Made by a program: the position numbers and the translations under genes. A model generated the notes under the pieces. The model ran no database searches. It was not told the origin of the DNA and saw only the letters and a program-made list of their open reading frames with translations. A stretch of DNA of 64,000 nt, from NCBI GenBank assembly GCA_965204785.1, contig OZ242015.1, positions 2,263,032 through 2,327,031 on the forward strand. Reading direction: 5' to 3'. Every line of letters starts with the position of its first letter. Position 1 is the first letter of the stretch. This document shows, piece after piece, positions 1-64,000 of this stretch. Source of the stretch: Alphaproteobacteria bacterium. Lineage in GTDB: Bacteria; Pseudomonadota; Alphaproteobacteria; SP197.

Positions 1-3000
1 CCGATTGAGGCAGGTTGGTCACGGTCGGAATGACATCGCCCAGGAAGCCTGAAAGGTTGTCGGTAAATGCGATATCGAAGAAATCGCCGACGCCTGGGCC
101 GGCAATCGTGAACACCATCGTCTGACTGTCGCCCGCTGAAATCGGGTTCGTCCCGAAAGACTTGGTGAACGACAACGGCGCGGCGGGGGTGACGGTCAAC
201 GTGTCGGTTGCCGGGCCGGAATTGCCTGCGTCCGACGTCAAATCGCCGCTGACGTTCGTAGCGGTCGAGGTACCTGTGACCTGGACCGTGACCGCGCAGG
301 CCGCACCGGTCGCGACGGTGCCCCCGCTCAGCGACACCGTCCCGCCGCCCGCCGGGGCCGACACCGTGCCGCCGCAGGTGGTTGACGCATCGGGGGCCCC
401 GGCCACGACCATGCCGTCCGGGAAATCATCGGTGAAGGCCAGCCCGCCAACATCGATCAGGTTCGCCGCATTGTCGATCGTGAAGGTCAGTGTCGAGACC
501 CCGCCAGGATCGACCGTGTCGGGCGAGAACGCCTTGGCGAAGCCCGGTGCCTCGGCCGCAGTGACCGTCAGCGTGGCCTCGGCCGCGCTCGCCGTGGCGA
601 TGCTCGACGTCAGGTCGACTGCCGGGCCGGTCAGCGTTCCCGCCCCGATGGCGCGTACCGTCACCCGGATCTCGCACGTGGCGCCCGCGGCAAGCGTGCC
701 GTCGGAGAAGCCGAGCGTCGTGGCGCCCGCAACCGGGCTGAACGTGCCGCCGCAGCCGTTGACGGCGCCGGGGGTGTCGGCGACGGAAACGCCCGAGGGC
801 AGGGAATCGTCAAACGCCATCTCCGTCATCGCGATGGCGTTGGCCCCGTTGTCGACCGTGAAGACGACCTGCGTTTCCCCGCCCTGCCTGATGGTGTCGG
901 GCGAAAAGACCCTGGCGAAGCCCGGCGCAACCACCGCATCGACCGTCAGCGTCGCTTCGGCGGGTGCGCTGGCGCCCAGCGACGAGGTCACGCTCTGCGT
1001 GGCGTTGGGATAGCTTCCCGCAACCGTGGAGGTCACGTCCACGGCGATCGTGCAGCTCGCACCCGCGTCCAGCCCACCGCCGGTGAAGGTGATGGTGTTG
1101 CCGCCGCCCTGCGCCGTCAGCGTGCCCCCGGTGCAGGTCGTCGACGCATCGGGATCGGAGGCCAGCACGACATCTTCGGGCAGCGTGTCCGACAAGGCAA
1201 CCGACATCGCCGCGAGCGCCGCGCCGTTGTCAAGGCCATAGCTCAGCCGCGAGACCCCGCCCTGATCGACCGTGGCAGGCGAAAACGACATCGAGACCGA
1301 CAGCGGCGCATCGTTCACCGTCAGCGTCGCCGCGGCGCCAGGCGCGTCATCGGGCAGGTCCGACGTCAGGACGCCCGACAGGTTGGACAGCGTGCCGACC
1401 TGCAGAGCCTGCACGTCGACGGAGAGTGTGCAGCTCGCGCCGTCACCGACACTGCCGCCGCTGAAGGCGAGCGAGGTCGCCGACGACACAGGCGCAAACG
1501 TGCCGCCGCAACTGTTGTCCGCGTTGGGCGTCGCGGCCACGACCATGCCGTCCGGGAAGGCATCGTCGAAGGCGAGCGAGCCCACCGCGATGGCGTTCGC
1601 CGCATTGTCGATCGTGAAGCTCAGCCGCGAGACCCCGCCAGGATCGACCGTCGGGGGCGAAAACGCCTTGGCGAAGCCCGGCGCACTGGCCGGCGTGACC
1701 GTCAGCGTCGCTTCGGCGGCGGTCGCCGTGGCGATGCTCGACGTCAGGGCAACCTGCGGGCCGATCAGCGTTCCCGCCTCGATGGCGCGCACCCTCACCC
1801 GGATCTCGCACGTGGCGCCCGCGGCAAGCACGCCGCCGGAAAAGCCGAGCGTCGTGGCGCCCGCAACCGGGCTGAACGTACCGCCGCAGCCGTTGACGGC
1901 GCCGGGCGTGTCGGCAACCGAAACCCCCGAGGGCAGGGAATCGTCAAACGCCATCCCCGTCATCGCGATGGCGTTGGCGCCATTGTCGATCGTGAAGACG
2001 ACCTGCGTTTCTCCGCCCTGCTCGATGGTGTCGGGCGAAAAGACCCTGGCGAAGCCCGGCGCACCGGCCGGCGTGACCGTCAGCGTCGCTTCGGCGGCGG
2101 CGCTGGTGCCCAGCGACGAGATCACACTCTCGGTGTCGTTGGAATAGCTTCCCGCGACCGTGGAGGTCACGTCCACGGCGATCGTGCAGGCGGAGGAGGA
2201 AGAGAGTAAGCCAACCTCGCCGTCGTCCGAATAGGAGACTTCTCTGCCGCCCGCCACCGCCGCCAGCACGCCCCCGGTGCAGGTCGTCTGTGCATTGGGG
2301 GGATCGGCCACCACCACATCGGCGGGCAGCGTGTCGGACAGCAAAATCAACGACGCCCCGACCGCCGCTTCGTTGCGCAACTCATAGGTCAGCCTCGACA
2401 CACCACCAGCCCTGATCGCCGTCGGCTGGAACGACATCGAGACCGACAGCGGCGCCTCGTTCACCATCAGCGTCGCCGAGGCGCCCGGCGTGGCAACGGG
2501 CAGATCCGAGGCCAGGTCGCCCGACGTGCCGGTCAACGCGATGGCCCGCGAAGCCCGCACGTCGACGGAGAGCGTACAGCTTTGCCCGGCCCCGACGAGG
2601 CCGCCGGTGAAGGCAAGCGAGGTCGCCGACGCGGCGGGGGCGAAGGTGCCGCCGCAGGTGGTCGACGCATTGGGGGGCACGGCCACGGCCAGGTCCTCCG
2701 GGAAGTCATCGTCGAAGGCCAGCCCACCCACATCGATCAGGTTCGCCGTATTGTCGATCGTGAAGGTCAGCCGCGAGATCCCGCCCGGATCGACCGTGGC
2801 AGGCGAGAAGACCTTGGCGAAGCCCAGGGCCGCCGCCGCATCGACCGTCAGCGTCGCCTCGGCGGGTGCGCTGGCGCCCAGCGACGAGGTCACGCTGTCC
2901 GTGGCGTTGGGATAGCTTCCCGCGACCGCGGAGGTCACGTCCACGGCGATCGTGCAGCCCGCACCCGCGCCAAGCGACCCGCCGGTGAAGGTGATGGTGT

Positions 3001-6000
3001 TGCCGCCGCCCTGCGCCGTCAGCGTGCCCCCGGTGCAGGTCGTCGACGCATCGGGATCGGAGGCCAGCACGACATCTCCGGGCAGCGTGTCCGACAGAGA
3101 AACCGACGTCGCCCCGACCGCCGCGCCGTTGTCAAGGTCATAGCTCAGCCGCGAGACCCCGCCCTGATCGACCGTGGCAGGCGAAAACGCCAGCGAGACC
3201 GACAGCGGCGCATCGGTGACCGTCAGCGTCGCCGCGGCGCCAGGCGCGTCAACGGGCAGATCCGAGGTCAGGACGCCCGACAGGTTGGACAGCGTGCCGG
3301 CATGCAGAGCCCGCACGTCGACGGAGAGCGTGCAGCTCGCGCCGTCACCGACGCTGCCGCCGCTGAAGGCGAGCGAGGTCGCCGACGCCACAGGCGCAAA
3401 CGTGCCCCCGCAACTGTTGTCCGCGTTGGGCGTCAAGGCCACGACCATGCCGTCCGGGAAGGCATCGTCGAAGGCGAGCGAGCCCACCGCGATGGCGTTC
3501 GCCACGTTGTCGATCGTGAAGCTCAGCCGCGAGACCCCGCCAGGATCGACCGTCGGGGGCGAGAACGTCTTGGCAAAGCCCAGCGCCCCGGCCGCAGTAA
3601 CGGTCAGCGTCGCTTCGGCGGGCGCGCTGGCGCCCAGCGACGAGGTCACGCTCTGCGTGGCGTTGGGATAGCTTCCCGCGACCGTGGAGGTCACGTCCAC
3701 GGCGATCGTGCAGCTCGCACCCGCGCCAAGCTCACCGCCGCTGAAGGTGATGGTGTTGCCGCCGCCCTGCGCCGTCAGCGTGCCCCCGGTGCAGGTCGTC
3801 CGCGCATCGGGATCGGAGGCCAGCACGACATCTCCGGGCAGCGTGTCCGACAGGGCAACCGACGTCGCTCCGACCGCCGCGCCGTTGTCAAGGCCATAGC
3901 TCAGACGCGAGACCCCGCCCTGATCGATCGTCGCCGGCTCGAACGACATCGAGACCGACAGCGGCGCCTCGGTAACCGTCAGCGTCGCCGAGGCGCCAGG
4001 CGCGTCATCGGGCAGGTCCGAGATCAGTTCGCCCGATACGTTCTCCAGCGTCCCGGCCCGCGAAGCCCGAACGTCAACGGAAATCGTGCAGCTTTGCCCG
4101 GCCGCAACGGCGCCCCCGCGCTGCATCACAACGGGGAAGGCCGCGACCGTCGTCAGCGTGCCGCCGCAGGTGGTCACCGCATTGGGGGGCCCGGCCACGT
4201 GCATGCCGTCCGGGAAGGCGTCGTCGAAGGCAAGAGAGCCCACCTCGATGGCGTTCGCCGTATTGTCGATCGTGAAGGTCAGCCGCGAGACCCCGCCCGG
4301 CGCGACCGTGGCCGGCGAGAACGCCTTGGCAAAGACCGGCGCATCCGCGGGTTCGACCGTCAGCGTCGCTTCGGCGGCGGTCGCCGTGGCGATGCTCGAC
4401 GTCAGCTCGACTGCCGGGCCGCTCAGCGTTCCCGCCCCGATGGCGCGCACCCTCACCCGGATCTCGCAGGCCGCACCCGCGGCAAGCGTGCCGTCGGAAA
4501 AGCCGAGCGTCGTGGCGCCTGCAACCGGGCTGAACGTACCGCCGCAGCTGTTGACGGCACCGGGCGTGTCGGCGACGGAAACCCCCGAGGGCAGGGAATC
4601 GTCAAACGCCATCTCCGTCATCCCGATGACGTTGGCCCCGTTGTCGATCGTGAAGACGACCTGCGTTTCTTCGCCCTGCGGGATGGTATCCGGCGAGAAG
4701 ACCCTGGCGAAGCCCGGTGCATCCGCGGCATTGACCGTCAGCGTCGCCGAGGCGGCGGCGCTGGCGCCCAGCGACGAGGTCACGCTCACCGTGTCGTTCC
4801 GGTAGCTTCCGGCAACCGCGGAGGTCACGTCCACGGCGATCGTGCAGGTGCCGCCCGCGTCAAGCGACCCGTCGGAATATTCGAAGCTGGTTCCGCCCGC
4901 CGTTGCCGTCAGCGTGCCCCCGGCGCAGGTCGTCTGCGCATCGGGGGGGTCGGCCAGCACCACATCGTCGGGCAGCGTGTCGGACAGGTCGACCAACGTC
5001 GCCGCAAGCGCCGTACCGTTGCCCAACTCATAGGTCAGCCTCGACACGCCACCGGCCCTGATCGCCGTCGGCTCGAACGCCATCGAGACCGACAGCGGCG
5101 CCTCGTTCACCGTCAGCGTCGCCAAGGCGCCCGGCGTGGCAACGGGCAGGTCCGAGGTCAGGTCGCCCGATACGTTCTCCAGCGTCCCGGCCCGTAGCGC
5201 CTGCACATCGACGAAAAGCGTACAGGTGCCGCCGGCCGCGACATCTCCCCCGCTCAGCGACAGGGTCGTGCCGCCCGTCGGGACCGACACCGTGCCGCCG
5301 CAGTCGTTGTTCGCCGGCCTGGGGGCACTGGCCACGACCATGCCGTCCGGGAAGGCATCGGTGAAGGCGAGAGAGCCCACGGCGATGGCGTTGGCCGCAT
5401 TGTCGATCGTGAAGGTCAGCCGCGAGACCCCGCCAGGATCGACCGTCGGGGGCGAGAACGTCTTGGCGAAGCCCGGCGCACCGGCCGGCGTGACCGTCAG
5501 CGTCGCTTCGGCGGCGGTCGCCGTGGCGATGCTCGACGTCAGGTCGACTTCCGGACCGGTCAGCGTTCCCGCCCCGATGGCGCGCACCCTCACCCGGATC
5601 TCGCAGGCCGCACCCGCGGCAAGCACGCCGTCGGAAAAGCCGAGCGTCGTGGCGCCCGCAACCGGGCTGAACGTACCGCCGCAGCCGTTGACGGCACCGG
5701 GCGTGTCGGCGACGGAAACCCCCGAGGGCAGGGAATCGTCAAACGCCATCCCCGTCATCGCGATGGCGTTGGCGCCATTGTCGATCGTGAAGACGACCTG
5801 CGTTTCCCCGCCCTGCTCGATGGTGTCGGGCGAAAAGACCCTGGCGAAGCCCGGCGCATCCGCCGCAGTGACCGTCAGCGTGGCTTCGGCGGCGGTCGCC
5901 GTGGCGATGTTCGACGTCAGGGCGACTTCCGGACCGGTCAGCGTTCCCGCCCCGATGGCGCGCACCCTCACCCGGATCTCGCAGGCCGCACCCGCGGCAA

Positions 6001-9000
6001 GCGTGCCGTCGGAAAAGCCGAGCGTCGTGGCGCCCGCAACCGGGCTGAACGTACCGCCGCAGCCGTTGACGGCGCCGGGCGTGTCGGCGACGGAAACCCC
6101 CGAGGGCAGGGAATCGTCAAACGCCATCTCCGTCATCGCGATGGCGTTGGCGCCATTGTCGATCGTGAAGACGACCTGCGTTTCCCCGCCCTGCGGGATG
6201 GTATCCGGCGAGAAGACCCTGGCGAAGCCCGGCGCACCGGCCGCATCGACCGTCAGCGTCGCTTCGGCGGGTGCGCTGGCGCCCAGCGACGAGGTCACGC
6301 TGTCCGTGGCGTTGGGATAGCTTCCCGCGACCGTGGAGGTCACGTCGACGGCGATCGTGCAGCTCGCACCCGCGTCCAGCGTCCCGCCGGTGAAGGTGAT
6401 GGTGTTGCCGCCGCCCTGCGCCGTCAGCGTGCCCCCGGTGCAGGTCGTCGACGCATCGGGATCGGAGGCCAGCACGACATCTCCGGGCAGCGTGTCCGAC
6501 AGGGCAACCGCCATCGCTCCGACCGCCGCGCCGTTGTCAAGGCCATAGCTCAGCCGCGAGACCCCGCCCTGATCGATCGTCGCCGGCTCGAACGACACCG
6601 AGACCGACAGTGGCGTCTCGTCCACCGTCAGCGTCGCCGAGGCGCCGGGCGCGTCATCGGGCAGATCGGACGTCAGGACGCCCGACGTGCCGGTCAACGC
6701 GCCGGCCTGCAGCGCCTGCACGTCAACGGAGAGCGTACAGCTTTGCCCGGCCGCGACGCTGCCGCCGGTGAAGGCGAGCGAGGTCGCCGACGCGGCGGGC
6801 GCGAAGGTGCCGCCGCAGGTCGTCGACGCATTGGGCGTCGAGGCCACGGCCAGGCCGGCCGGGAAGGCGTCGTCGAAAGCCAGCCCGCCCACATCGATCA
6901 GGTTCGCCGTATTGTCGATCGTGTAGGTCAGCGTCGAGACAACGCCCGGATTGGTCCTGTCCGGCGAAAACGCCTTGGCGAAGCCCGGCGCACCGGCCGG
7001 CGTGACCGTCAGCGTCGCTTCGGCGGGCGCGCTGGCGCCCAGCGACGAGGTCACGCTGTCCGTGGCGTTGGGATAGCTTCCCGCAACCGTGGAGGTCACG
7101 TCCACGGCGATCGTGCAGCCCGCACCCGCGCCAAGCGACCCGCCGGTGAAGGTGATGGTGCTGCCGCCGCCCTGCGCCGTCAGCGTGCCACCGGTGCAGG
7201 TCGTCTGCGCATCGGGATCGGAGGCCAGCACGACATCTCCGGGCAGCGTGTCAGACAGAGAAACCGACGTCGCCGCGAGCGCCGCGCCGTTGTCAAGGCC
7301 ATAGCTCAGCCGCGAGACCCCGCCCTGATCGACCGTGGCAGGCGAAAACGCCACCGAGACCGACAGCGGCGCATCGGTGACCGTCAGCGTCGCCGCGGCG
7401 CCAGGCGCATCATCGGGCAGATCCGACGTCAGGACGCCCGACAGGTTGGACAGCGTGCCGACCTGCAGAGCCTGCACGTCGACGGAGAGCGTGCAGCTCG
7501 CGCCGTCACCGACGCCGCCGCCGCTGAAGGCGAGCGAGGTCGCCGACGCCACAGGCGCAAACGTACCCCCGCAACTGTTGTCCGCGTTGGGCGTCAAGGC
7601 CACGACCATGCCGTCCGGGAAGGCATCGTCGAAGGCGAGCGAACCCACCGCGATGGCGTTCGCCCCGTTGTCGATCGTGAAGCTCAGCCGCGAGACCCCG
7701 CCAGGATCGACCGTCGGGGGCGAGAACGCCTTGGCGAAGCCCGGCGCACCGGCCGGCGTGACCGTCAGCGTGGCCTCGGCGGCGGTCGCCGTGGCGATGT
7801 TCGACGTCAGCTCGACTGCCGGACCGGTCAGCGTTCCCGCCTCGATGGCGCGTACACTCACCCGGATCTCGCAGGCCGCACCCGCGGCAAGCGTGCCGCC
7901 GGAAAAGCCGAGCGTCGTGGCGCCCGCAACCGGGCTGAACGTGCCGCCGCAGCCGTTGACGACGCCGGGGGTGTCGGCGACGGAAACCCCCGAGGGCAGG
8001 GAATCGTCAAACGCCATCTCCGTCATCGCGATGGCGTTGGCCCCGTTGTCGACCGTGAAGACGACCTGCGTTTCCCCGCCCTGCCTGATGGTGTCGGGCG
8101 AAAAGACCCTGGCGAAGCCCGGCGCACCGGCCGGCGTGACCGTCAGCATCGCTTCGGCGGCGGCGCTGGCGCCCAGCGACGAGGTCACGCTGTCCGTGCT
8201 GTTCGGGTAGCTTCCCGCAATCGCGGAGGTCACGTCGACGGCGATCGTGCAGCTCGCACCCGCGCCAAGCGACCCGCCCGACCAGGAGACTCTGCCGTCG
8301 ACGCCGCTGCTCGATGCCACCTCCAGCCTGCCGCCGGGGCAGGTCGTCTGCAAATTCGGGGGATTGGCCAGCACGACACCGGTGGGCAACGTGTCCGACA
8401 GCGAAACCGACGTCGCCGCGACCGTCGCGTCGTTGTCCAGGCCATAGCTCAGCCGCGAGACCCTGCCCTGATCGACCGTGGCAGGCGAGAACGTCATCGA
8501 GACCGACAGCGGCGCCTCGTTCACCGTCAGGGTCGCCGCGGCGCCAGGCGCGTCATCGGGCAGGTCCGAGGTCAGGACGTCCGACAGGTTGGCCAGCGTG
8601 CCGGCATGCAGAGCCTGTACGTTCACCGAAACCGTGCAGCTCGCGCCGTCGCCGACGCTGCCGCCGCTGAAGACGAGCGAGGTCGCCGACGCGGCGGGCG
8701 CGAAGGTGCCGCCGCAGGTGGTCGACGCATTGGGCGTCGCGGCCACGGCCAGGCCGGCCGGGAAGGCATCGCCGAAAGCCAGCCCGCCAACATCAAACGG
8801 GTTCGCCGCATTGTCGATCGTGAAGGTCAGCGTCGAGACCCCGCCCGGATCGATCGTGGCCGGCGAGAAGACCTTGGCAAAGCCCGGTGCCTCCGCATCC
8901 GCGGGCGGCTCGACCGTCAGCGTCGCTTCGTTGGGCGTGCTGGCGCCCAGCGACGAGGTCACGCTCACCCTGTCGTTCCGGTAACTTCCGACGGCCACGG

Positions 9001-12000
9001 AGGTCACGTCGACGGCGATCGTACAGATGATCTCCAGGTCAAAAGACCCGACCGACCAGGAGATGTCGCTGCCGCCGGCCGGGGCCGTCAGCGTGCCGCC
9101 TAAGGGGCAGCCCGACTGCTGCTGCGCATTGGGGGGATCGGCCACCACGACACCGGCGGGCAACGTATCGGACAGCGAAACCGACTCCGCCGGGAGCAGC
9201 GCCCCCTGGTTGCGCAGCACATAGGTCAACCTGGAGACCCCGCCCTGATCGATCGTCGACGGCGAGAACGACACCGAGACCAACAGTGGCGTCTCGTCCA
9301 CCGTCAGCGTCGCCGAGGCGCCAGGCGCGTCATCGGGCAGATCGGACGTCAGGACGCCCGACGTGCCGGTCAACGCGCCGGCCTGCAGCGCCTCCACGTC
9401 AACGGAGAGCGTACAGCTTTGCCCGGCCGCGACGCTGCCGCCGGAGAAAGCGAGCGAGGTCGCCGACGCGGCGGGCGCGAAGGTGCCGCCGCAGGTGGTC
9501 GCCGCATTGGGCGTCGGGGCCACGGCCAGGCCGGCCGGGAAGGCGTCGTCGAAAGCCAGCCCGCCCACATCGATCAGGTTCGCCGTATTGTCGATCGTGT
9601 AGGTCAGCGTCGAGACAACGCCCGGATTGGTCCTGTCCGGCGAAAACGCCTTGGCGAAGCCCGGCGCCTCGGCCGCATCGACCGTCAGCGTCGCTTCGAC
9701 GGCGGCGCTGGCGCCCAGCGACGAGGTCACGCTGTCCGTGGCGTTCCGGTAACTTCCGGGGACCGCGGAGGTCACGTCGACGGCGACCGTGCAGTTGTCG
9801 CCGTTTGCCTCAATGATCACGGCCGACCAGGAGACTTCGCCGCCGCCGGCCGGGGCCGTCAGCGGGCCAGTAGAGCCGTCAACGCATCTCGACTGCGCAT
9901 TGGGCTCCGAGGCCAGCACGACACCGGTGGGCAACGTGTCGGACAGCGAAACCGACGTCGCCGGGAACGGCGCCTCGTTGCGCAGCACATAGGTCAGCCG
10001 CGAGACCCCGCCCTGATCGATCGTCGACGGCGAGAACGACATCGAGACCGACAGCGGCGTCCCGTTCACCGTCAGCGTCGCCGAGGCGCCAGGCGCGTCA
10101 TCGGGCAGGTCCGAGGTCAGGTCGCCCGACGTGCCGGTCAGCGTGCCGACCTGCAGCGCCTGCACGTCCACGGCGATCGTACAGCTTTGCCCGGCCGCGA
10201 CGCTGCCGCCGGAGAAGACGAGCGAGGTCGCCGCCTCGGCGGGGGCGAAGGTGCCGCCGCAGGTGGTCGCCGCATTGGGCGTCGGGGCCACGGCCAGGCC
10301 GGCCGGGAAGGCATCGGTGAAAGCCAGCCCGCCCACATCGATCAGGTTCGCCGTATTGTCGATCGTGTAGGTCAGCGTCGAGACAACGCCCGGATTGATC
10401 CTGTCCGGCGAAAACGCCTTGGCGAAGCCCGGCGCCTCGGCCGCATCGACCGTCAGCGTCGCTTCGACGGGCGGGCTGGCGCCCAGCGACGAGGTCACGC
10501 TGTCCGTGGCGTTCCGGTAACTTCCGGGGACCGCGGAGGTCACGTCGACGGCGACCGTGCAGTTGTCGCCGTTTGCCTCAATGATCACGGCCGACCAGGA
10601 GACTTCGCCGCCGCCGGCCGGGGCCGTCAGCGGGCCAGTAGAGCCGTCAACGCATCTCGACTGCGCATTGGGCTCCGAGGCCAGCACGACACCGGTGGGC
10701 AACGTGTCGGACAGCGAAACCGACGTCGCCGGGAACGGCGCCTCGTTGCGCAGCACATAGGTCAGGCGCGAGACCCCGCCCTGATCGATCGTCGACGGCG
10801 AGAACGACATCGAGACCGACAGCGGCGTCTCGTTCACCGTCAGCGTCGCCGAGGCGCCAGGCGCGTCATCGGGCAGGTCCGAGGTCAGGTCGCCCGACGT
10901 GCCGGTCAGCGTGCCGACCTGCAGCGCCTGCACGTCCACGGCGATCGTACAGCTTTGCCCGGCCGCGACGCTGCCGCCGGAGAAGACGAGCGAGGTCGCC
11001 GCCTCGGCGGGGGCGAAGGTGCCGCCGCAGGTGGTCGCCGCATTGGGCGTCGGGGCCACGGCCAGGCCGGCCGGGAAGGCATCGGTGAAGGCGAGCGAAC
11101 CCACCGCGATGGCGTTGGCCGTATTGTCGATCGTGTAGGTCAACGTCGAGATCTCGCCCGGATTGATCCTGTCCGGCGAAAACGCCTTGGCGAAGCCCGG
11201 TGCCGCCGCCGCGGGCGGAACGACCGTCAGCGTCGCCGAGGCGCCCGGTGTGGCATCCGGCAGGTCCGAGGTCAGGTCGCCCGACGTGCCGGTCAGCGTG
11301 CCGGCCTGCAGCGCCTGCACGTCCAGGGCGATCGTACAGCTTTGCCCGACCGCGACGCTGCCGCCGGAGAAGGCGAGCGAGGTCGCCGCCCCGGCGGTCG
11401 CGAAGGCCACAAAGCAGTCGGTCACCGCATTGGGCGTCGAGGCCACGGCCAGGCCGGCCGGGAAGTCATCGGTGAAGGCGAGCGAACCCACCGCGATGCC
11501 GTTGGCCGTATTGTCGATCGTGTAGGTCAGCCTGGAAATCCCGCCCGTCTCGACCGTGGCCGGGGAGAAGGCCTTGGAAAAGCCCAATGGCTCGGGCTCG
11601 ATCGGAGTGCCCCGCGAAACGACCGTCAGGGTCGCCGAGGCGCGCGGCCCGGTACCCGGCAGGTCCGAGGTCAGTTCGCCCGACGTGCCGGCCCGCATGC
11701 CGGTCGTCGAGGACAGCACGTCAAGGGAAATCGTGCAGGTCCCGCCGGCCGCAACGGTTCCCCCTGAAAACGTCACATTGCCTGCACCGAATCGATTCCT
11801 CGCTTGCACGGATGGCGTCCCGCAACCCGACGACAACACATTCGGGAGCGCGTTCACCCTCACGGGGAGGAAGTCCGTAAAGGCGAGCGAACCCACCGCG
11901 ATGCCGTTGGCCGTATTGTCGATCGTGTAGGTCAACGTCGAGACCCTGCCCACCTCGATCGTGGCCGGGGAGTAGGCCTTGGAAAAGCCCAACGTTTGGG

Positions 12001-12079
12001 CCGCGACCGGCACGGCCTGCAATATGGCGAAGCCCGCCAGGAGACAGACTATGGCGAGTGATCTGGCAAAAAACCGCAT
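1..12079 (-). CDS. Giant secreted DUF11-type repeat protein, N-terminal >4026 codons (3' end lies beyond the left window edge). Paralogue of 12981..21485.
   Basis: ATG at 12079 gives MRFFARSLAIVCLLAGFAILQAVPVAAQ, identical to the neighbouring gene's signal peptide. Hand translation of the minus strand at 2160-2450 is stop-free and DUF11-like (SMSFQPTAIRAGGVSRLTYELRNEAAV...TLPADVVVADPPNAQTTC...CTIAVDVTS); 1-200 gives LSFTKSFGTNPISAGDSQTMVFTI. The track lists no complete minus-strand ORF from this start, consistent with an ORF open to the window edge. I did not translate all 12 kb by hand. Confidence 0.85.
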   Translation of the reverse strand, partial: MRFFARSLAIVCLLAGFAILQAVPVAAQTLGFSKAYSPATIEVGRVSTLTYTIDNTANGIAVGSLAFTDFLPVRVNALPNVLSSGCGTPSVQARNRFGAGNVTFSGGTVAAGGTCTISLDVLSSTTGMRAGTSGELTSDLPGTGPRASATLTVVSRGTPIEPEPLGFSKAFSPATVETGGISRLTYTIDNTANGIAVGSLAFTDDFPAGLAVASTPNAVTDCFVAFATAGAATSLAFSGGSVAVGQSCTIALDVQALQAGTLTGTSGDLTSDLPDATPGASATLTVVPPAAAAPGFAKAFSPDRINPGEISTLTYTIDNTANAIAVGSLAFTDAFPAGLAVAPTPNAATTCGGTFAPAEAATSLVFSGGSVAAGQSCTIAVDVQALQVGTLTGTSGDLTSDLPDDAPGASATLTVNETPLSVSMSFSPSTIDQGGVSRLTYVLRNEAPFPATSVSLSDTLPTGVVLASEPNAQSRCVDGSTGPLTAPAGGGEVSWSAVIIEANGDNCTVAVDVTSAVPGSYRNATDSVTSSLGASPPVEATLTVDAAEAPGFAKAFSPDRINPGVVSTLTYTIDNTANLIDVGGLAFTDAFPAGLAVAPTPNAATTCGGTFAPAEAATSLVFSGGSVAAGQSCTIAVDVQALQVGTLTGTSGDLTSDLPDDAPGASATLTVNGTPLSVSMSFSPSTIDQGGVSRLTYVLRNEAPFPATSVSLSDTLPTGVVLASEPNAQSRCVDGSTGPLTAPAGGGEVSWSAVIIEANGDNCTVAVDVTSAVPGSYRNATDSVTSSLGASAAVEATLTVDAAEAPGFAKAFSPDRTNPGVVSTLTYTIDNTANLIDVGGLAFDDAFPAGLAVAPTPNAATTCGGTFAPAASATSLAFSGGSVAAGQSCTLSVDVEALQAGALTGTSGVLTSDLPDDAPGASATLTVDETPLLVSVSFSPSTIDQGGVSRLTYVLRNQGALLPAESVSLSDTLPAGVVVADPPNAQQQSGCPLGGTLTAPAGGSDISWSVGSFDLEIICTIAVDVTSVAVGSYRNDRVSVTSSLGASTPNEATLTVEPPADAEAPGFAKVFSPATIDPGGVSTLTFTIDNAANPFDVGGLAFGDAFPAGLAVAATPNASTTCGGTFAPAASATSLVFSGGSVGDGASCTVSVNVQALHAGTLANLSDVLTSDLPDDAPGAAATLTVNEAPLSVSMTFSPATVDQGRVSRLSYGLDNDATVAATSVSLSDTLPTGVVLANPPNLQTTCPGGRLEVASSSGVDGRVSWSGGSLGAGASCTIAVDVTSAIAGSYPNSTDSVTSSLGASAAAEAMLTVTPAGAPGFARVFSPDTIRQGGETQVVFTVDNGANAIAMTEMAFDDSLPSGVSVADTPGVVNGCGGTFSPVAGATTLGFSGGTLAAGAACEIRVSVRAIEAGTLTGPAVELTSNIATATAAEATLTVTPAGAPGFAKAFSPPTVDPGGVSRLSFTIDNGANAIAVGSLAFDDAFPDGMVVALTPNADNSCGGTFAPVASATSLAFSGGGVGDGASCTLSVDVQALQVGTLSNLSGVLTSDLPDDAPGAAATLTVTDAPLSVSVAFSPATVDQGGVSRLSYGLDNGAALAATSVSLSDTLPGDVVLASDPDAQTTCTGGTLTAQGGGSTITFTGGSLGAGAGCTIAVDVTSTVAGSYPNATDSVTSSLGASAPAEATLTVTPAGAPGFAKAFSPDRTNPGVVSTLTYTIDNTANLIDVGGLAFDDAFPAGLAVASTPNASTTCGGTFAPAASATSLAFTGGSVAAGQSCTLSVDVQALQAGALTGTSGVLTSDLPDDAPGASATLTVDETPLSVSVSFEPATIDQGGVSRLSYGLDNGAAVGAMAVALSDTLPGDVVLASDPDASTTCTGGTLTAQGGGNTITFTGGTLDAGASCTIAVDVTSTVAGSYPNATDSVTSSLGASAPAEATLTVDAAGAPGFARVFSPDTIPQGGETQVVFTIDNGANAIAMTEMAFDDSLPSGVSVADTPGAVNGCGGTFSPVAGATTLGFSDGTLAAGAACEIRVRVRAIGAGTLTGPEVALTSNIATATAAEATLTVTAADAPGFARVFSPDTIEQGGETQVVFTIDNGANAIAMTGMAFDDSLPSGVSVADTPGAVNGCGGTFSPVAGATTLGFSDGVLAAGAACEIRVRVRAIGAGTLTGPEVDLTSSIATATAAEATLTVTPAGAPGFAKTFSPPTVDPGGVSRLTFTIDNAANAIAVGSLAFTDAFPDGMVVASAPRPANNDCGGTVSVPTGGTTLSLSGGDVAAGGTCTLFVDVQALRAGTLENVSGDLTSDLPVATPGALATLTVNEAPLSVSMAFEPTAIRAGGVSRLTYELGNGTALAATLVDLSDTLPDDVVLADPPDAQTTCAGGTLTATAGGTSFEYSDGSLDAGGTCTIAVDVTSAVAGSYRNDTVSVTSSLGASAAASATLTVNAADAPGFARVFSPDTIPQGEETQVVFTIDNGANVIGMTEMAFDDSLPSGVSVADTPGAVNSCGGTFSPVAGATTLGFSDGTLAAGAACEIRVRVRAIGAGTLSGPAVELTSSIATATAAEATLTVEPADAPVFAKAFSPATVAPGGVSRLTFTIDNTANAIEVGSLAFDDAFPDGMHVAGPPNAVTTCGGTLTTVAAFPVVMQRGGAVAAGQSCTISVDVRASRAGTLENVSGELISDLPDDAPGASATLTVTEAPLSVSMSFEPATIDQGGVSRLSYGLDNGAAVGATSVALSDTLPGDVVLASDPDARTTCTGGTLTAQGGGNTITFSGGELGAGASCTIAVDVTSTVAGSYPNATQSVTSSLGASAPAEATLTVTAAGALGFAKTFSPPTVDPGGVSRLSFTIDNVANAIAVGSLAFDDAFPDGMVVALTPNADNSCGGTFAPVASATSLAFSGGSVGDGASCTLSVDVRALHAGTLSNLSGVLTSDLPVDAPGAAATLTVTDAPLSVSLAFSPATVDQGGVSRLSYDLDNGAAVGATSVSLSDTLPGDVVLASDPDASTTCTGGTLTAQGGGNTITFTGGSLGAGAGCTIAVDVTSAVAGSYPNATDSVTSSLGASAPAEATLTVDAAAALGFAKVFSPATVDPGGISRLTFTIDNTANLIDVGGLAFDDDFPEDLAVAVPPNASTTCGGTFAPAASATSLAFTGGLVGAGQSCTLSVDVRASRAIALTGTSGDLASDLPVATPGASATLMVNEAPLSVSMSFQPTAIRAGGVSRLTYELRNEAAVGASLILLSDTLPADVVVADPPNAQTTCTGGVLAAVAGGREVSYSDDGEVGLLSSSSACTIAVDVTSTVAGSYSNDTESVISSLGTSAAAEATLTVTPAGAPGFARVFSPDTIEQGGETQVVFTIDNGANAIAMTGMAFDDSLPSGVSVADTPGAVNGCGGTFSPVAGATTLGFSGGVLAAGATCEIRVRVRAIEAGTLIGPQVALTSSIATATAAEATLTVTPASAPGFAKAFSPPTVDPGGVSRLSFTIDNAANAIAVGSLAFDDAFPDGMVVAATPNADNSCGGTFAPVSSATSLAFSGGSVGDGASCTLSVDVQALQVGTLSNLSGVLTSDLPDDAPGAAATLTVNDAPLSVSMSFSPATVDQGGVSRLSYGLDNGAALAAMSVALSDTLPEDVVLASDPDASTTCTGGTLTAQGGGNTITFTGGGLDAGASCTIAVDVTSTVAGSYPNATQSVTSSLGASAPAEATLTVDAVVAPGFARVFSPDTIRQGGETQVVFTVDNGANAIAMTEMAFDDSLPSGVSVADTPGAVNGCGGTFSPVAGATTLGFSDGTLAAGATCEIRVTVRAIGAGTLTGPAVDLTSSIATASAAEATLTVTAAEAPGFAKAFSPDTVDPGGVSTLTFTIDNAANLIDVGGLAFTDDFPDGMVVAGAPDASTTCGGTVSAPAGGGTVSLSGGTVATGAACAVTVQVTGTSTATNVSGDLTSDAGNSGPATDTLTVTPAAPLSFTKSFGTNPISAGDSQTMVFTIAGPGVGDFFDIAFTDNLSGFLGDVIPTVTNLPQS
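9600..11090. repeat. Near-identical 768-bp tandem duplication (one two-module unit) inside giant gene 1
   Basis: 9600-10320 and 10368-11088 align base for base with only a handful of mismatches by eye. Mirror ORFs 9789..9992 and 10557..10760 are 100% identical. 10131..10370 and 10899..11138 are identical over roughly their first 64 codons. Confidence 0.85.
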
Positions 12080-12425
12080 GGCGCACTTATACATGGCGCA
12101 CTTCAAGGATTGACGGTTGGCCCGATGGCAGGGCGGTCTTGCCTGTGCCGGGATCGCATGGATTATGCGAGGGGGAGGAGGAGAGGCAAACCATTGTCAA
12201 AGGCTTATCGCTTCAGGTTCCGGCCTTCAGGTTCCGGCGAGACCGAACATCTTGTATGTGAGTGGCGATGAAGAGCGCTACGCTCTCGTCTTCGACCGCG
12301 AATGCCTCAGCACCGTTCATACGCCTGTCGTCCCCACGTCCACTGTGCGATCCCCTCGCTTCTTTCATTCCTTGCATAGCGGCCTGCTCATGTAAAGGGC
12401 ATCGGCTCATGCAAAGGGCAGAGGA
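11961..12425. repeat. Copy A of a ~465-bp dispersed duplication: first ~40 codons plus 5' leader/promoter region of the giant genes (partner 21367..21830)
   Basis: Identity starts at gtggccggggagtaggcc (11961 / 21367) and continues past the start codon. Mirror ORFs 12117..12395 and 21522..21800 differ at 1 of 92 residues. There is one 1-nt indel, at 12089-12091. Confidence 0.9.
12195..12237 (-). promoter_or_regulatory. Candidate regulator site: tandem direct repeat CCGGAACCTGAAG x2 (14-bp period) 10 nt upstream of a TTGACA hexamer, ~120 nt upstream of the giant-gene ATG
   Basis: Plus strand reads cttcaggttccgg at 12211-12223 and 12225-12237, and tgtcaa at 12195-12200. The arrangement is duplicated exactly at 21600-21642. 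No convincing -10 box at 17-bp spacing. Confidence 0.3.
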
Positions 12426-12432
12426 TCGGTTT

Positions 12433-12644
12433 CCCGCCTCCCAACGCGGAATACACCCTCACCGACGAGCCCGCCCCGGGAGCAGCCAGGCGCACCACCG
12501 ACGGCCAGATCATCAGGTTCTGCCTGGCCTGACGTCCCGGCCCGGCCGCGCCGTTCCGCGCTTCCCCGAACGTCTCCCGATTTAGCGCCGTTTCACATCC
12601 CGCGAACGGGTGTTTCCGGGGGCGTTCCGCGCCCCTGAAACGGG
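12433..12644. repeat. Copy A of a second duplicated block (partner 23000..23210). It holds the last ~33 codons of the 22593..23099 ORF (12433..12532, gene remnant) and the left half of the GAAAC-rich spacer.
   Basis: cccgcctcccaacgcggaatacaccctcaccgacgagcccgcc...ctggcctga matches 23000-23099 with 1-2 mismatches. Similarity continues to cccctgaaacggg (12644 / 23210) and then stops. Confidence 0.85.
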
Positions 12645-12655
12645 CCGCGATATTT

Positions 12656-12901
12656 CCGGTCGACGACTGCGCCTGGAAGTTCAACGAGCGCGGAAACCCG
12701 GGGGGTTTCGACAAGGCAACGGGTGATCGCGCCTTCACCCGGCAGCCGCACGGCAGCCAGTTCACGGTGATCCGCCCGGTACCGGGCTCGGCGCGGGCAT
12801 TCTCTGTCGACCGGACCGTGCCCTTGGTCGAACAGCGGCACGTCCCGCGTCCCGCGCTCGACGATCCGGGCTGGATCCCACTCGACCGGTCAAATACGTA
12901 A
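12656..12901 (+). pseudogene. Start-less 81-codon C-terminal fragment of an unidentified protein
   Basis: Open frame PVDDCAWKFNERGNPGGFDKATGDRAFTRQPHGSQFTVIRPVPGSARAFSVDRTVPLVEQRHVPRPALDDPGWIPLDRSNT, then TAA at 12899-12901. The composition is protein-like rather than Arg/Gly-rich shadow. There is no start codon and no family recognised. Confidence 0.3.
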
Positions 12902-12980
12902 TTCGTAATTCTCCAAAAAGGGCCGTTTCGTGCGATTGCTGCCGGTCGTGACTATCCGCGATCTAACGAAGGGCCGCGAT

Positions 12981-15900
12981 CTAATGAAGGGGTATACTGA
13001 GTTCAAACGTCAGGCCCCAGCTTTCGAAATCGGACTGCCCGATCCCGTCATGGGTCGCTCCGAACGAGAGCCGCGTTCCATCGTCGGTCGTCATGCCGAC
13101 ACCGCTCTTGAGGCGCGCGCGCCACCCCCCGACTTCGCCGTTCGTATCGGACAGCGTCACGCCCGTCGTATCGTCGGTATTGTATATGGCGTCGGCCGTC
13201 AGGTAGAACGAATAGTTCTGTCCTTCCGGACCTGTGAACTCTCTGGTGAATGTGGGGCCGACCTTGAACTGGCCAAGCCGTACGGTCTGGCTGGGGATGG
13301 TCGCCCCGACGCTGTCGACGTAACCCTTCTGTGTTTCCTCCAGATAAGACAGGCTCGTATGCGGCCGGATCGTCCAGTTGTCGTACTGAACCTCGCCGGT
13401 CAAGCTCGCCATGGCAAGCCAGCGCCCGGTCTGGAAGCTGTCGGTATAGGTTTTGAACGGGCTGATCTCGTTATACGACCTGCCAATTGCAAAACGACCG
13501 TCGAAATACAGGTTCGGGGTCAGCCGCGCCGTCGTATAGGGCCCGAACATGTAACCGGAGCCACTGACCTTGCCGGTACTGGTCGATTCTTCCATCCTGT
13601 CGAAGGACCCGAGCGCACCGACCAGGACATCCGGCGTCAGCAGGTAATCCACCCCGGCATAGGCGATGGTAAAGTCACCACGCCCATCCGCACTGTCACC
13701 GAAATCCCTGTATTGCGCTTCGAACCAGGCATCGAAGCGGTTGTTTTCGACGTAAGTGACTTCACCTTCCGCTCCAAGGGTCAGTAGTTCGGCGCTCGCA
13801 GCCGCATGGCTCACCTGCGGCAAGCTGGTCGAGAACGCGTAATCGCCGTCGCCGCCTTTCACTGTGAACGGCAGGAGCGCCTGGATGTCCCAATTTGAGA
13901 GCCGCACCGAGCGGGTCTGGTCCAGACCGCGTTTCAGGCGACCGAACCGGCGGCCTGGATTGGGTTCACTCGACAGGATCAGGTCCGCCCGGCGGGTCAG
14001 GAAGCTGTTGATCGTCTCTACCGTGCGCTGAACCGAGGATTGCGCCGTGAGCGTACAGGTGACGTCTTCGGAGGCATCGAGCGTCACGGACACCGTCGCC
14101 GCAGAAACATCGGCGGTGCTGTCCGTGTCATCGCAGGCGATGGCCGTCAGCGCGACGCCCGTGGGCGCCGCCACCGCTACCGAATGGCTGCCCGTTGCGA
14201 CCGGGAGCACGCCTGTGGACCCGGTCCCTCCATTGACTTCAAGAGAGGTGGTCAAAGCCGGTTCGGCAGACGAGAATCTGAAGATGCCGTCGGTGTCCGA
14301 CGCCACGTTGAAGGTGACCTGTCCCCGCCCCGGCGCACCGGCCTGCGCGACCGTCAGCGGCGCACCGGCCTGCGTGACCGTCAGCGTCGCCTCGGCGGGC
14401 GCGCTGGCGCCCAGCGACGAGGTCACGCTCTGCGTGGCGTTGGGATAGCTTCCCGCGACCGCGGAGGTCACGTCGACGGCGACCGTGCAGCTCGCACCCG
14501 CGTCCAGCGCACCGCCGGTGAAGGTGAAGGTGTTGCCGCCCGCCTGCGCCATCAGCGTGCCACCGGTGATGGTGAAGGTGTTGCCGCCGCCCTGCGCCGT
14601 CAGCGTGCCACCGCTGCAGGTCGTCTGCGCATTGGGGGGATCGGCCAGCACGACACCGGCGGGCAGCGTGTCCGACAGCGAAACCGACCTCGCCGCGACC
14701 GCCGCGCCGTTGTCAAGGCCATAGCTCAGCCGCGAGACCCCGCCCTGATCGACCGTGGCAGGCGAAAACGCCAGCGAGACCGACAGCGGCGCCTCGTTCA
14801 CCGTCAGCGTCGCCGAGACGCCCGACACGGCAACGGACAGGTCCGAACTCAGGTCGCCCGACGTGCCGGTCAGCGTACCGACCTGCAGAGCCTGCACGTC
14901 AACGGAGAGCGTACAGGTGCCGCCGGCCGCGACGAGGCCGCCGGAGAAGGCAAGCGAGGTCGCCGAGGCGGCGGGGGCGAAGGCGCCCCCGCAGCCGTTG
15001 TCCGCGTTGGGCTCGGGCGCCACGGCCAGACCCTCCGGGAAGGCATCGTCGAAGGCGAGCGAGCCCACGGCGATGGCGTTGGCCGCATTGTCGATCGTGA
15101 AGCTCAGCGTCGAGACCCCGCCAGGATCGACCGTGGCCGGCGAGAAGACCTTGGCGAAGCCCGGCGCCACCGCCGTATCGACCGTCAGCGTCGCCGCGGC
15201 GAAGCCCGCCGCCGCATCGACCGTCAGCGTCGCCTCGGCGGGCGCGCTCGCGCCCAGCGACGAAGTCACGCTCTGCGTGTCGTTGGGATAGCTTCCCGCA
15301 GCCGCGGAGGTCACGTCCACGGCGATCGTGCAACTCGCACCCGCCACAATCAACCCGCCGGACCAGGAGACCTCGCCGCCGCCCGCAGCCGCCGTCAGCC
15401 TGCCGCCGGGACAGGTCCTCCGCACATTGGGGGGATCGGCCAGCACGACACCGGCGGGCAGCGTGTCCGACAGCGAAACCGACCTCGCCGCGACCGCCAC
15501 CCCGTTGTCCAGGCCATAGGTCAGCCGCGAGACCCCGCCCTGATCGATCGTCGACGGAGAGAACTCCATCGAGACCGACAGCGGCGCCTCGTTCACCGTC
15601 AGCGTCGCCGAAGCGCCCGACACGGCAACGGACAGGTCCGAACTCAGGTTGCCCGACGTGCCGGTCAGCGTGCCGGACCGTGTGGGCTGCACGTCAAGGG
15701 AAATCGTGCAGGTTCCGCCGGCCGCAATGGTTCCCCTTGAGAAAAGCACCCTGCCTCTGGCGGATTGATTACTCGCTTGCAGGCGTGGATTCCCGCAACC
15801 CACCAGCGACGTATTCGCGGGCACGGCCACGAGCAAGCCGGACGGGAGGAAGTCTCTGAAGGCGAGCGAACCCACGGCGATGTCGTTGGCCGTATTGTCG

Positions 15901-18900
15901 ATCGTGTAGGTCAGCCTGGAAACCCCGCCCGGCGCGACCGTGGCCGGCGAAAACGCCTTGGCGAAGCCCGGCGCCGCCACCGCATCGACCGTCAGCGTCG
16001 CTTCGGCGAGCGCGCTCGCGCCCAGCGTCGAGGTCACGCTCTGCGTGTCGTTGCGGTAACTTCCCGCAGCCGCGGAGGTCACGTCCACGGCGATCGTGCA
16101 ACTCGCACCCGCCACAATCAACCCGCCGGACCAGGAGACCTCGCCGCCGCCCGCAGCCGCCGTCAGCCTGCCGCCGGCGCAGGTCCTCCGCACATTGGGG
16201 GGATCGGCCAGCACGACACCGGCGGGCAGCGTGTCCGACAGCGAAACCGACCTCGCATCGACCGCCGCCCCGTTGTCCAGGCCATAGGTCAGCCGCGAGA
16301 CCCCGCCCTGATCGATCGTCGACGGAGAGAACTCCATCGAGACCGACAGCGGCGCATCGTTCACCATCAGCGTCGCCGAAGCGCCCGACACGGCAACGGA
16401 CAGGTCCGAACTCAGGTTGCCCGACGTGCCGGTCAGCGGGCCGGACCGCGTGGGCCGCACGTCAAGGGAAATCGTGCAGGTTCCGCCGGCCGCAATGGTT
16501 CCCCTTGAGAAAAGCACCCTGCCTCTGGCGGATTGATTGCTCGTTTGCAGGCGTGGATTCCCGCAACCCACCAGCGACGTATTCGCGGGCACGGCCACGA
16601 GCAAGCCGGACGGGAGGAAGTCTCTGAAGGCGAGCGAACCCACGGCGATGTCGTTGGCCGTATTGTCGATCGTGTAGGTCAGCCTGGAAAGCCCGCCCGG
16701 CGCGACCGTGGCCGGCGAAAACGCCTTGGCGAAGCCCGGCGCCTCGGCCGGCGTGACCGTGGCCGCATCGACCGTCAGCGTCGCTTCGGCGGGCGTGCTG
16801 GCGCCCAGCGACGAGGTCACGCTCTGCGTGGCGTTGCGGTAACTTCCCGCAGCCGCGGAGGTCACGTCCACGGCGATCGTGCAACTCGCACCCGCCACAA
16901 TCAACCCGCCGGACCAGGAGACCTCGCCGCCGCCCGCAGCCGCCGTCAGCCTGCCGCCGGCGCAGGTCCTCCGCACATTGGGGGGATCGGCCAGCACGAC
17001 ACCGGCGGGCAGCGTGTCCGACAGCGAAACCGACCTCGCCGCGACCGACGCCCCGTTGTCCAGGCCATAGGTCAGCCGCGAGACCCCGCCCTGATCGATC
17101 GTCGACGGCGAGAACGACATCGAGACCGACAGCGGCGCATCGTTCACCGTCAGCGTCGCCGAAGCGCCCGACACGGCAACGGACAGGTCCGAACTCAGGT
17201 TGCCCGACGTGCCGGTCAGCGGGCCGGACCGCGTGGGCTGCACGTCAAGGGAAATCGTGCAGGTGCCGCCGGCCGCAATGGTTCCCCTTGATAAAAGCAC
17301 CCTGCCTCTGGCGGATTGATTGCTCGTTTGCAGGCGTGGATTCCCGCAACCCACCAGCGACGTATTCGCGGGCACGGCCACGAGCAAGCCGGACGGGAGG
17401 AAGTCTCTGAAGGCGAGCGAACCCACCTCGATGGTGTTGGCCGTATTGTCGATCGTGTAGGTCAGTCTGGAAACCCCGCCCGGATCGACCGTGGCCGGCG
17501 AAAACGCCTTGGCGAAGCCCAGTGCCGCCGCCGCATCGACCGTCAGCGTCGCTTCGGCGGGCGCGCTCGCGCCCAGCGACGAGGTCACGCTCTGCGTGTC
17601 GTTGCGGTAACTTCCCGCAGCCGCGGAGGTCACGTCCACGGCGATCGTGCAGCTCGCACCCGCCACAATCAACCCGCCGGACCAGGAGACCTCGCCGCCG
17701 CCCGCAGCCGCCGTCAGCCTGCCGCCGGCGCAGGTCCTCTGCACATTGGGGGGATCGGCCAGCACGACATCTCCGGGCAGCGTGTCCGACAGCGAAACCG
17801 ACCTCGCCGCGACCGCCGCCCCGTTGTCCAGGCCATAGGTCAGCCGCGAGACCCCGCCCTGATCGATCGTCGACGGCGAGAACGACATCGAGACCGACAG
17901 CGGCGCATCGTTCACCGTCAGCGTCGCCGAAGCGCCCGACACGGCAACGGACAGGTCCGAACTCAGGTTGCCCGACGTGCCGGTCAGCGTGCCGGACCGT
18001 GTGGGCTGCACGTCAAGGGAAATCGTGCAGGTTCCGCCGGCCGCAATGGTTCCCCTTGAGAAAAGCACCCTGCCTCTGGCGGATTGATTACTCGCTTGCA
18101 GGCGTGGATTCCCGCAACCCACCAGCGACGTATTCGCGGGCACGGCCACGAGCAAGCTGGACGGGAGGAAGTCTCTGAAAGCGAGCGAACCCACCTCGAT
18201 GTCGTTGGCCGTATTGTCGATCGTGTAGGTCAGTCTGGAAACCCCGCCCGGATCGACCGTGGCCGGCGAAAACGCCTTGGCGAAGCCCAGGGCCGCCGCC
18301 GCATCGACCGTCAGCGTCGCTTCGGCGGGCGCGCTCGCGCCCAGCGTCGAGGTCACGCTCTGCGTGTCGTTGCGGTAACTTCCCGCAGCCGCGGAGGTCA
18401 CGTCCACGGCGATCGTGCAGCTCGCACCCGCCACAATCAACCCGCCGGACCAGGAGACCTCGCCGCCGCCCGCAGCCGCCGTCAGCCTGCCGCCGGCGCA
18501 GGTCCTCTGCACATTGGGGGGATCGGCCAGCACGACATCTCCGGGCAGCGTGTCCGACAGCGAAACAGACCTCGCATCGACCGCCGCCCCGTTGTCCAGG
18601 CCATAGCTCAGCCGCGAGACCCCGCCCTGATCGATCGTCGACGGCGAGAACGACATCGAGACCGACAGCGGCGCATCGTTCACCGTCAGCGTCGCCGAAG
18701 CGCCCGACACGGCAACGGACAGGTCCGAACTCAGGTTGCCCGACGTGCCGGTCAGCGTGCCGGACCGCGTGGGCCGCACGTCAACGGAAATCGTGCAGGT
18801 CCCGCCGGCCGCAACGGTTCCCCTTGAGAAAAGCACCCTGCCTCTGACGGATTGATTATTACTCGTTCGCAGGCGTGGATTCCCGCAACCCACCAGCGAC

Positions 18901-21485
18901 GTATTCGCGGGCACGGCCACGAGCAAGCCGAACGGGAGGAAGTCTCTGAAGGCGAGCGAACCCACCTCGATGTCGTTCGCCGAATTGTCGATCGTGTAGG
19001 TCAGCCTGGAAACCCCGCCCGGATCGACCGTGGCCGGCGAAAACGCCTTGGCGAAGCCCGGCGCCTCGGCCGGCGCAGTGACCGTCAGCGTCGCTTCGGC
19101 GGGCGTGCTGGCGCCCAGCGTCGAGGTCACGCTCTGCGTGTCGTTGCGGTAACTTCCCGCAGCCGCGGAGGTCACGTCCACGGCGATCGTGCAGCTCGCA
19201 CCCGCCACAATCAACCCGCCGGACCAGGAGACCTCGCCGCCGCCCGCAGCCGCCGTCAGCCTGCCGCCGGGGCAGGTCTTCCGCGCATTGGGGGGATCGG
19301 CCAGCACGACACCGGCGGGCAGCGTGTCCGACAGCGAAACCGACCTCGCCTCGACCGCCGCCCCGTTGCCCAGGCCATAGGTCAGCCGCGAGACCCCGCC
19401 AGGATCGATCGTCGACGGAGAGAACTCCATCGAGACCGACAGCGGCGCATCGTTCACCGTCAGCGTCGCCGAAGCGCCCGACGCGGCAACGGGCAGGTCC
19501 GAACTCAGGCCGCCCGACGTGCCGGTCAGCGTGCCGGACCGCGTGGGCTGCACGTCAAGGGAAATCGTGCAGGTTCCGCCGGCCGCAATGGTTCCCCTTG
19601 AGAAAAGCACCCTGCCTCTGGCGGATTGATTACTCGTTTGCAGGCGTGGATTCCCGCAACCCACCAGCGACGTATTCGCGGGCACGGCCACGAGCAAGCC
19701 GGACGGGAGGAAGTCTCTGAAGGCGAGCGAACCCACCTCGATGGTGTTGGCCGTATTGTCGATCGTGTAGGTCAGCCTGGAAACCCCGCCCGGATCGACC
19801 GTGGCAGGCGAAAAAGCCTTGGCGAAGCCCGGCGCCTCGGCCGGCGCAGTGACCGTCAGCGTCGCTTCGTTGGGCGTGCTGACGCCCAGCGACGAGGTCA
19901 CGCTCACCCTGTCATTCCGGTAACTTCCGGCGGCCGCGGAGGTCACGTCGACGGCGATCGTGCAGGTGTCGTTTACCTCAACCAGCCCGCCGGACCAGGA
20001 GACTTCGCCGCCGCCGGCCGGGGCCCTCAGCGTGCCGCCAAAGCAGCCCGACTGCGCATTGGGGGGATCGGCCACCACGACACCGGCGGGCAACGTATCG
20101 GACAGCAAAACCGACGTCGCCGGGATCAACGCCCGGTTGCGCAGCAGATATCTCAACCTGGAGACCCCGCCCTGATCGATCGTCGACGGCGAGAACGTCA
20201 TCAGGACCGACAGCGGTGTCTCGTCCACCGTCAGCGTCGCCGAGGCGCCAGGCGCGTCATCGGGCAGATCCGACGTCAGGACGCCCGACGTGCCGGTCAA
20301 CGTGCCGGCCCGCAGCGCCTCCACGTCAACGGAGAGCGTACAGCTTTGCCCGGCCGCGACGCTGCCGCCGGAGAAGACGAGCGAGGTCGCCGCCTCGGCG
20401 GGCGCGAAGGTGCCGCCGCAGGTCGTCGACGCATTGGGCGTCGGGGCCACGGCCAGGCCGGCCGGGAAGTCATCGGTGAAGGCGAGCCCGCCCACATCGA
20501 TCAGGTTCGCCGTATTGTCGATCGTGTAGGTCAGCGTCGAGACAACGCCCGGATCGACCGTGGCCGGGGAGAAGACCTTGGAAAAGACCAACGTCTCGGG
20601 CTCGGGCGCAGTGCCCCGCACGACCGTCAGGGTCGCCGAGGCGCCCGGCGTGGCAACGGGCAGGTCCGAGGTCAGTTCGCGCGACGTGCCGGTCAGCGTG
20701 CCGGTCAGCGAGGGCCGCACGTCAACGGAAATCGTGCAGGTCCCGCCGGCCGCAACGGTTCCCCCTGAAAACGTCACCCTGCCTGTACCGGATGAATTCC
20801 TCGTTTGCACGAATCCAGCTTCGCAACCCACCACCGGCCCGGAGGAGGCCACGGTCACGCCGGCCGGGAGGAAGTCCATAAAGGCGAGCGAACCCACCGC
20901 GATGGCGTTCGCCACGTTGTCGATCGTGTAGGTCAACGTCGAGACCTCGTTCACCTCGACCGTGGCCGGGGAGTAGGCCTTGGAAAAGACCAACGTCTCG
21001 GGCTCGATCGGAGTGCCCGGCGGAACGACCGTCAGGGTCGCCGAGGCGCCCGGCGTGGCAACGGGCAGGTCCGAGGTCAGTTCGCCCGACGTGTCGGTCA
21101 GCGTGCCGGTCAGCGAGGGCCGCACGACAACGGAAATCGTGCAGGTCCCGCCGGCCGCAACGGTTCCCCCTGAAAACGTCACACTGCCTGTACCGAATTG
21201 ATTCCTCGTTCGCACGAATCCAGCTTCGCAACCCACCGCCGGCCCGGAGGAGGTCACAGTCACGCCGGCCGGGAGGGAGTCGACAAAGGCGAGCGAACCC
21301 ACGGCAATGGCGTTGGCCGTATTGTCGATCTTGTAGGTCAGCGTCGAGGTCCCGCCCGTCTCGACCGTGGCCGGGGAGTAGGCCTTGGAAAAGCCCAACG
21401 TTTGGGCCGCGACCGGCACGGCCTGCAATATGGCGAAGCCCGCCAGGAGACAGACTATGGCGAGTGATCTGGCAAAAAACCGCAT
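12981..21485 (-). CDS. Giant (2834 aa) autotransporter-like adhesin: signal peptide, ~18 DUF11-type Ig-like modules, prealbumin-like spacer, C-terminal ~300-aa beta-barrel domain
   Basis: Uninterrupted ORF in the track (12981..21605). The ATG at 21485 gives MRFFARSLAIVCLLAGFAILQAVPVAAQ. Modules repeat FSPATVDPGGVSRLTYTIDN...LPxG...C...GGTCTIxxDV. The C-terminus (INSFLTRRADLILSSEPNPGRRFGRL, then alternating-hydrophobic strands to GLTFELSIPLH) resembles an autotransporter linker and barrel. Confidence 0.9.
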   Translation of the reverse strand: MRFFARSLAIVCLLAGFAILQAVPVAAQTLGFSKAYSPATVETGGTSTLTYKIDNTANAIAVGSLAFVDSLPAGVTVTSSGPAVGCEAGFVRTRNQFGTGSVTFSGGTVAAGGTCTISVVVRPSLTGTLTDTSGELTSDLPVATPGASATLTVVPPGTPIEPETLVFSKAYSPATVEVNEVSTLTYTIDNVANAIAVGSLAFMDFLPAGVTVASSGPVVGCEAGFVQTRNSSGTGRVTFSGGTVAAGGTCTISVDVRPSLTGTLTGTSRELTSDLPVATPGASATLTVVRGTAPEPETLVFSKVFSPATVDPGVVSTLTYTIDNTANLIDVGGLAFTDDFPAGLAVAPTPNASTTCGGTFAPAEAATSLVFSGGSVAAGQSCTLSVDVEALRAGTLTGTSGVLTSDLPDDAPGASATLTVDETPLSVLMTFSPSTIDQGGVSRLRYLLRNRALIPATSVLLSDTLPAGVVVADPPNAQSGCFGGTLRAPAGGGEVSWSGGLVEVNDTCTIAVDVTSAAAGSYRNDRVSVTSSLGVSTPNEATLTVTAPAEAPGFAKAFSPATVDPGGVSRLTYTIDNTANTIEVGSLAFRDFLPSGLLVAVPANTSLVGCGNPRLQTSNQSARGRVLFSRGTIAAGGTCTISLDVQPTRSGTLTGTSGGLSSDLPVAASGASATLTVNDAPLSVSMEFSPSTIDPGGVSRLTYGLGNGAAVEARSVSLSDTLPAGVVLADPPNARKTCPGGRLTAAAGGGEVSWSGGLIVAGASCTIAVDVTSAAAGSYRNDTQSVTSTLGASTPAEATLTVTAPAEAPGFAKAFSPATVDPGGVSRLTYTIDNSANDIEVGSLAFRDFLPFGLLVAVPANTSLVGCGNPRLRTSNNQSVRGRVLFSRGTVAAGGTCTISVDVRPTRSGTLTGTSGNLSSDLSVAVSGASATLTVNDAPLSVSMSFSPSTIDQGGVSRLSYGLDNGAAVDARSVSLSDTLPGDVVLADPPNVQRTCAGGRLTAAAGGGEVSWSGGLIVAGASCTIAVDVTSAAAGSYRNDTQSVTSTLGASAPAEATLTVDAAAALGFAKAFSPATVDPGGVSRLTYTIDNTANDIEVGSLAFRDFLPSSLLVAVPANTSLVGCGNPRLQASNQSARGRVLFSRGTIAAGGTCTISLDVQPTRSGTLTGTSGNLSSDLSVAVSGASATLTVNDAPLSVSMSFSPSTIDQGGVSRLTYGLDNGAAVAARSVSLSDTLPGDVVLADPPNVQRTCAGGRLTAAAGGGEVSWSGGLIVAGASCTIAVDVTSAAAGSYRNDTQSVTSSLGASAPAEATLTVDAAAALGFAKAFSPATVDPGGVSRLTYTIDNTANTIEVGSLAFRDFLPSGLLVAVPANTSLVGCGNPRLQTSNQSARGRVLLSRGTIAAGGTCTISLDVQPTRSGPLTGTSGNLSSDLSVAVSGASATLTVNDAPLSVSMSFSPSTIDQGGVSRLTYGLDNGASVAARSVSLSDTLPAGVVLADPPNVRRTCAGGRLTAAAGGGEVSWSGGLIVAGASCTIAVDVTSAAAGSYRNATQSVTSSLGASTPAEATLTVDAATVTPAEAPGFAKAFSPATVAPGGLSRLTYTIDNTANDIAVGSLAFRDFLPSGLLVAVPANTSLVGCGNPRLQTSNQSARGRVLFSRGTIAAGGTCTISLDVRPTRSGPLTGTSGNLSSDLSVAVSGASATLMVNDAPLSVSMEFSPSTIDQGGVSRLTYGLDNGAAVDARSVSLSDTLPAGVVLADPPNVRRTCAGGRLTAAAGGGEVSWSGGLIVAGASCTIAVDVTSAAAGSYRNDTQSVTSTLGASALAEATLTVDAVAAPGFAKAFSPATVAPGGVSRLTYTIDNTANDIAVGSLAFRDFLPSGLLVAVPANTSLVGCGNPRLQASNQSARGRVLFSRGTIAAGGTCTISLDVQPTRSGTLTGTSGNLSSDLSVAVSGASATLTVNEAPLSVSMEFSPSTIDQGGVSRLTYGLDNGVAVAARSVSLSDTLPAGVVLADPPNVRRTCPGGRLTAAAGGGEVSWSGGLIVAGASCTIAVDVTSAAAGSYPNDTQSVTSSLGASAPAEATLTVDAAAGFAAATLTVDTAVAPGFAKVFSPATVDPGGVSTLSFTIDNAANAIAVGSLAFDDAFPEGLAVAPEPNADNGCGGAFAPAASATSLAFSGGLVAAGGTCTLSVDVQALQVGTLTGTSGDLSSDLSVAVSGVSATLTVNEAPLSVSLAFSPATVDQGGVSRLSYGLDNGAAVAARSVSLSDTLPAGVVLADPPNAQTTCSGGTLTAQGGGNTFTITGGTLMAQAGGNTFTFTGGALDAGASCTVAVDVTSAVAGSYPNATQSVTSSLGASAPAEATLTVTQAGAPLTVAQAGAPGRGQVTFNVASDTDGIFRFSSAEPALTTSLEVNGGTGSTGVLPVATGSHSVAVAAPTGVALTAIACDDTDSTADVSAATVSVTLDASEDVTCTLTAQSSVQRTVETINSFLTRRADLILSSEPNPGRRFGRLKRGLDQTRSVRLSNWDIQALLPFTVKGGDGDYAFSTSLPQVSHAAASAELLTLGAEGEVTYVENNRFDAWFEAQYRDFGDSADGRGDFTIAYAGVDYLLTPDVLVGALGSFDRMEESTSTGKVSGSGYMFGPYTTARLTPNLYFDGRFAIGRSYNEISPFKTYTDSFQTGRWLAMASLTGEVQYDNWTIRPHTSLSYLEETQKGYVDSVGATIPSQTVRLGQFKVGPTFTREFTGPEGQNYSFYLTADAIYNTDDTTGVTLSDTNGEVGGWRARLKSGVGMTTDDGTRLSFGATHDGIGQSDFESWGLTFELSIPLH
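15100..19850. repeat. Array of about six 768-bp (256-codon, two-module) tandem repeats inside giant gene 2; boundaries approximate
   Basis: Near-identical mirror ORFs start at 15328, 16096, 16879, 17647, 18415 and 19189 (spacings 768/783/768/768/774), and at 15765, 16533, 17316, 18084, 18852 and 19626. The protein repeats (A/P)GFAKAFSPATV...TLTVNDAPLSVSMxFSPSTIDQGGV...ATLTV six times. Confidence 0.9.
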
Positions 21486-21830
21486 GGCGCACTTAACATG
21501 GCGCACTTCAAGGATTGACGGTTGGCCCGATGGCAGGGCGGTCTTGCCTGTGCCGGGATCGCATGGATTATGCGAGGGGGAGGAGGAGAGGCAAACCATT
21601 GTCAAAGGCTTATCGCTTCAGGTTCCGGCCTTCAGGTTCCGGCGAGACCGAACATCTTGTATGTGAGTGGCGATGAAGAGCGCTACGCTCTCGTCTTCGG
21701 CCGCGAATGCCTCAGCACCGTTCATACGCCTGTCGTCCCCACGTCCACTGTGCGATCCCCTCGCTTCTTTCATTCCTTGCATAGCGGCCTGCTTATGTAA
21801 AGGGCATCGGATCATGCAAAGGGCATCGAC
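21367..21830. repeat. Copy B of the ~465-bp duplicated 5' end plus leader/promoter region (partner 11961..12425)
   Basis: See copy A. Offset is 9406 before and 9405 after the 1-nt indel. Confidence 0.9.
21600..21642 (-). promoter_or_regulatory. Second copy of the CCGGAACCTGAAG x2 direct repeat plus TTGACA hexamer upstream of giant gene 2
   Basis: cttcaggttccgg at 21616-21628 and 21630-21642; tgtcaa at 21600-21605. Confidence 0.3.
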
Positions 21831-21881
21831 TCATGAAACGGCAAGAATCGGTGTGAAAACAGCCACCTGTCCCGAGGGTAA

Positions 21882-22035
21882 GATGGTGCCAGCATCGCCG
21901 AGACGCAGCGGGCCTTGGGCTGGCAGGAACACAGCGTTCGTGGCTTCCTCTCCGGAACCGTCAAGAAGATGGCGGGCGTGATCCTCGTCTCCGGGAAAGG
22001 CGACACCGGCCCACGGCGCCATCGCATCGAAGCGG
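21882..22035 (+). pseudogene. DUF3489-family gene, C-terminal fragment only
   Basis: The frame opens after a TAA at 21879-21881 and reads DGASIAETQRALGWQEHSVRGFLSGTVKKMAGVILVSGKGDTGPRRHRIE. The (T)GWQxHSVRGFLSG core is the DUF3489 signature as I remember it. The N-terminal half is missing, at the edge of the duplicated block. Confidence 0.6.
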
Positions 22036-22059
22036 CCGGGCATGAGCGCCATGGCGAGG

Positions 22060-22591
<532 letters not shown>

Positions 22592-22592
22592 C

Positions 22593-23099
22593 ATGGCCAC
22601 GCACACCATCATGCTGCCCGACTGGCGCTACGGACGCGCCCGGCGCACCATCCTCTGGGACGACGAGGCCGGGACGTTCTCCGGCGATCACGGCGATGTG
22701 CCATGGCTCAACGAGCAGGTCGGCGGCGAGCCGGGATGGCTCGTCAAGGAAGAGATCCGCATCTGGCTCGAGGACCCGGCCCACAGGCCGGGCGACCTCA
22801 TCTGGCTGCTGGGCGACATCTGGGCCGGCGTCCACACGCCGGGTGAGATCTACCAGGGCATTACCGTCACCCTGCCGCCCGTCTTCGACGGCGGCCAGAC
22901 GGAGTACGAGCACCTCTCCCCCATGGTCACCTTCCCCGACGGTCACAAGGCGCTATGCCCCGCGCTCCTGGTCGACGAGGACGGTGAGATAATCGGTGAC
23001 CCGCCTCCCAACGCGGAATACACCCTCACCGACGAGCCCGCCCCGGGAGCAGCCAGGCGCACCACCGACGGCCAGCTCATCAGGTTCTGCCTGGCCTGA
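22593..23099 (+). CDS. Hypothetical protein, 168 aa, no family recognised
   Basis: ATG at 22593 immediately after the upstream stop: MATHTIMLPDWRYGRARRTILWDDEAGTFSGDHGDVPWLNEQV.... Acidic, non-shadow composition. Its 3' end is duplicated at 12433..12532. Confidence 0.55.
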   Translation: MATHTIMLPDWRYGRARRTILWDDEAGTFSGDHGDVPWLNEQVGGEPGWLVKEEIRIWLEDPAHRPGDLIWLLGDIWAGVHTPGEIYQGITVTLPPVFDGGQTEYEHLSPMVTFPDGHKALCPALLVDEDGEIIGDPPPNAEYTLTDEPAPGAARRTTDGQLIRFCLA

Positions 23100-23165
23100 C
23101 GTCCCGGCCCGGCCGCGCCGTTTCACACGCCGCGAACGTCTCCCGATTTAGCGCCGTTTCACACC

Positions 23166-23278
23166 CCGTGAACGGGTGTTTCCGGGGCCGTTCCGCGCCC
23201 CTGAAACGGGTCTCGATTTATCGCCGTTTTGCACCCCCGAAACGCCCGGAAATCGCCCCCGGAAACACCCGTTCACGG
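23166..23278. repeat. Perfect 22-bp inverted repeat (ccgtgaacgggtgtttccgggg / ccccggaaacacccgttcacgg) with a 69-nt spacer, inside a non-coding stretch rich in GAAAC/GTTTC motifs
   Basis: Arms at 23166-23187 and 23257-23278, checked base by base. Nearby motifs: ccgtttcacac (x2), ctgaaacggg, ccgaaacgcc, ggaaatcgcc, ggaaacgccc. Confidence 0.9.
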
Positions 23279-23414
23279 CGGATTCTTAAAAACTTTCCAC
23301 TCCCTCAGGAAACGCCCGTAAGCCCTTGATATCCCGCCTCTTCCGCCTTCTTCCCACCTTCTTCCCGATTCACAAAGACTTTCCGTCCCCACACACTCGC
23401 CACCGACACCTTAC

Positions 23415-23622
23415 ATGGACATCACCGTGCCCTGGACGCAATCGCATTGGGCCAGTGTCCTGATGCTCGCGATCAACGCGCTGAGCTACACCGTGTTCCT
23501 TTACGTGCTGCAGAGAACCGGTTTCGTCTTCGCGGCCCAGGGGCCACTATGTCGCGACCATCACCGGCGTCCTGTGGAGCATGACCCTGGTGCAGGAGCG
23601 AAAAAATGTCCGTGCGCCCTGA
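23415..23622 (+). pseudogene. DMT/EamA transporter, C-terminal fragment with a frameshift
   Basis: ...WASVLMLAINALSYTVFLYVLQRTGFVFAAQ, then a +1 frame reads GHYVATITGVLWSMTLVQERKNVRAP and stops at 23620-23622. This is typical of the last TM helices of an EamA domain. It is far too short for a full transporter. Confidence 0.55.
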
Positions 23623-23659
23623 CGGAAAGGGACCCAGCGCGAAAAATCGAAAACTAGCC

Positions 23660-24710
23660 CATGCACCCTAAAACCCGGGCTGATCGCCAAACAGTGTTTG
23701 TTCGTTAATTGTTTCTATATGATGGATCGGTGGTTTTGGTGCGGGATGTTTGCTGTGTGGTTTTCATGAGTGACGTCGCCGATGGTTGGCTCCGTGCATG
23801 GATCGACGAATCACGTTCGACGATGACACGGCTGAGGGTGTGGCAGAGGCTTGGCGTTTCCTCACCGCCCTGTGTCGTCCATCGGCTTATATGGGGTTTG
23901 TTGGGTTTCAAGGCGTTGTGATCCATGGATGGAACCTGATTTGAGTGCCGCGGCGCACGCCGCGTAAACCTGTATCCAATCGGGTTTTCGTTTGCCGCAC
24001 CAGGGTCCCTCATGCACGGGCGTGCGAGGGCGCGGGCTCCAGGGGGAGGATGGGGCCCGCCTTGATTGCAGCGTTTTGCAGCTATGGCCGAAGCCGATCA
24101 CACATGCTCCCTGGATCCTGTCATCGCCATGGGCGCTGCTGTCAGGCCTTGAGTACGGCGCCGTCAGGGACGAGGCCGGTTTCAAGGCGGAGCCACAGGG
24201 CGATGGTGAGTTTGCGGGCCATGGCGACGATGGTGCTGCGCCGGGTGCGTCGCTTTTGCATGCCGACGCGCTCGCGGAACCAGAGGCTGAGCGCGCTTTG
24301 GGGCCGGTGGCGCAGCCACAGCCGGACGCGTTCGATGGCGGCGCTGCGGGCCCTGGGGTTCCCGATCCTGGAGATACCCCGGTCGCGGCTCGATCCGCCG
24401 CTCCCCAAGGGCGGCCCGCGAGATCCGGACAGCTTCCCAACCGACGCCGGCTGGCGAAGTCTCGGCGATAGACCTCGCCTGTAAGCACGGTGGCGAACAA
24501 GGCCCCCGATGCCCTTGAAGGCGGTGAGCCCGACAATCCTGTCGGCATGGGGATGGTCCCTGACCTGGCCCGAGGCGATCGCATCGCGCTCGGCCTCGAG
24601 CCGCACGTGCCGTCCGTGCCATGACCGACCACCTCGCCTTCACCGGGGGCTTGCCGAGCTCCGGTTCCCCCGCTTCGCGCCATGCCTGCAGCGTGTCGTT
24701 GTCGAGGCAG
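23660..24710 (-). mobile_element. IS110-family (IS1111-subgroup-like) insertion sequence remnant: C-terminal ~190 codons of the transposase (24142..~24710, frameshifted, N-terminal DEDD domain missing) plus ~480 bp of lower-GC non-coding 3' end
   Basis: 24142..24606 frame: LTAFKGIG...SGGSSRDRGISRIGNPRARSAAIERVRLWLRHRPQSALSLWFRERVGMQKRRTRRSTIVAMARKLTIALWLRLETGLVPDGAVLKA. A second frame supplies ATVLTGEVYRRDFASRRRLGS. This matches the remembered IS1111-type C-terminus (...SReqGISKaGN...AWxWLRxQPxSALSxWfxxRF...IVAlARKLlIALWRyLETGxvPeGA). The left boundary is estimated from the GC drop. Confidence 0.7.
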
Positions 24711-24721
24711 CGGTGCGGCGC

Positions 24722-25100
24722 AGACCTCCACGATGGTCTCAAGGCCCGATGCCAGATGTTCCGAACCGCCATATTCAAAGGTGATCGCCCTGCCTTTAAC
24801 AGGAACAAAAGCAGTGCGGAAGTTGGTGTGCATCGACCAGGGCTGCATGTTGCGCGCACCGATCGCATAACGGATGTGGTTGGGTACGGCGAAGAGCGCA
24901 CCGGCAGCGCCCAGCTTTTTCAATTCGGCCTGTATGCGTTCCAGCCGGTAGGCGCGCAGTGCGAGCGTATCGATCTGCACGGCACCGTGATCGTGCACCG
25001 AACGCCCCAGCGCCCGTTTCGCCTCGCGGTCATCCACGATGGAGGGCGAGGGTTCCTGAGGTTTGTTTGTGAAGACTCCATGGGCGCCGACCTCCGCCAT
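24722..25100 (-). pseudogene. M24-family (creatinase/Xaa-Pro aminopeptidase/ectoine hydrolase-like) gene, N-terminal ~126 codons only, truncated at the IS remnant
   Basis: ...IDTLALRAYRLERIQAELKKLGAAGALFAVPNHIRYAIGARNMQPWSMHTNFRTAFVPVKGRAITFEYGGSEHLASGLETIVEV resembles the creatinase/prolidase N-terminal domain. No catalytic pita-bread domain follows. The rest of the 412-aa track ORF is read-through into IS sequence. Confidence 0.5.
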
Positions 25101-25237
25101 CGCAGCATCACGTCAGCGATGGACCCGCACCACTGCGTCACCCCGGCCATGAGCCGGGGCCTAGAGAGTTCAGCGTCTGACTTGCGGGGTCCCGGATCGG
25201 CGGCCTGACGGCCTTGTCCGGTATGGCAGCAGCTTTT

Positions 25238-26380
25238 TCAGCCCGTCAAAGCATCCTTCACCCAGGTCTGGAAGGCGTGGACGCAATGTTCGCTGTGGCC
25301 GGCTTCGCCTTCCTGAGCAAAGAGGCGGCCCTGATAATAGCCCTTCGAGCGGATACCGCGCTGGACCCCTTCGTTGAGGTCCTTGTCCTCGGGGCCCAGA
25401 TGCTCGTTGAACCACGCCACCGCGCCGCGGGTTGTTTCGTCTTCGCCCCGGCCCGGCACTTGGTAATAGGCGTTTTCGACAACGCTGGATTCGCCACCGG
25501 TGGGACGCATCAGGAAGGTGGAGATCATGTCCATGTGCGGCCAGTAGTAGATGATCCAGTCGGGCCACAGGTAGAGCGTGATGAAATGGCCGGTGCGGTT
25601 GCTCTTGCCGTCCTCGGGCCAGGGGTAGACCTCGCCCTTGTTCTCGCCTGGGGGCGAGATGATGGCGAGCCAGTTTTTGTGCACCTGCAGCTTGGTGCCC
25701 GGCAGATCGATGATGTCGCAAAGTTCGCGGTGCACCGGGCCGGAATTGGGGAAGTGGTAGCCTTCGATGGCGTTTTCTACGACGACCTTCCAGTTGGCCT
25801 GGATATCGAAATCCTTCTGGCTGGCGACGCGCACGTCCTCCACCTCGGGAAACCATTCACGCACGGTATCCTCGAACCCCGGTGCCCACGCGTGCATCGG
25901 CTTGGCGTTTTCATCCAGGTTGACGAAGACGAAGCTGGCGAATTCCTGTACGCGCACGATGGCGAGGGCAAAATCGGCCTTGTCGAAACCCTTCACGTTC
26001 TCGCAGTTGCGCGCGGTGCGCAGGCCGCCGTCGGTGCCATAAGCCCAAGCATGGTAGGGGCAGGTGATGACCGCCTTCACATTGCCGTTGCCCTGGAGCA
26101 GTTCGTGGGCGCGGTGCTGGCAGACGTTGTAGAAGGCGCGCAGATTGCCGTCGCGCCCGCGTATGACGAAGACGCCCTGCCCGTGAATATCGACCGTGGC
26201 ATAGTCGTCCGGTTCGGCAACCTCACTGGTATGGCAGACGACGCGCCAGGACTTGAAGAAGATCTCCTCCTTCTCGTTCTCGAACACCTCTGGCTTGAAG
26301 TACCAGGGCGACGGCAGGGTGAAGGTCGTCGTGGGGTCGTCGGTAAAATTGCCGACGGGCAAGATATCGGCGGCAGCCAT
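25238..26380 (-). CDS. Rieske [2Fe-2S] non-haem-iron oxygenase alpha subunit (GbcA/CntA/Stc2-like N-methyl/betaine oxygenase family)
   Basis: Rieske motif CQHRAHEL...CPYHAWAY. ATG at 26380 is preceded by GGAGAG. 380 aa, with an SRPBCC-type C-terminal half (NWKVVVENAIEGYHFP). Confidence 0.85.
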   Translation of the reverse strand: MAAADILPVGNFTDDPTTTFTLPSPWYFKPEVFENEKEEIFFKSWRVVCHTSEVAEPDDYATVDIHGQGVFVIRGRDGNLRAFYNVCQHRAHELLQGNGNVKAVITCPYHAWAYGTDGGLRTARNCENVKGFDKADFALAIVRVQEFASFVFVNLDENAKPMHAWAPGFEDTVREWFPEVEDVRVASQKDFDIQANWKVVVENAIEGYHFPNSGPVHRELCDIIDLPGTKLQVHKNWLAIISPPGENKGEVYPWPEDGKSNRTGHFITLYLWPDWIIYYWPHMDMISTFLMRPTGGESSVVENAYYQVPGRGEDETTRGAVAWFNEHLGPEDKDLNEGVQRGIRSKGYYQGRLFAQEGEAGHSEHCVHAFQTWVKDALTG

Positions 26381-26554
26381 GGGGATCTCTCCACTATCGC
26401 AGGAACGTCGTTTATTGAACGAGCGTACAATAACCGGCAACGGGAGTGCAACCGCGCCGATTGCTGCTAAACCATACCGCGCCGACCCGGATCCATCCAA
26501 TGCCTGCAACGACTGAAACCCGCATACCCAGCCCGGAGGGCGCGTCCTAATCCC

Positions 26555-27874
26555 GTGCGCGCGGGAAACGCGGTGACATCGCTTGTCGACGGCGTGCCGG
26601 CCTTTGTACGGATTGCCAAAGCGGTCGATCGCGCCCGCCACAGCGTATGGGTGACGATAGCGTTCTTTTCCCACGACTTTCGCGTCACCGGCGATCGAGA
26701 CTTTTTCACGTTCCTGAACCAGGCGGTTGATCGGGGCTCGACGTGCGGGTGCTGTTCTGGCGGCCGAACGCGGGCAGCAGTAACGATGGCGTCACGTTTG
26801 CGGGCCCGCAGAAGGATCGCCAATTCCTGGAAGAGCGGGATGTACGGTTCTCCATCCGCTGGAACCGGGTGCCCGAGGATTACGCGCACCACAAGAAGTG
26901 CTGGATGATCGATGCCGGATATCCCACCGAGGTCGCCTTCGTCGAGGCGTCAATGTGACCGACCGCGCCTGCGGCACGCCGGGCCATACACGCGAGGACG
27001 AACGCCATGACATCTTCACGGAGATTGGCGGACCCTGTGCGACCGACGTGCACCACAACTTCATCCAGCGCTGGAACGGGGCCAGCGAACGCGTCGAAGC
27101 CGACAGCGCCTAGCGCAGCGATCCTGCCGACACTCTGGAGCCGCCGACAAAGGTTTCGCGTGAACACGAATCCATGACGGCGCAGAGCCAGCGCACGATG
27201 CCACCTAAGACACTACGGCTGCACGCCCCTGCCCGATGACGGCGCCAGCGATCTGCGGCACGGTGAGACCACGATGCTGGAGCAGTACAAGCTCGCCATC
27301 CGGGCTGCCCGGCGAACAATCTATATCGAGAACCAAGCGATCCCGATCCCGGCGGTTGCAGACGAACTGCTGGACGCACTCAAGCGCGGTGTGATGTCGC
27401 CGCGCTGGTCCCCTCGGTACCCAAGGACTATGTGCACGAGGCACGGCACACACCGTCACAGAGCAGCAGGGGCCGTTCAGGGCCTTGGAACGCCTGGCCG
27501 GTTTCGAGCACTTCACGCTGACCGCACTGGCTGCGAAGGGAGGCTACGGCACGCTGCATCACGTCTATGTGCATTCCAAGGCGATGCTGGTCGACGATGC
27601 GTGGGCCACGGTGGGCTCCTGCAATCTCCATGCGTATTCGCTGGGCGGCCACACCGAACTCAACATGTCGGTCTGGGATGCCGCGTCCACCAAATCCCCG
27701 CACTGCGAACTCTTCGACGAGCATCTCGAAGAGGACACCCGTGACTTGGACGACCGCGAGGCGCTAGCGCGCTTCCACACGATCACGCTGGAAAATCGGG
27801 CACGCATGGAAGCAGGAATTCAGGACCTGCAAGGCATTACTCACGCCCTGGATCCATTCCGCTACGCGCTCTGA
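26555..27874 (+). pseudogene. Phospholipase D / cardiolipin-synthase-like (two HKD motifs) gene split over at least 5 reading frames
   Basis: HKD 1: HHKKCWMID (ORF 26743..26958). HKD 2: VHSKAMLVDDAWATVGSCN (ORF 27485..27874). Intervening homologous pieces lie in other frames (26555.., 26898..27113 GGVNVTD...HHNFIQRWNG, 27274.. LEQYKLAIRAARRTIYIENQ). Confidence 0.75.
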
Positions 27875-29045
27875 CTTCTCGCGTCATCGCGCGGGCGGCC
27901 CAGCGATGGAAGCAGTGAGAGGGGCCTTCCAGGACGGGCGTGAAGACACCACCGTCGAAACCCGGTGAGGCGCGGCCGGCCTGCATGCCCTGGACTACAT
28001 CGACATCCTCCCGGAACACCTCGCGCCAGGTCTCGCGCACGCTGGCGCGCAGGTTGACGCTGCCGGGCCCGGTGGGTTCGTCGCCGACGTAATAGAGATC
28101 GAAGGTCTCGTGGCAACGGTCCGGGCCGTCGGGCAGGATGCGGATGGCCTTGAAGTGGTCGTAGTGGATGCCGAGCAGAACGTTGGGATAAAGCGCGACG
28201 TATTCGGCGCGTGTCTCCCAGTGCGGCGGCAGGTCGGGTAAACGCGGCAGGATGTGACCGCCACGGTCCGGCTTGTAGGCGAGACTGACTTGGCCGGAGA
28301 AGGCCTCCTCCTCGATGTTCTCATGATCTTCCAGCTTCGAATAGCTGTTGAGACCCGGATGCACCATAGGAAGATGGTAAGCTTCGCAGAAATTCTCGAC
28401 GGCCAGCTTCCAGTTGGCTTGGAGGTCGAAATGCATGATCGAGTCCTCGCCGCCGTGGCGGATGAGGCTGCTGTCGAAGACCGACCAGCGTTGCGCGAGC
28501 GGCGCGATGAAATCCTCGAACGATCCGGCATCGCCCGAAAGGTTGACGAAAACCTGATCGAACCACATGCCGCTGGCCACTTCCTTGATGGCGAACCCTT
28601 CCTTGGAAAAGCCTTCACAGGTGTGTTTGCCCGTACCCGCGATGTGCGGCGTCTGGCGCAGCTCGCCGCCGAAACCGAAGGCCCAGTTGTGGTACGGGCA
28701 GGTGATGAGCGCGCCCGCATTGCCGCGCTGGCTGACCAGCTTCATGCCGCGATGCGGACAGGCGTTGTGGAAGACGCGCACCGCGCCATCGCGCCCACGA
28801 ATGGCAAAAAGCGGCACGCCGACGAAATCGAGCGGAATGACATCGCCCGGATTGGGAATGTAGGCGCCTGCGGTCAGGCAGACCCAGTTACGCGACCAGA
28901 GTCTGGCACGTTCGGCCTCGAAATAGGCGGGAGAGACATAGGCCTCGGCCGGGAGCGGACGCGCGACGCCGTAGTCGCCGTCGACGGCTGCCAGAACGGC
29001 GGGGTCGAAATCGCGCGCGGAAGGAAAGGTGGCAAGCTCGGTCAT
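27837..29045 (-). CDS. Rieske [2Fe-2S] oxygenase alpha subunit (SRPBCC-type, choline-monooxygenase-like)
   Basis: CPHRGMKL...CPYHNWAF, NWKLAVENFCEAYHLPMVHP. 402-aa intact ORF. Confidence 0.85.
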   Translation of the reverse strand: MTELATFPSARDFDPAVLAAVDGDYGVARPLPAEAYVSPAYFEAERARLWSRNWVCLTAGAYIPNPGDVIPLDFVGVPLFAIRGRDGAVRVFHNACPHRGMKLVSQRGNAGALITCPYHNWAFGFGGELRQTPHIAGTGKHTCEGFSKEGFAIKEVASGMWFDQVFVNLSGDAGSFEDFIAPLAQRWSVFDSSLIRHGGEDSIMHFDLQANWKLAVENFCEAYHLPMVHPGLNSYSKLEDHENIEEEAFSGQVSLAYKPDRGGHILPRLPDLPPHWETRAEYVALYPNVLLGIHYDHFKAIRILPDGPDRCHETFDLYYVGDEPTGPGSVNLRASVRETWREVFREDVDVVQGMQAGRASPGFDGGVFTPVLEGPSHCFHRWAARAMTREVRARSGMDPGRE

Positions 29046-29143
29046 GGCGGCACACTCCGGGATGGCATCAAGGCAGCCATTCTGTGCGCAACGGCGGGAA
29101 GAGAAAAGTTCAGAAATGATCGTTTCTACTATAATATGAAGTT

Positions 29144-30088
29144 ATGAAATGCCTGCGCCGTGAACTCCCATCCCTGACCGCTCTGGTCGCCTTTGAGGCC
29201 GCCGCGCGGCACCGCAACTTTACCCATGCCGCAGAAGAGTTGGGGGTTTCCCAGGCCGCGGTCAGCCGTCAGATCGCTCAATTGGAGGACAACCTAAACG
29301 TATTGTTGTTCCACCGCGGATCGCGCCCCCTGGGCCTGACGCCAGAAGGCGCACGCCTGGCCGAAGCGGTTTCCGGAGGCCTGGGTCACATCGCCGAGAC
29401 GGCTTCGGACCTGCGCCGGGCCGGATCGACCCAGACCATCACCGTGGCGGCGAGCGTGGCGTTCACCTCGCTGTGGCTGATGCCGCGCGTAGCGGGCTTC
29501 CGCCAAGCCCAACCCGGCATTGCGCTGTGCCTGCTCGCGGCCGATCCCCACACCGATCCTCTCCACAGCGAGGTCGATCTGGCCGTACGATTCGGCGACG
29601 GACACTGGTCGGGCCTGGAAGCGGTGAAGCTGTTCGACGATCTGGTCGTGCCGGTCGCCGCACCCGGCTATTTCGAGAGAAGGGCGAAGCCGCAAACGCC
29701 CGCCGATTTCATCCATGAAATCCTACTCCACATGAACGACGTCGATCCGACGTGGATGCCTTGGCGCACCTGGTTCGCCCAGCACGGCCTCACACCACCG
29801 CGCCACGATACCGGAGCGCTGAGCTTCAACGCCTATCCCAACATGATTCAGGCGGCCCGCGACGGCCAGGGCATCGCGCTGGGCTGGGTCCATCTGATCG
29901 CACGCGATCTGGAGCGCGGCGATCTGGAGCATGTCACCGAAGACATCCGCAAGCCGCGCGAGGCGCAGTACCTGACCTGGCGCAAGCGTCGCGCGCTTAG
30001 CGGCGCGGCAGCGGCGTTCCGCGCATGGATCGTCGCCGAAGCGCGCGACGAACGCATCCTACCCGCCAACCTGCCGCGACCGGGTTGA
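29144..30088 (+). CDS. LysR-family transcriptional regulator (GcvA-like), divergent from the Rieske oxygenase gene
   Basis: N-terminal wHTH LPSLTALVAFEAAARHRNFTHAAEELGVSQAAVSRQIAQLEDNLNVLLFHR. 314 aa. Confidence 0.9.
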   Translation: MKCLRRELPSLTALVAFEAAARHRNFTHAAEELGVSQAAVSRQIAQLEDNLNVLLFHRGSRPLGLTPEGARLAEAVSGGLGHIAETASDLRRAGSTQTITVAASVAFTSLWLMPRVAGFRQAQPGIALCLLAADPHTDPLHSEVDLAVRFGDGHWSGLEAVKLFDDLVVPVAAPGYFERRAKPQTPADFIHEILLHMNDVDPTWMPWRTWFAQHGLTPPRHDTGALSFNAYPNMIQAARDGQGIALGWVHLIARDLERGDLEHVTEDIRKPREAQYLTWRKRRALSGAAAAFRAWIVAEARDERILPANLPRPG

Positions 30089-30114
30089 GGCGACGACTTC
30101 ACGAATTGCAAGCT

Positions 30115-30838
30115 CCCGGCTTTCGAGTTTGTGAAGGGATCGCGATTCGTTTGATTTGTGCTGCAAGGCAGTGAGACCAGTCGTTGCTCTCAGGGTGCCC
30201 GGTCGTTTGATCTTGTTTCAGGTGTTTTGCGCAGCGGCCCTGATGCGTTGCGTTGCCAGGATGTCGTTGGCCGGTGCGTGCCACAGGGACGATGGCGTGT
30301 GCCTTGAGCCTTCCACGCACGTCGATGCGCTCGAGGGCCCGGTTCCTGCAGTGGGCGTGGATGAGTTCGGCGCATGTGCGTCTTCGGGGCGATGTCCCGG
30401 GCCTTCCGGGTTTCCATTTCGGCGCGCCGGCTTTCGATCGCTTCGGGTTCTTATCCTGCGCTTGTAACGCCGGCTGACGCGCGATGCCGGGGAGAGATCG
30501 TTCTCGCCGGCCTCATCGGGCGTGGGCATGTAGACCGTGATCGGCCCGGCTTGCGTTCTGGCCGGGGCGACGATGGCGTCACGGCTGTCACAGCCCCGAT
30601 CGAGCGGCACGCGCCGGGATCGAGGGCGACCTCCGCGCGCGGGGCGGTAACATCCTTGCAGGCAAGGCGCGTGTCCCGGCTGCAGGACAAAACGCGTCAA
30701 GGTCGACAGGCTCGAAACCAGTCTGCGAACGATCCGCCGTCAAATATCGGGCTGCCCGTGACATCGCTCCTTCCTCCACAACCGGAACGAACCACAAAAC
30801 ACACAACCCGGGAATTCTTCACAAACTCGAAGGCCGGG
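30115..30838 (-). mobile_element. ~0.72-kb internally deleted IS1182/IS5-superfamily element with intact terminal inverted repeats (MITE-like derivative)
   Basis: IRs: cccggcTttcgagtttgtgaag at 30115-30136, reverse complement cttcacaaactcgaaGgccggg at 30817-30838 (1 mismatch). Transposase scraps inside: N-terminus MSRAARYLTADRSQTGFEPVDLDA (from 30764) and C-terminus VRGRLKAHAIV/LWHAPANDILATQRIRAAAQNT (stop 30218), spread over several frames. No target-site duplication seen. Confidence 0.6.
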
Positions 30839-30938
30839 GCCCGTAAGCCGGTGCTCATGATGCACGTGGGCGACGCTTTGCGCTCCAAATCCCTGATCGG
30901 GGCGTATGGGACCCAAGCCTCCGCTAGGGATCAAGGCG

Positions 30939-32168
30939 TCAGTCGACCAAGGCCTGGTTCACCAGAACGCGCAGTTCGCGCCGCAGGGGGTAGCTGCCAG
31001 AGGGAATCAACTGGGTCAGGAACACGACAGCCATGTCTTCGGCCGGATCGACCCAGAACGCGGTCGAGGCCATGCCACCCCAGGCGAACTCGCCCGGCGA
31101 GCTCATGGTCCGTGCGGCGGCGGGGTCGAGCACGACGGAAACGCCGAGACCGAAGCCGATTCCCGCATAGCTGGTTTCCGAAAAGGTCTCCTGGCCCATG
31201 GTGGTGAGATCACCGTCGCCGGGCATGTGGTTGGTCGCCATGTATTCCACCGTGCGCCGGCCCAGAACGCGCGCACCGTCAAGTTCGCCGCCACCGCGCA
31301 GCATGTCGGCAAAACGCAGATAGTCGTGCATGGTGGAAAGCAGACCGCCGCCGCCCGAGAAACAGGTCACACCGGAGGCAAAGGGACTGTCGTGCGTGCC
31401 ATCGCACTTAACAAACCCGTCGTCGGCGTCTCGTTCGTAGCAGGGTACGAAGCGCGCCACACGGTCTTCGGGCACTTCAAAGAATGTGTCGTTCATAGCG
31501 AGCGGATCGAAGATGTGTTCCTGCAGATAACGGTCGAAACTCTGGCCGGAGAGCACTTCAACCAAATAGCCTAGCACGTCAATCGAAACGCCGTAAGTCC
31601 AGCGCGCGCCGGGGTTATGGTCGAGCGGCGCCCTGCCCAGACGCTCGCAGACCTCCGCCAGCGACCCGGCGTGGGTGTCGAAATCGAGGCCCTGTTCGGC
31701 GTAGTGCCGCGCCAGACCATCGCCGCCGGAAAAACCATAGGTCAGGCCCGAGGTGTGGGTGAAGAGATCGTGGATGGTGACGGAACGGCTGGCCGGCTCG
31801 ATCACCATGGCACCGCCATCCTCGCCTGTGCGCACCTGCATGTCAGCGAATGCGGGGATGAAGGCCTCCACGGGATCGTCGAGCCGATAGAGGCCCTGCT
31901 CGTAGAACTGCAGCGCGGCAACCACGGTGATGGGCTTTGACATGGAGTAGATACGGCAGATGGCGTCGGGCGCAATGGCGCGGCCGGCTTCCACGTCGAC
32001 CTGACCGACCTCGTCCCAGAATGCGACCTCTCCATGGCGGACGACCGCGGTCATGGCCCAAGGCAACTTGGCCGCTTCCACGTAACGCTCCATCCAGGGG
32101 CGGATGCGCGCGAGACGTTCGGGCGAGAGGCCGAGCGATTCGGGGGCCGGTCGTGAAAAGTAGGACAA
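30939..32168 (-). CDS. Serine hydrolase, beta-lactamase/transpeptidase-like (class C-related esterase family)
   Basis: S-x-x-K motif in CRIYSMSKPITVVAAL. 409-aa intact ORF. Confidence 0.85.
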   Translation of the reverse strand: MSYFSRPAPESLGLSPERLARIRPWMERYVEAAKLPWAMTAVVRHGEVAFWDEVGQVDVEAGRAIAPDAICRIYSMSKPITVVAALQFYEQGLYRLDDPVEAFIPAFADMQVRTGEDGGAMVIEPASRSVTIHDLFTHTSGLTYGFSGGDGLARHYAEQGLDFDTHAGSLAEVCERLGRAPLDHNPGARWTYGVSIDVLGYLVEVLSGQSFDRYLQEHIFDPLAMNDTFFEVPEDRVARFVPCYERDADDGFVKCDGTHDSPFASGVTCFSGGGGLLSTMHDYLRFADMLRGGGELDGARVLGRRTVEYMATNHMPGDGDLTTMGQETFSETSYAGIGFGLGVSVVLDPAAARTMSSPGEFAWGGMASTAFWVDPAEDMAVVFLTQLIPSGSYPLRRELRVLVNQALVD

Positions 32169-32171
32169 GGT

Positions 32172-32419
32172 TTAGACCAGTTCGACGCATAGAGAGCGCC
32201 CAACGGCCGAAGCCGCCCTGATGAGCGTGTCAAGCCGCACCCGATCGTTCTCAGGATCAAGCAGGCGAGCCAATTGGGATGCACTGGTTTCCATTCGTCG
32301 CGCCATTTCCGATTTCGAGGAGGGGTTCTGAAACTCCATCACGCGCTTGATGGCAACTTCCCTCACAGCTTCCGCGATACCTTCCTCAGTAAGTACAAGT
32401 CATCAAGGCTCGATCCCAT
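32172..32419 (-). pseudogene. XRE/HigA-like HTH antitoxin, frameshifted near its 5' end
   Basis: ATG at 32419 gives MGSSLDDL and then stops out of frame. The main frame reads LTEEGIAEAVREVAIKRVMEFQNPSSKSEMARRMETSASQLARLLDPENDRVRLDTLIRAASAVGRSLCVELV (HTH plus a typical antitoxin tail). It begins 10 nt after the toxin stop. Confidence 0.65.
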
Positions 32420-32429
32420 GTGGGGATTC

Positions 32430-32792
32430 CTAGCTGCCATATCTTCCGTACCTCCCCTCCCGCATTCTGCGTAGCGCAAGACTTAAGTCTCTGGCTGGCG
32501 TCTTCTGATCCTTCTTAATGAATCCGTGCAGCAAGATCATCCGGCTGCCGCTCAACAGAAAAATTACCCGCGCAATGCGACCTGATGAAATGTTCGAGTG
32601 GACCTATAGACTCTTGTATCCCTGCATTGGGGAACATTTCGGCTTTCCAATCGGTCAAGCAAACCCAAGCGTTGCAATATCCTCACCAATCGTTCTTCGG
32701 TTTTCTTTGCCGAGGTCACGGAGCCGGTCCCGAACCGGCTCCTTACCGTCGGCTTAACGATAGAAGACAATCTGCAAAATCTTGGACAACAT
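32430..32792 (-). pseudogene. HigB/RelE-type (Gp49-like) toxin gene. Full 120-codon frame retained but with three in-frame stops (TAA, TGA, TAG).
   Basis: Hand translation, single frame: MLSKILQIVFYR*ADGKEPVRDRLRDLGKENRRTIGEDIATLGFA*PIGKPKCSPMQGYKSL*VHSNISSGRIARVIFLLSGSRMILLHGFIKKDQKTPARDLSLALRRMREGRYGRYGS*. Stops at 32754-56, 32655-57 and 32604-06. The LLHGFxKKxQKTP motif is characteristic. Local GC is clearly lower than the surroundings. Confidence 0.75.
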
Positions 32793-32816
32793 GTTCGACG
32801 CCAATTTTTTAACCGT

Positions 32817-32844
32817 ATATTAGTCAACCATATGTGGTTAGCAA
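32817..32844 (-). promoter_or_regulatory. Candidate sigma-70 promoter of the dead TA operon (-35 TTGCTA, 16-nt spacer, -10 TAATAT) with a 14-bp palindrome AACCATATGTGGTT in the spacer (possible operator)
   Basis: Plus strand: atatta 32817-22, aaccatatgtggtt 32826-39, tagcaa 32839-44. About 25 nt upstream of the toxin ATG. Confidence 0.4.
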
Positions 32845-32881
32845 TCAATGCGTCGGCGAGTTGGGGCAGAATGCAAGGTCC

Positions 32882-33151
32882 TTAGCGATAGACCGCTTCA
32901 CCCAGTTCGGTTTTTCTGGCTGCCCAAGCCTTGAAGTCGAGAACGACGATGCCGTGGCGAGTGACGAAGCGATCGAGGCCGCCGTCGACCATCTCGTGAT
33001 ACTGGGGCATCATGTCGGGATAAAACTCGGTGCGAATCTCTTTTGGGTCGAAGTCCAGGTTCGCCTCGACCGTGCTTTTGCCGTCCGGGCTCATCACACT
33101 GACAAGATAGGTTCCGCCGTGGCTGATGCCCCGCAACCCGTAGAGGATCAT
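32882..33151 (-). CDS. Hypothetical 89-aa protein immediately downstream of prfC
   Basis: ATG at 33151, 14 nt after the prfC stop. MILYGLRGISHGGTYLVSVMSPDGKSTVEANLDFDPKEIRTEFYPDMMPQYHEMVDGGLDRFVTRHGIVVLDFKAWAARKTELGEAVYR. Balanced composition; no family recognised. Confidence 0.5.
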   Translation of the reverse strand: MILYGLRGISHGGTYLVSVMSPDGKSTVEANLDFDPKEIRTEFYPDMMPQYHEMVDGGLDRFVTRHGIVVLDFKAWAARKTELGEAVYR

Positions 33152-33165
33152 GGCGCGAACCTGCG

Positions 33166-34773
<1,608 letters not shown>

Positions 34774-34908
34774 GATCTAGCGCCAGAAAGTGTCGGTTCA
34801 GGCGTCTATGTCGTGCATGCACAGCCCATTGTCCAGTCCGGCTGCAGGGAACCGGAAGGCCGGCTGTTGGTTCCATCAATAACCACAATCCAAGAATGGA
34901 GAGCAACC

Positions 34909-35064
34909 ATGCGACGTATCCTTCTAGCCACAACCGCGTTGACCGTACTGTCAACTGCCCCCGCCTTGGTGGATGCGTGCCGTGGTCGTCTCGACATCCT
35001 GCAGACGACGATCTCCGAAGAGCCCGGATACAACGCGATGCTGCATCAGGACATCCAGGATTAA
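34909..35064 (+). CDS. Small (51-aa) putative secreted protein; may be the truncated 5' part of a longer gene
   Basis: GGAGAG then ATG at 34909. MRRILLATTALTVLSTAPALVDA looks like a signal peptide. After the TAA the same frame stays protein-like (VVILWCTTASLERNGDDEATLDEA...). Confidence 0.3.
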   Translation: MRRILLATTALTVLSTAPALVDACRGRLDILQTTISEEPGYNAMLHQDIQD

Positions 35065-35426
35065 GTCGTCATTCTGTGGTGCACCACGGCATCGCTGGAG
35101 CGCAATGGCGACGATGAAGCAACGCTGGACGAAGCGCCGACCTTGGATGACATCGATACCGAAAAAGATAAGGGGACTGGTGTGGACGGGATCGGCCACC
35201 CCCGATCATCCGGCCGTTGGGAACCGGACGATGCAACCCACACTAGGCCCGCAATCACGACCGGTGCTGTCAAACCAATGTCACAGCTTCGGCAACACCA
35301 ATGTGACGTGATGATCTTTGGCCTACCGATTTGGTGGGCTAACCCACCTCAATCGAACGTGACTTGGCAGCCATACCGTGGTCACTTTATGGGATCATGG
35401 TGCGAACCCGTTGCAACAGGATCGTC

Positions 35427-35885
35427 ATGAAACGTTGGGCAGCAGCGATCGTTTTGTCAGCCGTGGCCATGAGCCAGGGCGTCATTGCGCGTGCCGACGA
35501 CATCGCATCGCTAGTCACGCCCAACGGCGTCGATGTCCAGGTCCATCTGGAAGGCCAGGACAGTCTGGTCATCACCATCCTGCCCACGATGGATGTGAAG
35601 CTGAACGGTCAGCTCGGCATCGGGATCAGAGCACTTTATGACGACGAGGGATGGCAAAGGGAACTGCCCAGCCTGCTGGTCGTCGAGGGCGACTATTTTG
35701 ACGGCGCAGTGCTCCAGAGGTTTCCGTTCGACGCCGGTGCCGTCGAAACGCCCTCCACGCTGGGCATCACGTTCGGCGCCTGCCTGCCGGCCAGCGGCGT
35801 GTGCATCCTTGAGGAAACAGAGGTCACGCTGGTGCGCGAGACCAACGGCTCCCTGGGACTAACCCTGGCGACACTGAAGCCCTGA
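35427..35885 (+). CDS. Hypothetical secreted protein, 152 aa
   Basis: MKRWAAAIVLSAVAMSQGVIARA signal peptide, followed by beta-rich sequence. No family recognised. Confidence 0.6.
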   Translation: MKRWAAAIVLSAVAMSQGVIARADDIASLVTPNGVDVQVHLEGQDSLVITILPTMDVKLNGQLGIGIRALYDDEGWQRELPSLLVVEGDYFDGAVLQRFPFDAGAVETPSTLGITFGACLPASGVCILEETEVTLVRETNGSLGLTLATLKP

Positions 35886-35889
35886 GGCT

Positions 35890-37203
35890 TTAGCCGGACA
35901 CCTTGTGCCAAGCGCCGTCGCAGCCCAGAAACTCCGAACCGTCAGCACGATAAAAGGAATCCGCGCCTACGTGCTTAGCGACCTGCAACATGGCCGGAAG
36001 TCTTATGTCCGACGCCTCCAGGTGCTCGATCAACATGGCAAGCCCCAGTTCATTCATCATCTGGAACGGACCCTGGGACCAGGCAAAGCCCCAACGCATG
36101 GCGCGGTCGATGTTGACAATGTCGTCGGCGATCTCGGGCACCAGATCGGCTGCATAACGCAGCGCGCCACCCATGAGATCCCGGGCAAACGCACCGATCG
36201 CATCGTCTGCCGTCATGATGCCGCCGAGCGTACCATGGGTATCCGCCAGCTGCGGATTTTGCGCCATGCGCCATGCGTCGTTATCGAGATCGAAGGTTTC
36301 CTTCAGCCTTCCGCCGTCGTCGGTCTTGGTCACCCTGTAGAAACCGCCACCGGTCTTGCGGCCGAGCTGCCCACGCTCCAGCATGGCCTCTTCCTCGGGC
36401 GGAAACGCCGTGTAGCCGTGGCCGATATCCACTTCGGGCAGATTGTCGGAAAGGTTCTTGCCCACGAAATCCATGACGTCGAGACCGATGAGATCGATCA
36501 GGCCGTAAAGCCCCGTGGGCGGCAGGCCGACCGGCCCGGACATCGTGGCATCGATGGTTTCCATGGAAAGCCCGCCCTCGTGACGTGCCTTGCGCGCCTT
36601 GTGCAGGCCCGAAAGCAACCAGAAACAGCCGATGCGGTTGCCGATGAAGTTCACCGTGTCCTTGGCGTGCACGACGCCCTTGCCGAGCTTCTGTGCGCCG
36701 AAGGCGGCCATGGCGGTGACCACGTCGGGCGTTGTGTCCTCGCCCGGCACGACTTCCAGGAGCTTCATGACCTTCACGGGATTAAAGAAATGGGTCACCA
36801 CGATGTCGCGGCGCAGGCCCTCGGGCATACCCTCGACAATCGAACGCAGGGGGATGCCCGAGGTGTTGGTGCTGATCACAGAACCGGGCGTGCGCGCGGC
36901 TTCGAGTTTCTCAAAGAGATCGCGTTTGGTCTGGAGATCCTCGATCACCGCCTCGCAGATCCAGTCGTAGCCCGCGATCCGTTCGAGCTCCCCGAAGGTC
37001 CCGGTTTCGATCAACTTGGCGCTTTCAGGATTGTCGATCGCCGGCGAGCGGCCGCCGGTGATGCGCTCCATCGCCTTGGCCGCGGCATCCTCGTTGATCT
37101 CCAGCAGCAGGACCTTGCAGCCGGCATCGGCACACTTTCCCGCAATGCCCGCACCCATGGTGCCACCGCCGATCACCGCCACCGAGTTGATTTCACGCAT
37201 CAT
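35890..37203 (-). CDS. 3-hydroxyacyl-CoA dehydrogenase family protein (NAD-binding plus C-terminal domains)
   Basis: VAVIGGGTMGAGIAGKCADAGCKVLLLE Rossmann motif. ...ISTNTSGIPL...THFFNPVKVMKLLEVV. 437 aa. Confidence 0.85.
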   Translation of the reverse strand: MMREINSVAVIGGGTMGAGIAGKCADAGCKVLLLEINEDAAAKAMERITGGRSPAIDNPESAKLIETGTFGELERIAGYDWICEAVIEDLQTKRDLFEKLEAARTPGSVISTNTSGIPLRSIVEGMPEGLRRDIVVTHFFNPVKVMKLLEVVPGEDTTPDVVTAMAAFGAQKLGKGVVHAKDTVNFIGNRIGCFWLLSGLHKARKARHEGGLSMETIDATMSGPVGLPPTGLYGLIDLIGLDVMDFVGKNLSDNLPEVDIGHGYTAFPPEEEAMLERGQLGRKTGGGFYRVTKTDDGGRLKETFDLDNDAWRMAQNPQLADTHGTLGGIMTADDAIGAFARDLMGGALRYAADLVPEIADDIVNIDRAMRWGFAWSQGPFQMMNELGLAMLIEHLEASDIRLPAMLQVAKHVGADSFYRADGSEFLGCDGAWHKVSG

Positions 37204-37342
37204 GGTCTGAACTCCTCTCTGGTAGGGCGCTTCCTAGCGCAGCCAAGCCATGGGGCCAAGCAGAAGTCGATCCCCAACCCGTGCGGGTTCCCACGTGCCC
37301 TGATCCGCATTAGGTTCCGCCAACATCGCGGGAGACGAACCC

Positions 37343-38638
37343 ATGGCGGGTCCAAAGTATGTCGGTTTCGATACCCTGACCTTGCATGGCGGGCAGCAGC
37401 CCGATCCGGCGACCGGCGCGCGCGCCGTGCCGATCTATCAATCGACCTCCTATGTCTTTCCCGACACGGATTATGCCGCCGCGCTCTATAACCTGGAGCG
37501 GCCGGGCCATATCTATACGCGCATCTCGAACCCCACCGTGGCGGTATTGGAGGAACGCATCGCCGGTCTGGAAGGCGGCGTGGGCGCGGTGTGCGCGGCA
37601 AGCGGCATGGCCGCCCTGCATCTAGGCATCGTGACGCTGATGGGCCAGGGCGGGCACATCGTCTCGTCGGGCTCGCTCTACGGCGGCTCGAACTACATGT
37701 TCCAGTACACGCTGCCGCGTTTCGGCATCACAACCACGCTGGTCGACCCACGCGATCCCCAAGCCTTCAAGAAGGCTATCCGGCCCGAAACGCGGCTGGT
37801 CTATGGCGAAACCCTAGGTAATCCCGGCCTAGAGGTGATGGACATTCCCGCCATCGCCGAGATCGCCCACGAGGCCAGCCTGCCGCTGATGATCGACAAC
37901 ACCTTTGCCACACCCTACCTCTTCAAGCCGTTCGAGCATGGCGCGGACATAATCATGCATTCGGTGACCAAGTTCCTGGGCGGCCATGGCGTGGCGATCG
38001 GTGGGGCGCTGGTCGACAGCGGCCAGTTCGACTGGGAGGCCAGCGGCCAGTTCCCGACAATCACCGAACCCTATGACGGCTACCATGGTCTTGATTTCGC
38101 CGAGGAGTTCGGGCCCGGCGCCATGATCATGCGCGCGCGCGCCGAGGGTCTGCGCGATTTCGGCGCCTGCATGAGCCCGGCCAACGCCTTCCACCTGCTG
38201 CAGGGGGTTGAAACCCTGCCCCTGCGCATGAAGCGCCATGTCGAGAACGCCCAGAGGATCGCGGAGTTCCTGGCCGGCCACGAGGAGGTGGCCCATGTGA
38301 GCTATCCCGGCCTGTCCGACCATCCCGACCATGAGATCGCCAAACGCCTGATGCCAAGAGGAGTCGGCGCCATCTTCAGCTTCGAGATCAAGGGCGGGCG
38401 CAAGGCCGGTGCGAAGTTCATCGAATCCCTGCAACTCTTTTCCCATCTCGCCAACGTGGGCGACGCCAAGTCCCTGGTCATCCATCCGGCATCGACCACC
38501 CATCAGCAGGTCGACGCCGAGGAACTCAAAGCCGCGGGCATTTCCGGGGGCTTGGTGCGGCTCTCCATCGGCCTGGAAGACGCCGGCGACCTGATCGAAG
38601 ACCTCAACCGCGGCCTGCGCGCCGCCATGAAGGCCTGA
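37343..38638 (+). CDS. metY: O-acetylhomoserine aminocarboxypropyltransferase (sulfhydrylase), PLP-dependent
   Basis: [32 protein letters not shown]...[10 protein letters not shown] (PLP lysine)...RLSIGLED. 431 aa. Confidence 0.88.
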
Positions 38639-38642
38639 ACCC

Positions 38643-39440
38643 ATGGCGCTGGAACTCACCGTAGACGGACACAAGGTTTTCGCCGCGACCGGCGGCAAGG
38701 ACTTCGACCACGACCTGCCGACGCTGGTCTTCATCCACGGCGCCTCCATGAACCGGACCGTGTGGTCGGCCCAGGCGCGGTACTTCGCCCATCACGGCCA
38801 CGGCGTGCTGGCCGTCGATCTGCCCGGTCACGGCAATTCCGAAGGCGATCTGCTGCCCTTGATCGGGGACATCGCCGACTGGATCGTCCGCATGTTGGAT
38901 GCCGCGGACGTGAAAAAGGCGGCGCTGATCGGCCATTCCATGGGATCGCTGCCGGTTCTGGATGCCGCGGCGCGGTATCCCGACCAGGTCGAGCGCGTCG
39001 TCATGCTAGGGGTTTCCGTGCCGATGGCCGTGGCTAATGCGCTGCTGGAAAACGCCCAGGCAAACAATCCGGCCGCCTACGACATGGTCAACATCTGGGG
39101 TCACAGTAAGATCGCTCAGATCGGCGGCAACACGGCGCCGGGCATCTGGCGCACCGGCGGCGGACTGCGTCTGCTCGAGCGCAGCGGCGACGGCGTGCTC
39201 TATAACGACATGAAGGCCTGCAACGACTACACGACCGGGCTGGAAGCCGCCGCCAAGGTGACTTGCCCGGCGACGCTGATCCTGGGCGACGGGGATATGA
39301 TGACTCCGCCACGGCGCGCCAAGGATCTGATGGAAGTCCTGCCTGACGCGCACATGATCGTCTTGAAGGATTGCGGGCACATGATGATGTCCGAACAGCC
39401 CAACGAGACCCTGGACGCCCTGATAGAGACCCTGGCCTGA
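38643..39440 (+). CDS. Alpha/beta-fold hydrolase
   Basis: LVFIHGASMNRTVW...DLPGHGNSEG...LIGHSMGS nucleophile elbow...CGHMMM. Begins 4 nt after the metY stop. Confidence 0.8.
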   Translation: MALELTVDGHKVFAATGGKDFDHDLPTLVFIHGASMNRTVWSAQARYFAHHGHGVLAVDLPGHGNSEGDLLPLIGDIADWIVRMLDAADVKKAALIGHSMGSLPVLDAAARYPDQVERVVMLGVSVPMAVANALLENAQANNPAAYDMVNIWGHSKIAQIGGNTAPGIWRTGGGLRLLERSGDGVLYNDMKACNDYTTGLEAAAKVTCPATLILGDGDMMTPPRRAKDLMEVLPDAHMIVLKDCGHMMMSEQPNETLDALIETLA

Positions 39441-39537
39441 TCCGGAACCGCTTGACCGTGGCGCTGAACGGCCTTGTGATCGCCTTTCCGGCGCCGGTTC
39501 TGCTACCCTTGCCGGCGGACTGACGGGAACAGAAACC

Positions 39538-39753
39538 ATGGGCATTGCGGCGGTCGTCTTCCTGACCCTGGGAATCCTGCTGATCGGGTTCGGTATCCTG
39601 TCGCTGGGCAATGTCTTCAACAGCGGGCTCACCCAGCACCAGCGCGACAACGCCGATCTCTCCGATCCACGCTTTCAGATGAGCATGGTGCGCATCATCC
39701 TGATGGGCGGGGTGCTGATGGTGATCGGAATCATCTGCGGCGCGCTGGCTTGA
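39538..39753 (+). CDS. Small two-TM membrane protein (71 aa)
   Basis: MGIAAVVFLTLGILLIGFGILSLGNVF...MVRIILMGGVLMVIGIICGALA. A paralogue lies at 40614..40873. Confidence 0.5.
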   Translation: MGIAAVVFLTLGILLIGFGILSLGNVFNSGLTQHQRDNADLSDPRFQMSMVRIILMGGVLMVIGIICGALA

Positions 39754-39833
39754 GTTCCTGCAGCACTATCAATAGAAAAGAAGCAAACTGACGGATGGCT
39801 CAGAGAATCTAAACAGCGGCGCCGAACTGGAGT

Positions 39834-40484
39834 TTGGTTACTGGTGGTTACTGGGTAATGAGAGGACTGGGGTAGCCAATCCGATTTCTGCTTGCCTTCG
39901 TCGAAGTGCCCTTCGTGGACGTGCGTTACGGACTGACCAGGGATGGAAGCGTCCACGACGATGAAGATCGCGATTGGGAACGGGTGAAAAATGACCTGCA
40001 ACTAACCCTTTCCCAATCTCCCCTACTTCATCGACAAGAGCGGCCCTGCCGAGGTGCGGCTGACCCAAGGCAATGCGATCATGCGTTATCTTGCGCGCCG
40101 CTTCGATCTCTACGGCGACACGCACGCCGAGCGTGATGCCATCGACGTGCTGCAGGACGAGGCGTACGATTCCCGCAACCAGATTACCAAGACCGCCTAT
40201 ACCCTGGGAGACGCCTATCCGGGCGCATTTGCCGAGTTCGGAGCTATTGCCGTGCCGCGCTTATCTGGACGGCTTCGAGCCTTATCCCGATGTCTGGGGC
40301 AACCACGACCATATTTGTTGGTGAGCGGACCTGCGTGGTTGACTTCATCCTCTGCGAGTTGCTCTGGCAGGCAAGCCTGACGGTTCCGGGCTCAATCACT
40401 GAATCGAATCACCCTCGGCTTTTCCCGTTCATCAGTGCTTTCCCGAAAATCCGACAGATTTCGGCTTACATGGCCGGTCGGTAA
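39834..40484 (+). pseudogene. Mu-class-like glutathione S-transferase gene with one nonsense codon and at least 3 frameshifts
   Basis: Joined frames read (L)VTGGYWVMRGLG*PIRFLLAFVEVPFVDVRYG...DRDWERVKNDLQL / FPNLPYFIDKSGPAEVRLTQGNAIMRYLARRFDLYGDTHAERDAIDVLQDEAYD... / FVGERTCVVDFILCELL...FPKIRQISAYMAGR. Compare the remembered human GSTM1: ILGYWDIRGLAHAIRLLLEY...[49 protein letters not shown]...FVDFLVYDVL...LEKISAYMKS. TAG at 39873-75. Confidence 0.75.
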
Positions 40485-40613
40485 GACTGGATCGGGCGCA
40501 ACGGCATCAAACGCCACCACGGCGGCATGCATCTCGCCTCACCCGGCCCCTCTGGCGCTGGGATGATGCTACGGGTGTGTCCATGCTCATCTGATCGTCC
40601 TAATACCTGCAGA

Positions 40614-40873
40614 ATGGTTTTCTGGGTCGCCATGGTCTTTGTGTTCGTGAGTCTGATGCTGATTGCCATCGGACTCATCATGTCGATGGGTCTGATGGCC
40701 ACCGGTCAGGTCTTTGGTGCGGGCCGCTCCGAAGAGATGCAGCGCAATACCGACAGCACCCACACCAGGGTGCTGTCGGTATTGTCAAAGTGCTGCTGAC
40801 CGACCTCGTGCTGACCGCCATCGGTTTCGGCATCATGGCGCTGGGCGGGGCCTATGATCGGGCCATGCTCTAA
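40614..40873 (+). pseudogene. Paralogue of the 39538 small membrane protein, apparently frameshifted between its two TM segments
   Basis: Frame a: MVFWVAMVFVFVSLMLIAIGLIMSMGLMATGQVFGAGRSEEMQRNTDSTHTRVLSV.. (stop at 40799). Frame b: IVKVLLTDLVLTAIGFGIMALGGAYDRAML, stop at 40871-73. Confidence 0.4.
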
Positions 40874-42600
40874 CCACCCGCCACAATCACCGCCATTGCG
40901 CCGGCCAGGGGAAGTTCCTGGCACATGTAGAAGTCGGCGCTTTCGCGTTTGGCGTTGAGCCATACGGGATCACCCCGGCCGGCGTCCAGCCTGATCTTTG
41001 CGCCCATCGCCTGGCGCAGCATCTGCCAGGCGCCGGTGACGGTGCCGAAGAGGCGCTGGTAGGTGGTTGCCTGAGCCAACACGCGATCGGGGTTTTCGGC
41101 CATGGTGGCGACGACCCAGTCGGTTGCAATGCGCAGGTGTTCCAGCCCGGCAGCGACTGAGTCTGCCAGGCCCGTGTCCCCGGCTGCTGCGATGTCGGCG
41201 TCGATCAGGGCGAAGAGTGCGCCCGCCACCGCGCCGCCGTCACGGCCAATCTTGCGGCCGACGAGGTCGATGGCCTGGATGCCGTTGGTGCCTTCGTAGA
41301 TGGGCAGAATGCGCGCGTCACGATAATGCTGAGCCGCGCCGGTCTCCTCGATGAAGCCCATGCCGCCGTGCATCTGCACGCCCTCGGAGGCAAGCTGCAC
41401 ACTACCATCGGTTGCCCAGGACTTCACGACCGGGGTCATGAGATCGAAGAGGCCGCGGTTGCGCGTCGCCTCTTGGCTGTCGGTTTCACGCACGGCACGG
41501 TCGAAACACCCGGCGGTCCAGTAGACCAGACCGCGCGCGGCTTCCGTGCGAGCGGTCATCCACGCCAGGGTTCGCGCGACATCAGGGTGTTGGTCGATGG
41601 TGACCTCCTCGCCGCCGCGCCGACCCTGGACGCGCTCGGCGGCATAGGTGCGGGCACCCTGTAGCGCACGCTCGCCAATAGCCAGGCCCTGCAGGCCCAC
41701 GGCGATGCGCGCGTTGTTCATCATGGTGAACATGCAGGAAAGGCCCTTGTTCTCCTCACCGACCAGATAACCTGTCGCACCGCCGTTGTCGCCATAGGCC
41801 ATGACACAGGTCGGGCTCGCCTTGATGCCGAGTTTCTTTTCCAGCGAGACGACCCGCAGGTCGTTGCGCTCGCCCGGCGAGCCGTCGGCGCGGAGCAGAT
41901 ACTTCGGCACGATGAAGAGCGAAATACCCTTCACACCGGGCGGCGCATCGGGCAGGCGCGCCAGCACCAGATGCACGATGTTCTCCGTCAGCTCATGTTC
42001 GCCATAGGTGATGAAGATCTTCTGGCCGGTGATGCGGTAGGTGTCGTCCTCGGCGCGTTCCGCGCGGGTCTTCAGGCGCGCCAGGTCGGTCCCGGCCTGC
42101 GGCTCGGTGAGATTCATGGTGCCCGACCAGGCGCCCGCGATCATGTTGGGCAGATAGGTCTCTTTCTGCTCTGGCGTGCCGTGATGGAGGATGGCCTCGA
42201 TCGCGCCCTTGGTGAGCAGCGTGACGAGCGAGAGCCCCATGTTGGCTGCTTCGAACATCTCCGAGACCGCTAGCGACAGTGTCCAGGGAAGATCCTGCCC
42301 GCCGAACTCTCCCGGAAAGGAGAGTCCGACCCAACCGCCTTCCGCACAGACGCCATAAGCTTCCGCAAACCCATCGGGCAGGCGCACCACGCCGTTTTCG
42401 AGCTTCGCGCCCTGGAGATCACCCGGATGGTTGAGGGGTGCGAGCACTTCGTCGGCCACGCGTCCGGCCTCACTCAGCATGACCTCCACGAGCTCGGCAT
42501 CGGCTGCGTCCTCGCCCCAAAGGGATGCGAGTTCGTCGTAGCCAGCCTGGGCTTCCAGCGAAAACCGGATGTCGTCTACGGGTGCGGCGTACGTGGTCAT
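40870..42600 (-). CDS. Acyl-CoA dehydrogenase (long, ~576-aa form with C-terminal extension)
   Basis: ATG at 42600 (MTTYAAPVDDIRFSL...). ...GWVGLSFPGEFGGQDLPW...NLTEPQAGTDLA...QMHGGMGFIEETGAAQHYRDARILPIYEGTNGIQA. Confidence 0.88.
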   Translation of the reverse strand: MTTYAAPVDDIRFSLEAQAGYDELASLWGEDAADAELVEVMLSEAGRVADEVLAPLNHPGDLQGAKLENGVVRLPDGFAEAYGVCAEGGWVGLSFPGEFGGQDLPWTLSLAVSEMFEAANMGLSLVTLLTKGAIEAILHHGTPEQKETYLPNMIAGAWSGTMNLTEPQAGTDLARLKTRAERAEDDTYRITGQKIFITYGEHELTENIVHLVLARLPDAPPGVKGISLFIVPKYLLRADGSPGERNDLRVVSLEKKLGIKASPTCVMAYGDNGGATGYLVGEENKGLSCMFTMMNNARIAVGLQGLAIGERALQGARTYAAERVQGRRGGEEVTIDQHPDVARTLAWMTARTEAARGLVYWTAGCFDRAVRETDSQEATRNRGLFDLMTPVVKSWATDGSVQLASEGVQMHGGMGFIEETGAAQHYRDARILPIYEGTNGIQAIDLVGRKIGRDGGAVAGALFALIDADIAAAGDTGLADSVAAGLEHLRIATDWVVATMAENPDRVLAQATTYQRLFGTVTGAWQMLRQAMGAKIRLDAGRGDPVWLNAKRESADFYMCQELPLAGAMAVIVAGG

Positions 42601-42738
42601 GGCGGTCAACCAGTTAAACGAGGTGGAAGGGAGAGCCTCGCACACACGGCACCCCGACTGCCAGCCCCGATGCATCGATATGGCCCGGAAGCGCAAAATC
42701 GACTATCACGGGCGTCTTGCATCAAGCGGACTTTGCCT

Positions 42739-42984
42739 ATGAGCGACGACAAGACCGGCAGCGCCCACACCGAGCTTGCCAACCGGTTCGTCGAACATGC
42801 CAACGGCATGCTCGAAGCCGGCGGGGATGCCGAAGCCATCGGCCTAGCGATGACCCACGCGGCGGCCAACTTCACCGCCTTTGCAGCGGTTCTGAACGAA
42901 GGATCGCACAAGGAACTCGACAATGTCGCCGACGAGTACCACCGCCTGCTGCACGCCTATTTCGACAGCCGCAGCGGTGCCTGA
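42739..42984 (+). CDS. DUF3144-like small protein (81 aa)
   Basis: MSDDKTGSAHTELANRFVEHANGMLEAGGDAEAIGLAMTHAAANFTAFAAV... resembles the DUF3144 pattern as I remember it. Confidence 0.55.
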   Translation: MSDDKTGSAHTELANRFVEHANGMLEAGGDAEAIGLAMTHAAANFTAFAAVLNEGSHKELDNVADEYHRLLHAYFDSRSGA

Positions 42985-43546
42985 GTCCCCATCCGTTGCT
43001 CCGGCAGTTCTGCGGCACAGAGCGTTGGCCGGGTTCGGGCTGTCGCTGGCCGCCTGCTTCACGCTCGATTTTTCCGACGGCCTTGCCAAGCTGATGACCG
43101 GGGATCTGCCTATCCTGGAGATCGTCGCGGCGCAGTATCTCGTCAATCTGATCCTGGCGGCGGTGCTCTTGGGACGCGAACGCCTGCGGCGCCTCACAAA
43201 ACTTCCCGACCTGCGGCTGCTGATCGTGCGCTCGCTGTGCCTTCTGATCGGCAATGTCTGTTTCATGGCAGCGGTGAAGGTCATGGAATTGGCCGATGTC
43301 ATCGTGATCGGATTTGTCGCGCAGCTCATGATCATCCGCGCCTATGCCCTGGCGCCTGCCTCTCTTCTGGCACCGTTCCAATATCTTGAAATCCTGGGTG
43401 CGGTTGCCGTCGACTATCTGCTGTTCGCCGACCTGCCCGATCTCTGGACCGTTGCCGGCATCGCCCTGATCGTCGTCACCAGCCTGACGATCGCATGGTG
43501 GGAAGCGCGTTCCCCCCACCATCACCACGAGGATTTCCGGACGTGA
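42977..43546 (+). pseudogene. DMT/EamA transporter paralogue with an in-frame internal deletion of ~100 codons; start uncertain (GTG 42977?)
   Basis: About 6 TM segments only. The sequence jumps from ...VKVMELADVIVIGFV to AQLMIIRAYALAPASLLAPFQYLEIL. The equivalent positions in the downstream paralogue are ~100 residues apart. Confidence 0.45.
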
Positions 43547-44475
43547 TCGCCGTTCGCCCGGTTCTTGAGCCCCCGGTATCGCGGCACCGCAACGCCCCGG
43601 TCACCGCGATCGGGCTCTGGATGGTCGCCGCGCTGCTGTTCGTGTCGCAATCTGCGATCCTGAAGTGGCTGGCTGACGACTATCATTTCTCCGAGATTCT
43701 GTTCGCCCGCTCCATCGTGGTCGTCTTGGGAACCATGATCCTGCTTGGCCGCGGCGATGGGCTGCGCGCACCGTTCCGCACGCGGAAATTCCGCCTGCAC
43801 CTCATGCGGTTCTTCTGCTTCACGGTTGCCCTTGCGTCGTTCATCCAGGCCGTGCGCGTGATCCCGCTTGCCGACGCCACTGCCGTCAGCTTCGCCGCAC
43901 CGCTCTTCATGACCGCGCTCAGCGTGCCCCTGCTGGGCGAAAAGGTCGGCATCCGGCGTTGGAGCGCCATCATGGTGGGCTTTGGCGGCGTCCTGGTGAT
44001 CGCCAATCCCTCGACCGGCATCTTCGAGATGGCCGCACTCTGGGCGCTTCTTTCGGCCCTGGGCTATGCCTTCGCCATCATCGTGACCCGTATCGTCACC
44101 AAAACCGACCAGACCGTGGTCATCGTGTTCTGGCTCAATGCGCTTTATGTCATCACCATGCCCGCCTTCGCGCCGTTCTTCTGGGTTCTGCCGACATGGA
44201 CGGATATCGGACTGATGATCGGCTGCGGCCTGGTCGTGCTGATCGCGCAACTCATTGCCGTACAGGCCTGCACGCTGGCTCCGCCGCAGGTGCTCGCACC
44301 CTTCGACTACACTGCCATGATCTGGGCGACGCTACTGGGCTTCCTCGTATGGGGCGATCTGCCGAACTGGACCGTGGTGAGTGGCGCCGCAGTCCTGATC
44401 GCCAGCGGCATCTACATCCTGCTGCGCGAAGCACGTCTGCAGAGAGAGGTTCAGGCTTCCAGCAGCGAGTCGTAG
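43543..44475 (+). CDS. DMT superfamily (EamA) transporter, full length (~310 aa)
   Basis: The GTG at 43543 overlaps the upstream stop (GTGA). Ten hydrophobic segments in two EamA halves (...IPLADATAVSFAAPLFMTALSVPLLGEKV... and ...LAPPQVLAPFDYTAMIWATLLGFLVWGDLP...). Confidence 0.8.
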   Translation: MIAVRPVLEPPVSRHRNAPVTAIGLWMVAALLFVSQSAILKWLADDYHFSEILFARSIVVVLGTMILLGRGDGLRAPFRTRKFRLHLMRFFCFTVALASFIQAVRVIPLADATAVSFAAPLFMTALSVPLLGEKVGIRRWSAIMVGFGGVLVIANPSTGIFEMAALWALLSALGYAFAIIVTRIVTKTDQTVVIVFWLNALYVITMPAFAPFFWVLPTWTDIGLMIGCGLVVLIAQLIAVQACTLAPPQVLAPFDYTAMIWATLLGFLVWGDLPNWTVVSGAAVLIASGIYILLREARLQREVQASSSES

Positions 44476-45980
44476 AAGGGCTCGGCAGACGCAGTTTCGA
44501 TGAGCCTTCCCCGTTCGATGACGAAAAACCGGTTGGCGACCCCGTCGACGAAGCGGCGGTCGTGGCTGACCATCACGCAGGTGAGGTCGCGGGTCAGCAC
44601 CTCGTCTTCCAGCCGCTCGCGCCCATCGACATCGAGGTGATTGGTCGGCTCGTCGAGTATAAGCAGATTGGGTTCCTCGAACTTCAGCAGCAGGAACAGC
44701 AGCCGTGCACGCTCTCCGCCTGAGAGCGTGCCGATGATGCGTGTCTGCTCGACATGGGGAAAGCCGGCGTTGATGAGTTCCGAGCGTACACGAAGGTCCG
44801 GCACCGGAAAACGGCCTGCGAAGAAGCGGAACATGGGCTGGTCGTCGGGCAGGCGCGAGAGATCCTGATCGAAGTAGCTGGCCAGAACCTGCGGATTGAA
44901 ATAAACTTCCGCCTTTTCGGCGATGCGGTCGCCGTGGTTTTCGTATTCGGCCGTCAGGCAGCGCAGAAAGGTGGACTTGCCCGAACCGTTCGCACCCAGA
45001 ATGACCGCGCAATCGCCGCGCGCCAAGGTCAGCCGCTCAATAGTGAAGAGATGTTTGCCGTCGGGCGCATCGATGGAGCACTGGTTGCAGCGCACCAGGA
45101 TGTTGGCCTGCGCCTCGCTTTCGCGCAGTTCCAGACGGCGCCTATCCTCAGGCGCGACATAGGTCACTTCCGCCTTCTTCTTCTCGATGCGTTTTTCGAT
45201 GCTCCGTGCGCGCCTGGAGAACTTCTCGTTGTCCCACTGCTTGCCCCACAGCGCGAGCCGTTTGGCGCTGCGGCCCAACCGCTTGATTTCGGCTTCCTCG
45301 GCCTCGCGCGCACGGGCCGCTGCCAGGTCGTGCTCCACGAGAAGCTGGCGCGCGCGGGTGTAGCTGCCGGGAAAGTCGAACAGCACGGCATCGCGCAGGA
45401 ACATGGTGCGGTTGGTGCAGCGGTCGAGCACCTCGCGGTCGTGGCTCACCATGATCAGCGGGCCGCGCATCCCTTCTTCCAGCCAGCGTTCCAGATGCAG
45501 GATCTTGGCAAGGTCGAGATGGTTGGTCGGCTCATCGAGCAGCAGCAGATCGGGTTCGGGCAGGCGCGCGCGGGCAATCAGCGCCAGGCGTTGCCAGCCG
45601 CCCGATAGCTTGGCGACAGGCCGGTCGTGAAATTCGTATGGAAAGGCGAGCGAAGCCAGTACCACGTCAACCTTCCACAAATCCGTATCGCGCAAGGCTT
45701 CCGGCAGGGCGTCGAGCAGCGCATCCCGCAGAGAGAAATCGAGAAGGGCCGTCGGCATCTCCTGCTCGGACACGCCGACGGTCAGGCTCCGGCGCAGGGC
45801 GAGATCACCGGCGTCGATGTCATGACGGCCGGCCAGTGCGGCCAATAGGGTCGATTTACCGCTGCCGTTTGCGCCGACCAGGCCGATACGGTCGTTTTCG
45901 CCCACGGCAAAACCGGCATCGCGCACAAGTGGCACGACGCCGTGAGAAACCGTCAGTTGGGAGGCGATGAGAAGCGACAT
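44451..45980 (-). CDS. ABC-F family ATPase (two ABC domains, no TM domain)
   Basis: Walker A GANGSGKST twice; signatures LSGGWQRL and LSGGERARL; Walker B LLLLDEPTNHLD and LLILDEPTNHLD; charged inter-domain linker. Start taken as the ATG at 45980 (MSLLIASQL); 46010 is possible. Confidence 0.88.
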   Translation of the reverse strand: MSLLIASQLTVSHGVVPLVRDAGFAVGENDRIGLVGANGSGKSTLLAALAGRHDIDAGDLALRRSLTVGVSEQEMPTALLDFSLRDALLDALPEALRDTDLWKVDVVLASLAFPYEFHDRPVAKLSGGWQRLALIARARLPEPDLLLLDEPTNHLDLAKILHLERWLEEGMRGPLIMVSHDREVLDRCTNRTMFLRDAVLFDFPGSYTRARQLLVEHDLAAARAREAEEAEIKRLGRSAKRLALWGKQWDNEKFSRRARSIEKRIEKKKAEVTYVAPEDRRRLELRESEAQANILVRCNQCSIDAPDGKHLFTIERLTLARGDCAVILGANGSGKSTFLRCLTAEYENHGDRIAEKAEVYFNPQVLASYFDQDLSRLPDDQPMFRFFAGRFPVPDLRVRSELINAGFPHVEQTRIIGTLSGGERARLLFLLLKFEEPNLLILDEPTNHLDVDGRERLEDEVLTRDLTCVMVSHDRRFVDGVANRFFVIERGRLIETASAEPFYDSLLEA

Positions 45981-46093
45981 GACCCGTTCGATTTTCTGGC
46001 CGGGCTTCATAACGGCTATTGGTCAAGAGGTCGATGCCGTGGCGCCGGGGATGCGGGATAGGTATGGTTCGCCCGCAACCCGAGGAGCCAGCC

Positions 46094-46876
46094 ATGAGCT
46101 ACCGTGTCCACACCCACATCAACGGACGTATCTTCGAAGTCACGCTCGACAACCCCAAGGCCAACGCCATCGGCGCGGAGGTGAGCCGCGCGATGAACGA
46201 AGCCTTCATCCGGTTCCGTGACGATCCCGAACTGTGGGTCGCGATCCTGACCGGTGCCGGCGACCGTTTCTTCTGCACGGGCTGGGATCTCAACGACGGA
46301 GCCGAAGACGAACCCGATAAGGATTTCGGACCGTTCGGTTTCGGCGGCGTGTCGGGCATGTACGATCTCAACAAGCCGGTCATCATGGCGATCAATGGCT
46401 ACTGCGTTGCGGGCGGGTTCGAACTGGCACTTTCGGGTGACCTGATGGTGGCTTCCGAGAACGCCGAATTCTTCCTCTCTGAGGTCAATGTGGGTTTGAC
46501 CACTTCGGGGGCGAGCATTTCGCGCCTGATGGCGCGCTTGCCCCGGCACATCGCCATGCAGCTGCTGCTGACCGGACGGCGCATGAAGGCCCAGGAGGCG
46601 TTCGACCTTCATCTCGTCAACCGCGTCGTGCCCCAGGGTCAGGCCCTGGCCGCGGCACGGGAATTCGCCGAACAGATCGCCGCAGCCGCACCGCTTTCGG
46701 TGCAGGCCGAAAAGCAGATGGTCAACCTGGTCGGCGACCTGCCGCCCCACGAGGCCGACAAGCTGGAGAAGGCCGGCGGGCTGACGGCCAAGGCGCGTGT
46801 TTATGAATCGTCCGATTCCAAGGAAGGCGCGCGCGCCTTCATCGAGAAACGCAAGCCGGTGTGGACAGGTCGTTAG
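46094..46876 (+). CDS. Enoyl-CoA hydratase/isomerase (crotonase) family, CaiD-like
   Basis: GAGGAG then ATG at 46094. MSYRVHTHINGRIFEVTLDNPKANAI...LTGAGDRFFCTGWDL...INGYCVAGGFELALSGD. Confidence 0.88.
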   Translation: MSYRVHTHINGRIFEVTLDNPKANAIGAEVSRAMNEAFIRFRDDPELWVAILTGAGDRFFCTGWDLNDGAEDEPDKDFGPFGFGGVSGMYDLNKPVIMAINGYCVAGGFELALSGDLMVASENAEFFLSEVNVGLTTSGASISRLMARLPRHIAMQLLLTGRRMKAQEAFDLHLVNRVVPQGQALAAAREFAEQIAAAAPLSVQAEKQMVNLVGDLPPHEADKLEKAGGLTAKARVYESSDSKEGARAFIEKRKPVWTGR

Positions 46877-46952
46877 GGTGGGTTTGCTCCTTCCCCTGGG
46901 CGCGCCTATATGAAAATGGCAGGATGAAGAAGCCGATTGCGGGAGAAATGAG

Positions 46953-47723
46953 ATGTTGGTTGTTGTGTCGCCGGCCAAGGCACTGAATTTCGATCCCGCG
47001 CCCGAAGACCTGCCCGCGACCCAACCCGCGCTGCTTTCCCAGACCCGCGAACTGATGAAAACTGCGCGCCATCTCTCGCGCACTGAAATCGCCGGCCTGA
47101 TGGACCTTTCCGACAAGCTCGCCGACCTCAACCACGAGCGGTTCCGCGCATTCCGCCTGAAACACAGCAACGACAACGCAAAGCAGGCTGCGCTGGCCTT
47201 TGCTGGCGACACCTATCGCGGGCTGGACGCCGCCAACCTGGAACGCGAGGATCTGCACTATGCCCAGGACCACCTGCGCATCCTGTCGGGCCTCTATGGC
47301 GTCCTGCGCCCGCTGGACCTGATCCAACCCTATCGCCTGGAAATGGGCACACGCCTTGCCACCGGACGCGGTGAGAACCTCTACGACTTCTGGGGAGAAC
47401 GCATTGCCCGTGCGCTTAACCGCGACCTGAAGGGCGAAAGAGCGCCCGTTCTGGTCAACGCGGCATCCCAGGAATACTTCGGCGCGGTCAAACAGAAGAA
47501 ACTGAAAGCCCGCGTCGTCACACCGGTCTTCAAGGAAGAACACGACGGTGTGGCGAAGATCATCAGTTTCTCGGCCAAGGTCGCGCGCGGCATGATCGCC
47601 CGTCATATCGTGCAGAATCGTCTGGACCGTCCCGAAGCCCTGAAGGACTTCGCCGAAGACGGCTACCGCTTCCGCGGCGATCTGTCGGACGACGACACCT
47701 ACGTTTTCGTGCGCAAGAACTGA
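46953..47723 (+). CDS. yaaA: Peroxide stress protein YaaA (DUF328/UPF0246)
   Basis: MLVVVSPAKALNFDP...LSGLYGVLRPLDLIQPYRLEM...VNAASQEYF. 256 aa. Confidence 0.88.
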   Translation: MLVVVSPAKALNFDPAPEDLPATQPALLSQTRELMKTARHLSRTEIAGLMDLSDKLADLNHERFRAFRLKHSNDNAKQAALAFAGDTYRGLDAANLEREDLHYAQDHLRILSGLYGVLRPLDLIQPYRLEMGTRLATGRGENLYDFWGERIARALNRDLKGERAPVLVNAASQEYFGAVKQKKLKARVVTPVFKEEHDGVAKIISFSAKVARGMIARHIVQNRLDRPEALKDFAEDGYRFRGDLSDDDTYVFVRKN

Positions 47724-48765
47724 TTCGGATTATTCCTAGCGATCTGCTGGATGTAGCCGACCGCGCCATAGGCAAAGGCATTGGGCCGGATGTCGTGCAC
47801 TTCGGCCTTTTGCGCGATCCTGCGAAGAAACTCGATCAGATGTTCATCGGTTTCATGGTGAAGCGCCTCGTCGCGCTTGATGTCGTAACCGCCCCATTTG
47901 AGATCGCGCAGCAGGACGAGCGATTGCGTCAGCGCGGTTCCGGTCTCCTTGTCGGAATGTTCGTCGCACAGGCCGTTGTCCGGGCCGATCATGATATGAA
48001 GATCGGCAAGCGAACCGAAGACATGACGTTTTTCCTCATCGATTCCATCCCACTGATGAAAGGCATCGAAGATTTTCAACTCGACCGGGGCTCCGCCCCG
48101 CCTGAGATCGTCGCAGATGATCCTTGTCCGCTCGACCGAGACGTTCTCGTCCTTCTCACCGATCATCATCAAAACCGGCGCACCGGTGGCAATGGGTCTT
48201 TGCAGGCGGGGTATGCTGCATCCGTAGTATGCGACATGATCGGAAAACCGCAGACCAGCATTCCCGAGGTAGGTTCGGCTGATCTGCTCATAGGCAGCAA
48301 GGGTTGTGACCATGTCACCCCACGAGAAACCCATGACCGAAATCACCTGCGGATTCACGGCGCTGTGTTCGGCGAGTGGCGGAGCACACCAAACACAGCG
48401 GCCATGACCGATCAGGTTGTGGCCTGTAGGGCCTTTCTCTCGTCGTCGGCATCGGCTAGGCCACACGAGCGGAAACTATCGATGGAAAGCGCGACCACGC
48501 CCGCCTTGGCGAGTTTGTGGCCGTAAGCCAGTTCCCACTCCGGCTTCTGACTGCCCAGTCCCTGAACGATCACCATCGCCGCACGGTTCTCTCGAGGACC
48601 TTGCGGAAGGAAAAGTTCGGCTTCGACCTCAACGGGTTCGCGATCCCATGCATCCTCGTTCACATCCCTCAGCTGAGCCGACTCAAAACTGGGATAGCGA
48701 ACCGTCTCAGGCACGGATAGTTCACCCTCGACTTCCACAATCTTCTTGCCGGTTTCCCCACCCAT
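47699..48765 (-). pseudogene. Dienelactone-hydrolase-like alpha/beta hydrolase, one frameshift near 48412-48466
   Basis: N-terminal part in ORF 48412..48882 from the ATG at 48765 (MGGETGKKIVEVEG...AAMVIVQGLGSQKPEWELAYGHKLAKAGVVALSIDSF). The remainder is in ORF 47699..48466 (...VISVMGFSWGD nucleophile elbow...VLMMIGEKDENV...). Confidence 0.6.
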
Positions 48766-50320
48766 CAGGCATCGTTCCTTCGTTGCTCGGTCATTTTGCG
48801 CAGGGCGTCGAGCATAGCAACGTCGCCAAGCACACGCGGCACCTTGTTTTGACCACCGAGCTTGCCGCGTTCCTTCATCCATGCAGCAAAGGTACCCGGC
48901 GGAGCGACAGCCAGTTCGGGTTCCATCATATGCATGCCGCCCTGCCGGTGATCGGCATAATCCGCATTGGTTCCCACCAAGTAGGAGTCCAGCAACTCGA
49001 CAAAATGCCGCAGCGCCGCGGCGGCGGGGACATCAGACATGAGCTCCACAACGTATAAGTGCCGGCCGCACGATTCGTTCCCTTCGGGATAAACGCGGCC
49101 AACGGAGAAATCGGCAACCTCTATGGCCGATATCCTAGGCCGCCCGCGTCACCGCCGACACGATCTCCTCTTCGATTAGATGCTCGCCGAAGGCCGAAAG
49201 CGACGAGGCCGTCTGGCCGGTGACCAAGATGCGGGGAGGATCAAGCGACACAAAACGCACCGTATCGCCGATGATGTAACCTCAGGCGCCCACGGGCATG
49301 TTCAGGACGAGCGCATAGTTCACGCCGGCTTGCACATTGCCCATCCAATGGCGCGGCGAGTTTTCGTAGTCCAGCGCATTGGCCAGGACGAGTTCGAAGA
49401 AGATGTCGCCATCGATCTGCAGGCGCAGTCCCTCGCCAACGCCGCGGTCCGTGACGGCGAGAAATCCTTCGCTTGCCGGATAGACATCGCGAAGGTCGAC
49501 GGCAGTATCGCCGAGCAGCGTCTCGAAGGCATTGCGGTAGGGAGCGAAGTTGACGCCGCCATAGACAATCAATTCGAGATTTGGATAGGCGTCGCGCAGG
49601 CCTCCTCCCGTCTGCGCCGCTGCGCTCTGAAGGAACAGCAGCAGCCAACTCGCGGTACCGCCAATCGTCCCGATGTCTTCCGCCCGGGAGAGCGGCAGGA
49701 GTTCCACCAGCTTGACGTCCCAATCGGCGATCTGGGCAAGGTGCGATGTGGCGACGACATCTTCTATTGTCCAATACCGCGGCTGTACGCCAAACAGCCG
49801 GAACTCGTTGGGCAGTTCTTCGTCTGCATCGATGACGGCATTGATTCCAGCTACGAAACCAGCCAGCCAGGCCCTGGTTTCCTCCGGCATGGACGAAACG
49901 ATCGCAGGCACCGCACGCGGAAAATCGACGATGCGCAGGGTATGGTCGACCGGCAGCACAGCCGGGCCGGCCACCGCGCTCAAGCGGCCATAGGCGATCA
50001 TGCGCATGATCTCGATCTGAGCGAGGTGCAGATGGGCGGGCACGGCGGCAACGGCGAGGTCGCGGTCGCTCTGCGCTTCGATGAACGGTATCTGGTGCTC
50101 GCTCCATGCGATGTGGCTTCGTGCTTGAGCGGCAGCCGGTCATGGGGAAACATCGAAAGACGCGCGGTGAGCGTGCGCTCGCGCAAGGGATGCACCAAGG
50201 CACCAACGGCCAGCCTGCCCGCCAGGGCCAAGAGCCCATGCAAACAGTGAAAGCGGTTCATGTCCAATCGTCTGGCATTGCAAAACAACGGCTGAAACGT
50301 GGCTTTTGTTCCCTCCATGG
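48765..50320 (-). pseudogene. Bacterial GH3-family (auxin-responsive-promoter-like acyl-adenylate enzyme) gene with several frameshifts and an in-frame TAG; 5' limit approximate
   Basis: Middle: ...LRDAYPNLELIVYGGVNFAPYRNAFETLLG...DVYPASEGFLAV...GDIFFELV...VNYALVLNMPVGA (49282..50043). Next frame: WGYIIGDTVRFVSLDPPRILVTGQTASSLSAFGEHLIEEEIVSAVTRAA*. C-terminus: FAAWMKERGKLGGQNKVPRVL (48765..49049). The stop overlaps the downstream ATG (TGATG). Confidence 0.65.
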
Positions 50321-50409
50321 AGCGCCTGGAGAGGCGGTGCGCGGAACTTTCGCCATGCTCGGGAATTGAGAGATGAGCAGCCCGGCATCGGAACGGACGA
50401 AAGAGCATC

Positions 50410-51020
50410 ATGGTCGAAAACTACGCGCACGCGGATCGGGAGGCATCATCACGGGAGCTTCCCGAGGGCTTTAAGCGCCGGTTGTTTGTGCAATTCCTGA
50501 CGGAAATCGGCCCGCTTCTCCTGTTTTCCTGACCTTCATATGGACAGACATTCTTTGGGCAACCGCTGTATACGCCATCGCCACGATGCTCGCCTTGTGT
50601 CTGACCTGGATCAGAAAACGCAAGCTGACGGTACTGCCCCTGGTTTTGACGGCTCTGGTGATGATCTTCGCAGGGCTGACGATCGCGCCCTGGACGAAGC
50701 GATGTTCATCAAGATCAAACCCACGGTCGTCAACGGTTGCTATGGCCTCGTGCTGATCGTCAGGTGGTTTGCCGGCTTCCGCCTGGTCGACAAGGTTCTG
50801 GGCAAGGATGCCTTGCTGGACGAAGAAGGCTTGCGGAAACTGACCTTGCGCACGGGTTTCTATCTTCTGGGGCCGGCACTGAAGAACGCAGTGGTCTGGC
50901 GCACTTTACCAACCGATTCCTAGGTGCTGTTCAAAGTCTTCGTCATCGTCGCCTGCAACATCGTCTTTGCGTGGATCAACCTACCGCTGATCAGAAATCA
51001 TCTGCAACACAAAGCACCCT
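50410..51020 (+). pseudogene. yciB: Intracellular septation protein A (YciB/IspZ) gene with at least 2 frameshifts and an in-frame TAG; 3' end uncertain
   Basis: MVENYAHADREASSRELPEGFKRRLFVQFLTEIGPLLLF / FLTFIWTDILWATAVYAIATMLALCLTWIRKRKLTVLPLVLTALVMIFAGLTIA / MFIKIKPTVVNGCYGLVLIV...DEEGLRKLTLRTGFYLLGPALKNAVVWRTLPTDS*VLFKVFVIVACNIVFAWINLPLIRNHL. The FIKIKPT and W-x-FKVF landmarks of YciB are present. The TAG sits where Trp is expected. Confidence 0.7.
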
Positions 51021-51047
51021 CCCGACGCAGGTTCAACTCAGGTCAGT

Positions 51048-51914
51048 TCAGCGCGCCATCAAGCCATCCGCCCAGTCCAGGAGTCCGGGCCAAATCTCGT
51101 CCCAGCAGCACACGTGCGCTTGGCCCGGAACGACGACCACATGGCTTCGGGAAGGATCGTCCATACGCGCAAGGTAAGCCTCAAGATCGTCGCGTGTGAC
51201 ATTGGTGTCCTCGGTCCCGACAAAGTGCACTTGGGGAATATGGTCGATGGTCCCGGCCACATCAGCGGCATTCAGCGAATCCCGCAAGGGCGTCACACCA
51301 TGACGCGCCGTCCAGACCGCGTGATCGAGATTGCCGGTCACCGTGATCAGATTGGCCACATCGTCGCGGCGGGCGGCCACAAGAGCGGCCAGCACACCAC
51401 CTCCGGAAACCCCGACAAGCCGCAGACCGCTTGCCCCGGCATCGGTCTTGAGGCGATCGAGAGCACGGTCCAATGAAACCACAACCTCTTCGCTGTAGCG
51501 CGCCAAGGACCAGTAGTCAGACGGGCAGTTCCGCAAGGCATTCGCGGGCAGATAGAAGCATGGACGCGCGAGATAGGCGACATTGGCTGCGTCGTCCCGG
51601 ACCGCCATGCGCAACACGCGATCGACACGCGGTGTCGGATCCCCCGAGAGTTCCGTCGGCGAAATCCAGGCAAGACCGTCGCCTTCGAGATAGACCGTCA
51701 GCATGGGCGCGCCGGGTTTTGAGAAGCGGCGGTAGCTCAAAAGCGCGAACGCGCCGGCATCGACCCAAGCCGGCTCCCAGCCATGGTCCCGCGCCGTCGC
51801 ATCGGGGATGGCCTGCCAGACGGAAAGCCCGGGAACCTTTCCGCCGGCCCAGTATCCGGCCAGCAGGCTTCCGGTCACCAGGAGAAAGAACGCCATGGCG
51901 GCCAAGCGGTTCAT
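51048..51914 (-). CDS. Membrane-anchored or secreted alpha/beta-hydrolase-like protein, last gene of the hydantoin operon
   Basis: MNRLAAMAFFLLVTGSLLAGYWA N-terminal anchor. ...LRLVGVSGGGVLAA nucleophile-elbow-like G-x-S-x-G. Its ATG overlaps the upstream stop (ATGA). Confidence 0.6.
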   Translation of the reverse strand: MNRLAAMAFFLLVTGSLLAGYWAGGKVPGLSVWQAIPDATARDHGWEPAWVDAGAFALLSYRRFSKPGAPMLTVYLEGDGLAWISPTELSGDPTPRVDRVLRMAVRDDAANVAYLARPCFYLPANALRNCPSDYWSLARYSEEVVVSLDRALDRLKTDAGASGLRLVGVSGGGVLAALVAARRDDVANLITVTGNLDHAVWTARHGVTPLRDSLNAADVAGTIDHIPQVHFVGTEDTNVTRDDLEAYLARMDDPSRSHVVVVPGQAHVCCWDEIWPGLLDWADGLMAR

Positions 51915-52843
51915 GTTCCCCGCGGCGGGACCGTGCCGGCGGTTTCAACGATGAGGTTGTAGTGTTCGGGCCGACGGTGCGCTTCGAAATTGAAGATATT
52001 GGCCTTGATGTAGGCGCCGGCATCGAGATCGCAGTCGGCCACAATCAATTCGTCTTCCAGCGTGCTCGCCAACGCGGCAACCTCCCCATTGGGCGTGCAG
52101 ATCGCACTGGAGCCCATCATGTGCACGCTGTCCTCGTGTCCCGCCTTGGCCACGCCCACGACCCAGGTGCCGTTCTGATAGGCGCCGGCCTGCATGGTGA
52201 GGAGATTGTGGTGGATGCGCAGATGCGGCGGCTCGAAAGTCTGGCCGTTGAGCGTGGGCGTGTTGTAGCCGATGACGACGAGTTCAACGCTCTGCAGGCC
52301 CAGCACGCGGAAGGCTTCGGGCCAACGCCGGTCATTGCAGATCAGCATGCCGAGCTTGCCGCCCATGGTCTCCCATACGGGAAAGCCCAGGTTGCCGACT
52401 TCGAAATAGCGCTTCTCGAGGTGCTGAAACTCACGCTCGGGATCGAATTGGGCGTGACCGGGCAAATGAATCTTACGGTACTTGGCAACAATCTCGCCGG
52501 ACTTGTCGACCAGGATGGCGGTGTTGAAGCGGTGCTCGCCATCGACCTCCGCATAACCCAGATGAAAGCCGATCCCCAGATCGCACGCGGCATCGAACAG
52601 GGGCTGTGTATCGGGGCCCGGCATCGAAAATTCGTAATAGCTGTCGAGTTCCTTCTGGTCCTCGATCAGCCAGCGGGGAAAGAACGTGGTGAGTGCGAGT
52701 TCGGGAAAGACCACCAGGTCACAGCCACGCCCGGCGGCCTGGCGCATGAGATCGACCATACGGGCAACGGCCGAAGCCTTGGAATCGGCGCGCTGGACCG
52801 GACCCATCTGGGCCCCGGCCACGGTCAGAACGCGTTTCGCCAT
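51911..52843 (-). CDS. N-carbamoyl-D-amino-acid hydrolase-like carbon-nitrogen hydrolase (nitrilase superfamily)
   Basis: ATG at 52843 after AGGAAG. Catalytic E-K-C landmarks VVFPELALTTFF, YRKIHLPG, MLICNDRRWPE. 310 aa. Confidence 0.85.
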   Translation of the reverse strand: MAKRVLTVAGAQMGPVQRADSKASAVARMVDLMRQAAGRGCDLVVFPELALTTFFPRWLIEDQKELDSYYEFSMPGPDTQPLFDAACDLGIGFHLGYAEVDGEHRFNTAILVDKSGEIVAKYRKIHLPGHAQFDPEREFQHLEKRYFEVGNLGFPVWETMGGKLGMLICNDRRWPEAFRVLGLQSVELVVIGYNTPTLNGQTFEPPHLRIHHNLLTMQAGAYQNGTWVVGVAKAGHEDSVHMMGSSAICTPNGEVAALASTLEDELIVADCDLDAGAYIKANIFNFEAHRRPEHYNLIVETAGTVPPRGT

Positions 52844-52857
52844 GGCGATCTTCCTTC

Positions 52858-53520
52858 CTAGTTTCGGGCGGCCTGGATCGTGTTGAGCGCCATCGCCGTG
52901 GCGGCCTGGGTGGGTTCGATCACGGGGATGCCGACGCGCTGTTCCAGCAGGCGCCGGTACTGCGCCATGCCGGCACAGCCCATGACGAGGACATCCGCAC
53001 CATGATCCTTCTTCAGGCGGCTGCCCACCGCGGTCATTCGGTCGAGCACCTTGTCGGCCTGGCCAAGTTCCGTCACACCCATGTCGATCGCGAGATCGGC
53101 AGCGAGTTTGTCGAGCAGGCCCAGCGAGCCGATGTGACGGCGGTGGCGCGGCAGGGAACGCGACAAAATAGAAATCACGCCGAAGCGCTCGCCGATCGCC
53201 GTAGCCGCGGCGTAACCGCATTGGGCAATGCCGAAAACCGGCGCGCGGCTGGCTTCGCGTGCCGCGTGAAGGCCGGGATCGCTGAAACAGGCGATGACGA
53301 AGGCCGAAGTCCGGTTATGTTCCTTTTCGACTGTCGCGATGATCGACCCGACAACCTGGGCGATATGCCGGTCGGTTTCGACACCGGGAGGGCCCTCCTC
53401 CAGGGTCACACAATCGATTTCCGGCCCGTTGTCGAAGCGCAGGCCATCGAGCGCCTTCGACATGCGTGCGGTGACATCCCGACTGCTGTTGGGGTTGATG
53501 ACGAGGATACGGCAGGTCAT
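52858..53520 (-). CDS. Asp/Glu/hydantoin racemase family protein (hydantoin racemase-like)
   Basis: MTCRILVINPNSS...VIACFSDPGL...VLVMGCAGMA (two Cys-containing motifs). 220 aa. Confidence 0.8.
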   Translation of the reverse strand: MTCRILVINPNSSRDVTARMSKALDGLRFDNGPEIDCVTLEEGPPGVETDRHIAQVVGSIIATVEKEHNRTSAFVIACFSDPGLHAAREASRAPVFGIAQCGYAAATAIGERFGVISILSRSLPRHRRHIGSLGLLDKLAADLAIDMGVTELGQADKVLDRMTAVGSRLKKDHGADVLVMGCAGMAQYRRLLEQRVGIPVIEPTQAATAMALNTIQAARN

Positions 53521-53524
53521 GGCG

Positions 53525-54868
53525 TCAAACGGGCCGCACGAAGCAGCCGTCACCCGGAGCGGTCAGCACTTCGCCACCGAAAAACGCTTCCCTGCCTCGC
53601 AGCCAGACCTTCATGACCTTTCCCGTCATCTCCATGCCGTCATAGGGACTCCAAGGCGCCAGATTGCAGTGCAATGTAGCATCGTCATGGCGGTAGGGCT
53701 CGCGCCCCACGACGACGAGATCGGCATCAGCCCCGACCTGGATGGCGCCTTTTTTGGGCCAGAGCCCGAAGTGGCGAGCAGGCGCTTCGCACAGCATGTC
53801 GGCCACCATGGTCGGCGAATGACCGCGCTCGGCAACCACCGTCAGCATGGCGGACAGCAGGCATTCCACGCCCGGGGCACCCGGAGCGGCCTGGAAGATG
53901 TTGTCGTCGGTTTTTCGTTCCAGCGGCCAGGAGCAGTGATCCGACGAGACGAAGGTCACGTCACCGCCAACAAGACGTTCCCAGATGGCATCCTTCTGGT
54001 CTGGCCGGATGGGAGGATTGACCTTCCCGCGCGCGCCGCGCTCAAGCACATCGGCCTCGTCGAAGACCAGATAGTGAATGCAGGTCTCGCAGGTCGCCTG
54101 GAAGCCCTGCTCGCGGTAATTGCGCGCCATGTCGAAGCCGCGCGCCAGGGAGGAATGCACGATATGCGCGCGTGCGCCGGTCTGCGCACCCATCTCCAAA
54201 ATAGCCGCGTTGGCCAATAGTTCGGCCAGCGGCGGCCGGCTGGGATGATGCACGTTGGCGCCCATCTGCTTGGCTTTCTTGAAGCGCGCGATGGCGTCGT
54301 CGACCACTTCCTGGTCTTCGTTGTGCACGGCGACCGTCAAGCCGGTCTCGGCAATGGCGGAAAAAGCGCGCGCCATCTCGTGATGGGGAATGCGCGGAAA
54401 CCGGTGCGGGTTGGCCTCATAGGTCGACATCTTGAAAGCGCATACCCCGCCGTCGGCAAGAGCGGCGATCTGATCGACCTCCACCGTCTTCTTCACCGAG
54501 CCGTAGAGCGCCACATCGCAATGCGCGACCGCGTCGGCGGTCTCGATCTTGGCGCCGAGCAGATCGCGGCTCCATACCGGATCGGGCTCATCGAACGGCA
54601 TATCGACAATGGTCGTCACGCCCCCGGCGATGGCACTGCGCGAGAGGTCTTCGAGTCCCTTGAAGCCCGCGATGGAACCGGCGTGGGTCTGGCCGTCGAC
54701 GACGCCGGGAAAGATCAGGTTGCCCGTGGCGTCTTCCGTCTTGCGCGCCTCCGGCGTCTCGCCCTGGCCAACCGTCGCGACCTTGCCATCCTCGATGGCG
54801 ACCCAACCATTCTCCGCCACCTTTTCGGACAGGACCAGATCACCTTTGAGCACCAGATCGAACGCCAT
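53525..54868 (-). CDS. Cyclic amidohydrolase (D-hydantoinase/dihydropyrimidinase/allantoinase family)
   Basis: PGVVDGQTHAG (position of the HxH motif, first His is Gln), GVCAFKMSTY (carboxylated Lys), VAVHNED, HIVHSS, VSSDHCSW. 447 aa. Confidence 0.85.
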   Translation of the reverse strand: MAFDLVLKGDLVLSEKVAENGWVAIEDGKVATVGQGETPEARKTEDATGNLIFPGVVDGQTHAGSIAGFKGLEDLSRSAIAGGVTTIVDMPFDEPDPVWSRDLLGAKIETADAVAHCDVALYGSVKKTVEVDQIAALADGGVCAFKMSTYEANPHRFPRIPHHEMARAFSAIAETGLTVAVHNEDQEVVDDAIARFKKAKQMGANVHHPSRPPLAELLANAAILEMGAQTGARAHIVHSSLARGFDMARNYREQGFQATCETCIHYLVFDEADVLERGARGKVNPPIRPDQKDAIWERLVGGDVTFVSSDHCSWPLERKTDDNIFQAAPGAPGVECLLSAMLTVVAERGHSPTMVADMLCEAPARHFGLWPKKGAIQVGADADLVVVGREPYRHDDATLHCNLAPWSPYDGMEMTGKVMKVWLRGREAFFGGEVLTAPGDGCFVRPV

Positions 54869-55037
54869 GGCTATTGTATACCTCCTTCAATTGGGTTCTG
54901 TTCTATCGCGTAACCGCGCCGATGACCAAGCCGGACTCCCTGCCAAACTTTCGTAGTCACGGAACCATAAGAGCTCCGGCGCGTTGACTTCACAAGCGAG
55001 CGCGGCTGGCCCGTCCATCGGCCCTGCTACCCAATTC

Positions 55038-55569
55038 ATGCGTAGAATTCTGATCGCAACCGTTTCCGTGGTTGCACTTTCCCTTGGTTCCGCCGTTGCG
55101 GACGACGATGCTCTCGTCATCGAGGAGGGCGGCGCAGCCGAAGCTACAATCGATGCATCCGACGCAGATGTCACCATCGACAATGCGTTCGGGGTCGGGA
55201 ACTATGACGCTAGGGAAATTCTCGACGCTGATATCGTCAGCCTTGATGGCAGGGCCATCGCCCAGCCCATCGATTTGCTGGTCGACAGCGACGAAAACAT
55301 CGCCTTTGTCGTCACCTACTACCCAGGATCAGTTGATTGCCACCTCCACCGACACGCTTCGGGCTTACCGCAGTGGCGGCACACTGATGCTCGAGTCTGA
55401 TCGTGCCCGTGAGGAACTTGTGGAAGCAGGACCGTTCGATGCGTTACGCTTCGACTATCGTCTCTATTCTGAACAACATGGTCGGTCTGAGCGAGGCCGA
55501 GACCGAAACCACGGGCGACTGAACAAGAACATGCGATCGCAGGTGTGTGGTGAAGGCTGCTGGGCCTAA
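55038..55569 (+). pseudogene. Secreted PRC-barrel-like protein, apparently frameshifted around 55325 (and possibly again near 55470)
   Basis: MRRILIATVSVVALSLGSAVA signal peptide. ...AREILDADIVSLDGRAIAQPIDLLVDSDENIAFVVTYYP, then the next frame reads DQLIATSTDTLRAYRSGGTLMLESDRAREELVEAGPFD. The family call is tentative. Confidence 0.4.
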
Positions 55570-55584
55570 CCGTTCGGCATCCCT

Positions 55585-57078
55585 TCATTTCATGACACTG
55601 GCGACATGGTAGGGTCGCGCTGAAAAGCAGATGCAGTGATCTGCGACGTGGGGTTCCAGTGCCTTGACGAGGTCGCGGCGGTCTGCTGTCTCACGGTTGA
55701 GACGCTCCATCGCACGCTCCACGTCGGCGATGACCGCATTGATATCGATGGTCAGGAACCGGCGATTCTCATAGACGAACCGTCCGTCGATCATGACATG
55801 GTCGACCGATGCACCATCATCGGCGTAGACAAGCTGGTTGAACGGATCGTTGAGCGGCACGTAGGCCAGATCGCGCAAGTCCAGGAATGTGAGATCGGCC
55901 TTGTAGCCGGGCGCGACGTGGCCGATCAGCCGCTCGAACCCCATCGCACGCGCGCCGCCCGCGGTTGCCATTTGCAGAGCTTCGGCCGACGACACCCAGG
56001 CGCGAAGGTCGTGAGTCAGAACCCGCGAGACATAGGTCGCCAGCCGCACAGCCTCGAACATGTTCTGGTTGTCCGAGGAATTGGAGCCGTCCGATCCCAG
56101 ACCAACATTGACGCCCGCCGTGTAAAGTTCCCGCACATGCGCGAGGCCTGAGCCAAGACGCATGTTGCTGGCTGGATTGTGCGCGACCGAGGCGCCACGA
56201 TCCGCCATGCGCCGCATGTCATCGGGGTCGAGCCAGACGCCGTGGCCCGCCGTGAACCGTTCGTTGAGAAGACCGAGATCCTCAAAATGGGCGGTCAGCG
56301 TCTTGCCGTAGGTTTCCTGTCCCACCAGCGCCTGGAGCTTTGATTCCGCCATGTGGGTCTGCACTTGGCACTGGAATTCGTCCGAGAGGCTTCGGCACGC
56401 AGTCAGAAACGCGTCGGTGCAGTGCATTGGGATCGTGGGCGCAATCCCAAAACGCAGGCGGTCCGTTTCGAAGGGCCAGGTCGCCAGCACCTCCCGGCAG
56501 GCCTCGATCGACGCGCCGAAAGGATCGAGCCGCCACTGTTCCACCGTCTTGCGCAGATCCGCCGGCAGGGCATCGGCCAGGCCGGGAACAATGTCGTAGA
56601 AGGAGAGATCCGCCATCATCGGCGTAATGAGTGCGCGCATGCCGATGGTGTCGTACGCGCGCGCGACTTGATGCATGCCCTCGACGCTGGGCCGGGGCTG
56701 CTCCCAGGTAAGGTCATAGACCGCCGTGCAGCCGCGCCGGATCATGTCGGCGGCGTTCAGCAGGGTCGCCAGATACTTGTCCTCGTGCGCACGCTTCGCG
56801 CCGATCCAGGGCCCGGCATTGAGCAGCAGTTCCAGCGACCAGAGATCGCCCCTGCCCTTGCCGAAGCTGCCGTGGCCATGGGTATGCGCGTTGACCAGAC
56901 CGGGGATGACGATTTGGCCGGAGACATCCCGCTCCCAGGCAACCTCGGGAGCCGGCATGTCGCAAGGTCCGCACGCGCGAATAACCCCGCCGTCGATCAG
57001 GATGTCTCCGCGTTCGGCCGTGCGGGCTTGCGCATCCAGGATGAGGCCGCCACGCAGGACGAGGGGACGCGAGGCCAT
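55585..57078 (-). CDS. Amidohydrolase-superfamily deaminase/chlorohydrolase-like enzyme
   Basis: IPGLVNAHTHGHGS (HxH), ...HMAES..., ...VAHNPASN..., GLGSDGSNSSD. 497 aa. Confidence 0.8.
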   Translation of the reverse strand: MASRPLVLRGGLILDAQARTAERGDILIDGGVIRACGPCDMPAPEVAWERDVSGQIVIPGLVNAHTHGHGSFGKGRGDLWSLELLLNAGPWIGAKRAHEDKYLATLLNAADMIRRGCTAVYDLTWEQPRPSVEGMHQVARAYDTIGMRALITPMMADLSFYDIVPGLADALPADLRKTVEQWRLDPFGASIEACREVLATWPFETDRLRFGIAPTIPMHCTDAFLTACRSLSDEFQCQVQTHMAESKLQALVGQETYGKTLTAHFEDLGLLNERFTAGHGVWLDPDDMRRMADRGASVAHNPASNMRLGSGLAHVRELYTAGVNVGLGSDGSNSSDNQNMFEAVRLATYVSRVLTHDLRAWVSSAEALQMATAGGARAMGFERLIGHVAPGYKADLTFLDLRDLAYVPLNDPFNQLVYADDGASVDHVMIDGRFVYENRRFLTIDINAVIADVERAMERLNRETADRRDLVKALEPHVADHCICFSARPYHVASVMK

Positions 57079-57081
57079 GGC

Positions 57082-58008
57082 TTAACCTGCGGTGATCACG
57101 CGTGCGACATGGTCTTCCCAACGGTCCCGCGGCTGCCATCCCAAGGCGTCGAGCGTGGGCTGCAGGTCATAAGCCGTGGCGCGCGGGTCGTTCTCGTAGA
57201 CTTCCGGCCGCAGAAGCTCAGGGATGATGTCAAAACCTTCGGAGATGTTTTCGACCGTGGGGCGGTGCCCGAGCGAATCCGGGCCTGAGACGAAATAAGC
57301 GCCGTAGCGGATGCCCTGGGCGTTGAGCGCAGCACGGAAGGCGCGCGCCGCATCCTCCGGCGTGACGACACCGCGGATCGGCGAGAGGGTTTCGCGCAGT
57401 TTCCGCCAGTTCTTGCCACTTGCCGGAGGGGGTGGCTCCACACCGTCCCGTTCGGCCGCGAGACAGGCGATGGAGTAGGTAATGTCTGGTTGGGCCACCA
57501 GGGTCGGACGCAGGCATATCACCGACATCTCCCCCCGGCGGACAAACGTGCGGGCGAACTCCTCGCAGACCTTCTTGGTCACACCGTAGGATTGGAGCGG
57601 CAACAGATCGACATCGACCGGAATGGGAAGCTGCATCGGCGGATTGGCAGGTCCCAGCCCCACCGCCGCGACACTGGAGGCGATCGCGAGCCGTTTGATA
57701 CCTAGTTCCTCGGCGGTCTGCAGGACATGCCAGGTACCGCGCAGGTTGACGTCGATGAAGGCCTCCTCCTCTGGAACGATGCCATCGTCCAAGGCAGCGA
57801 GATGCACGACGACATCGTGGCCCTTGAGCGCAGAGCGCACCGCATCAAGATCACGTGTATCGGTCTTGATGAACGCGACATCCTCGGGAAGGGGTTTGAG
57901 ATCAATGGAGGTGACCTCGCAATCATTCATGAGTTCGCGCACAACATAGCGGCCCAAAAGCCCGCTGCCGCCGGTGACGGCTACCCTGTTGAACGGCATG
58001 TCGGCCAT
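57082..58008 (-). CDS. NAD-dependent epimerase/dehydratase (extended SDR)
   Basis: VAVTGGSGLLGRYVVREL Rossmann motif; YGVTKKVCE (YxxxK). 308 aa. Confidence 0.82.
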   Translation of the reverse strand: MADMPFNRVAVTGGSGLLGRYVVRELMNDCEVTSIDLKPLPEDVAFIKTDTRDLDAVRSALKGHDVVVHLAALDDGIVPEEEAFIDVNLRGTWHVLQTAEELGIKRLAIASSVAAVGLGPANPPMQLPIPVDVDLLPLQSYGVTKKVCEEFARTFVRRGEMSVICLRPTLVAQPDITYSIACLAAERDGVEPPPPASGKNWRKLRETLSPIRGVVTPEDAARAFRAALNAQGIRYGAYFVSGPDSLGHRPTVENISEGFDIIPELLRPEVYENDPRATAYDLQPTLDALGWQPRDRWEDHVARVITAG

Positions 58009-59117
58009 GATCTCTCCAGGTGTTCCAGAACGCGTTTGCGGAAGGCCATGGTCGCACCTTCCCAGATCGGTGAAGCAGGCGGAAGCCCGCGCGCGGCAGG
58101 CGAGGCCGAGGCGGCTTGGAGCTCATCGAGCACCGTGAAATCCTGGCGGTTGATGCGGTCCCAGGCATTGAGCGACGCCTGCCGGCCAGCGGAAAGTTCG
58201 GGATCGGTTGCATCCTCGCCCAGAAAATAGAAGGCGAGGGTCTCACGGGCGGCCCGCGGACCCAGGGGTTCGACGCGAAAGAACATCACGTGTTCGGGCA
58301 CGAATTCGAACAACGTGTTGGGGAACAGCATGGCAATGTCCTGGCTGGCCTTCTGCCCGGCATCGAAACCCGGAAACGTCCGAAAGCCCGCATCACCCTT
58401 GTTCTTGTCCGCCGCTCCAGAGGTGTACTGAATGCCGATCAGGTTGACGTCGTCGAGAACCTTGAACCTGTGTGCCGTTTCCACGGGACCCAATTCGGGG
58501 TGCAGGAAGGGAAGATGATAGGTGTCGAGATAGTTCTCGATCACCAGCTTCCAGTTGACCGGCACATCGTAGGTCAGATGCGCGGCATAACGCAGCAGGG
58601 AAAGATCAGCATGGGCCCATCGCGCCATCAGGGGCGCGGCATGCTCCTCGAATGCAGGCGCATTCTCATCGAGGCAGACAAAGATCTGATCGCACCAGGT
58701 CGCGCAACGCACCGGCAGTAGACCGTATTGCGCCTTGTCGAACCCTTCGGGTGCGGTGCCGTCGTCCAAGGACCAGTAGGGCGCGGTGCGCAGCGCACCG
58801 TCCAATCCGTAGGCCCAGCCATGATAGGGGCAGGTGAGCGCCGCCCTCGCGTTGCATGGCTCGCGGACCAGACGCGATCCGCGATGGCGGCAAACGTTGT
58901 GGAATGCGGCGATCGCCCCGTCGCGCCGGCGGATCACAATAAGCGGCAACCCAGCGACTTCCAGGGGAAGTATGTCGCCCGGATCGGATACCTGAAATCC
59001 CGATGCTGCGTGTACCCAGGTCTTGGAGAACAGCATGTCTTTTTCGGCATCCCAGGATGCTGCACTACCGTAAGCATCGGCCGGGAGTTCGGGTGGATTT
59101 TCCGATACGCGCGTCAT
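57981..59117 (-). CDS. Rieske [2Fe-2S] oxygenase alpha subunit (SRPBCC-type), third paralogue in the window
   Basis: CRHRGSRL...CPYHGWAY, NWKLVIENYLDTYHLPFLHP. 378 aa. Its 3' end overlaps the SDR start by 28 nt. Confidence 0.85.
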   Translation of the reverse strand: MTRVSENPPELPADAYGSAASWDAEKDMLFSKTWVHAASGFQVSDPGDILPLEVAGLPLIVIRRRDGAIAAFHNVCRHRGSRLVREPCNARAALTCPYHGWAYGLDGALRTAPYWSLDDGTAPEGFDKAQYGLLPVRCATWCDQIFVCLDENAPAFEEHAAPLMARWAHADLSLLRYAAHLTYDVPVNWKLVIENYLDTYHLPFLHPELGPVETAHRFKVLDDVNLIGIQYTSGAADKNKGDAGFRTFPGFDAGQKASQDIAMLFPNTLFEFVPEHVMFFRVEPLGPRAARETLAFYFLGEDATDPELSAGRQASLNAWDRINRQDFTVLDELQAASASPAARGLPPASPIWEGATMAFRKRVLEHLERSWPTCRSTG

Positions 59118-59152
59118 GACACATCAACAGTGGGACCACGGCCCGACCGGGG

Positions 59153-61267
59153 TCAAGCCAGGCCCGTTGTACGAGCCTGCTTACGCGGCACCACGAGCGC
59201 ATCGACGGCAACACAGCCCCGTGGCCCCGCGATCAGCGGATTGATGTCGAATTCCGCGATCAGATCGCCGAGACATTGTGCGATGGCGGCAAGGGCCGCT
59301 ACGGCGGAAACGATCGCCTCCACGTCACTGGGTTCGGCGCCGCGCACGCCGTCGAGCAGAGCGCGGCAGGCCAGGCCGCCGACCGCGCGGCGGGCACTGG
59401 CCCGGCCGGCAGGCGGCATGATGAAGCGCCGGTCCTTCATGACCTCGATGAGCACCCCGCCGGCGGCCACCATGACGAGCGGTCCGAACTGATCGTCGAC
59501 CACAAGGCCCGCGGCCAGCTCGACACCCTTCGGCGCCATGGCGGCGATCAGGACGCGCGGTCCAAGACGGCTCGACATCTCTTCGTAGGTGCGTGTGAGA
59601 GCACCCGCGTTACCGAGATTGAGCGCCACGCCGCCGACATCGCTCTTGTGAAGAATGCCCGGCTCGGCCGTTTTCAGGGCAACGGGGCAACCAATGTCTT
59701 CTGCCAGCCGAAGGGCTGCCTCGCGGCTCTGCGCGATACCACGCTTGGGCGTGGCGATTCCGAAGGCGTCGAGCAGATCAAGACCCTCGTTTTCGTCCAG
59801 AGGCATTCCGTCGCTCAGGCGCTTGCGCCAGGCCGTGACCACTTGGTCCCCAGGCAGCTCCGGCATATCGCCCGGGCCGTCGTCGACGCGGTCGCGGCGC
59901 GCCATGGCAAGCTTGACGGCCGTGAGAAAGGTCTGGGTGCCATCGAACACGAGAGCGGGGCTGGTGACCGACCTCGCGCGTGTTTCGGCCTTCAGCGCCC
60001 GGCTCCAGTGCTGACAGATATAAACCGGCTTGTCCGTCACACTTTCGACGCGTTCGCCTATATCCAGAAGGCCCGCGCTGGCGTCCTCCTCAAACCCGAG
60101 GTCAGAAAATAAGGCGGTCATCGCCGCATCCTCATCTTCAGCTAGCGCAGTCATGCAGCCTGCGAAGACGTTTTCCCAATCCTTTCCGGTACCCCAGACA
60201 TCGGTGGGATTGACTGGCTCCAGACCGTATTCCAGCAACCCGGCCAGCTTCTTCACCGTTTCGGGTCCGATATTGGCCAGCGGCACGTTCATGCGGTCAG
60301 CGAGATCGATCAGCATACCCCGTGCGCCGCCTGAATCCATGATGCCGGCCAGTCCCCCGGGTGCGAGCCGCTTGTGGTGCGCAAAGATACGGCTGCCCGC
60401 AGCCAGTTCGTCCCAGGTATCGACGCGCAGGACGCCGTAGTGGTCAAAGAGCGCTTCGTAGGCCGCGTCATCACCGGCCAATGCGCCCGAATGGCTCCTC
60501 GCCAGGGCAGCGCTCTTTTCCGTGCGACCGACCTTGACGGCAACGACGGGAATGTCGCACGCAACGGCCTTATCGAGCACCGCCCGGAAACCGTCGGGAT
60601 CGCGCACGGTTTCCAGGAAGAGCGCGATGACACGCGTGCTTTCCTGTTCCAGCGCATAGTCCATGTAATCGGCTGCCGTGACCGTTAGTTCCTGGCCCGC
60701 TGAAACGCAGAGGTTGTGGCGGTGGCGCGGGTCGATGAACTGGAGCGACAGGAAACAGGTGCCCGAATGGCTGATCAGCGTGATGTTGCCAGGATCGAAC
60801 CAGTTGGGTTCGGAGACATCCATCCAGGTCGAACGGGTGGCCGATTCATAGTTCACGAAGCCCATGCAATTGGCCCCGCAGACCAGGATACCGGCTTCGC
60901 GCGCGATGGCCTGGAGCCGTTCCCTGAGCTTAGGCGTGCCGGTATCGCCTTCGAGATAGCCGCTGCCGAATATCGTGACCGACTTGACGCCGGCCAGCGT
61001 GGCTTCGGTCAGGGCGGCCTCGATCCTGGCATTGGCGACCGAAAGAACGGCATGTTCGACTCCGCCGGGTATCTCGCCCAAGGTGGGATAACAGACGAGC
61101 CCATCGATCTCGTCATGGGACGGGTTGACCGGATGCACGGGCCCCTTGAGGCCCGGATTGTTGAGATTGCGCAGGGTCAGAAGGCCAAAGGAGCCTTCAC
61201 GCTGAGAAGCGCCGACCAAGGCGATGGACGTGGGCGCGAGCAGCGGACGCAGACGGTGTTCGCTCAT
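59153..61267 (-). CDS. ADP-forming acyl-CoA synthetase (acetate--CoA ligase family: CoA-binding, CoA-ligase and ATP-grasp domains)
   Basis: ATG at 61267 (MSEHRLRPLLAPTSIALVGASQREGSFG...). ...VKSVTIFGSGY...NCMGF...SHSG... The C-terminal half is ATP-grasp-like (...GCPVALKTAEPGILHKSDVGGVALNL...). 704 aa. Confidence 0.8.
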   Translation of the reverse strand: MSEHRLRPLLAPTSIALVGASQREGSFGLLTLRNLNNPGLKGPVHPVNPSHDEIDGLVCYPTLGEIPGGVEHAVLSVANARIEAALTEATLAGVKSVTIFGSGYLEGDTGTPKLRERLQAIAREAGILVCGANCMGFVNYESATRSTWMDVSEPNWFDPGNITLISHSGTCFLSLQFIDPRHRHNLCVSAGQELTVTAADYMDYALEQESTRVIALFLETVRDPDGFRAVLDKAVACDIPVVAVKVGRTEKSAALARSHSGALAGDDAAYEALFDHYGVLRVDTWDELAAGSRIFAHHKRLAPGGLAGIMDSGGARGMLIDLADRMNVPLANIGPETVKKLAGLLEYGLEPVNPTDVWGTGKDWENVFAGCMTALAEDEDAAMTALFSDLGFEEDASAGLLDIGERVESVTDKPVYICQHWSRALKAETRARSVTSPALVFDGTQTFLTAVKLAMARRDRVDDGPGDMPELPGDQVVTAWRKRLSDGMPLDENEGLDLLDAFGIATPKRGIAQSREAALRLAEDIGCPVALKTAEPGILHKSDVGGVALNLGNAGALTRTYEEMSSRLGPRVLIAAMAPKGVELAAGLVVDDQFGPLVMVAAGGVLIEVMKDRRFIMPPAGRASARRAVGGLACRALLDGVRGAEPSDVEAIVSAVAALAAIAQCLGDLIAEFDINPLIAGPRGCVAVDALVVPRKQARTTGLA

Positions 61268-61375
61268 GAAGGGCGAGGTTAGATAAATTCTCCCGCCAAG
61301 CAATTGCAACGTGACTTGCCAGCGAGGGAATCTCACCTATGCTCGCGGCGTGCGACACCGTGCGTGGAGCCTGCC

Positions 61376-62773
61376 GTGAACCAAGCCAGTCCGATTCCTG
61401 CCGTCGACCGCGTTCTGAAAGCAGCGGAACTGCGGGCACTCGCGATGAGTTTCGGCCGCGATGCGGTGGTCGGGGCGACACGCGAGGTGCTGGAAAAGCT
61501 GCGTACGGCGTGGCGCGACGGCGATACCGTGGAAGCCTCTCCGGAGGCCGTCGCTGCCGAGGTGCAGGTACTCTGCCACACGAGAGCCTGCGTGAGCCTA
61601 CGTCCGGTGTTCAATCTTACCGGCACGGTCCTTCATACCAACCTGGGCCGTGCACCGCTGGCGGAAGAAGCAATCGAGGCCATGGCGGCCGTGGCGCGGG
61701 GTGCGAGCAATCTGGAGTTCGATCTTGACCGTGGCAAGCGCAGAGAACGCGATCATGCCGTGGCCGAGAGGTTGATCCGCCTGACCGACGGGGAAGCGGC
61801 TCTTGTCGTCAACAACAACGCGGCGGCCGTGCTGCTGCTTTTGAACACACTGGGACAGCGCAAGCAGGTGCCGGTTTCGCGCGGCGAGTTGATCGAGATC
61901 GGCGGTGCCTTCCGCATGCCCGACATCATGGCGCGCGCCGGCTGTCGTCTGGTCGAGGTCGGAACCACAAACCGGACCCATCTGCGGGACTTCGAGACTG
62001 CCATCGGTCCGCACACCGCCTGTCTGATGAAGGTCCATACCAGCAACTACGCCATTCAGGGCTTTACTGCCGAAGTTCCCGAGTACGACCTGGCGAACCT
62101 CGCGCACAAACGCGATCTCCCCCTTGCCGTCGATCTGGGGAGCGGCACGCTCGTCGATCTGACCCGCTGGCGCTTGCCGAAGGAACCGACCGTGCGGGAG
62201 ACCCTCGCCGCCGGCGCCGATCTCGTCACGTTCAGCGGCGACAAGCTGCTGGGCGGTCCCCAAGCGGGACTGATCGTGGGACGGGCGGACCTGATCAAAC
62301 GCCTGGCCAAAAACCCCGTGAAGCGGGCCATGCGCGCCGACAAGATGACCCTGGCCGCTCTGGACGCTACCCTGGCGCTCTATGAGGACTCGGACCGGCT
62401 GACCGAGAGACTCCCGGCCCTGCGCCTGCTCACAAGACCGTGCGAAGAGATCGGGCGGCAGACGCAAGCCGTGTCCGAACCGCTCCGTCAGACTCTTGGC
62501 GAGGGCTTCGCGGTCGAGATCATCACCATGAAGAGCCAGATCGGCAGCGGAGCCTTGCCGGTCGAATCCCTTGACAGCGCGGGGCTTGCGATCCGTCCGG
62601 CCAAATCCGGTCGTGGCGCGGATGCACGCCTGCGGCGCTTGGGCGAGGCCCTGCGCGGCCTGCCGCGGCCCGTGATCGGGTCCCTGCACGACGGCGCCTT
62701 ACGGCTAGATCTGCGTTGTCTCGACGATGAGCAGGTATTTCTGGACCAACTCGGCGGCTTGGCGGCGTCATGA
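61376..62773 (+). CDS. selA: L-seryl-tRNA(Sec) selenium transferase
   Basis: IPAVDRVL..., VFNLTGTVLHTNLGRAPL, VNNNAAAVLLLLNTL, GELIEIGGAFRMPDIM, VHTSNY, TFSGDKLLGGPQAG (PLP Lys). The GTG at 61376 gives a typical 465 aa. The track's upstream start (61304) would leave almost no spacer to the divergent gene. Confidence 0.88.
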   Translation: MNQASPIPAVDRVLKAAELRALAMSFGRDAVVGATREVLEKLRTAWRDGDTVEASPEAVAAEVQVLCHTRACVSLRPVFNLTGTVLHTNLGRAPLAEEAIEAMAAVARGASNLEFDLDRGKRRERDHAVAERLIRLTDGEAALVVNNNAAAVLLLLNTLGQRKQVPVSRGELIEIGGAFRMPDIMARAGCRLVEVGTTNRTHLRDFETAIGPHTACLMKVHTSNYAIQGFTAEVPEYDLANLAHKRDLPLAVDLGSGTLVDLTRWRLPKEPTVRETLAAGADLVTFSGDKLLGGPQAGLIVGRADLIKRLAKNPVKRAMRADKMTLAALDATLALYEDSDRLTERLPALRLLTRPCEEIGRQTQAVSEPLRQTLGEGFAVEIITMKSQIGSGALPVESLDSAGLAIRPAKSGRGADARLRRLGEALRGLPRPVIGSLHDGALRLDLRCLDDEQVFLDQLGGLAAS

Positions 62774-64000
62774 TCGTCGCCACAGCCGGCCATGTCGATC
62801 ACGGCAAGACCTCGTTGATCCAGGCGCTAACGGGCGTGGATACCGACCGGCTGCCAGAAGAAAAATCCCGCGGCCTGACTGTCGATCTGGGTTTTGCCTA
62901 TCTACCCGTGCCCAACGGCGGGGTGATCGGCTTCGTCGATGTGCCCGGACACGAGCGTTTCGTGCGCAACATGGTGGCAGGCATTGCGGGCATCGATCTG
63001 GCGCTCCTGGTGGTCGCCGCCGATGACGGCGTGATGCCCCAGACACGCGAACATGTCGCCGTGCTGGACCTGCTGGGTGTGGAGCGCGCCGTCGTGGCAC
63101 TGACCAAGGTCGACCGTGCGGAGCGAACACGGATCGACACGGTCGTCGCAGAGGTGCGTGATCTGCTCACGACGACAGGCATGAAGCTTCTCGATGTGTT
63201 CGAGACCGTCGCACCTGATGACAAGGGTGTTGCGCCACTCCTTGAACACTTATGCGAAGCGGAAGCATCCCTGCCGGGACAGGCCGCGCAGGGCGGCTTT
63301 CGTCACGCGGTCGACAGGGTATTTGTGGTGCGCGGCTCCGGCGTCGTCGTTACCGGCATGGTCCATGCAGGTGCGATCAGCGTCGGCGACACGGTCATGA
63401 TCGAACCGGCAGGCCTTGAGGCACGCTTGCGTGGGGTTCACGCGCAGGACAGGCCATGCGAGACGGCGTGGCGTGGCGATCGTGCCGCACTCAATCTGGC
63501 GGGCATCGCATGCGACGATGTCGTGCGCGGCGATTGGGTTCTCACGCCAGACATTCTCAGGCCCTCGCATCGCGTCGACGTCATGCTGCGTGTGTTGCCC
63601 GATACCCCGCGCGCGCTGAAACACTGGACGCCGGTGCATGCGCATCACGGCGCGGGACACACGACAGGCCGGGTTGCCGTGCTGCAGGATGATGCGGTCG
63701 AACCGGGCGGTACGGGGTTGGCACAACTCGTGCTGGATGATCCGCTGATGGCTGCATATGGCGACCGTCTGGTGCTGCGCGATCAGTCGGCGCACCACAC
63801 CATCGCCGGGGGCCGTGTCATCGATCCCGCCGGTCCCGAACGTGGACGCGCACGGCCTGAACGCCTTGCACGGCTGGCCGCCATGGATCACGGGGAAGCC
63901 GAGGATGCCCTGGCCGCACTTTTGGCGATCGCGGATGAGGGCGTCAACGTTTCAAATGTGCTGCGTGCACACAATCGGCGACCCGAAAACACCGAAGATC
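62770..64000 (+). CDS. selB: Selenocysteine-specific elongation factor, N-terminal ~410 codons (runs off the right edge)
   Basis: ATG at 62770 overlaps the selA stop (ATGA). Hand translation: [42 protein letters not shown]...DVPGHERF...LTKVD...[20 protein letters not shown].... Not in the track because no stop occurs before the window end. Confidence 0.88.

Follow-up and report, generated by a model that had tools for sequence, protein, structure and literature searches.

Two tandem giant genes at the edge of the window

The 64,000-base stretch of DNA analysed here (the window) begins with two co-oriented genes, designated A and B, which together fill about a third of it (21485/64000 bases), in agreement with a preliminary description of this DNA. 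The features recognised in and around both genes are listed in Table 1. The minus-strand ORF 12981..21605 comprises 2874 codons when counted from its first TTG, and the ATG at 21485 yields the 2834-aa gene A protein, which starts with MRFFARSLAIV. Read by eye, the N-terminus of this protein is a putative Sec signal peptide with a basic n-region, a hydrophobic core and a V-A-A site, and the N-termini of its homologues are comparable. Downstream, gene B specifies a protein identical to that of gene A across the first 40 residues, and its frame reaches the window edge after 4026 codons without a stop, as had been described. In this DNA of 70% G+C, the opposite strand also contains spurious ORFs as long as 871 aa. 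These are devoid of family matches and only a fifth as long as the real frame, which excludes a chance origin of the giant frames.

Table 1. Positions of genes A and B, of their parts and of the adjoining non-coding DNA in the window.
Feature	Position	Strand	Description and basis
Gene A	12981..21485	minus	2834 aa; probable complete type Va autotransporter; stop codon at 12981-12983 (ORF and translation, Pfam)
Gene A signal peptide	21405..21485	minus	Putative; aa 1-27, MRFFARSLAIVCLLAGFAILQAVPVAA then Q; identical to that of gene B
Gene A passenger array	14376..21404	minus	aa 28-2370; 18 CnaA-like/Ig-like modules (module split and alignment, Pfam, DNA identity matrix)
Junction domain	14037..14327	minus	aa 2387-2483; membrane-proximal beta-sandwich, SpaA_4/prealbumin-like, 2 Cys
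Linker	13737..14036	minus	aa 2484-2583; conserved helix TVETINSFLTRRADLILS, low-confidence stretch, second helix before the barrel
Outer-membrane beta-barrel	12984..13736	minus	aa 2584-2834; 12 strands (PF03797, TIGR01414, AF2, Foldseek)
Upstream of gene A ATG	21486..21825	minus	341 bp; duplicated putative promoter and leader (blastn)
A-B intergenic region	12080..12980	minus	Includes the copy of the upstream region that belongs to gene B
Upstream of gene B ATG	12080..12420	minus	341 bp; 98.8% identical to 21486-21825 (blastn)
Gene B	2..12079	minus	4026 codons without a stop; runs off the left window edge (translation, Pfam, module split)
Gene B signal peptide	11999-12079	minus	Same as that of gene A
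Gene B full modules	191-11998	minus	31 modules
Gene B divergent partial module	2-190	minus	At the window edge

The passenger modules and their fold

Cutting at the A-T-L-T-V motif, which was used to set module boundaries, divides gene A into 18 modules of 125-141 aa plus a 13-aa remnant, and gene B into 31 full modules and one partial module. The earlier description of gene A, a frame of 2834 aa with a signal peptide and about 18 modules, is borne out by the translation, the split and Pfam. The gene A modules mostly alternate between a K-type and an M-type, and a DNA identity matrix reveals six di-module units of 768 bp that are 94-97% identical to each other. The module alignment sets the N-terminal modules A1-A2 and B1 apart as a subtype of their own.

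Both DUF7933 (PF25564) and DUF11 (PF01345) score above the Pfam gathering score in the window genes. DUF7933 stretches (E = 0) number 18 in gene A and 31 in gene B, and DUF11 matches reach 1e-41 (142 bits) and 5e-77 (256 bits), respectively. The modules had been called DUF11/Ig-like: the Ig-like part holds, and DUF11 does match, but DUF7933 fits better. This family dates from 2025, when it was derived from predicted isopeptide domains; it is CnaA-like and related to DUF11/CLIPPER (PMC12617251). The accompanying view that DUF11 is mostly Gram-positive or archaeal is contradicted by the wide distribution of DUF11/CLIPPER among Gram-negative bacteria (PMC12617251).

An AF2 model of a two-module unit, a prediction that the preliminary description had proposed, is a CnaA-like/Ig-like beta-sandwich with a pLDDT of 96.5, and its Foldseek matches comprise integrin calf/thigh domains, Cna, the isopeptide domains of SspB/AspA/BspA and the Ig-like domains of PrgB. 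PDB 9IFR is absent from the top 50 Foldseek matches of this two-domain query, and a search of the module pair against PDB sequences returned nothing at E <= 10. Pfam gives no Pertactin, AIDA or PATR match in either translation, and neither Pfam nor NCBIfam detects a distinct adhesive tip or other non-stalk domain in either protein.

Cysteine pairs and the isopeptide triad

Every one of the 49 window modules contains two Cys, and both aligned columns are filled in 48 of them; the pair is likewise present in 580/583 modules of relatives. The mature gene A protein has 38 Cys in all, with the paired residues 26-43 positions apart. Type V passengers are generally Cys-poor, and any Cys that they have lie near each other (PMC8151025), a rule from which the conserved pair per module departs, as judged from the sequence. 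The pair probably forms a disulfide that clamps each module, and oxidation by DsbA in the periplasm, if it occurs, could hinder translocation of the gene A protein.

The columns of the isopeptide triad were assigned by the 35/95-residue spacing of the Pfam reference K973/D1008/N1068 (PMC12617251), and are further backed by the location of N105 in the penultimate strand of the AF2 model and by the prevalence of KDN in relatives. An intact Lys-Asp-Asn triad is found in 7/49 window modules, all in gene B (7/31, against 0/18 in gene A, where the states are KDG in nine modules, KDD in one and M/L-D-N in eight). Among relatives, KDN is the most frequent state and the triad is full in 286/583 modules. 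Judging from these residues, gene A probably lacks the isopeptide cross-link that typifies the domain family, and no more than seven modules of gene B are likely to have it.

The C-terminal anchor of gene A

The last 499 aa of gene A, used alone as the query, match PF03797 (Autotransporter) with E = 3e-16 and 60.4 bits (cut-off 26) over model positions 16-254/255, and the C-terminus also matches TIGR01414 (37.6 bits, cut-off 16). In the AF2 model of this fragment, 12 barrel strands are accompanied by helices, and each of the top 19 Foldseek matches of the modelled barrel is a type Va barrel, with TM values reaching 0.80; among them are EspP, BrkA, Hbp, EstA, AIDA-I, AaaA and NalP. The autotransporter barrel suspected in the C-terminal ~300 aa is therefore confirmed by family, strand number and structural matches.

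Upstream of the barrel, the linker helices lie at fragment residues 149-170, 176-184 and 220-234, with pLDDT <50 across 187-246. The first and the last of these are the candidate pore helices, the last being located within the stretch of pLDDT <50, and helix TVETINSFLTRRADLILS has invariant residues in homologue alignment A2. The strands of the junction domain occupy fragment residues 52-148 (pLDDT about 90). This domain resembles PF24514 weakly (21.6 bits, under the 27.3 cut-off), and PF24514 is seen again in homologues.

The PF03797 match, the Ig-like modules and the minus-strand frame free of stops up to 12079, on which the preliminary description had staked its reading, were all found. Altogether, the evidence supports a tandem of giant repeat surface proteins, the upstream one being a complete autotransporter with an Ig-like, non-beta-helical passenger. 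The best explanation, with a probability of roughly 80%, is that gene A codes for a classical monomeric (type Va) autotransporter in which a fibre of 18 tandem CnaA-like/Ig-like modules replaces the beta-helix.

Relatives and distribution

Searches with the barrel identified 77 genome loci. In about 45 of them the barrel is preceded by the same modules, and many of these loci encode the whole in a single uninterrupted ORF of 2000-3700 aa, signal peptide included. Among cluster representatives at 50% identity, 962 match the junction domain plus barrel at E <= 1e-30, the longest being 6821 aa. In sphingomonad relatives, PKD/cadherin passengers take the place of the DUF7933 modules. A signal peptide, DUF7933/DUF11 modules and a PF03797 barrel are found in one ORF in Roseovarius faecimaris pMME07001 (WP_157705197.1, 2051 aa), Ruegeria sp. 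TM1040 (WP_011536902.1, 1895 aa) and Primorskyibacter aestuariivivens (2563 aa), with barrels 29-58% identical to that of gene A. These three homologues are shorter than the window genes, and a tandem second gene is found only in relatives from metagenome-assembled genomes (MAGs; L004, L008). Named homologues bear automatic names only, such as "autotransporter domain-containing protein" or "choice-of-anchor D domain-containing protein."

As far as sequence can tell, the architecture is not unique to the window and recurs among many marine Alphaproteobacteria. The qualification of "unusual" given to it earlier thus holds relative to textbooks but does not survive a look at the databases, where it occurs in dozens of alphaproteobacterial genomes, some of them RefSeq-annotated. 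It represents a known type of secretion in a variant that is still uncharacterised.

Comparison with known systems

Gene A shares with the type Va proteins EspP, BrkA, Hbp, AIDA-I, NalP and EstA the same order of signal peptide, passenger, helical linker and C-terminal 12-stranded PF03797 barrel. A beta-helical passenger with a C-terminal autochaperone is typical of type Va, though not obligatory, and EstA lacks it. Unlike these proteins in general, gene A has a passenger that is not a beta-helix and is without Pertactin/AIDA-type repeats or a classical autochaperone, whose position is occupied by the SpaA_4-like sandwich of the junction; it is a string of Cys-paired beta-sandwiches whose 38 Cys go against the Cys-poor rule (PMC8151025).

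Intimin and invasin (type Ve) likewise show long Ig-like strings from a 12-stranded barrel, and the successive folding of their domains powers secretion (PMC6555100). In gene A, however, the order is reversed and the modules are CnaA-like (DUF7933) rather than of the Big/invasin type. Since its barrel is C-terminal and belongs to the PF03797 family, the string would come out C-terminal end first. Membership of type Ve is ruled out by the C-terminal position of the barrel and its PF03797 match, with no match to IAT_beta, and membership of type Vc by the position and family of the barrel.

Stalks made of CLIPPER/DUF11 and DUF7933 domains (PMC12617251; PDB 9IFR, Acinetobacter silvestris) belong to the same Pfam families as the window modules and have the same CnaA-like fold and tandem arrangement, together with frequent disulfides (PMC12617251) and the 35/95 triad spacing. 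On the other hand, the characterised CLIPPER example is anchored by an OmpA-like domain and gene A by an autotransporter barrel, and the window modules seldom keep the full triad (7/49, none of them in gene A, against 286/583 in relatives). Of the components that define fibrillar adhesins (PMC8286594), the stalk (18 and 31+ modules) and a PF03797 anchor, common in the fibrillar adhesins of Proteobacteria (PMC8286594), are present; a distinct adhesive domain was not found.

Proposed export and function

Under the type Va reading, Sec would export the protein and BAM would put the barrel into the outer membrane, after which the passenger would thread out from its C-terminus to its N-terminus, the junction domain folding first and the modules one after another. 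Stepwise folding of the modules could act as a ratchet, as for the Ig-like domains of intimin (type Ve), in the opposite direction. The product would be a barrel-anchored surface fibre of several tens of nm, by a rough estimate, with A1-A2 at its distal tip.

Such a fibre likely helps a marine or sediment alphaproteobacterium to adhere, to aggregate or to form biofilms. The same architecture could have a non-adhesive function, either as a protective or spacing coat (a shield against phages or grazers, an S-layer-like brush) or for self-aggregation only, a reading that is less likely and still deserves consideration: Pfam recognises no ligand-binding tip domain, the arrays combine great length and uniformity with rapid evolution (units 94-97% identical, module numbers differing from the orthologue), and the two co-oriented paralogues are of unequal length and have a common upstream region. 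However, repeats of this domain family build the stalks of fibrillar adhesins elsewhere (PMC12617251; PMC8286594), stalk domains can themselves adhere (PMC8286594), and the distinct N-terminal subtype of A1-A2 and B1 could serve as a binding tip.

Gene B and its probable end

Gene B is a tandem paralogue of gene A; the upstream region is duplicated in front of it and the signal peptide is shared. The "30-plus-bead" string that had been envisaged passing through a barrel fits gene B, with its 31 beads, and any barrel of this gene lies outside the window; gene A has 18 beads and a barrel. An exact 39-mer taken from the window edge has no match in the genome contigs searched. The last 140 aa of gene B, searched against a set of 5.8 billion proteins, returned only distant DUF7933 fragments (200-243 aa) and no protein longer than ~900 aa. 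An exhaustive search of the cluster representatives yielded homologue P0154 (4387 aa), which is 73% identical to the last 400 aa of gene B and 84% to the last 90 aa, the tail aligning with P0154 residues 1112-1198. P0154 shares this tail and continues for 3189 aa past it to a barrel 72% identical to that of gene A, so gene B probably has a barrel at its end too. Judging from this homologue, gene B most likely runs on for about 3000 aa past the window edge up to a barrel of its own. With the layout of P0154, its frame would pass through the divergent module, two or three classical DUF11 modules and some 20 further DUF7933 modules before reaching a SpaA_4-like domain and the PF03797 barrel.

It is unlikely that gene B is instead no autotransporter, being exported or anchored otherwise, without a terminal barrel, or a decaying duplicate. 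Other phyla do anchor DUF7933 strings differently, e.g., by IPTL-CTERM, the window has no gene B barrel, and the barrel search gave no second barrel protein on the 22.1-kb orthologous contig, 5.4 kb of which lie past the readable part. The absence from that contig is nevertheless explained by the 3189 aa to the barrel, which exceed its extent. Moreover, the signal peptide of gene B and the 341 bp ahead of its ATG are shared with the autotransporter gene A, its 4026 codons are intact, P0154 has its landmark module ahead of a barrel, and tandem pairs with two barrels are found in relatives (L008/L010, L004/L022). Gene B was also considered as a type 11 secretion cargo and dropped from that class, the sole paper tying "DUF11" to roseobacters being concerned with DUF1194.

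Upstream DNA, orthologous contig and module numbers

The first 1485 coding nt of genes A and B are just 82% identical, in contrast with the 98.8% of the upstream DNA. The A-B intergenic DNA has one sigma-70-like site (12189-12162) and is 94% identical to its counterpart on the orthologous contig (L002). Rfam gives no match anywhere in the window, nor when the conserved upstream region is scanned, which indicates that no known riboswitch or leader is present. The ORF at 22042-22992 (316 aa), in an extra segment upstream of gene A, is probably spurious, as it is Arg/Pro/Gly-rich and has no family match; overlapping ORFs have none either.

The orthologous contig is 97% identical to the window and readable only as far as gene B nt 10718; it differs from the window by whole-module indels and has frameshifts. 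These differences, together with the 94-97% identity of the six 768-bp units, raise the prospect, slightly less likely still than a barrel-less gene B, that the module counts partly reflect misassembly of near-identical repeats and that the true gene lengths differ. Yet both frames are unbroken through 8.5 and 12 kb, a repeat divergence of 3-6% is enough for placement by long reads, and the exact copy number is immaterial to the architecture.

Implications for autotransport

That the passenger stays behind, its disulfide-bonded modules folding in the periplasm and the barrel acting merely as an anchor, is highly improbable: the Cys spacing of 26-43 residues does exceed the presumed translocation tolerance of type V systems (PMC8151025), but a periplasmic passenger on a PF03797 barrel is without precedent, intimin exports a passenger domain with a DsbA-made disulfide (PMC8151025), and conservation of the layout across hundreds of proteins of up to 6821 aa speaks for a functioning export route.

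Reviews describe type Va passengers as beta-helical in most cases, cite EstA as the standard exception and assign Ig-like strings to inverse type Ve (PMC6555100); Ig-like type Va passengers are unmentioned in the autotransporter reviews and classification papers examined. The window genes and their family offer a natural and widespread counter-example to the beta-helix picture, and the family also breaks the rule of "few, closely spaced cysteines" (PMC8151025). The balance leans modestly toward a broader proposition, namely that an alphaproteobacterial type Va clade (~960 cluster representatives at 50% identity) routinely exports, from C-terminus to N-terminus, beta-sandwich strings of several thousand residues, disulfide-bonded and in many relatives probably isopeptide-bonded, up to 6821 aa and possibly ~11,000 aa in one MAG. 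If true, classical autotransport would require neither a beta-helix nor a Cys-poor passenger, folding of Ig domains could power type Va export as the mirror image of intimin/invasin, and the members of the clade would be unusually large among autotransporters.

The family lets the drivers and limits of passenger translocation be tested and, with KDN modules side by side with KDG/MDN modules, allows cross-linked and non-cross-linked versions to be compared within one stalk domain. It also provides candidate surface-attachment fibres of Roseobacter-group bacteria. Finally, a lesson for annotation arises from gene A: PF03797 is unreported when the whole 2834-aa protein is scanned and surfaces only with the C-terminal fragment as query.

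Architecture of the Tandem Pair

The preliminary description, which read this region as two tandem giant genes for Ig-like repeat surface proteins, one of them a complete autotransporter, proved to be a correct reading of a real feature, and the pair is a member of a widespread, uncharacterised variant of the type Va autotransporters. Genes A and B are separated by a spacer of 901 bp and code for proteins whose first 40 residues are identical. Their coding DNA has a G+C content of 67–71%, vs. 59–65% in the remainder of the window, and because of this composition the opposite strand contains spurious ORFs of up to 871 aa; family matches are found in the minus-strand frames only.

Features of the gene A/gene B region and of other genes in the window (window nucleotides unless stated; fragment, last 499 aa of gene A)
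Feature	Position	Strand	Remarks
Gene A	12981–21485	minus	intact 2834-codon frame, ATG start; protein begins MRFFARSLAIVCLLAGFAILQAVPVAAQ...
Gene B	12079–2	minus	4026 codons, stop-free, leaves window at left edge
Di-module units, A5–A16	15219–19850	minus	six tandem units of 768 bp; DNA identity 94–97%
Module remnant	gene A aa 2090–2102		13 aa, DAAAGFAAATLTV
Module A19	14376–14798 (gene A aa 2230–2370)	minus	internal 16-aa duplication (GGNTFTITGGTLMAQAGGNTFTFTGG)
Beta-sandwich	fragment residues 52–148		AF2 model
Helix	fragment residues 149–170		AF2 model; conserved TVETINSFLTRRADLILS
Poorly predicted stretch	fragment residues 187–246		AF2 model; another helix
Twelve long strands	fragment residues 249–498		AF2 model
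Shared upstream block, 341 bp	12080–12420 vs. 21486–21825		98.8% identical; 5′ of start codons
Shared upstream block, 227 bp	12425–12651 vs. 22992–23217		94% identical
Segment between blocks, 1166 bp	21826–22991		5′ of gene A; missing 5′ of gene B
Oxygenase gene, first	25238–26674	minus
Oxygenase gene, second	27837–29045	minus
Oxygenase gene, third	57981–59117	minus
LysR regulator gene	29144–30088	plus

Splitting at the recurring A-T-L-T-V motif divides gene A into 18 modules of 125–141 aa, besides a short module remnant, and gene B into 31 complete modules followed, at the edge of the window, by a divergent, incomplete one. Pfam likewise places 18 DUF7933 (PF25564) stretches in gene A and 31 in gene B (E = 0); this is the main match, and DUF11 (PF01345), the family originally proposed for the modules, is a secondary one in both genes, together with HYDIN/BatD-type Ig-like families. 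DUF7933 dates from 2025, when ten new families of CnaA-like domains predicted to form intramolecular isopeptides were set up; the same paper renamed DUF11 CLIPPER, solved its structure as PDB 9IFR, and reported it to be widespread in Gram-negative bacteria, besides its occurrence in Gram-positives and archaea (PMC12617251). A sequence search of a module pair against the PDB gave no match. The two-module unit B12–B13 was modeled by AlphaFold2 as two beta-sandwiches with a mean pLDDT of 96.5, and the model matched tandem Ig-like arrays in Foldseek, including integrin calf/thigh domains, the Staphylococcus aureus collagen adhesin Cna, the Ig-like domains of PrgB, and the isopeptide-containing C-terminal domains of SspB, AspA, and BspA.

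A Complete Autotransporter with an Unusual Passenger

Scanned as a separate fragment, the last 499 aa of gene A match the Autotransporter family PF03797 over model positions 16–254 of 255 (E = 3e-16, 60.4 bits), TIGR01414 above its cut-off, and, weakly, SpaA_4 (PF24514). PF03797 went unreported at E ≤ 0.01 when the full 2834-aa protein was submitted to hmmscan, as it did in the full-length scan of P0154, a 4387-aa homologue; giant repeat proteins can conceal their anchor domain from routine annotation. The AF2 model of the fragment (pLDDT 77.8, from a 23-sequence alignment) ends in twelve long strands preceded by a beta-sandwich, hereafter the junction domain, and each of its 19 best Foldseek matches is a type Va barrel (EspP, BrkA, Hbp, EstA, AIDA-I, AaaA, and NalP; highest TM, 0.80). 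On the strength of the family matches, the twelve-stranded model and these structural neighbors, gene A is a complete classical autotransporter.

Type Va passengers are usually beta-helical, with EstA as an exception, whereas Ig-like domain strings are characteristic of the inverse type Ve system, in which secretion is energised by sequential folding (PMC6555100). Gene A departs from the usual type Va design in that its passenger is a string of Ig-like beta-sandwiches instead of a beta-helix, and the autotransporter survey and classification papers examined are silent on type Va passengers of the Ig-like, PKD, or immunoglobulin-like kind. PF03797 is listed among the common fibrillar-adhesin anchors of Proteobacteria in a survey that leaves DUF11 unmentioned (PMC8286594). 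Since the literature search turned up no publication on autotransporters with DUF7933 or DUF11 modules, the family, present in databases under automatic names, is undescribed in the accessible literature; for the secretion field it is moderately interesting.

Distribution among Alphaproteobacteria

The architecture of gene A is not confined to the genome of the window. Among 185,579 species-representative genomes, 77 loci encode the barrel, nearly all in Alphaproteobacteria, and in about 45 of them the same modules lie directly upstream on the same strand, in many cases within one intact ORF of 2000–3700 aa with a signal peptide. Cultured genera with both modules and barrel include Primorskyibacter, Roseovarius, Thalassobius, Sulfitobacter, Tateyamaria, Thalassovita, Psychromarinibacter, and Thalassococcus. 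Pfam confirmed the combination of DUF7933, DUF11, and PF03797 in Primorskyibacter aestuariivivens, in Roseovarius faecimaris pMME07001 (WP_157705197.1, named “autotransporter domain-containing protein” in RefSeq), and in Ruegeria sp. TM1040 (WP_011536902.1). In Erythrobacter, Croceicoccus, Pontixanthobacter, and Kiloniella the barrels are more distant and the passengers are instead of the PKD, Big_9, and cadherin-like types, and the entire barrel clade seems specialised for beta-sandwich strings.

Extent of Gene B

An exhaustive search with the junction domain and barrel of gene A retrieved 962 cluster representatives at E ≤ 1e-30, among them giants (4387, 6821, 5007, and 4355 aa) that terminate in the barrel. 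The first of these, P0154, comes from the same metagenome and has a barrel 72% identical to that of gene A. Its residues 803–1198 are 73% identical to the last 400 aa of gene B, rising to 84% between residues 1112–1198 and the last 90 aa, the latter being the divergent module that serves as a landmark at the window edge. The 3189 aa of P0154 beyond this match consist of one divergent module and classical DUF11 modules, then about 20 DUF7933 modules, and finally the junction domain with the barrel. Tandem pairs also occur in relatives: in one (L008/L010) both genes end in a barrel, 12.9 kb apart, and in another (L004/L022), whose second gene begins MRFFIRSFVMACLLAGLAIF..., the next barrel is located 34.7 kb further downstream. 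From these comparisons it is highly probable that gene B runs approximately 3000 aa past the window and, like gene A, codes for an autotransporter. Such a continuation would explain why the 22-kb orthologous contig, compared with gene B up to nt 10718 of the gene, returned no second barrel.

The L004/L022 pair lies on MAG chromosome OZ241973.1, where a 2597-aa autotransporter precedes a second gene with a similar MRFF... signal peptide (L004 11880–21044, L022 2–11062). The latter has open ORFs at both visible ends (≥3060 and ≥3687 aa) and, if continuous across the intervening 14 kb, would code for some 11,000 aa. Some family members lie among insertion sequences. Transposase genes of the IS66, IS110, and IS1595 types stand on either side of P0154 (L084), whose N-terminus has apparently been lost, and at L001/L007 the L001 copy, shortened to 580 aa, adjoins rve-type transposases.

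Cysteines and the Isopeptide Triad

According to a review of folding control, type V proteins contain few cysteines, and these lie within a few residues of one another; it singles out the 18 Cys of the chlamydial Pmps as noteworthy (PMC8151025). Mature gene A protein has 38, including two in the junction domain and none in the barrel. All 49 window modules contain exactly two Cys, 26–43 residues apart, which occupy one and the same pair of alignment columns in 48 of them (the first Cys of B8 is shifted by two); the widest spacing, in A19, is due to its internal duplication. As 580/583 modules from related loci also have exactly two, a module disulfide would be a constant of the family.

Three further alignment columns can be equated with the Lys-Asp-Asn isopeptide triad: their spacing of 35 and 95 residues is that of the Pfam reference (K973, D1008, N1068), the modeled module places Lys in the first and Asn in the penultimate strand, and KDN is the commonest state in related loci (286/583, with MDN in 101/583). 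The full triad occurs in seven modules of gene B and in none of gene A, whose modules all appear to have lost the isopeptide. The remaining states are KDG (nine in gene A, seven in gene B), KDD (one and none), M/V/L-D-N (eight and 11), and RDG (none and six). Adjoining module types divide the triad residues between them: where one has K-D-G, its neighbor has M-D-N. An Asp at the “LTSD” column is present in 24/24 Lys-bearing modules and in none of the others, a perfect co-variation that could reflect a salt bridge or an alternative cross-link.

Array Growth and Duplication

The high DNA identity of the di-module units of gene A indicates their recent tandem expansion. Relative to gene B, a 97% identical metagenomic contig (L081) shows indels of about 772 and 390 nt, lengths that correspond to whole modules, and the arrays appear to change length by gain and loss of units. 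The tandem layout recurs on this orthologous contig (L002/L081, ENA sample ERZ25068762), its genes broken by long-read frameshifts.

The first 1485 coding bases of the two genes are 82% identical, and the nearly identical 341-bp blocks upstream suggest either gene conversion or a strongly constrained promoter/leader. The shared upstream block contains one sigma-70-like site, and the upstream region matched no Rfam family. The segment separating the two shared blocks has no evident terminal repeats; a 316-aa ORF within it has no family match and looks spurious.

Proposed Export and Function

After Sec export, the barrel would be inserted with the assistance of BAM and the passenger threaded out from its C-terminus to its N-terminus. 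The junction sandwich, at the autochaperone position, would fold first, and the modules would then fold singly in turn, serving as a ratchet. With ~4 nm assumed for each Ig-like domain, the gene A fibre would, by a rough estimate, be several tens of nm long and that of gene B well over 100 nm. Adhesion, aggregation, or biofilm formation is the likely role; because no separate adhesive domain was found in either protein, a coat or spacer is a possible alternative. Dedicated accessory factors were not found among the remaining genes of the 64-kb window, which are ordinary metabolic genes. They include three paralogous genes for Rieske/ring-hydroxylating oxygenase alpha-subunits, the second of which is divergent from a LysR regulator gene.
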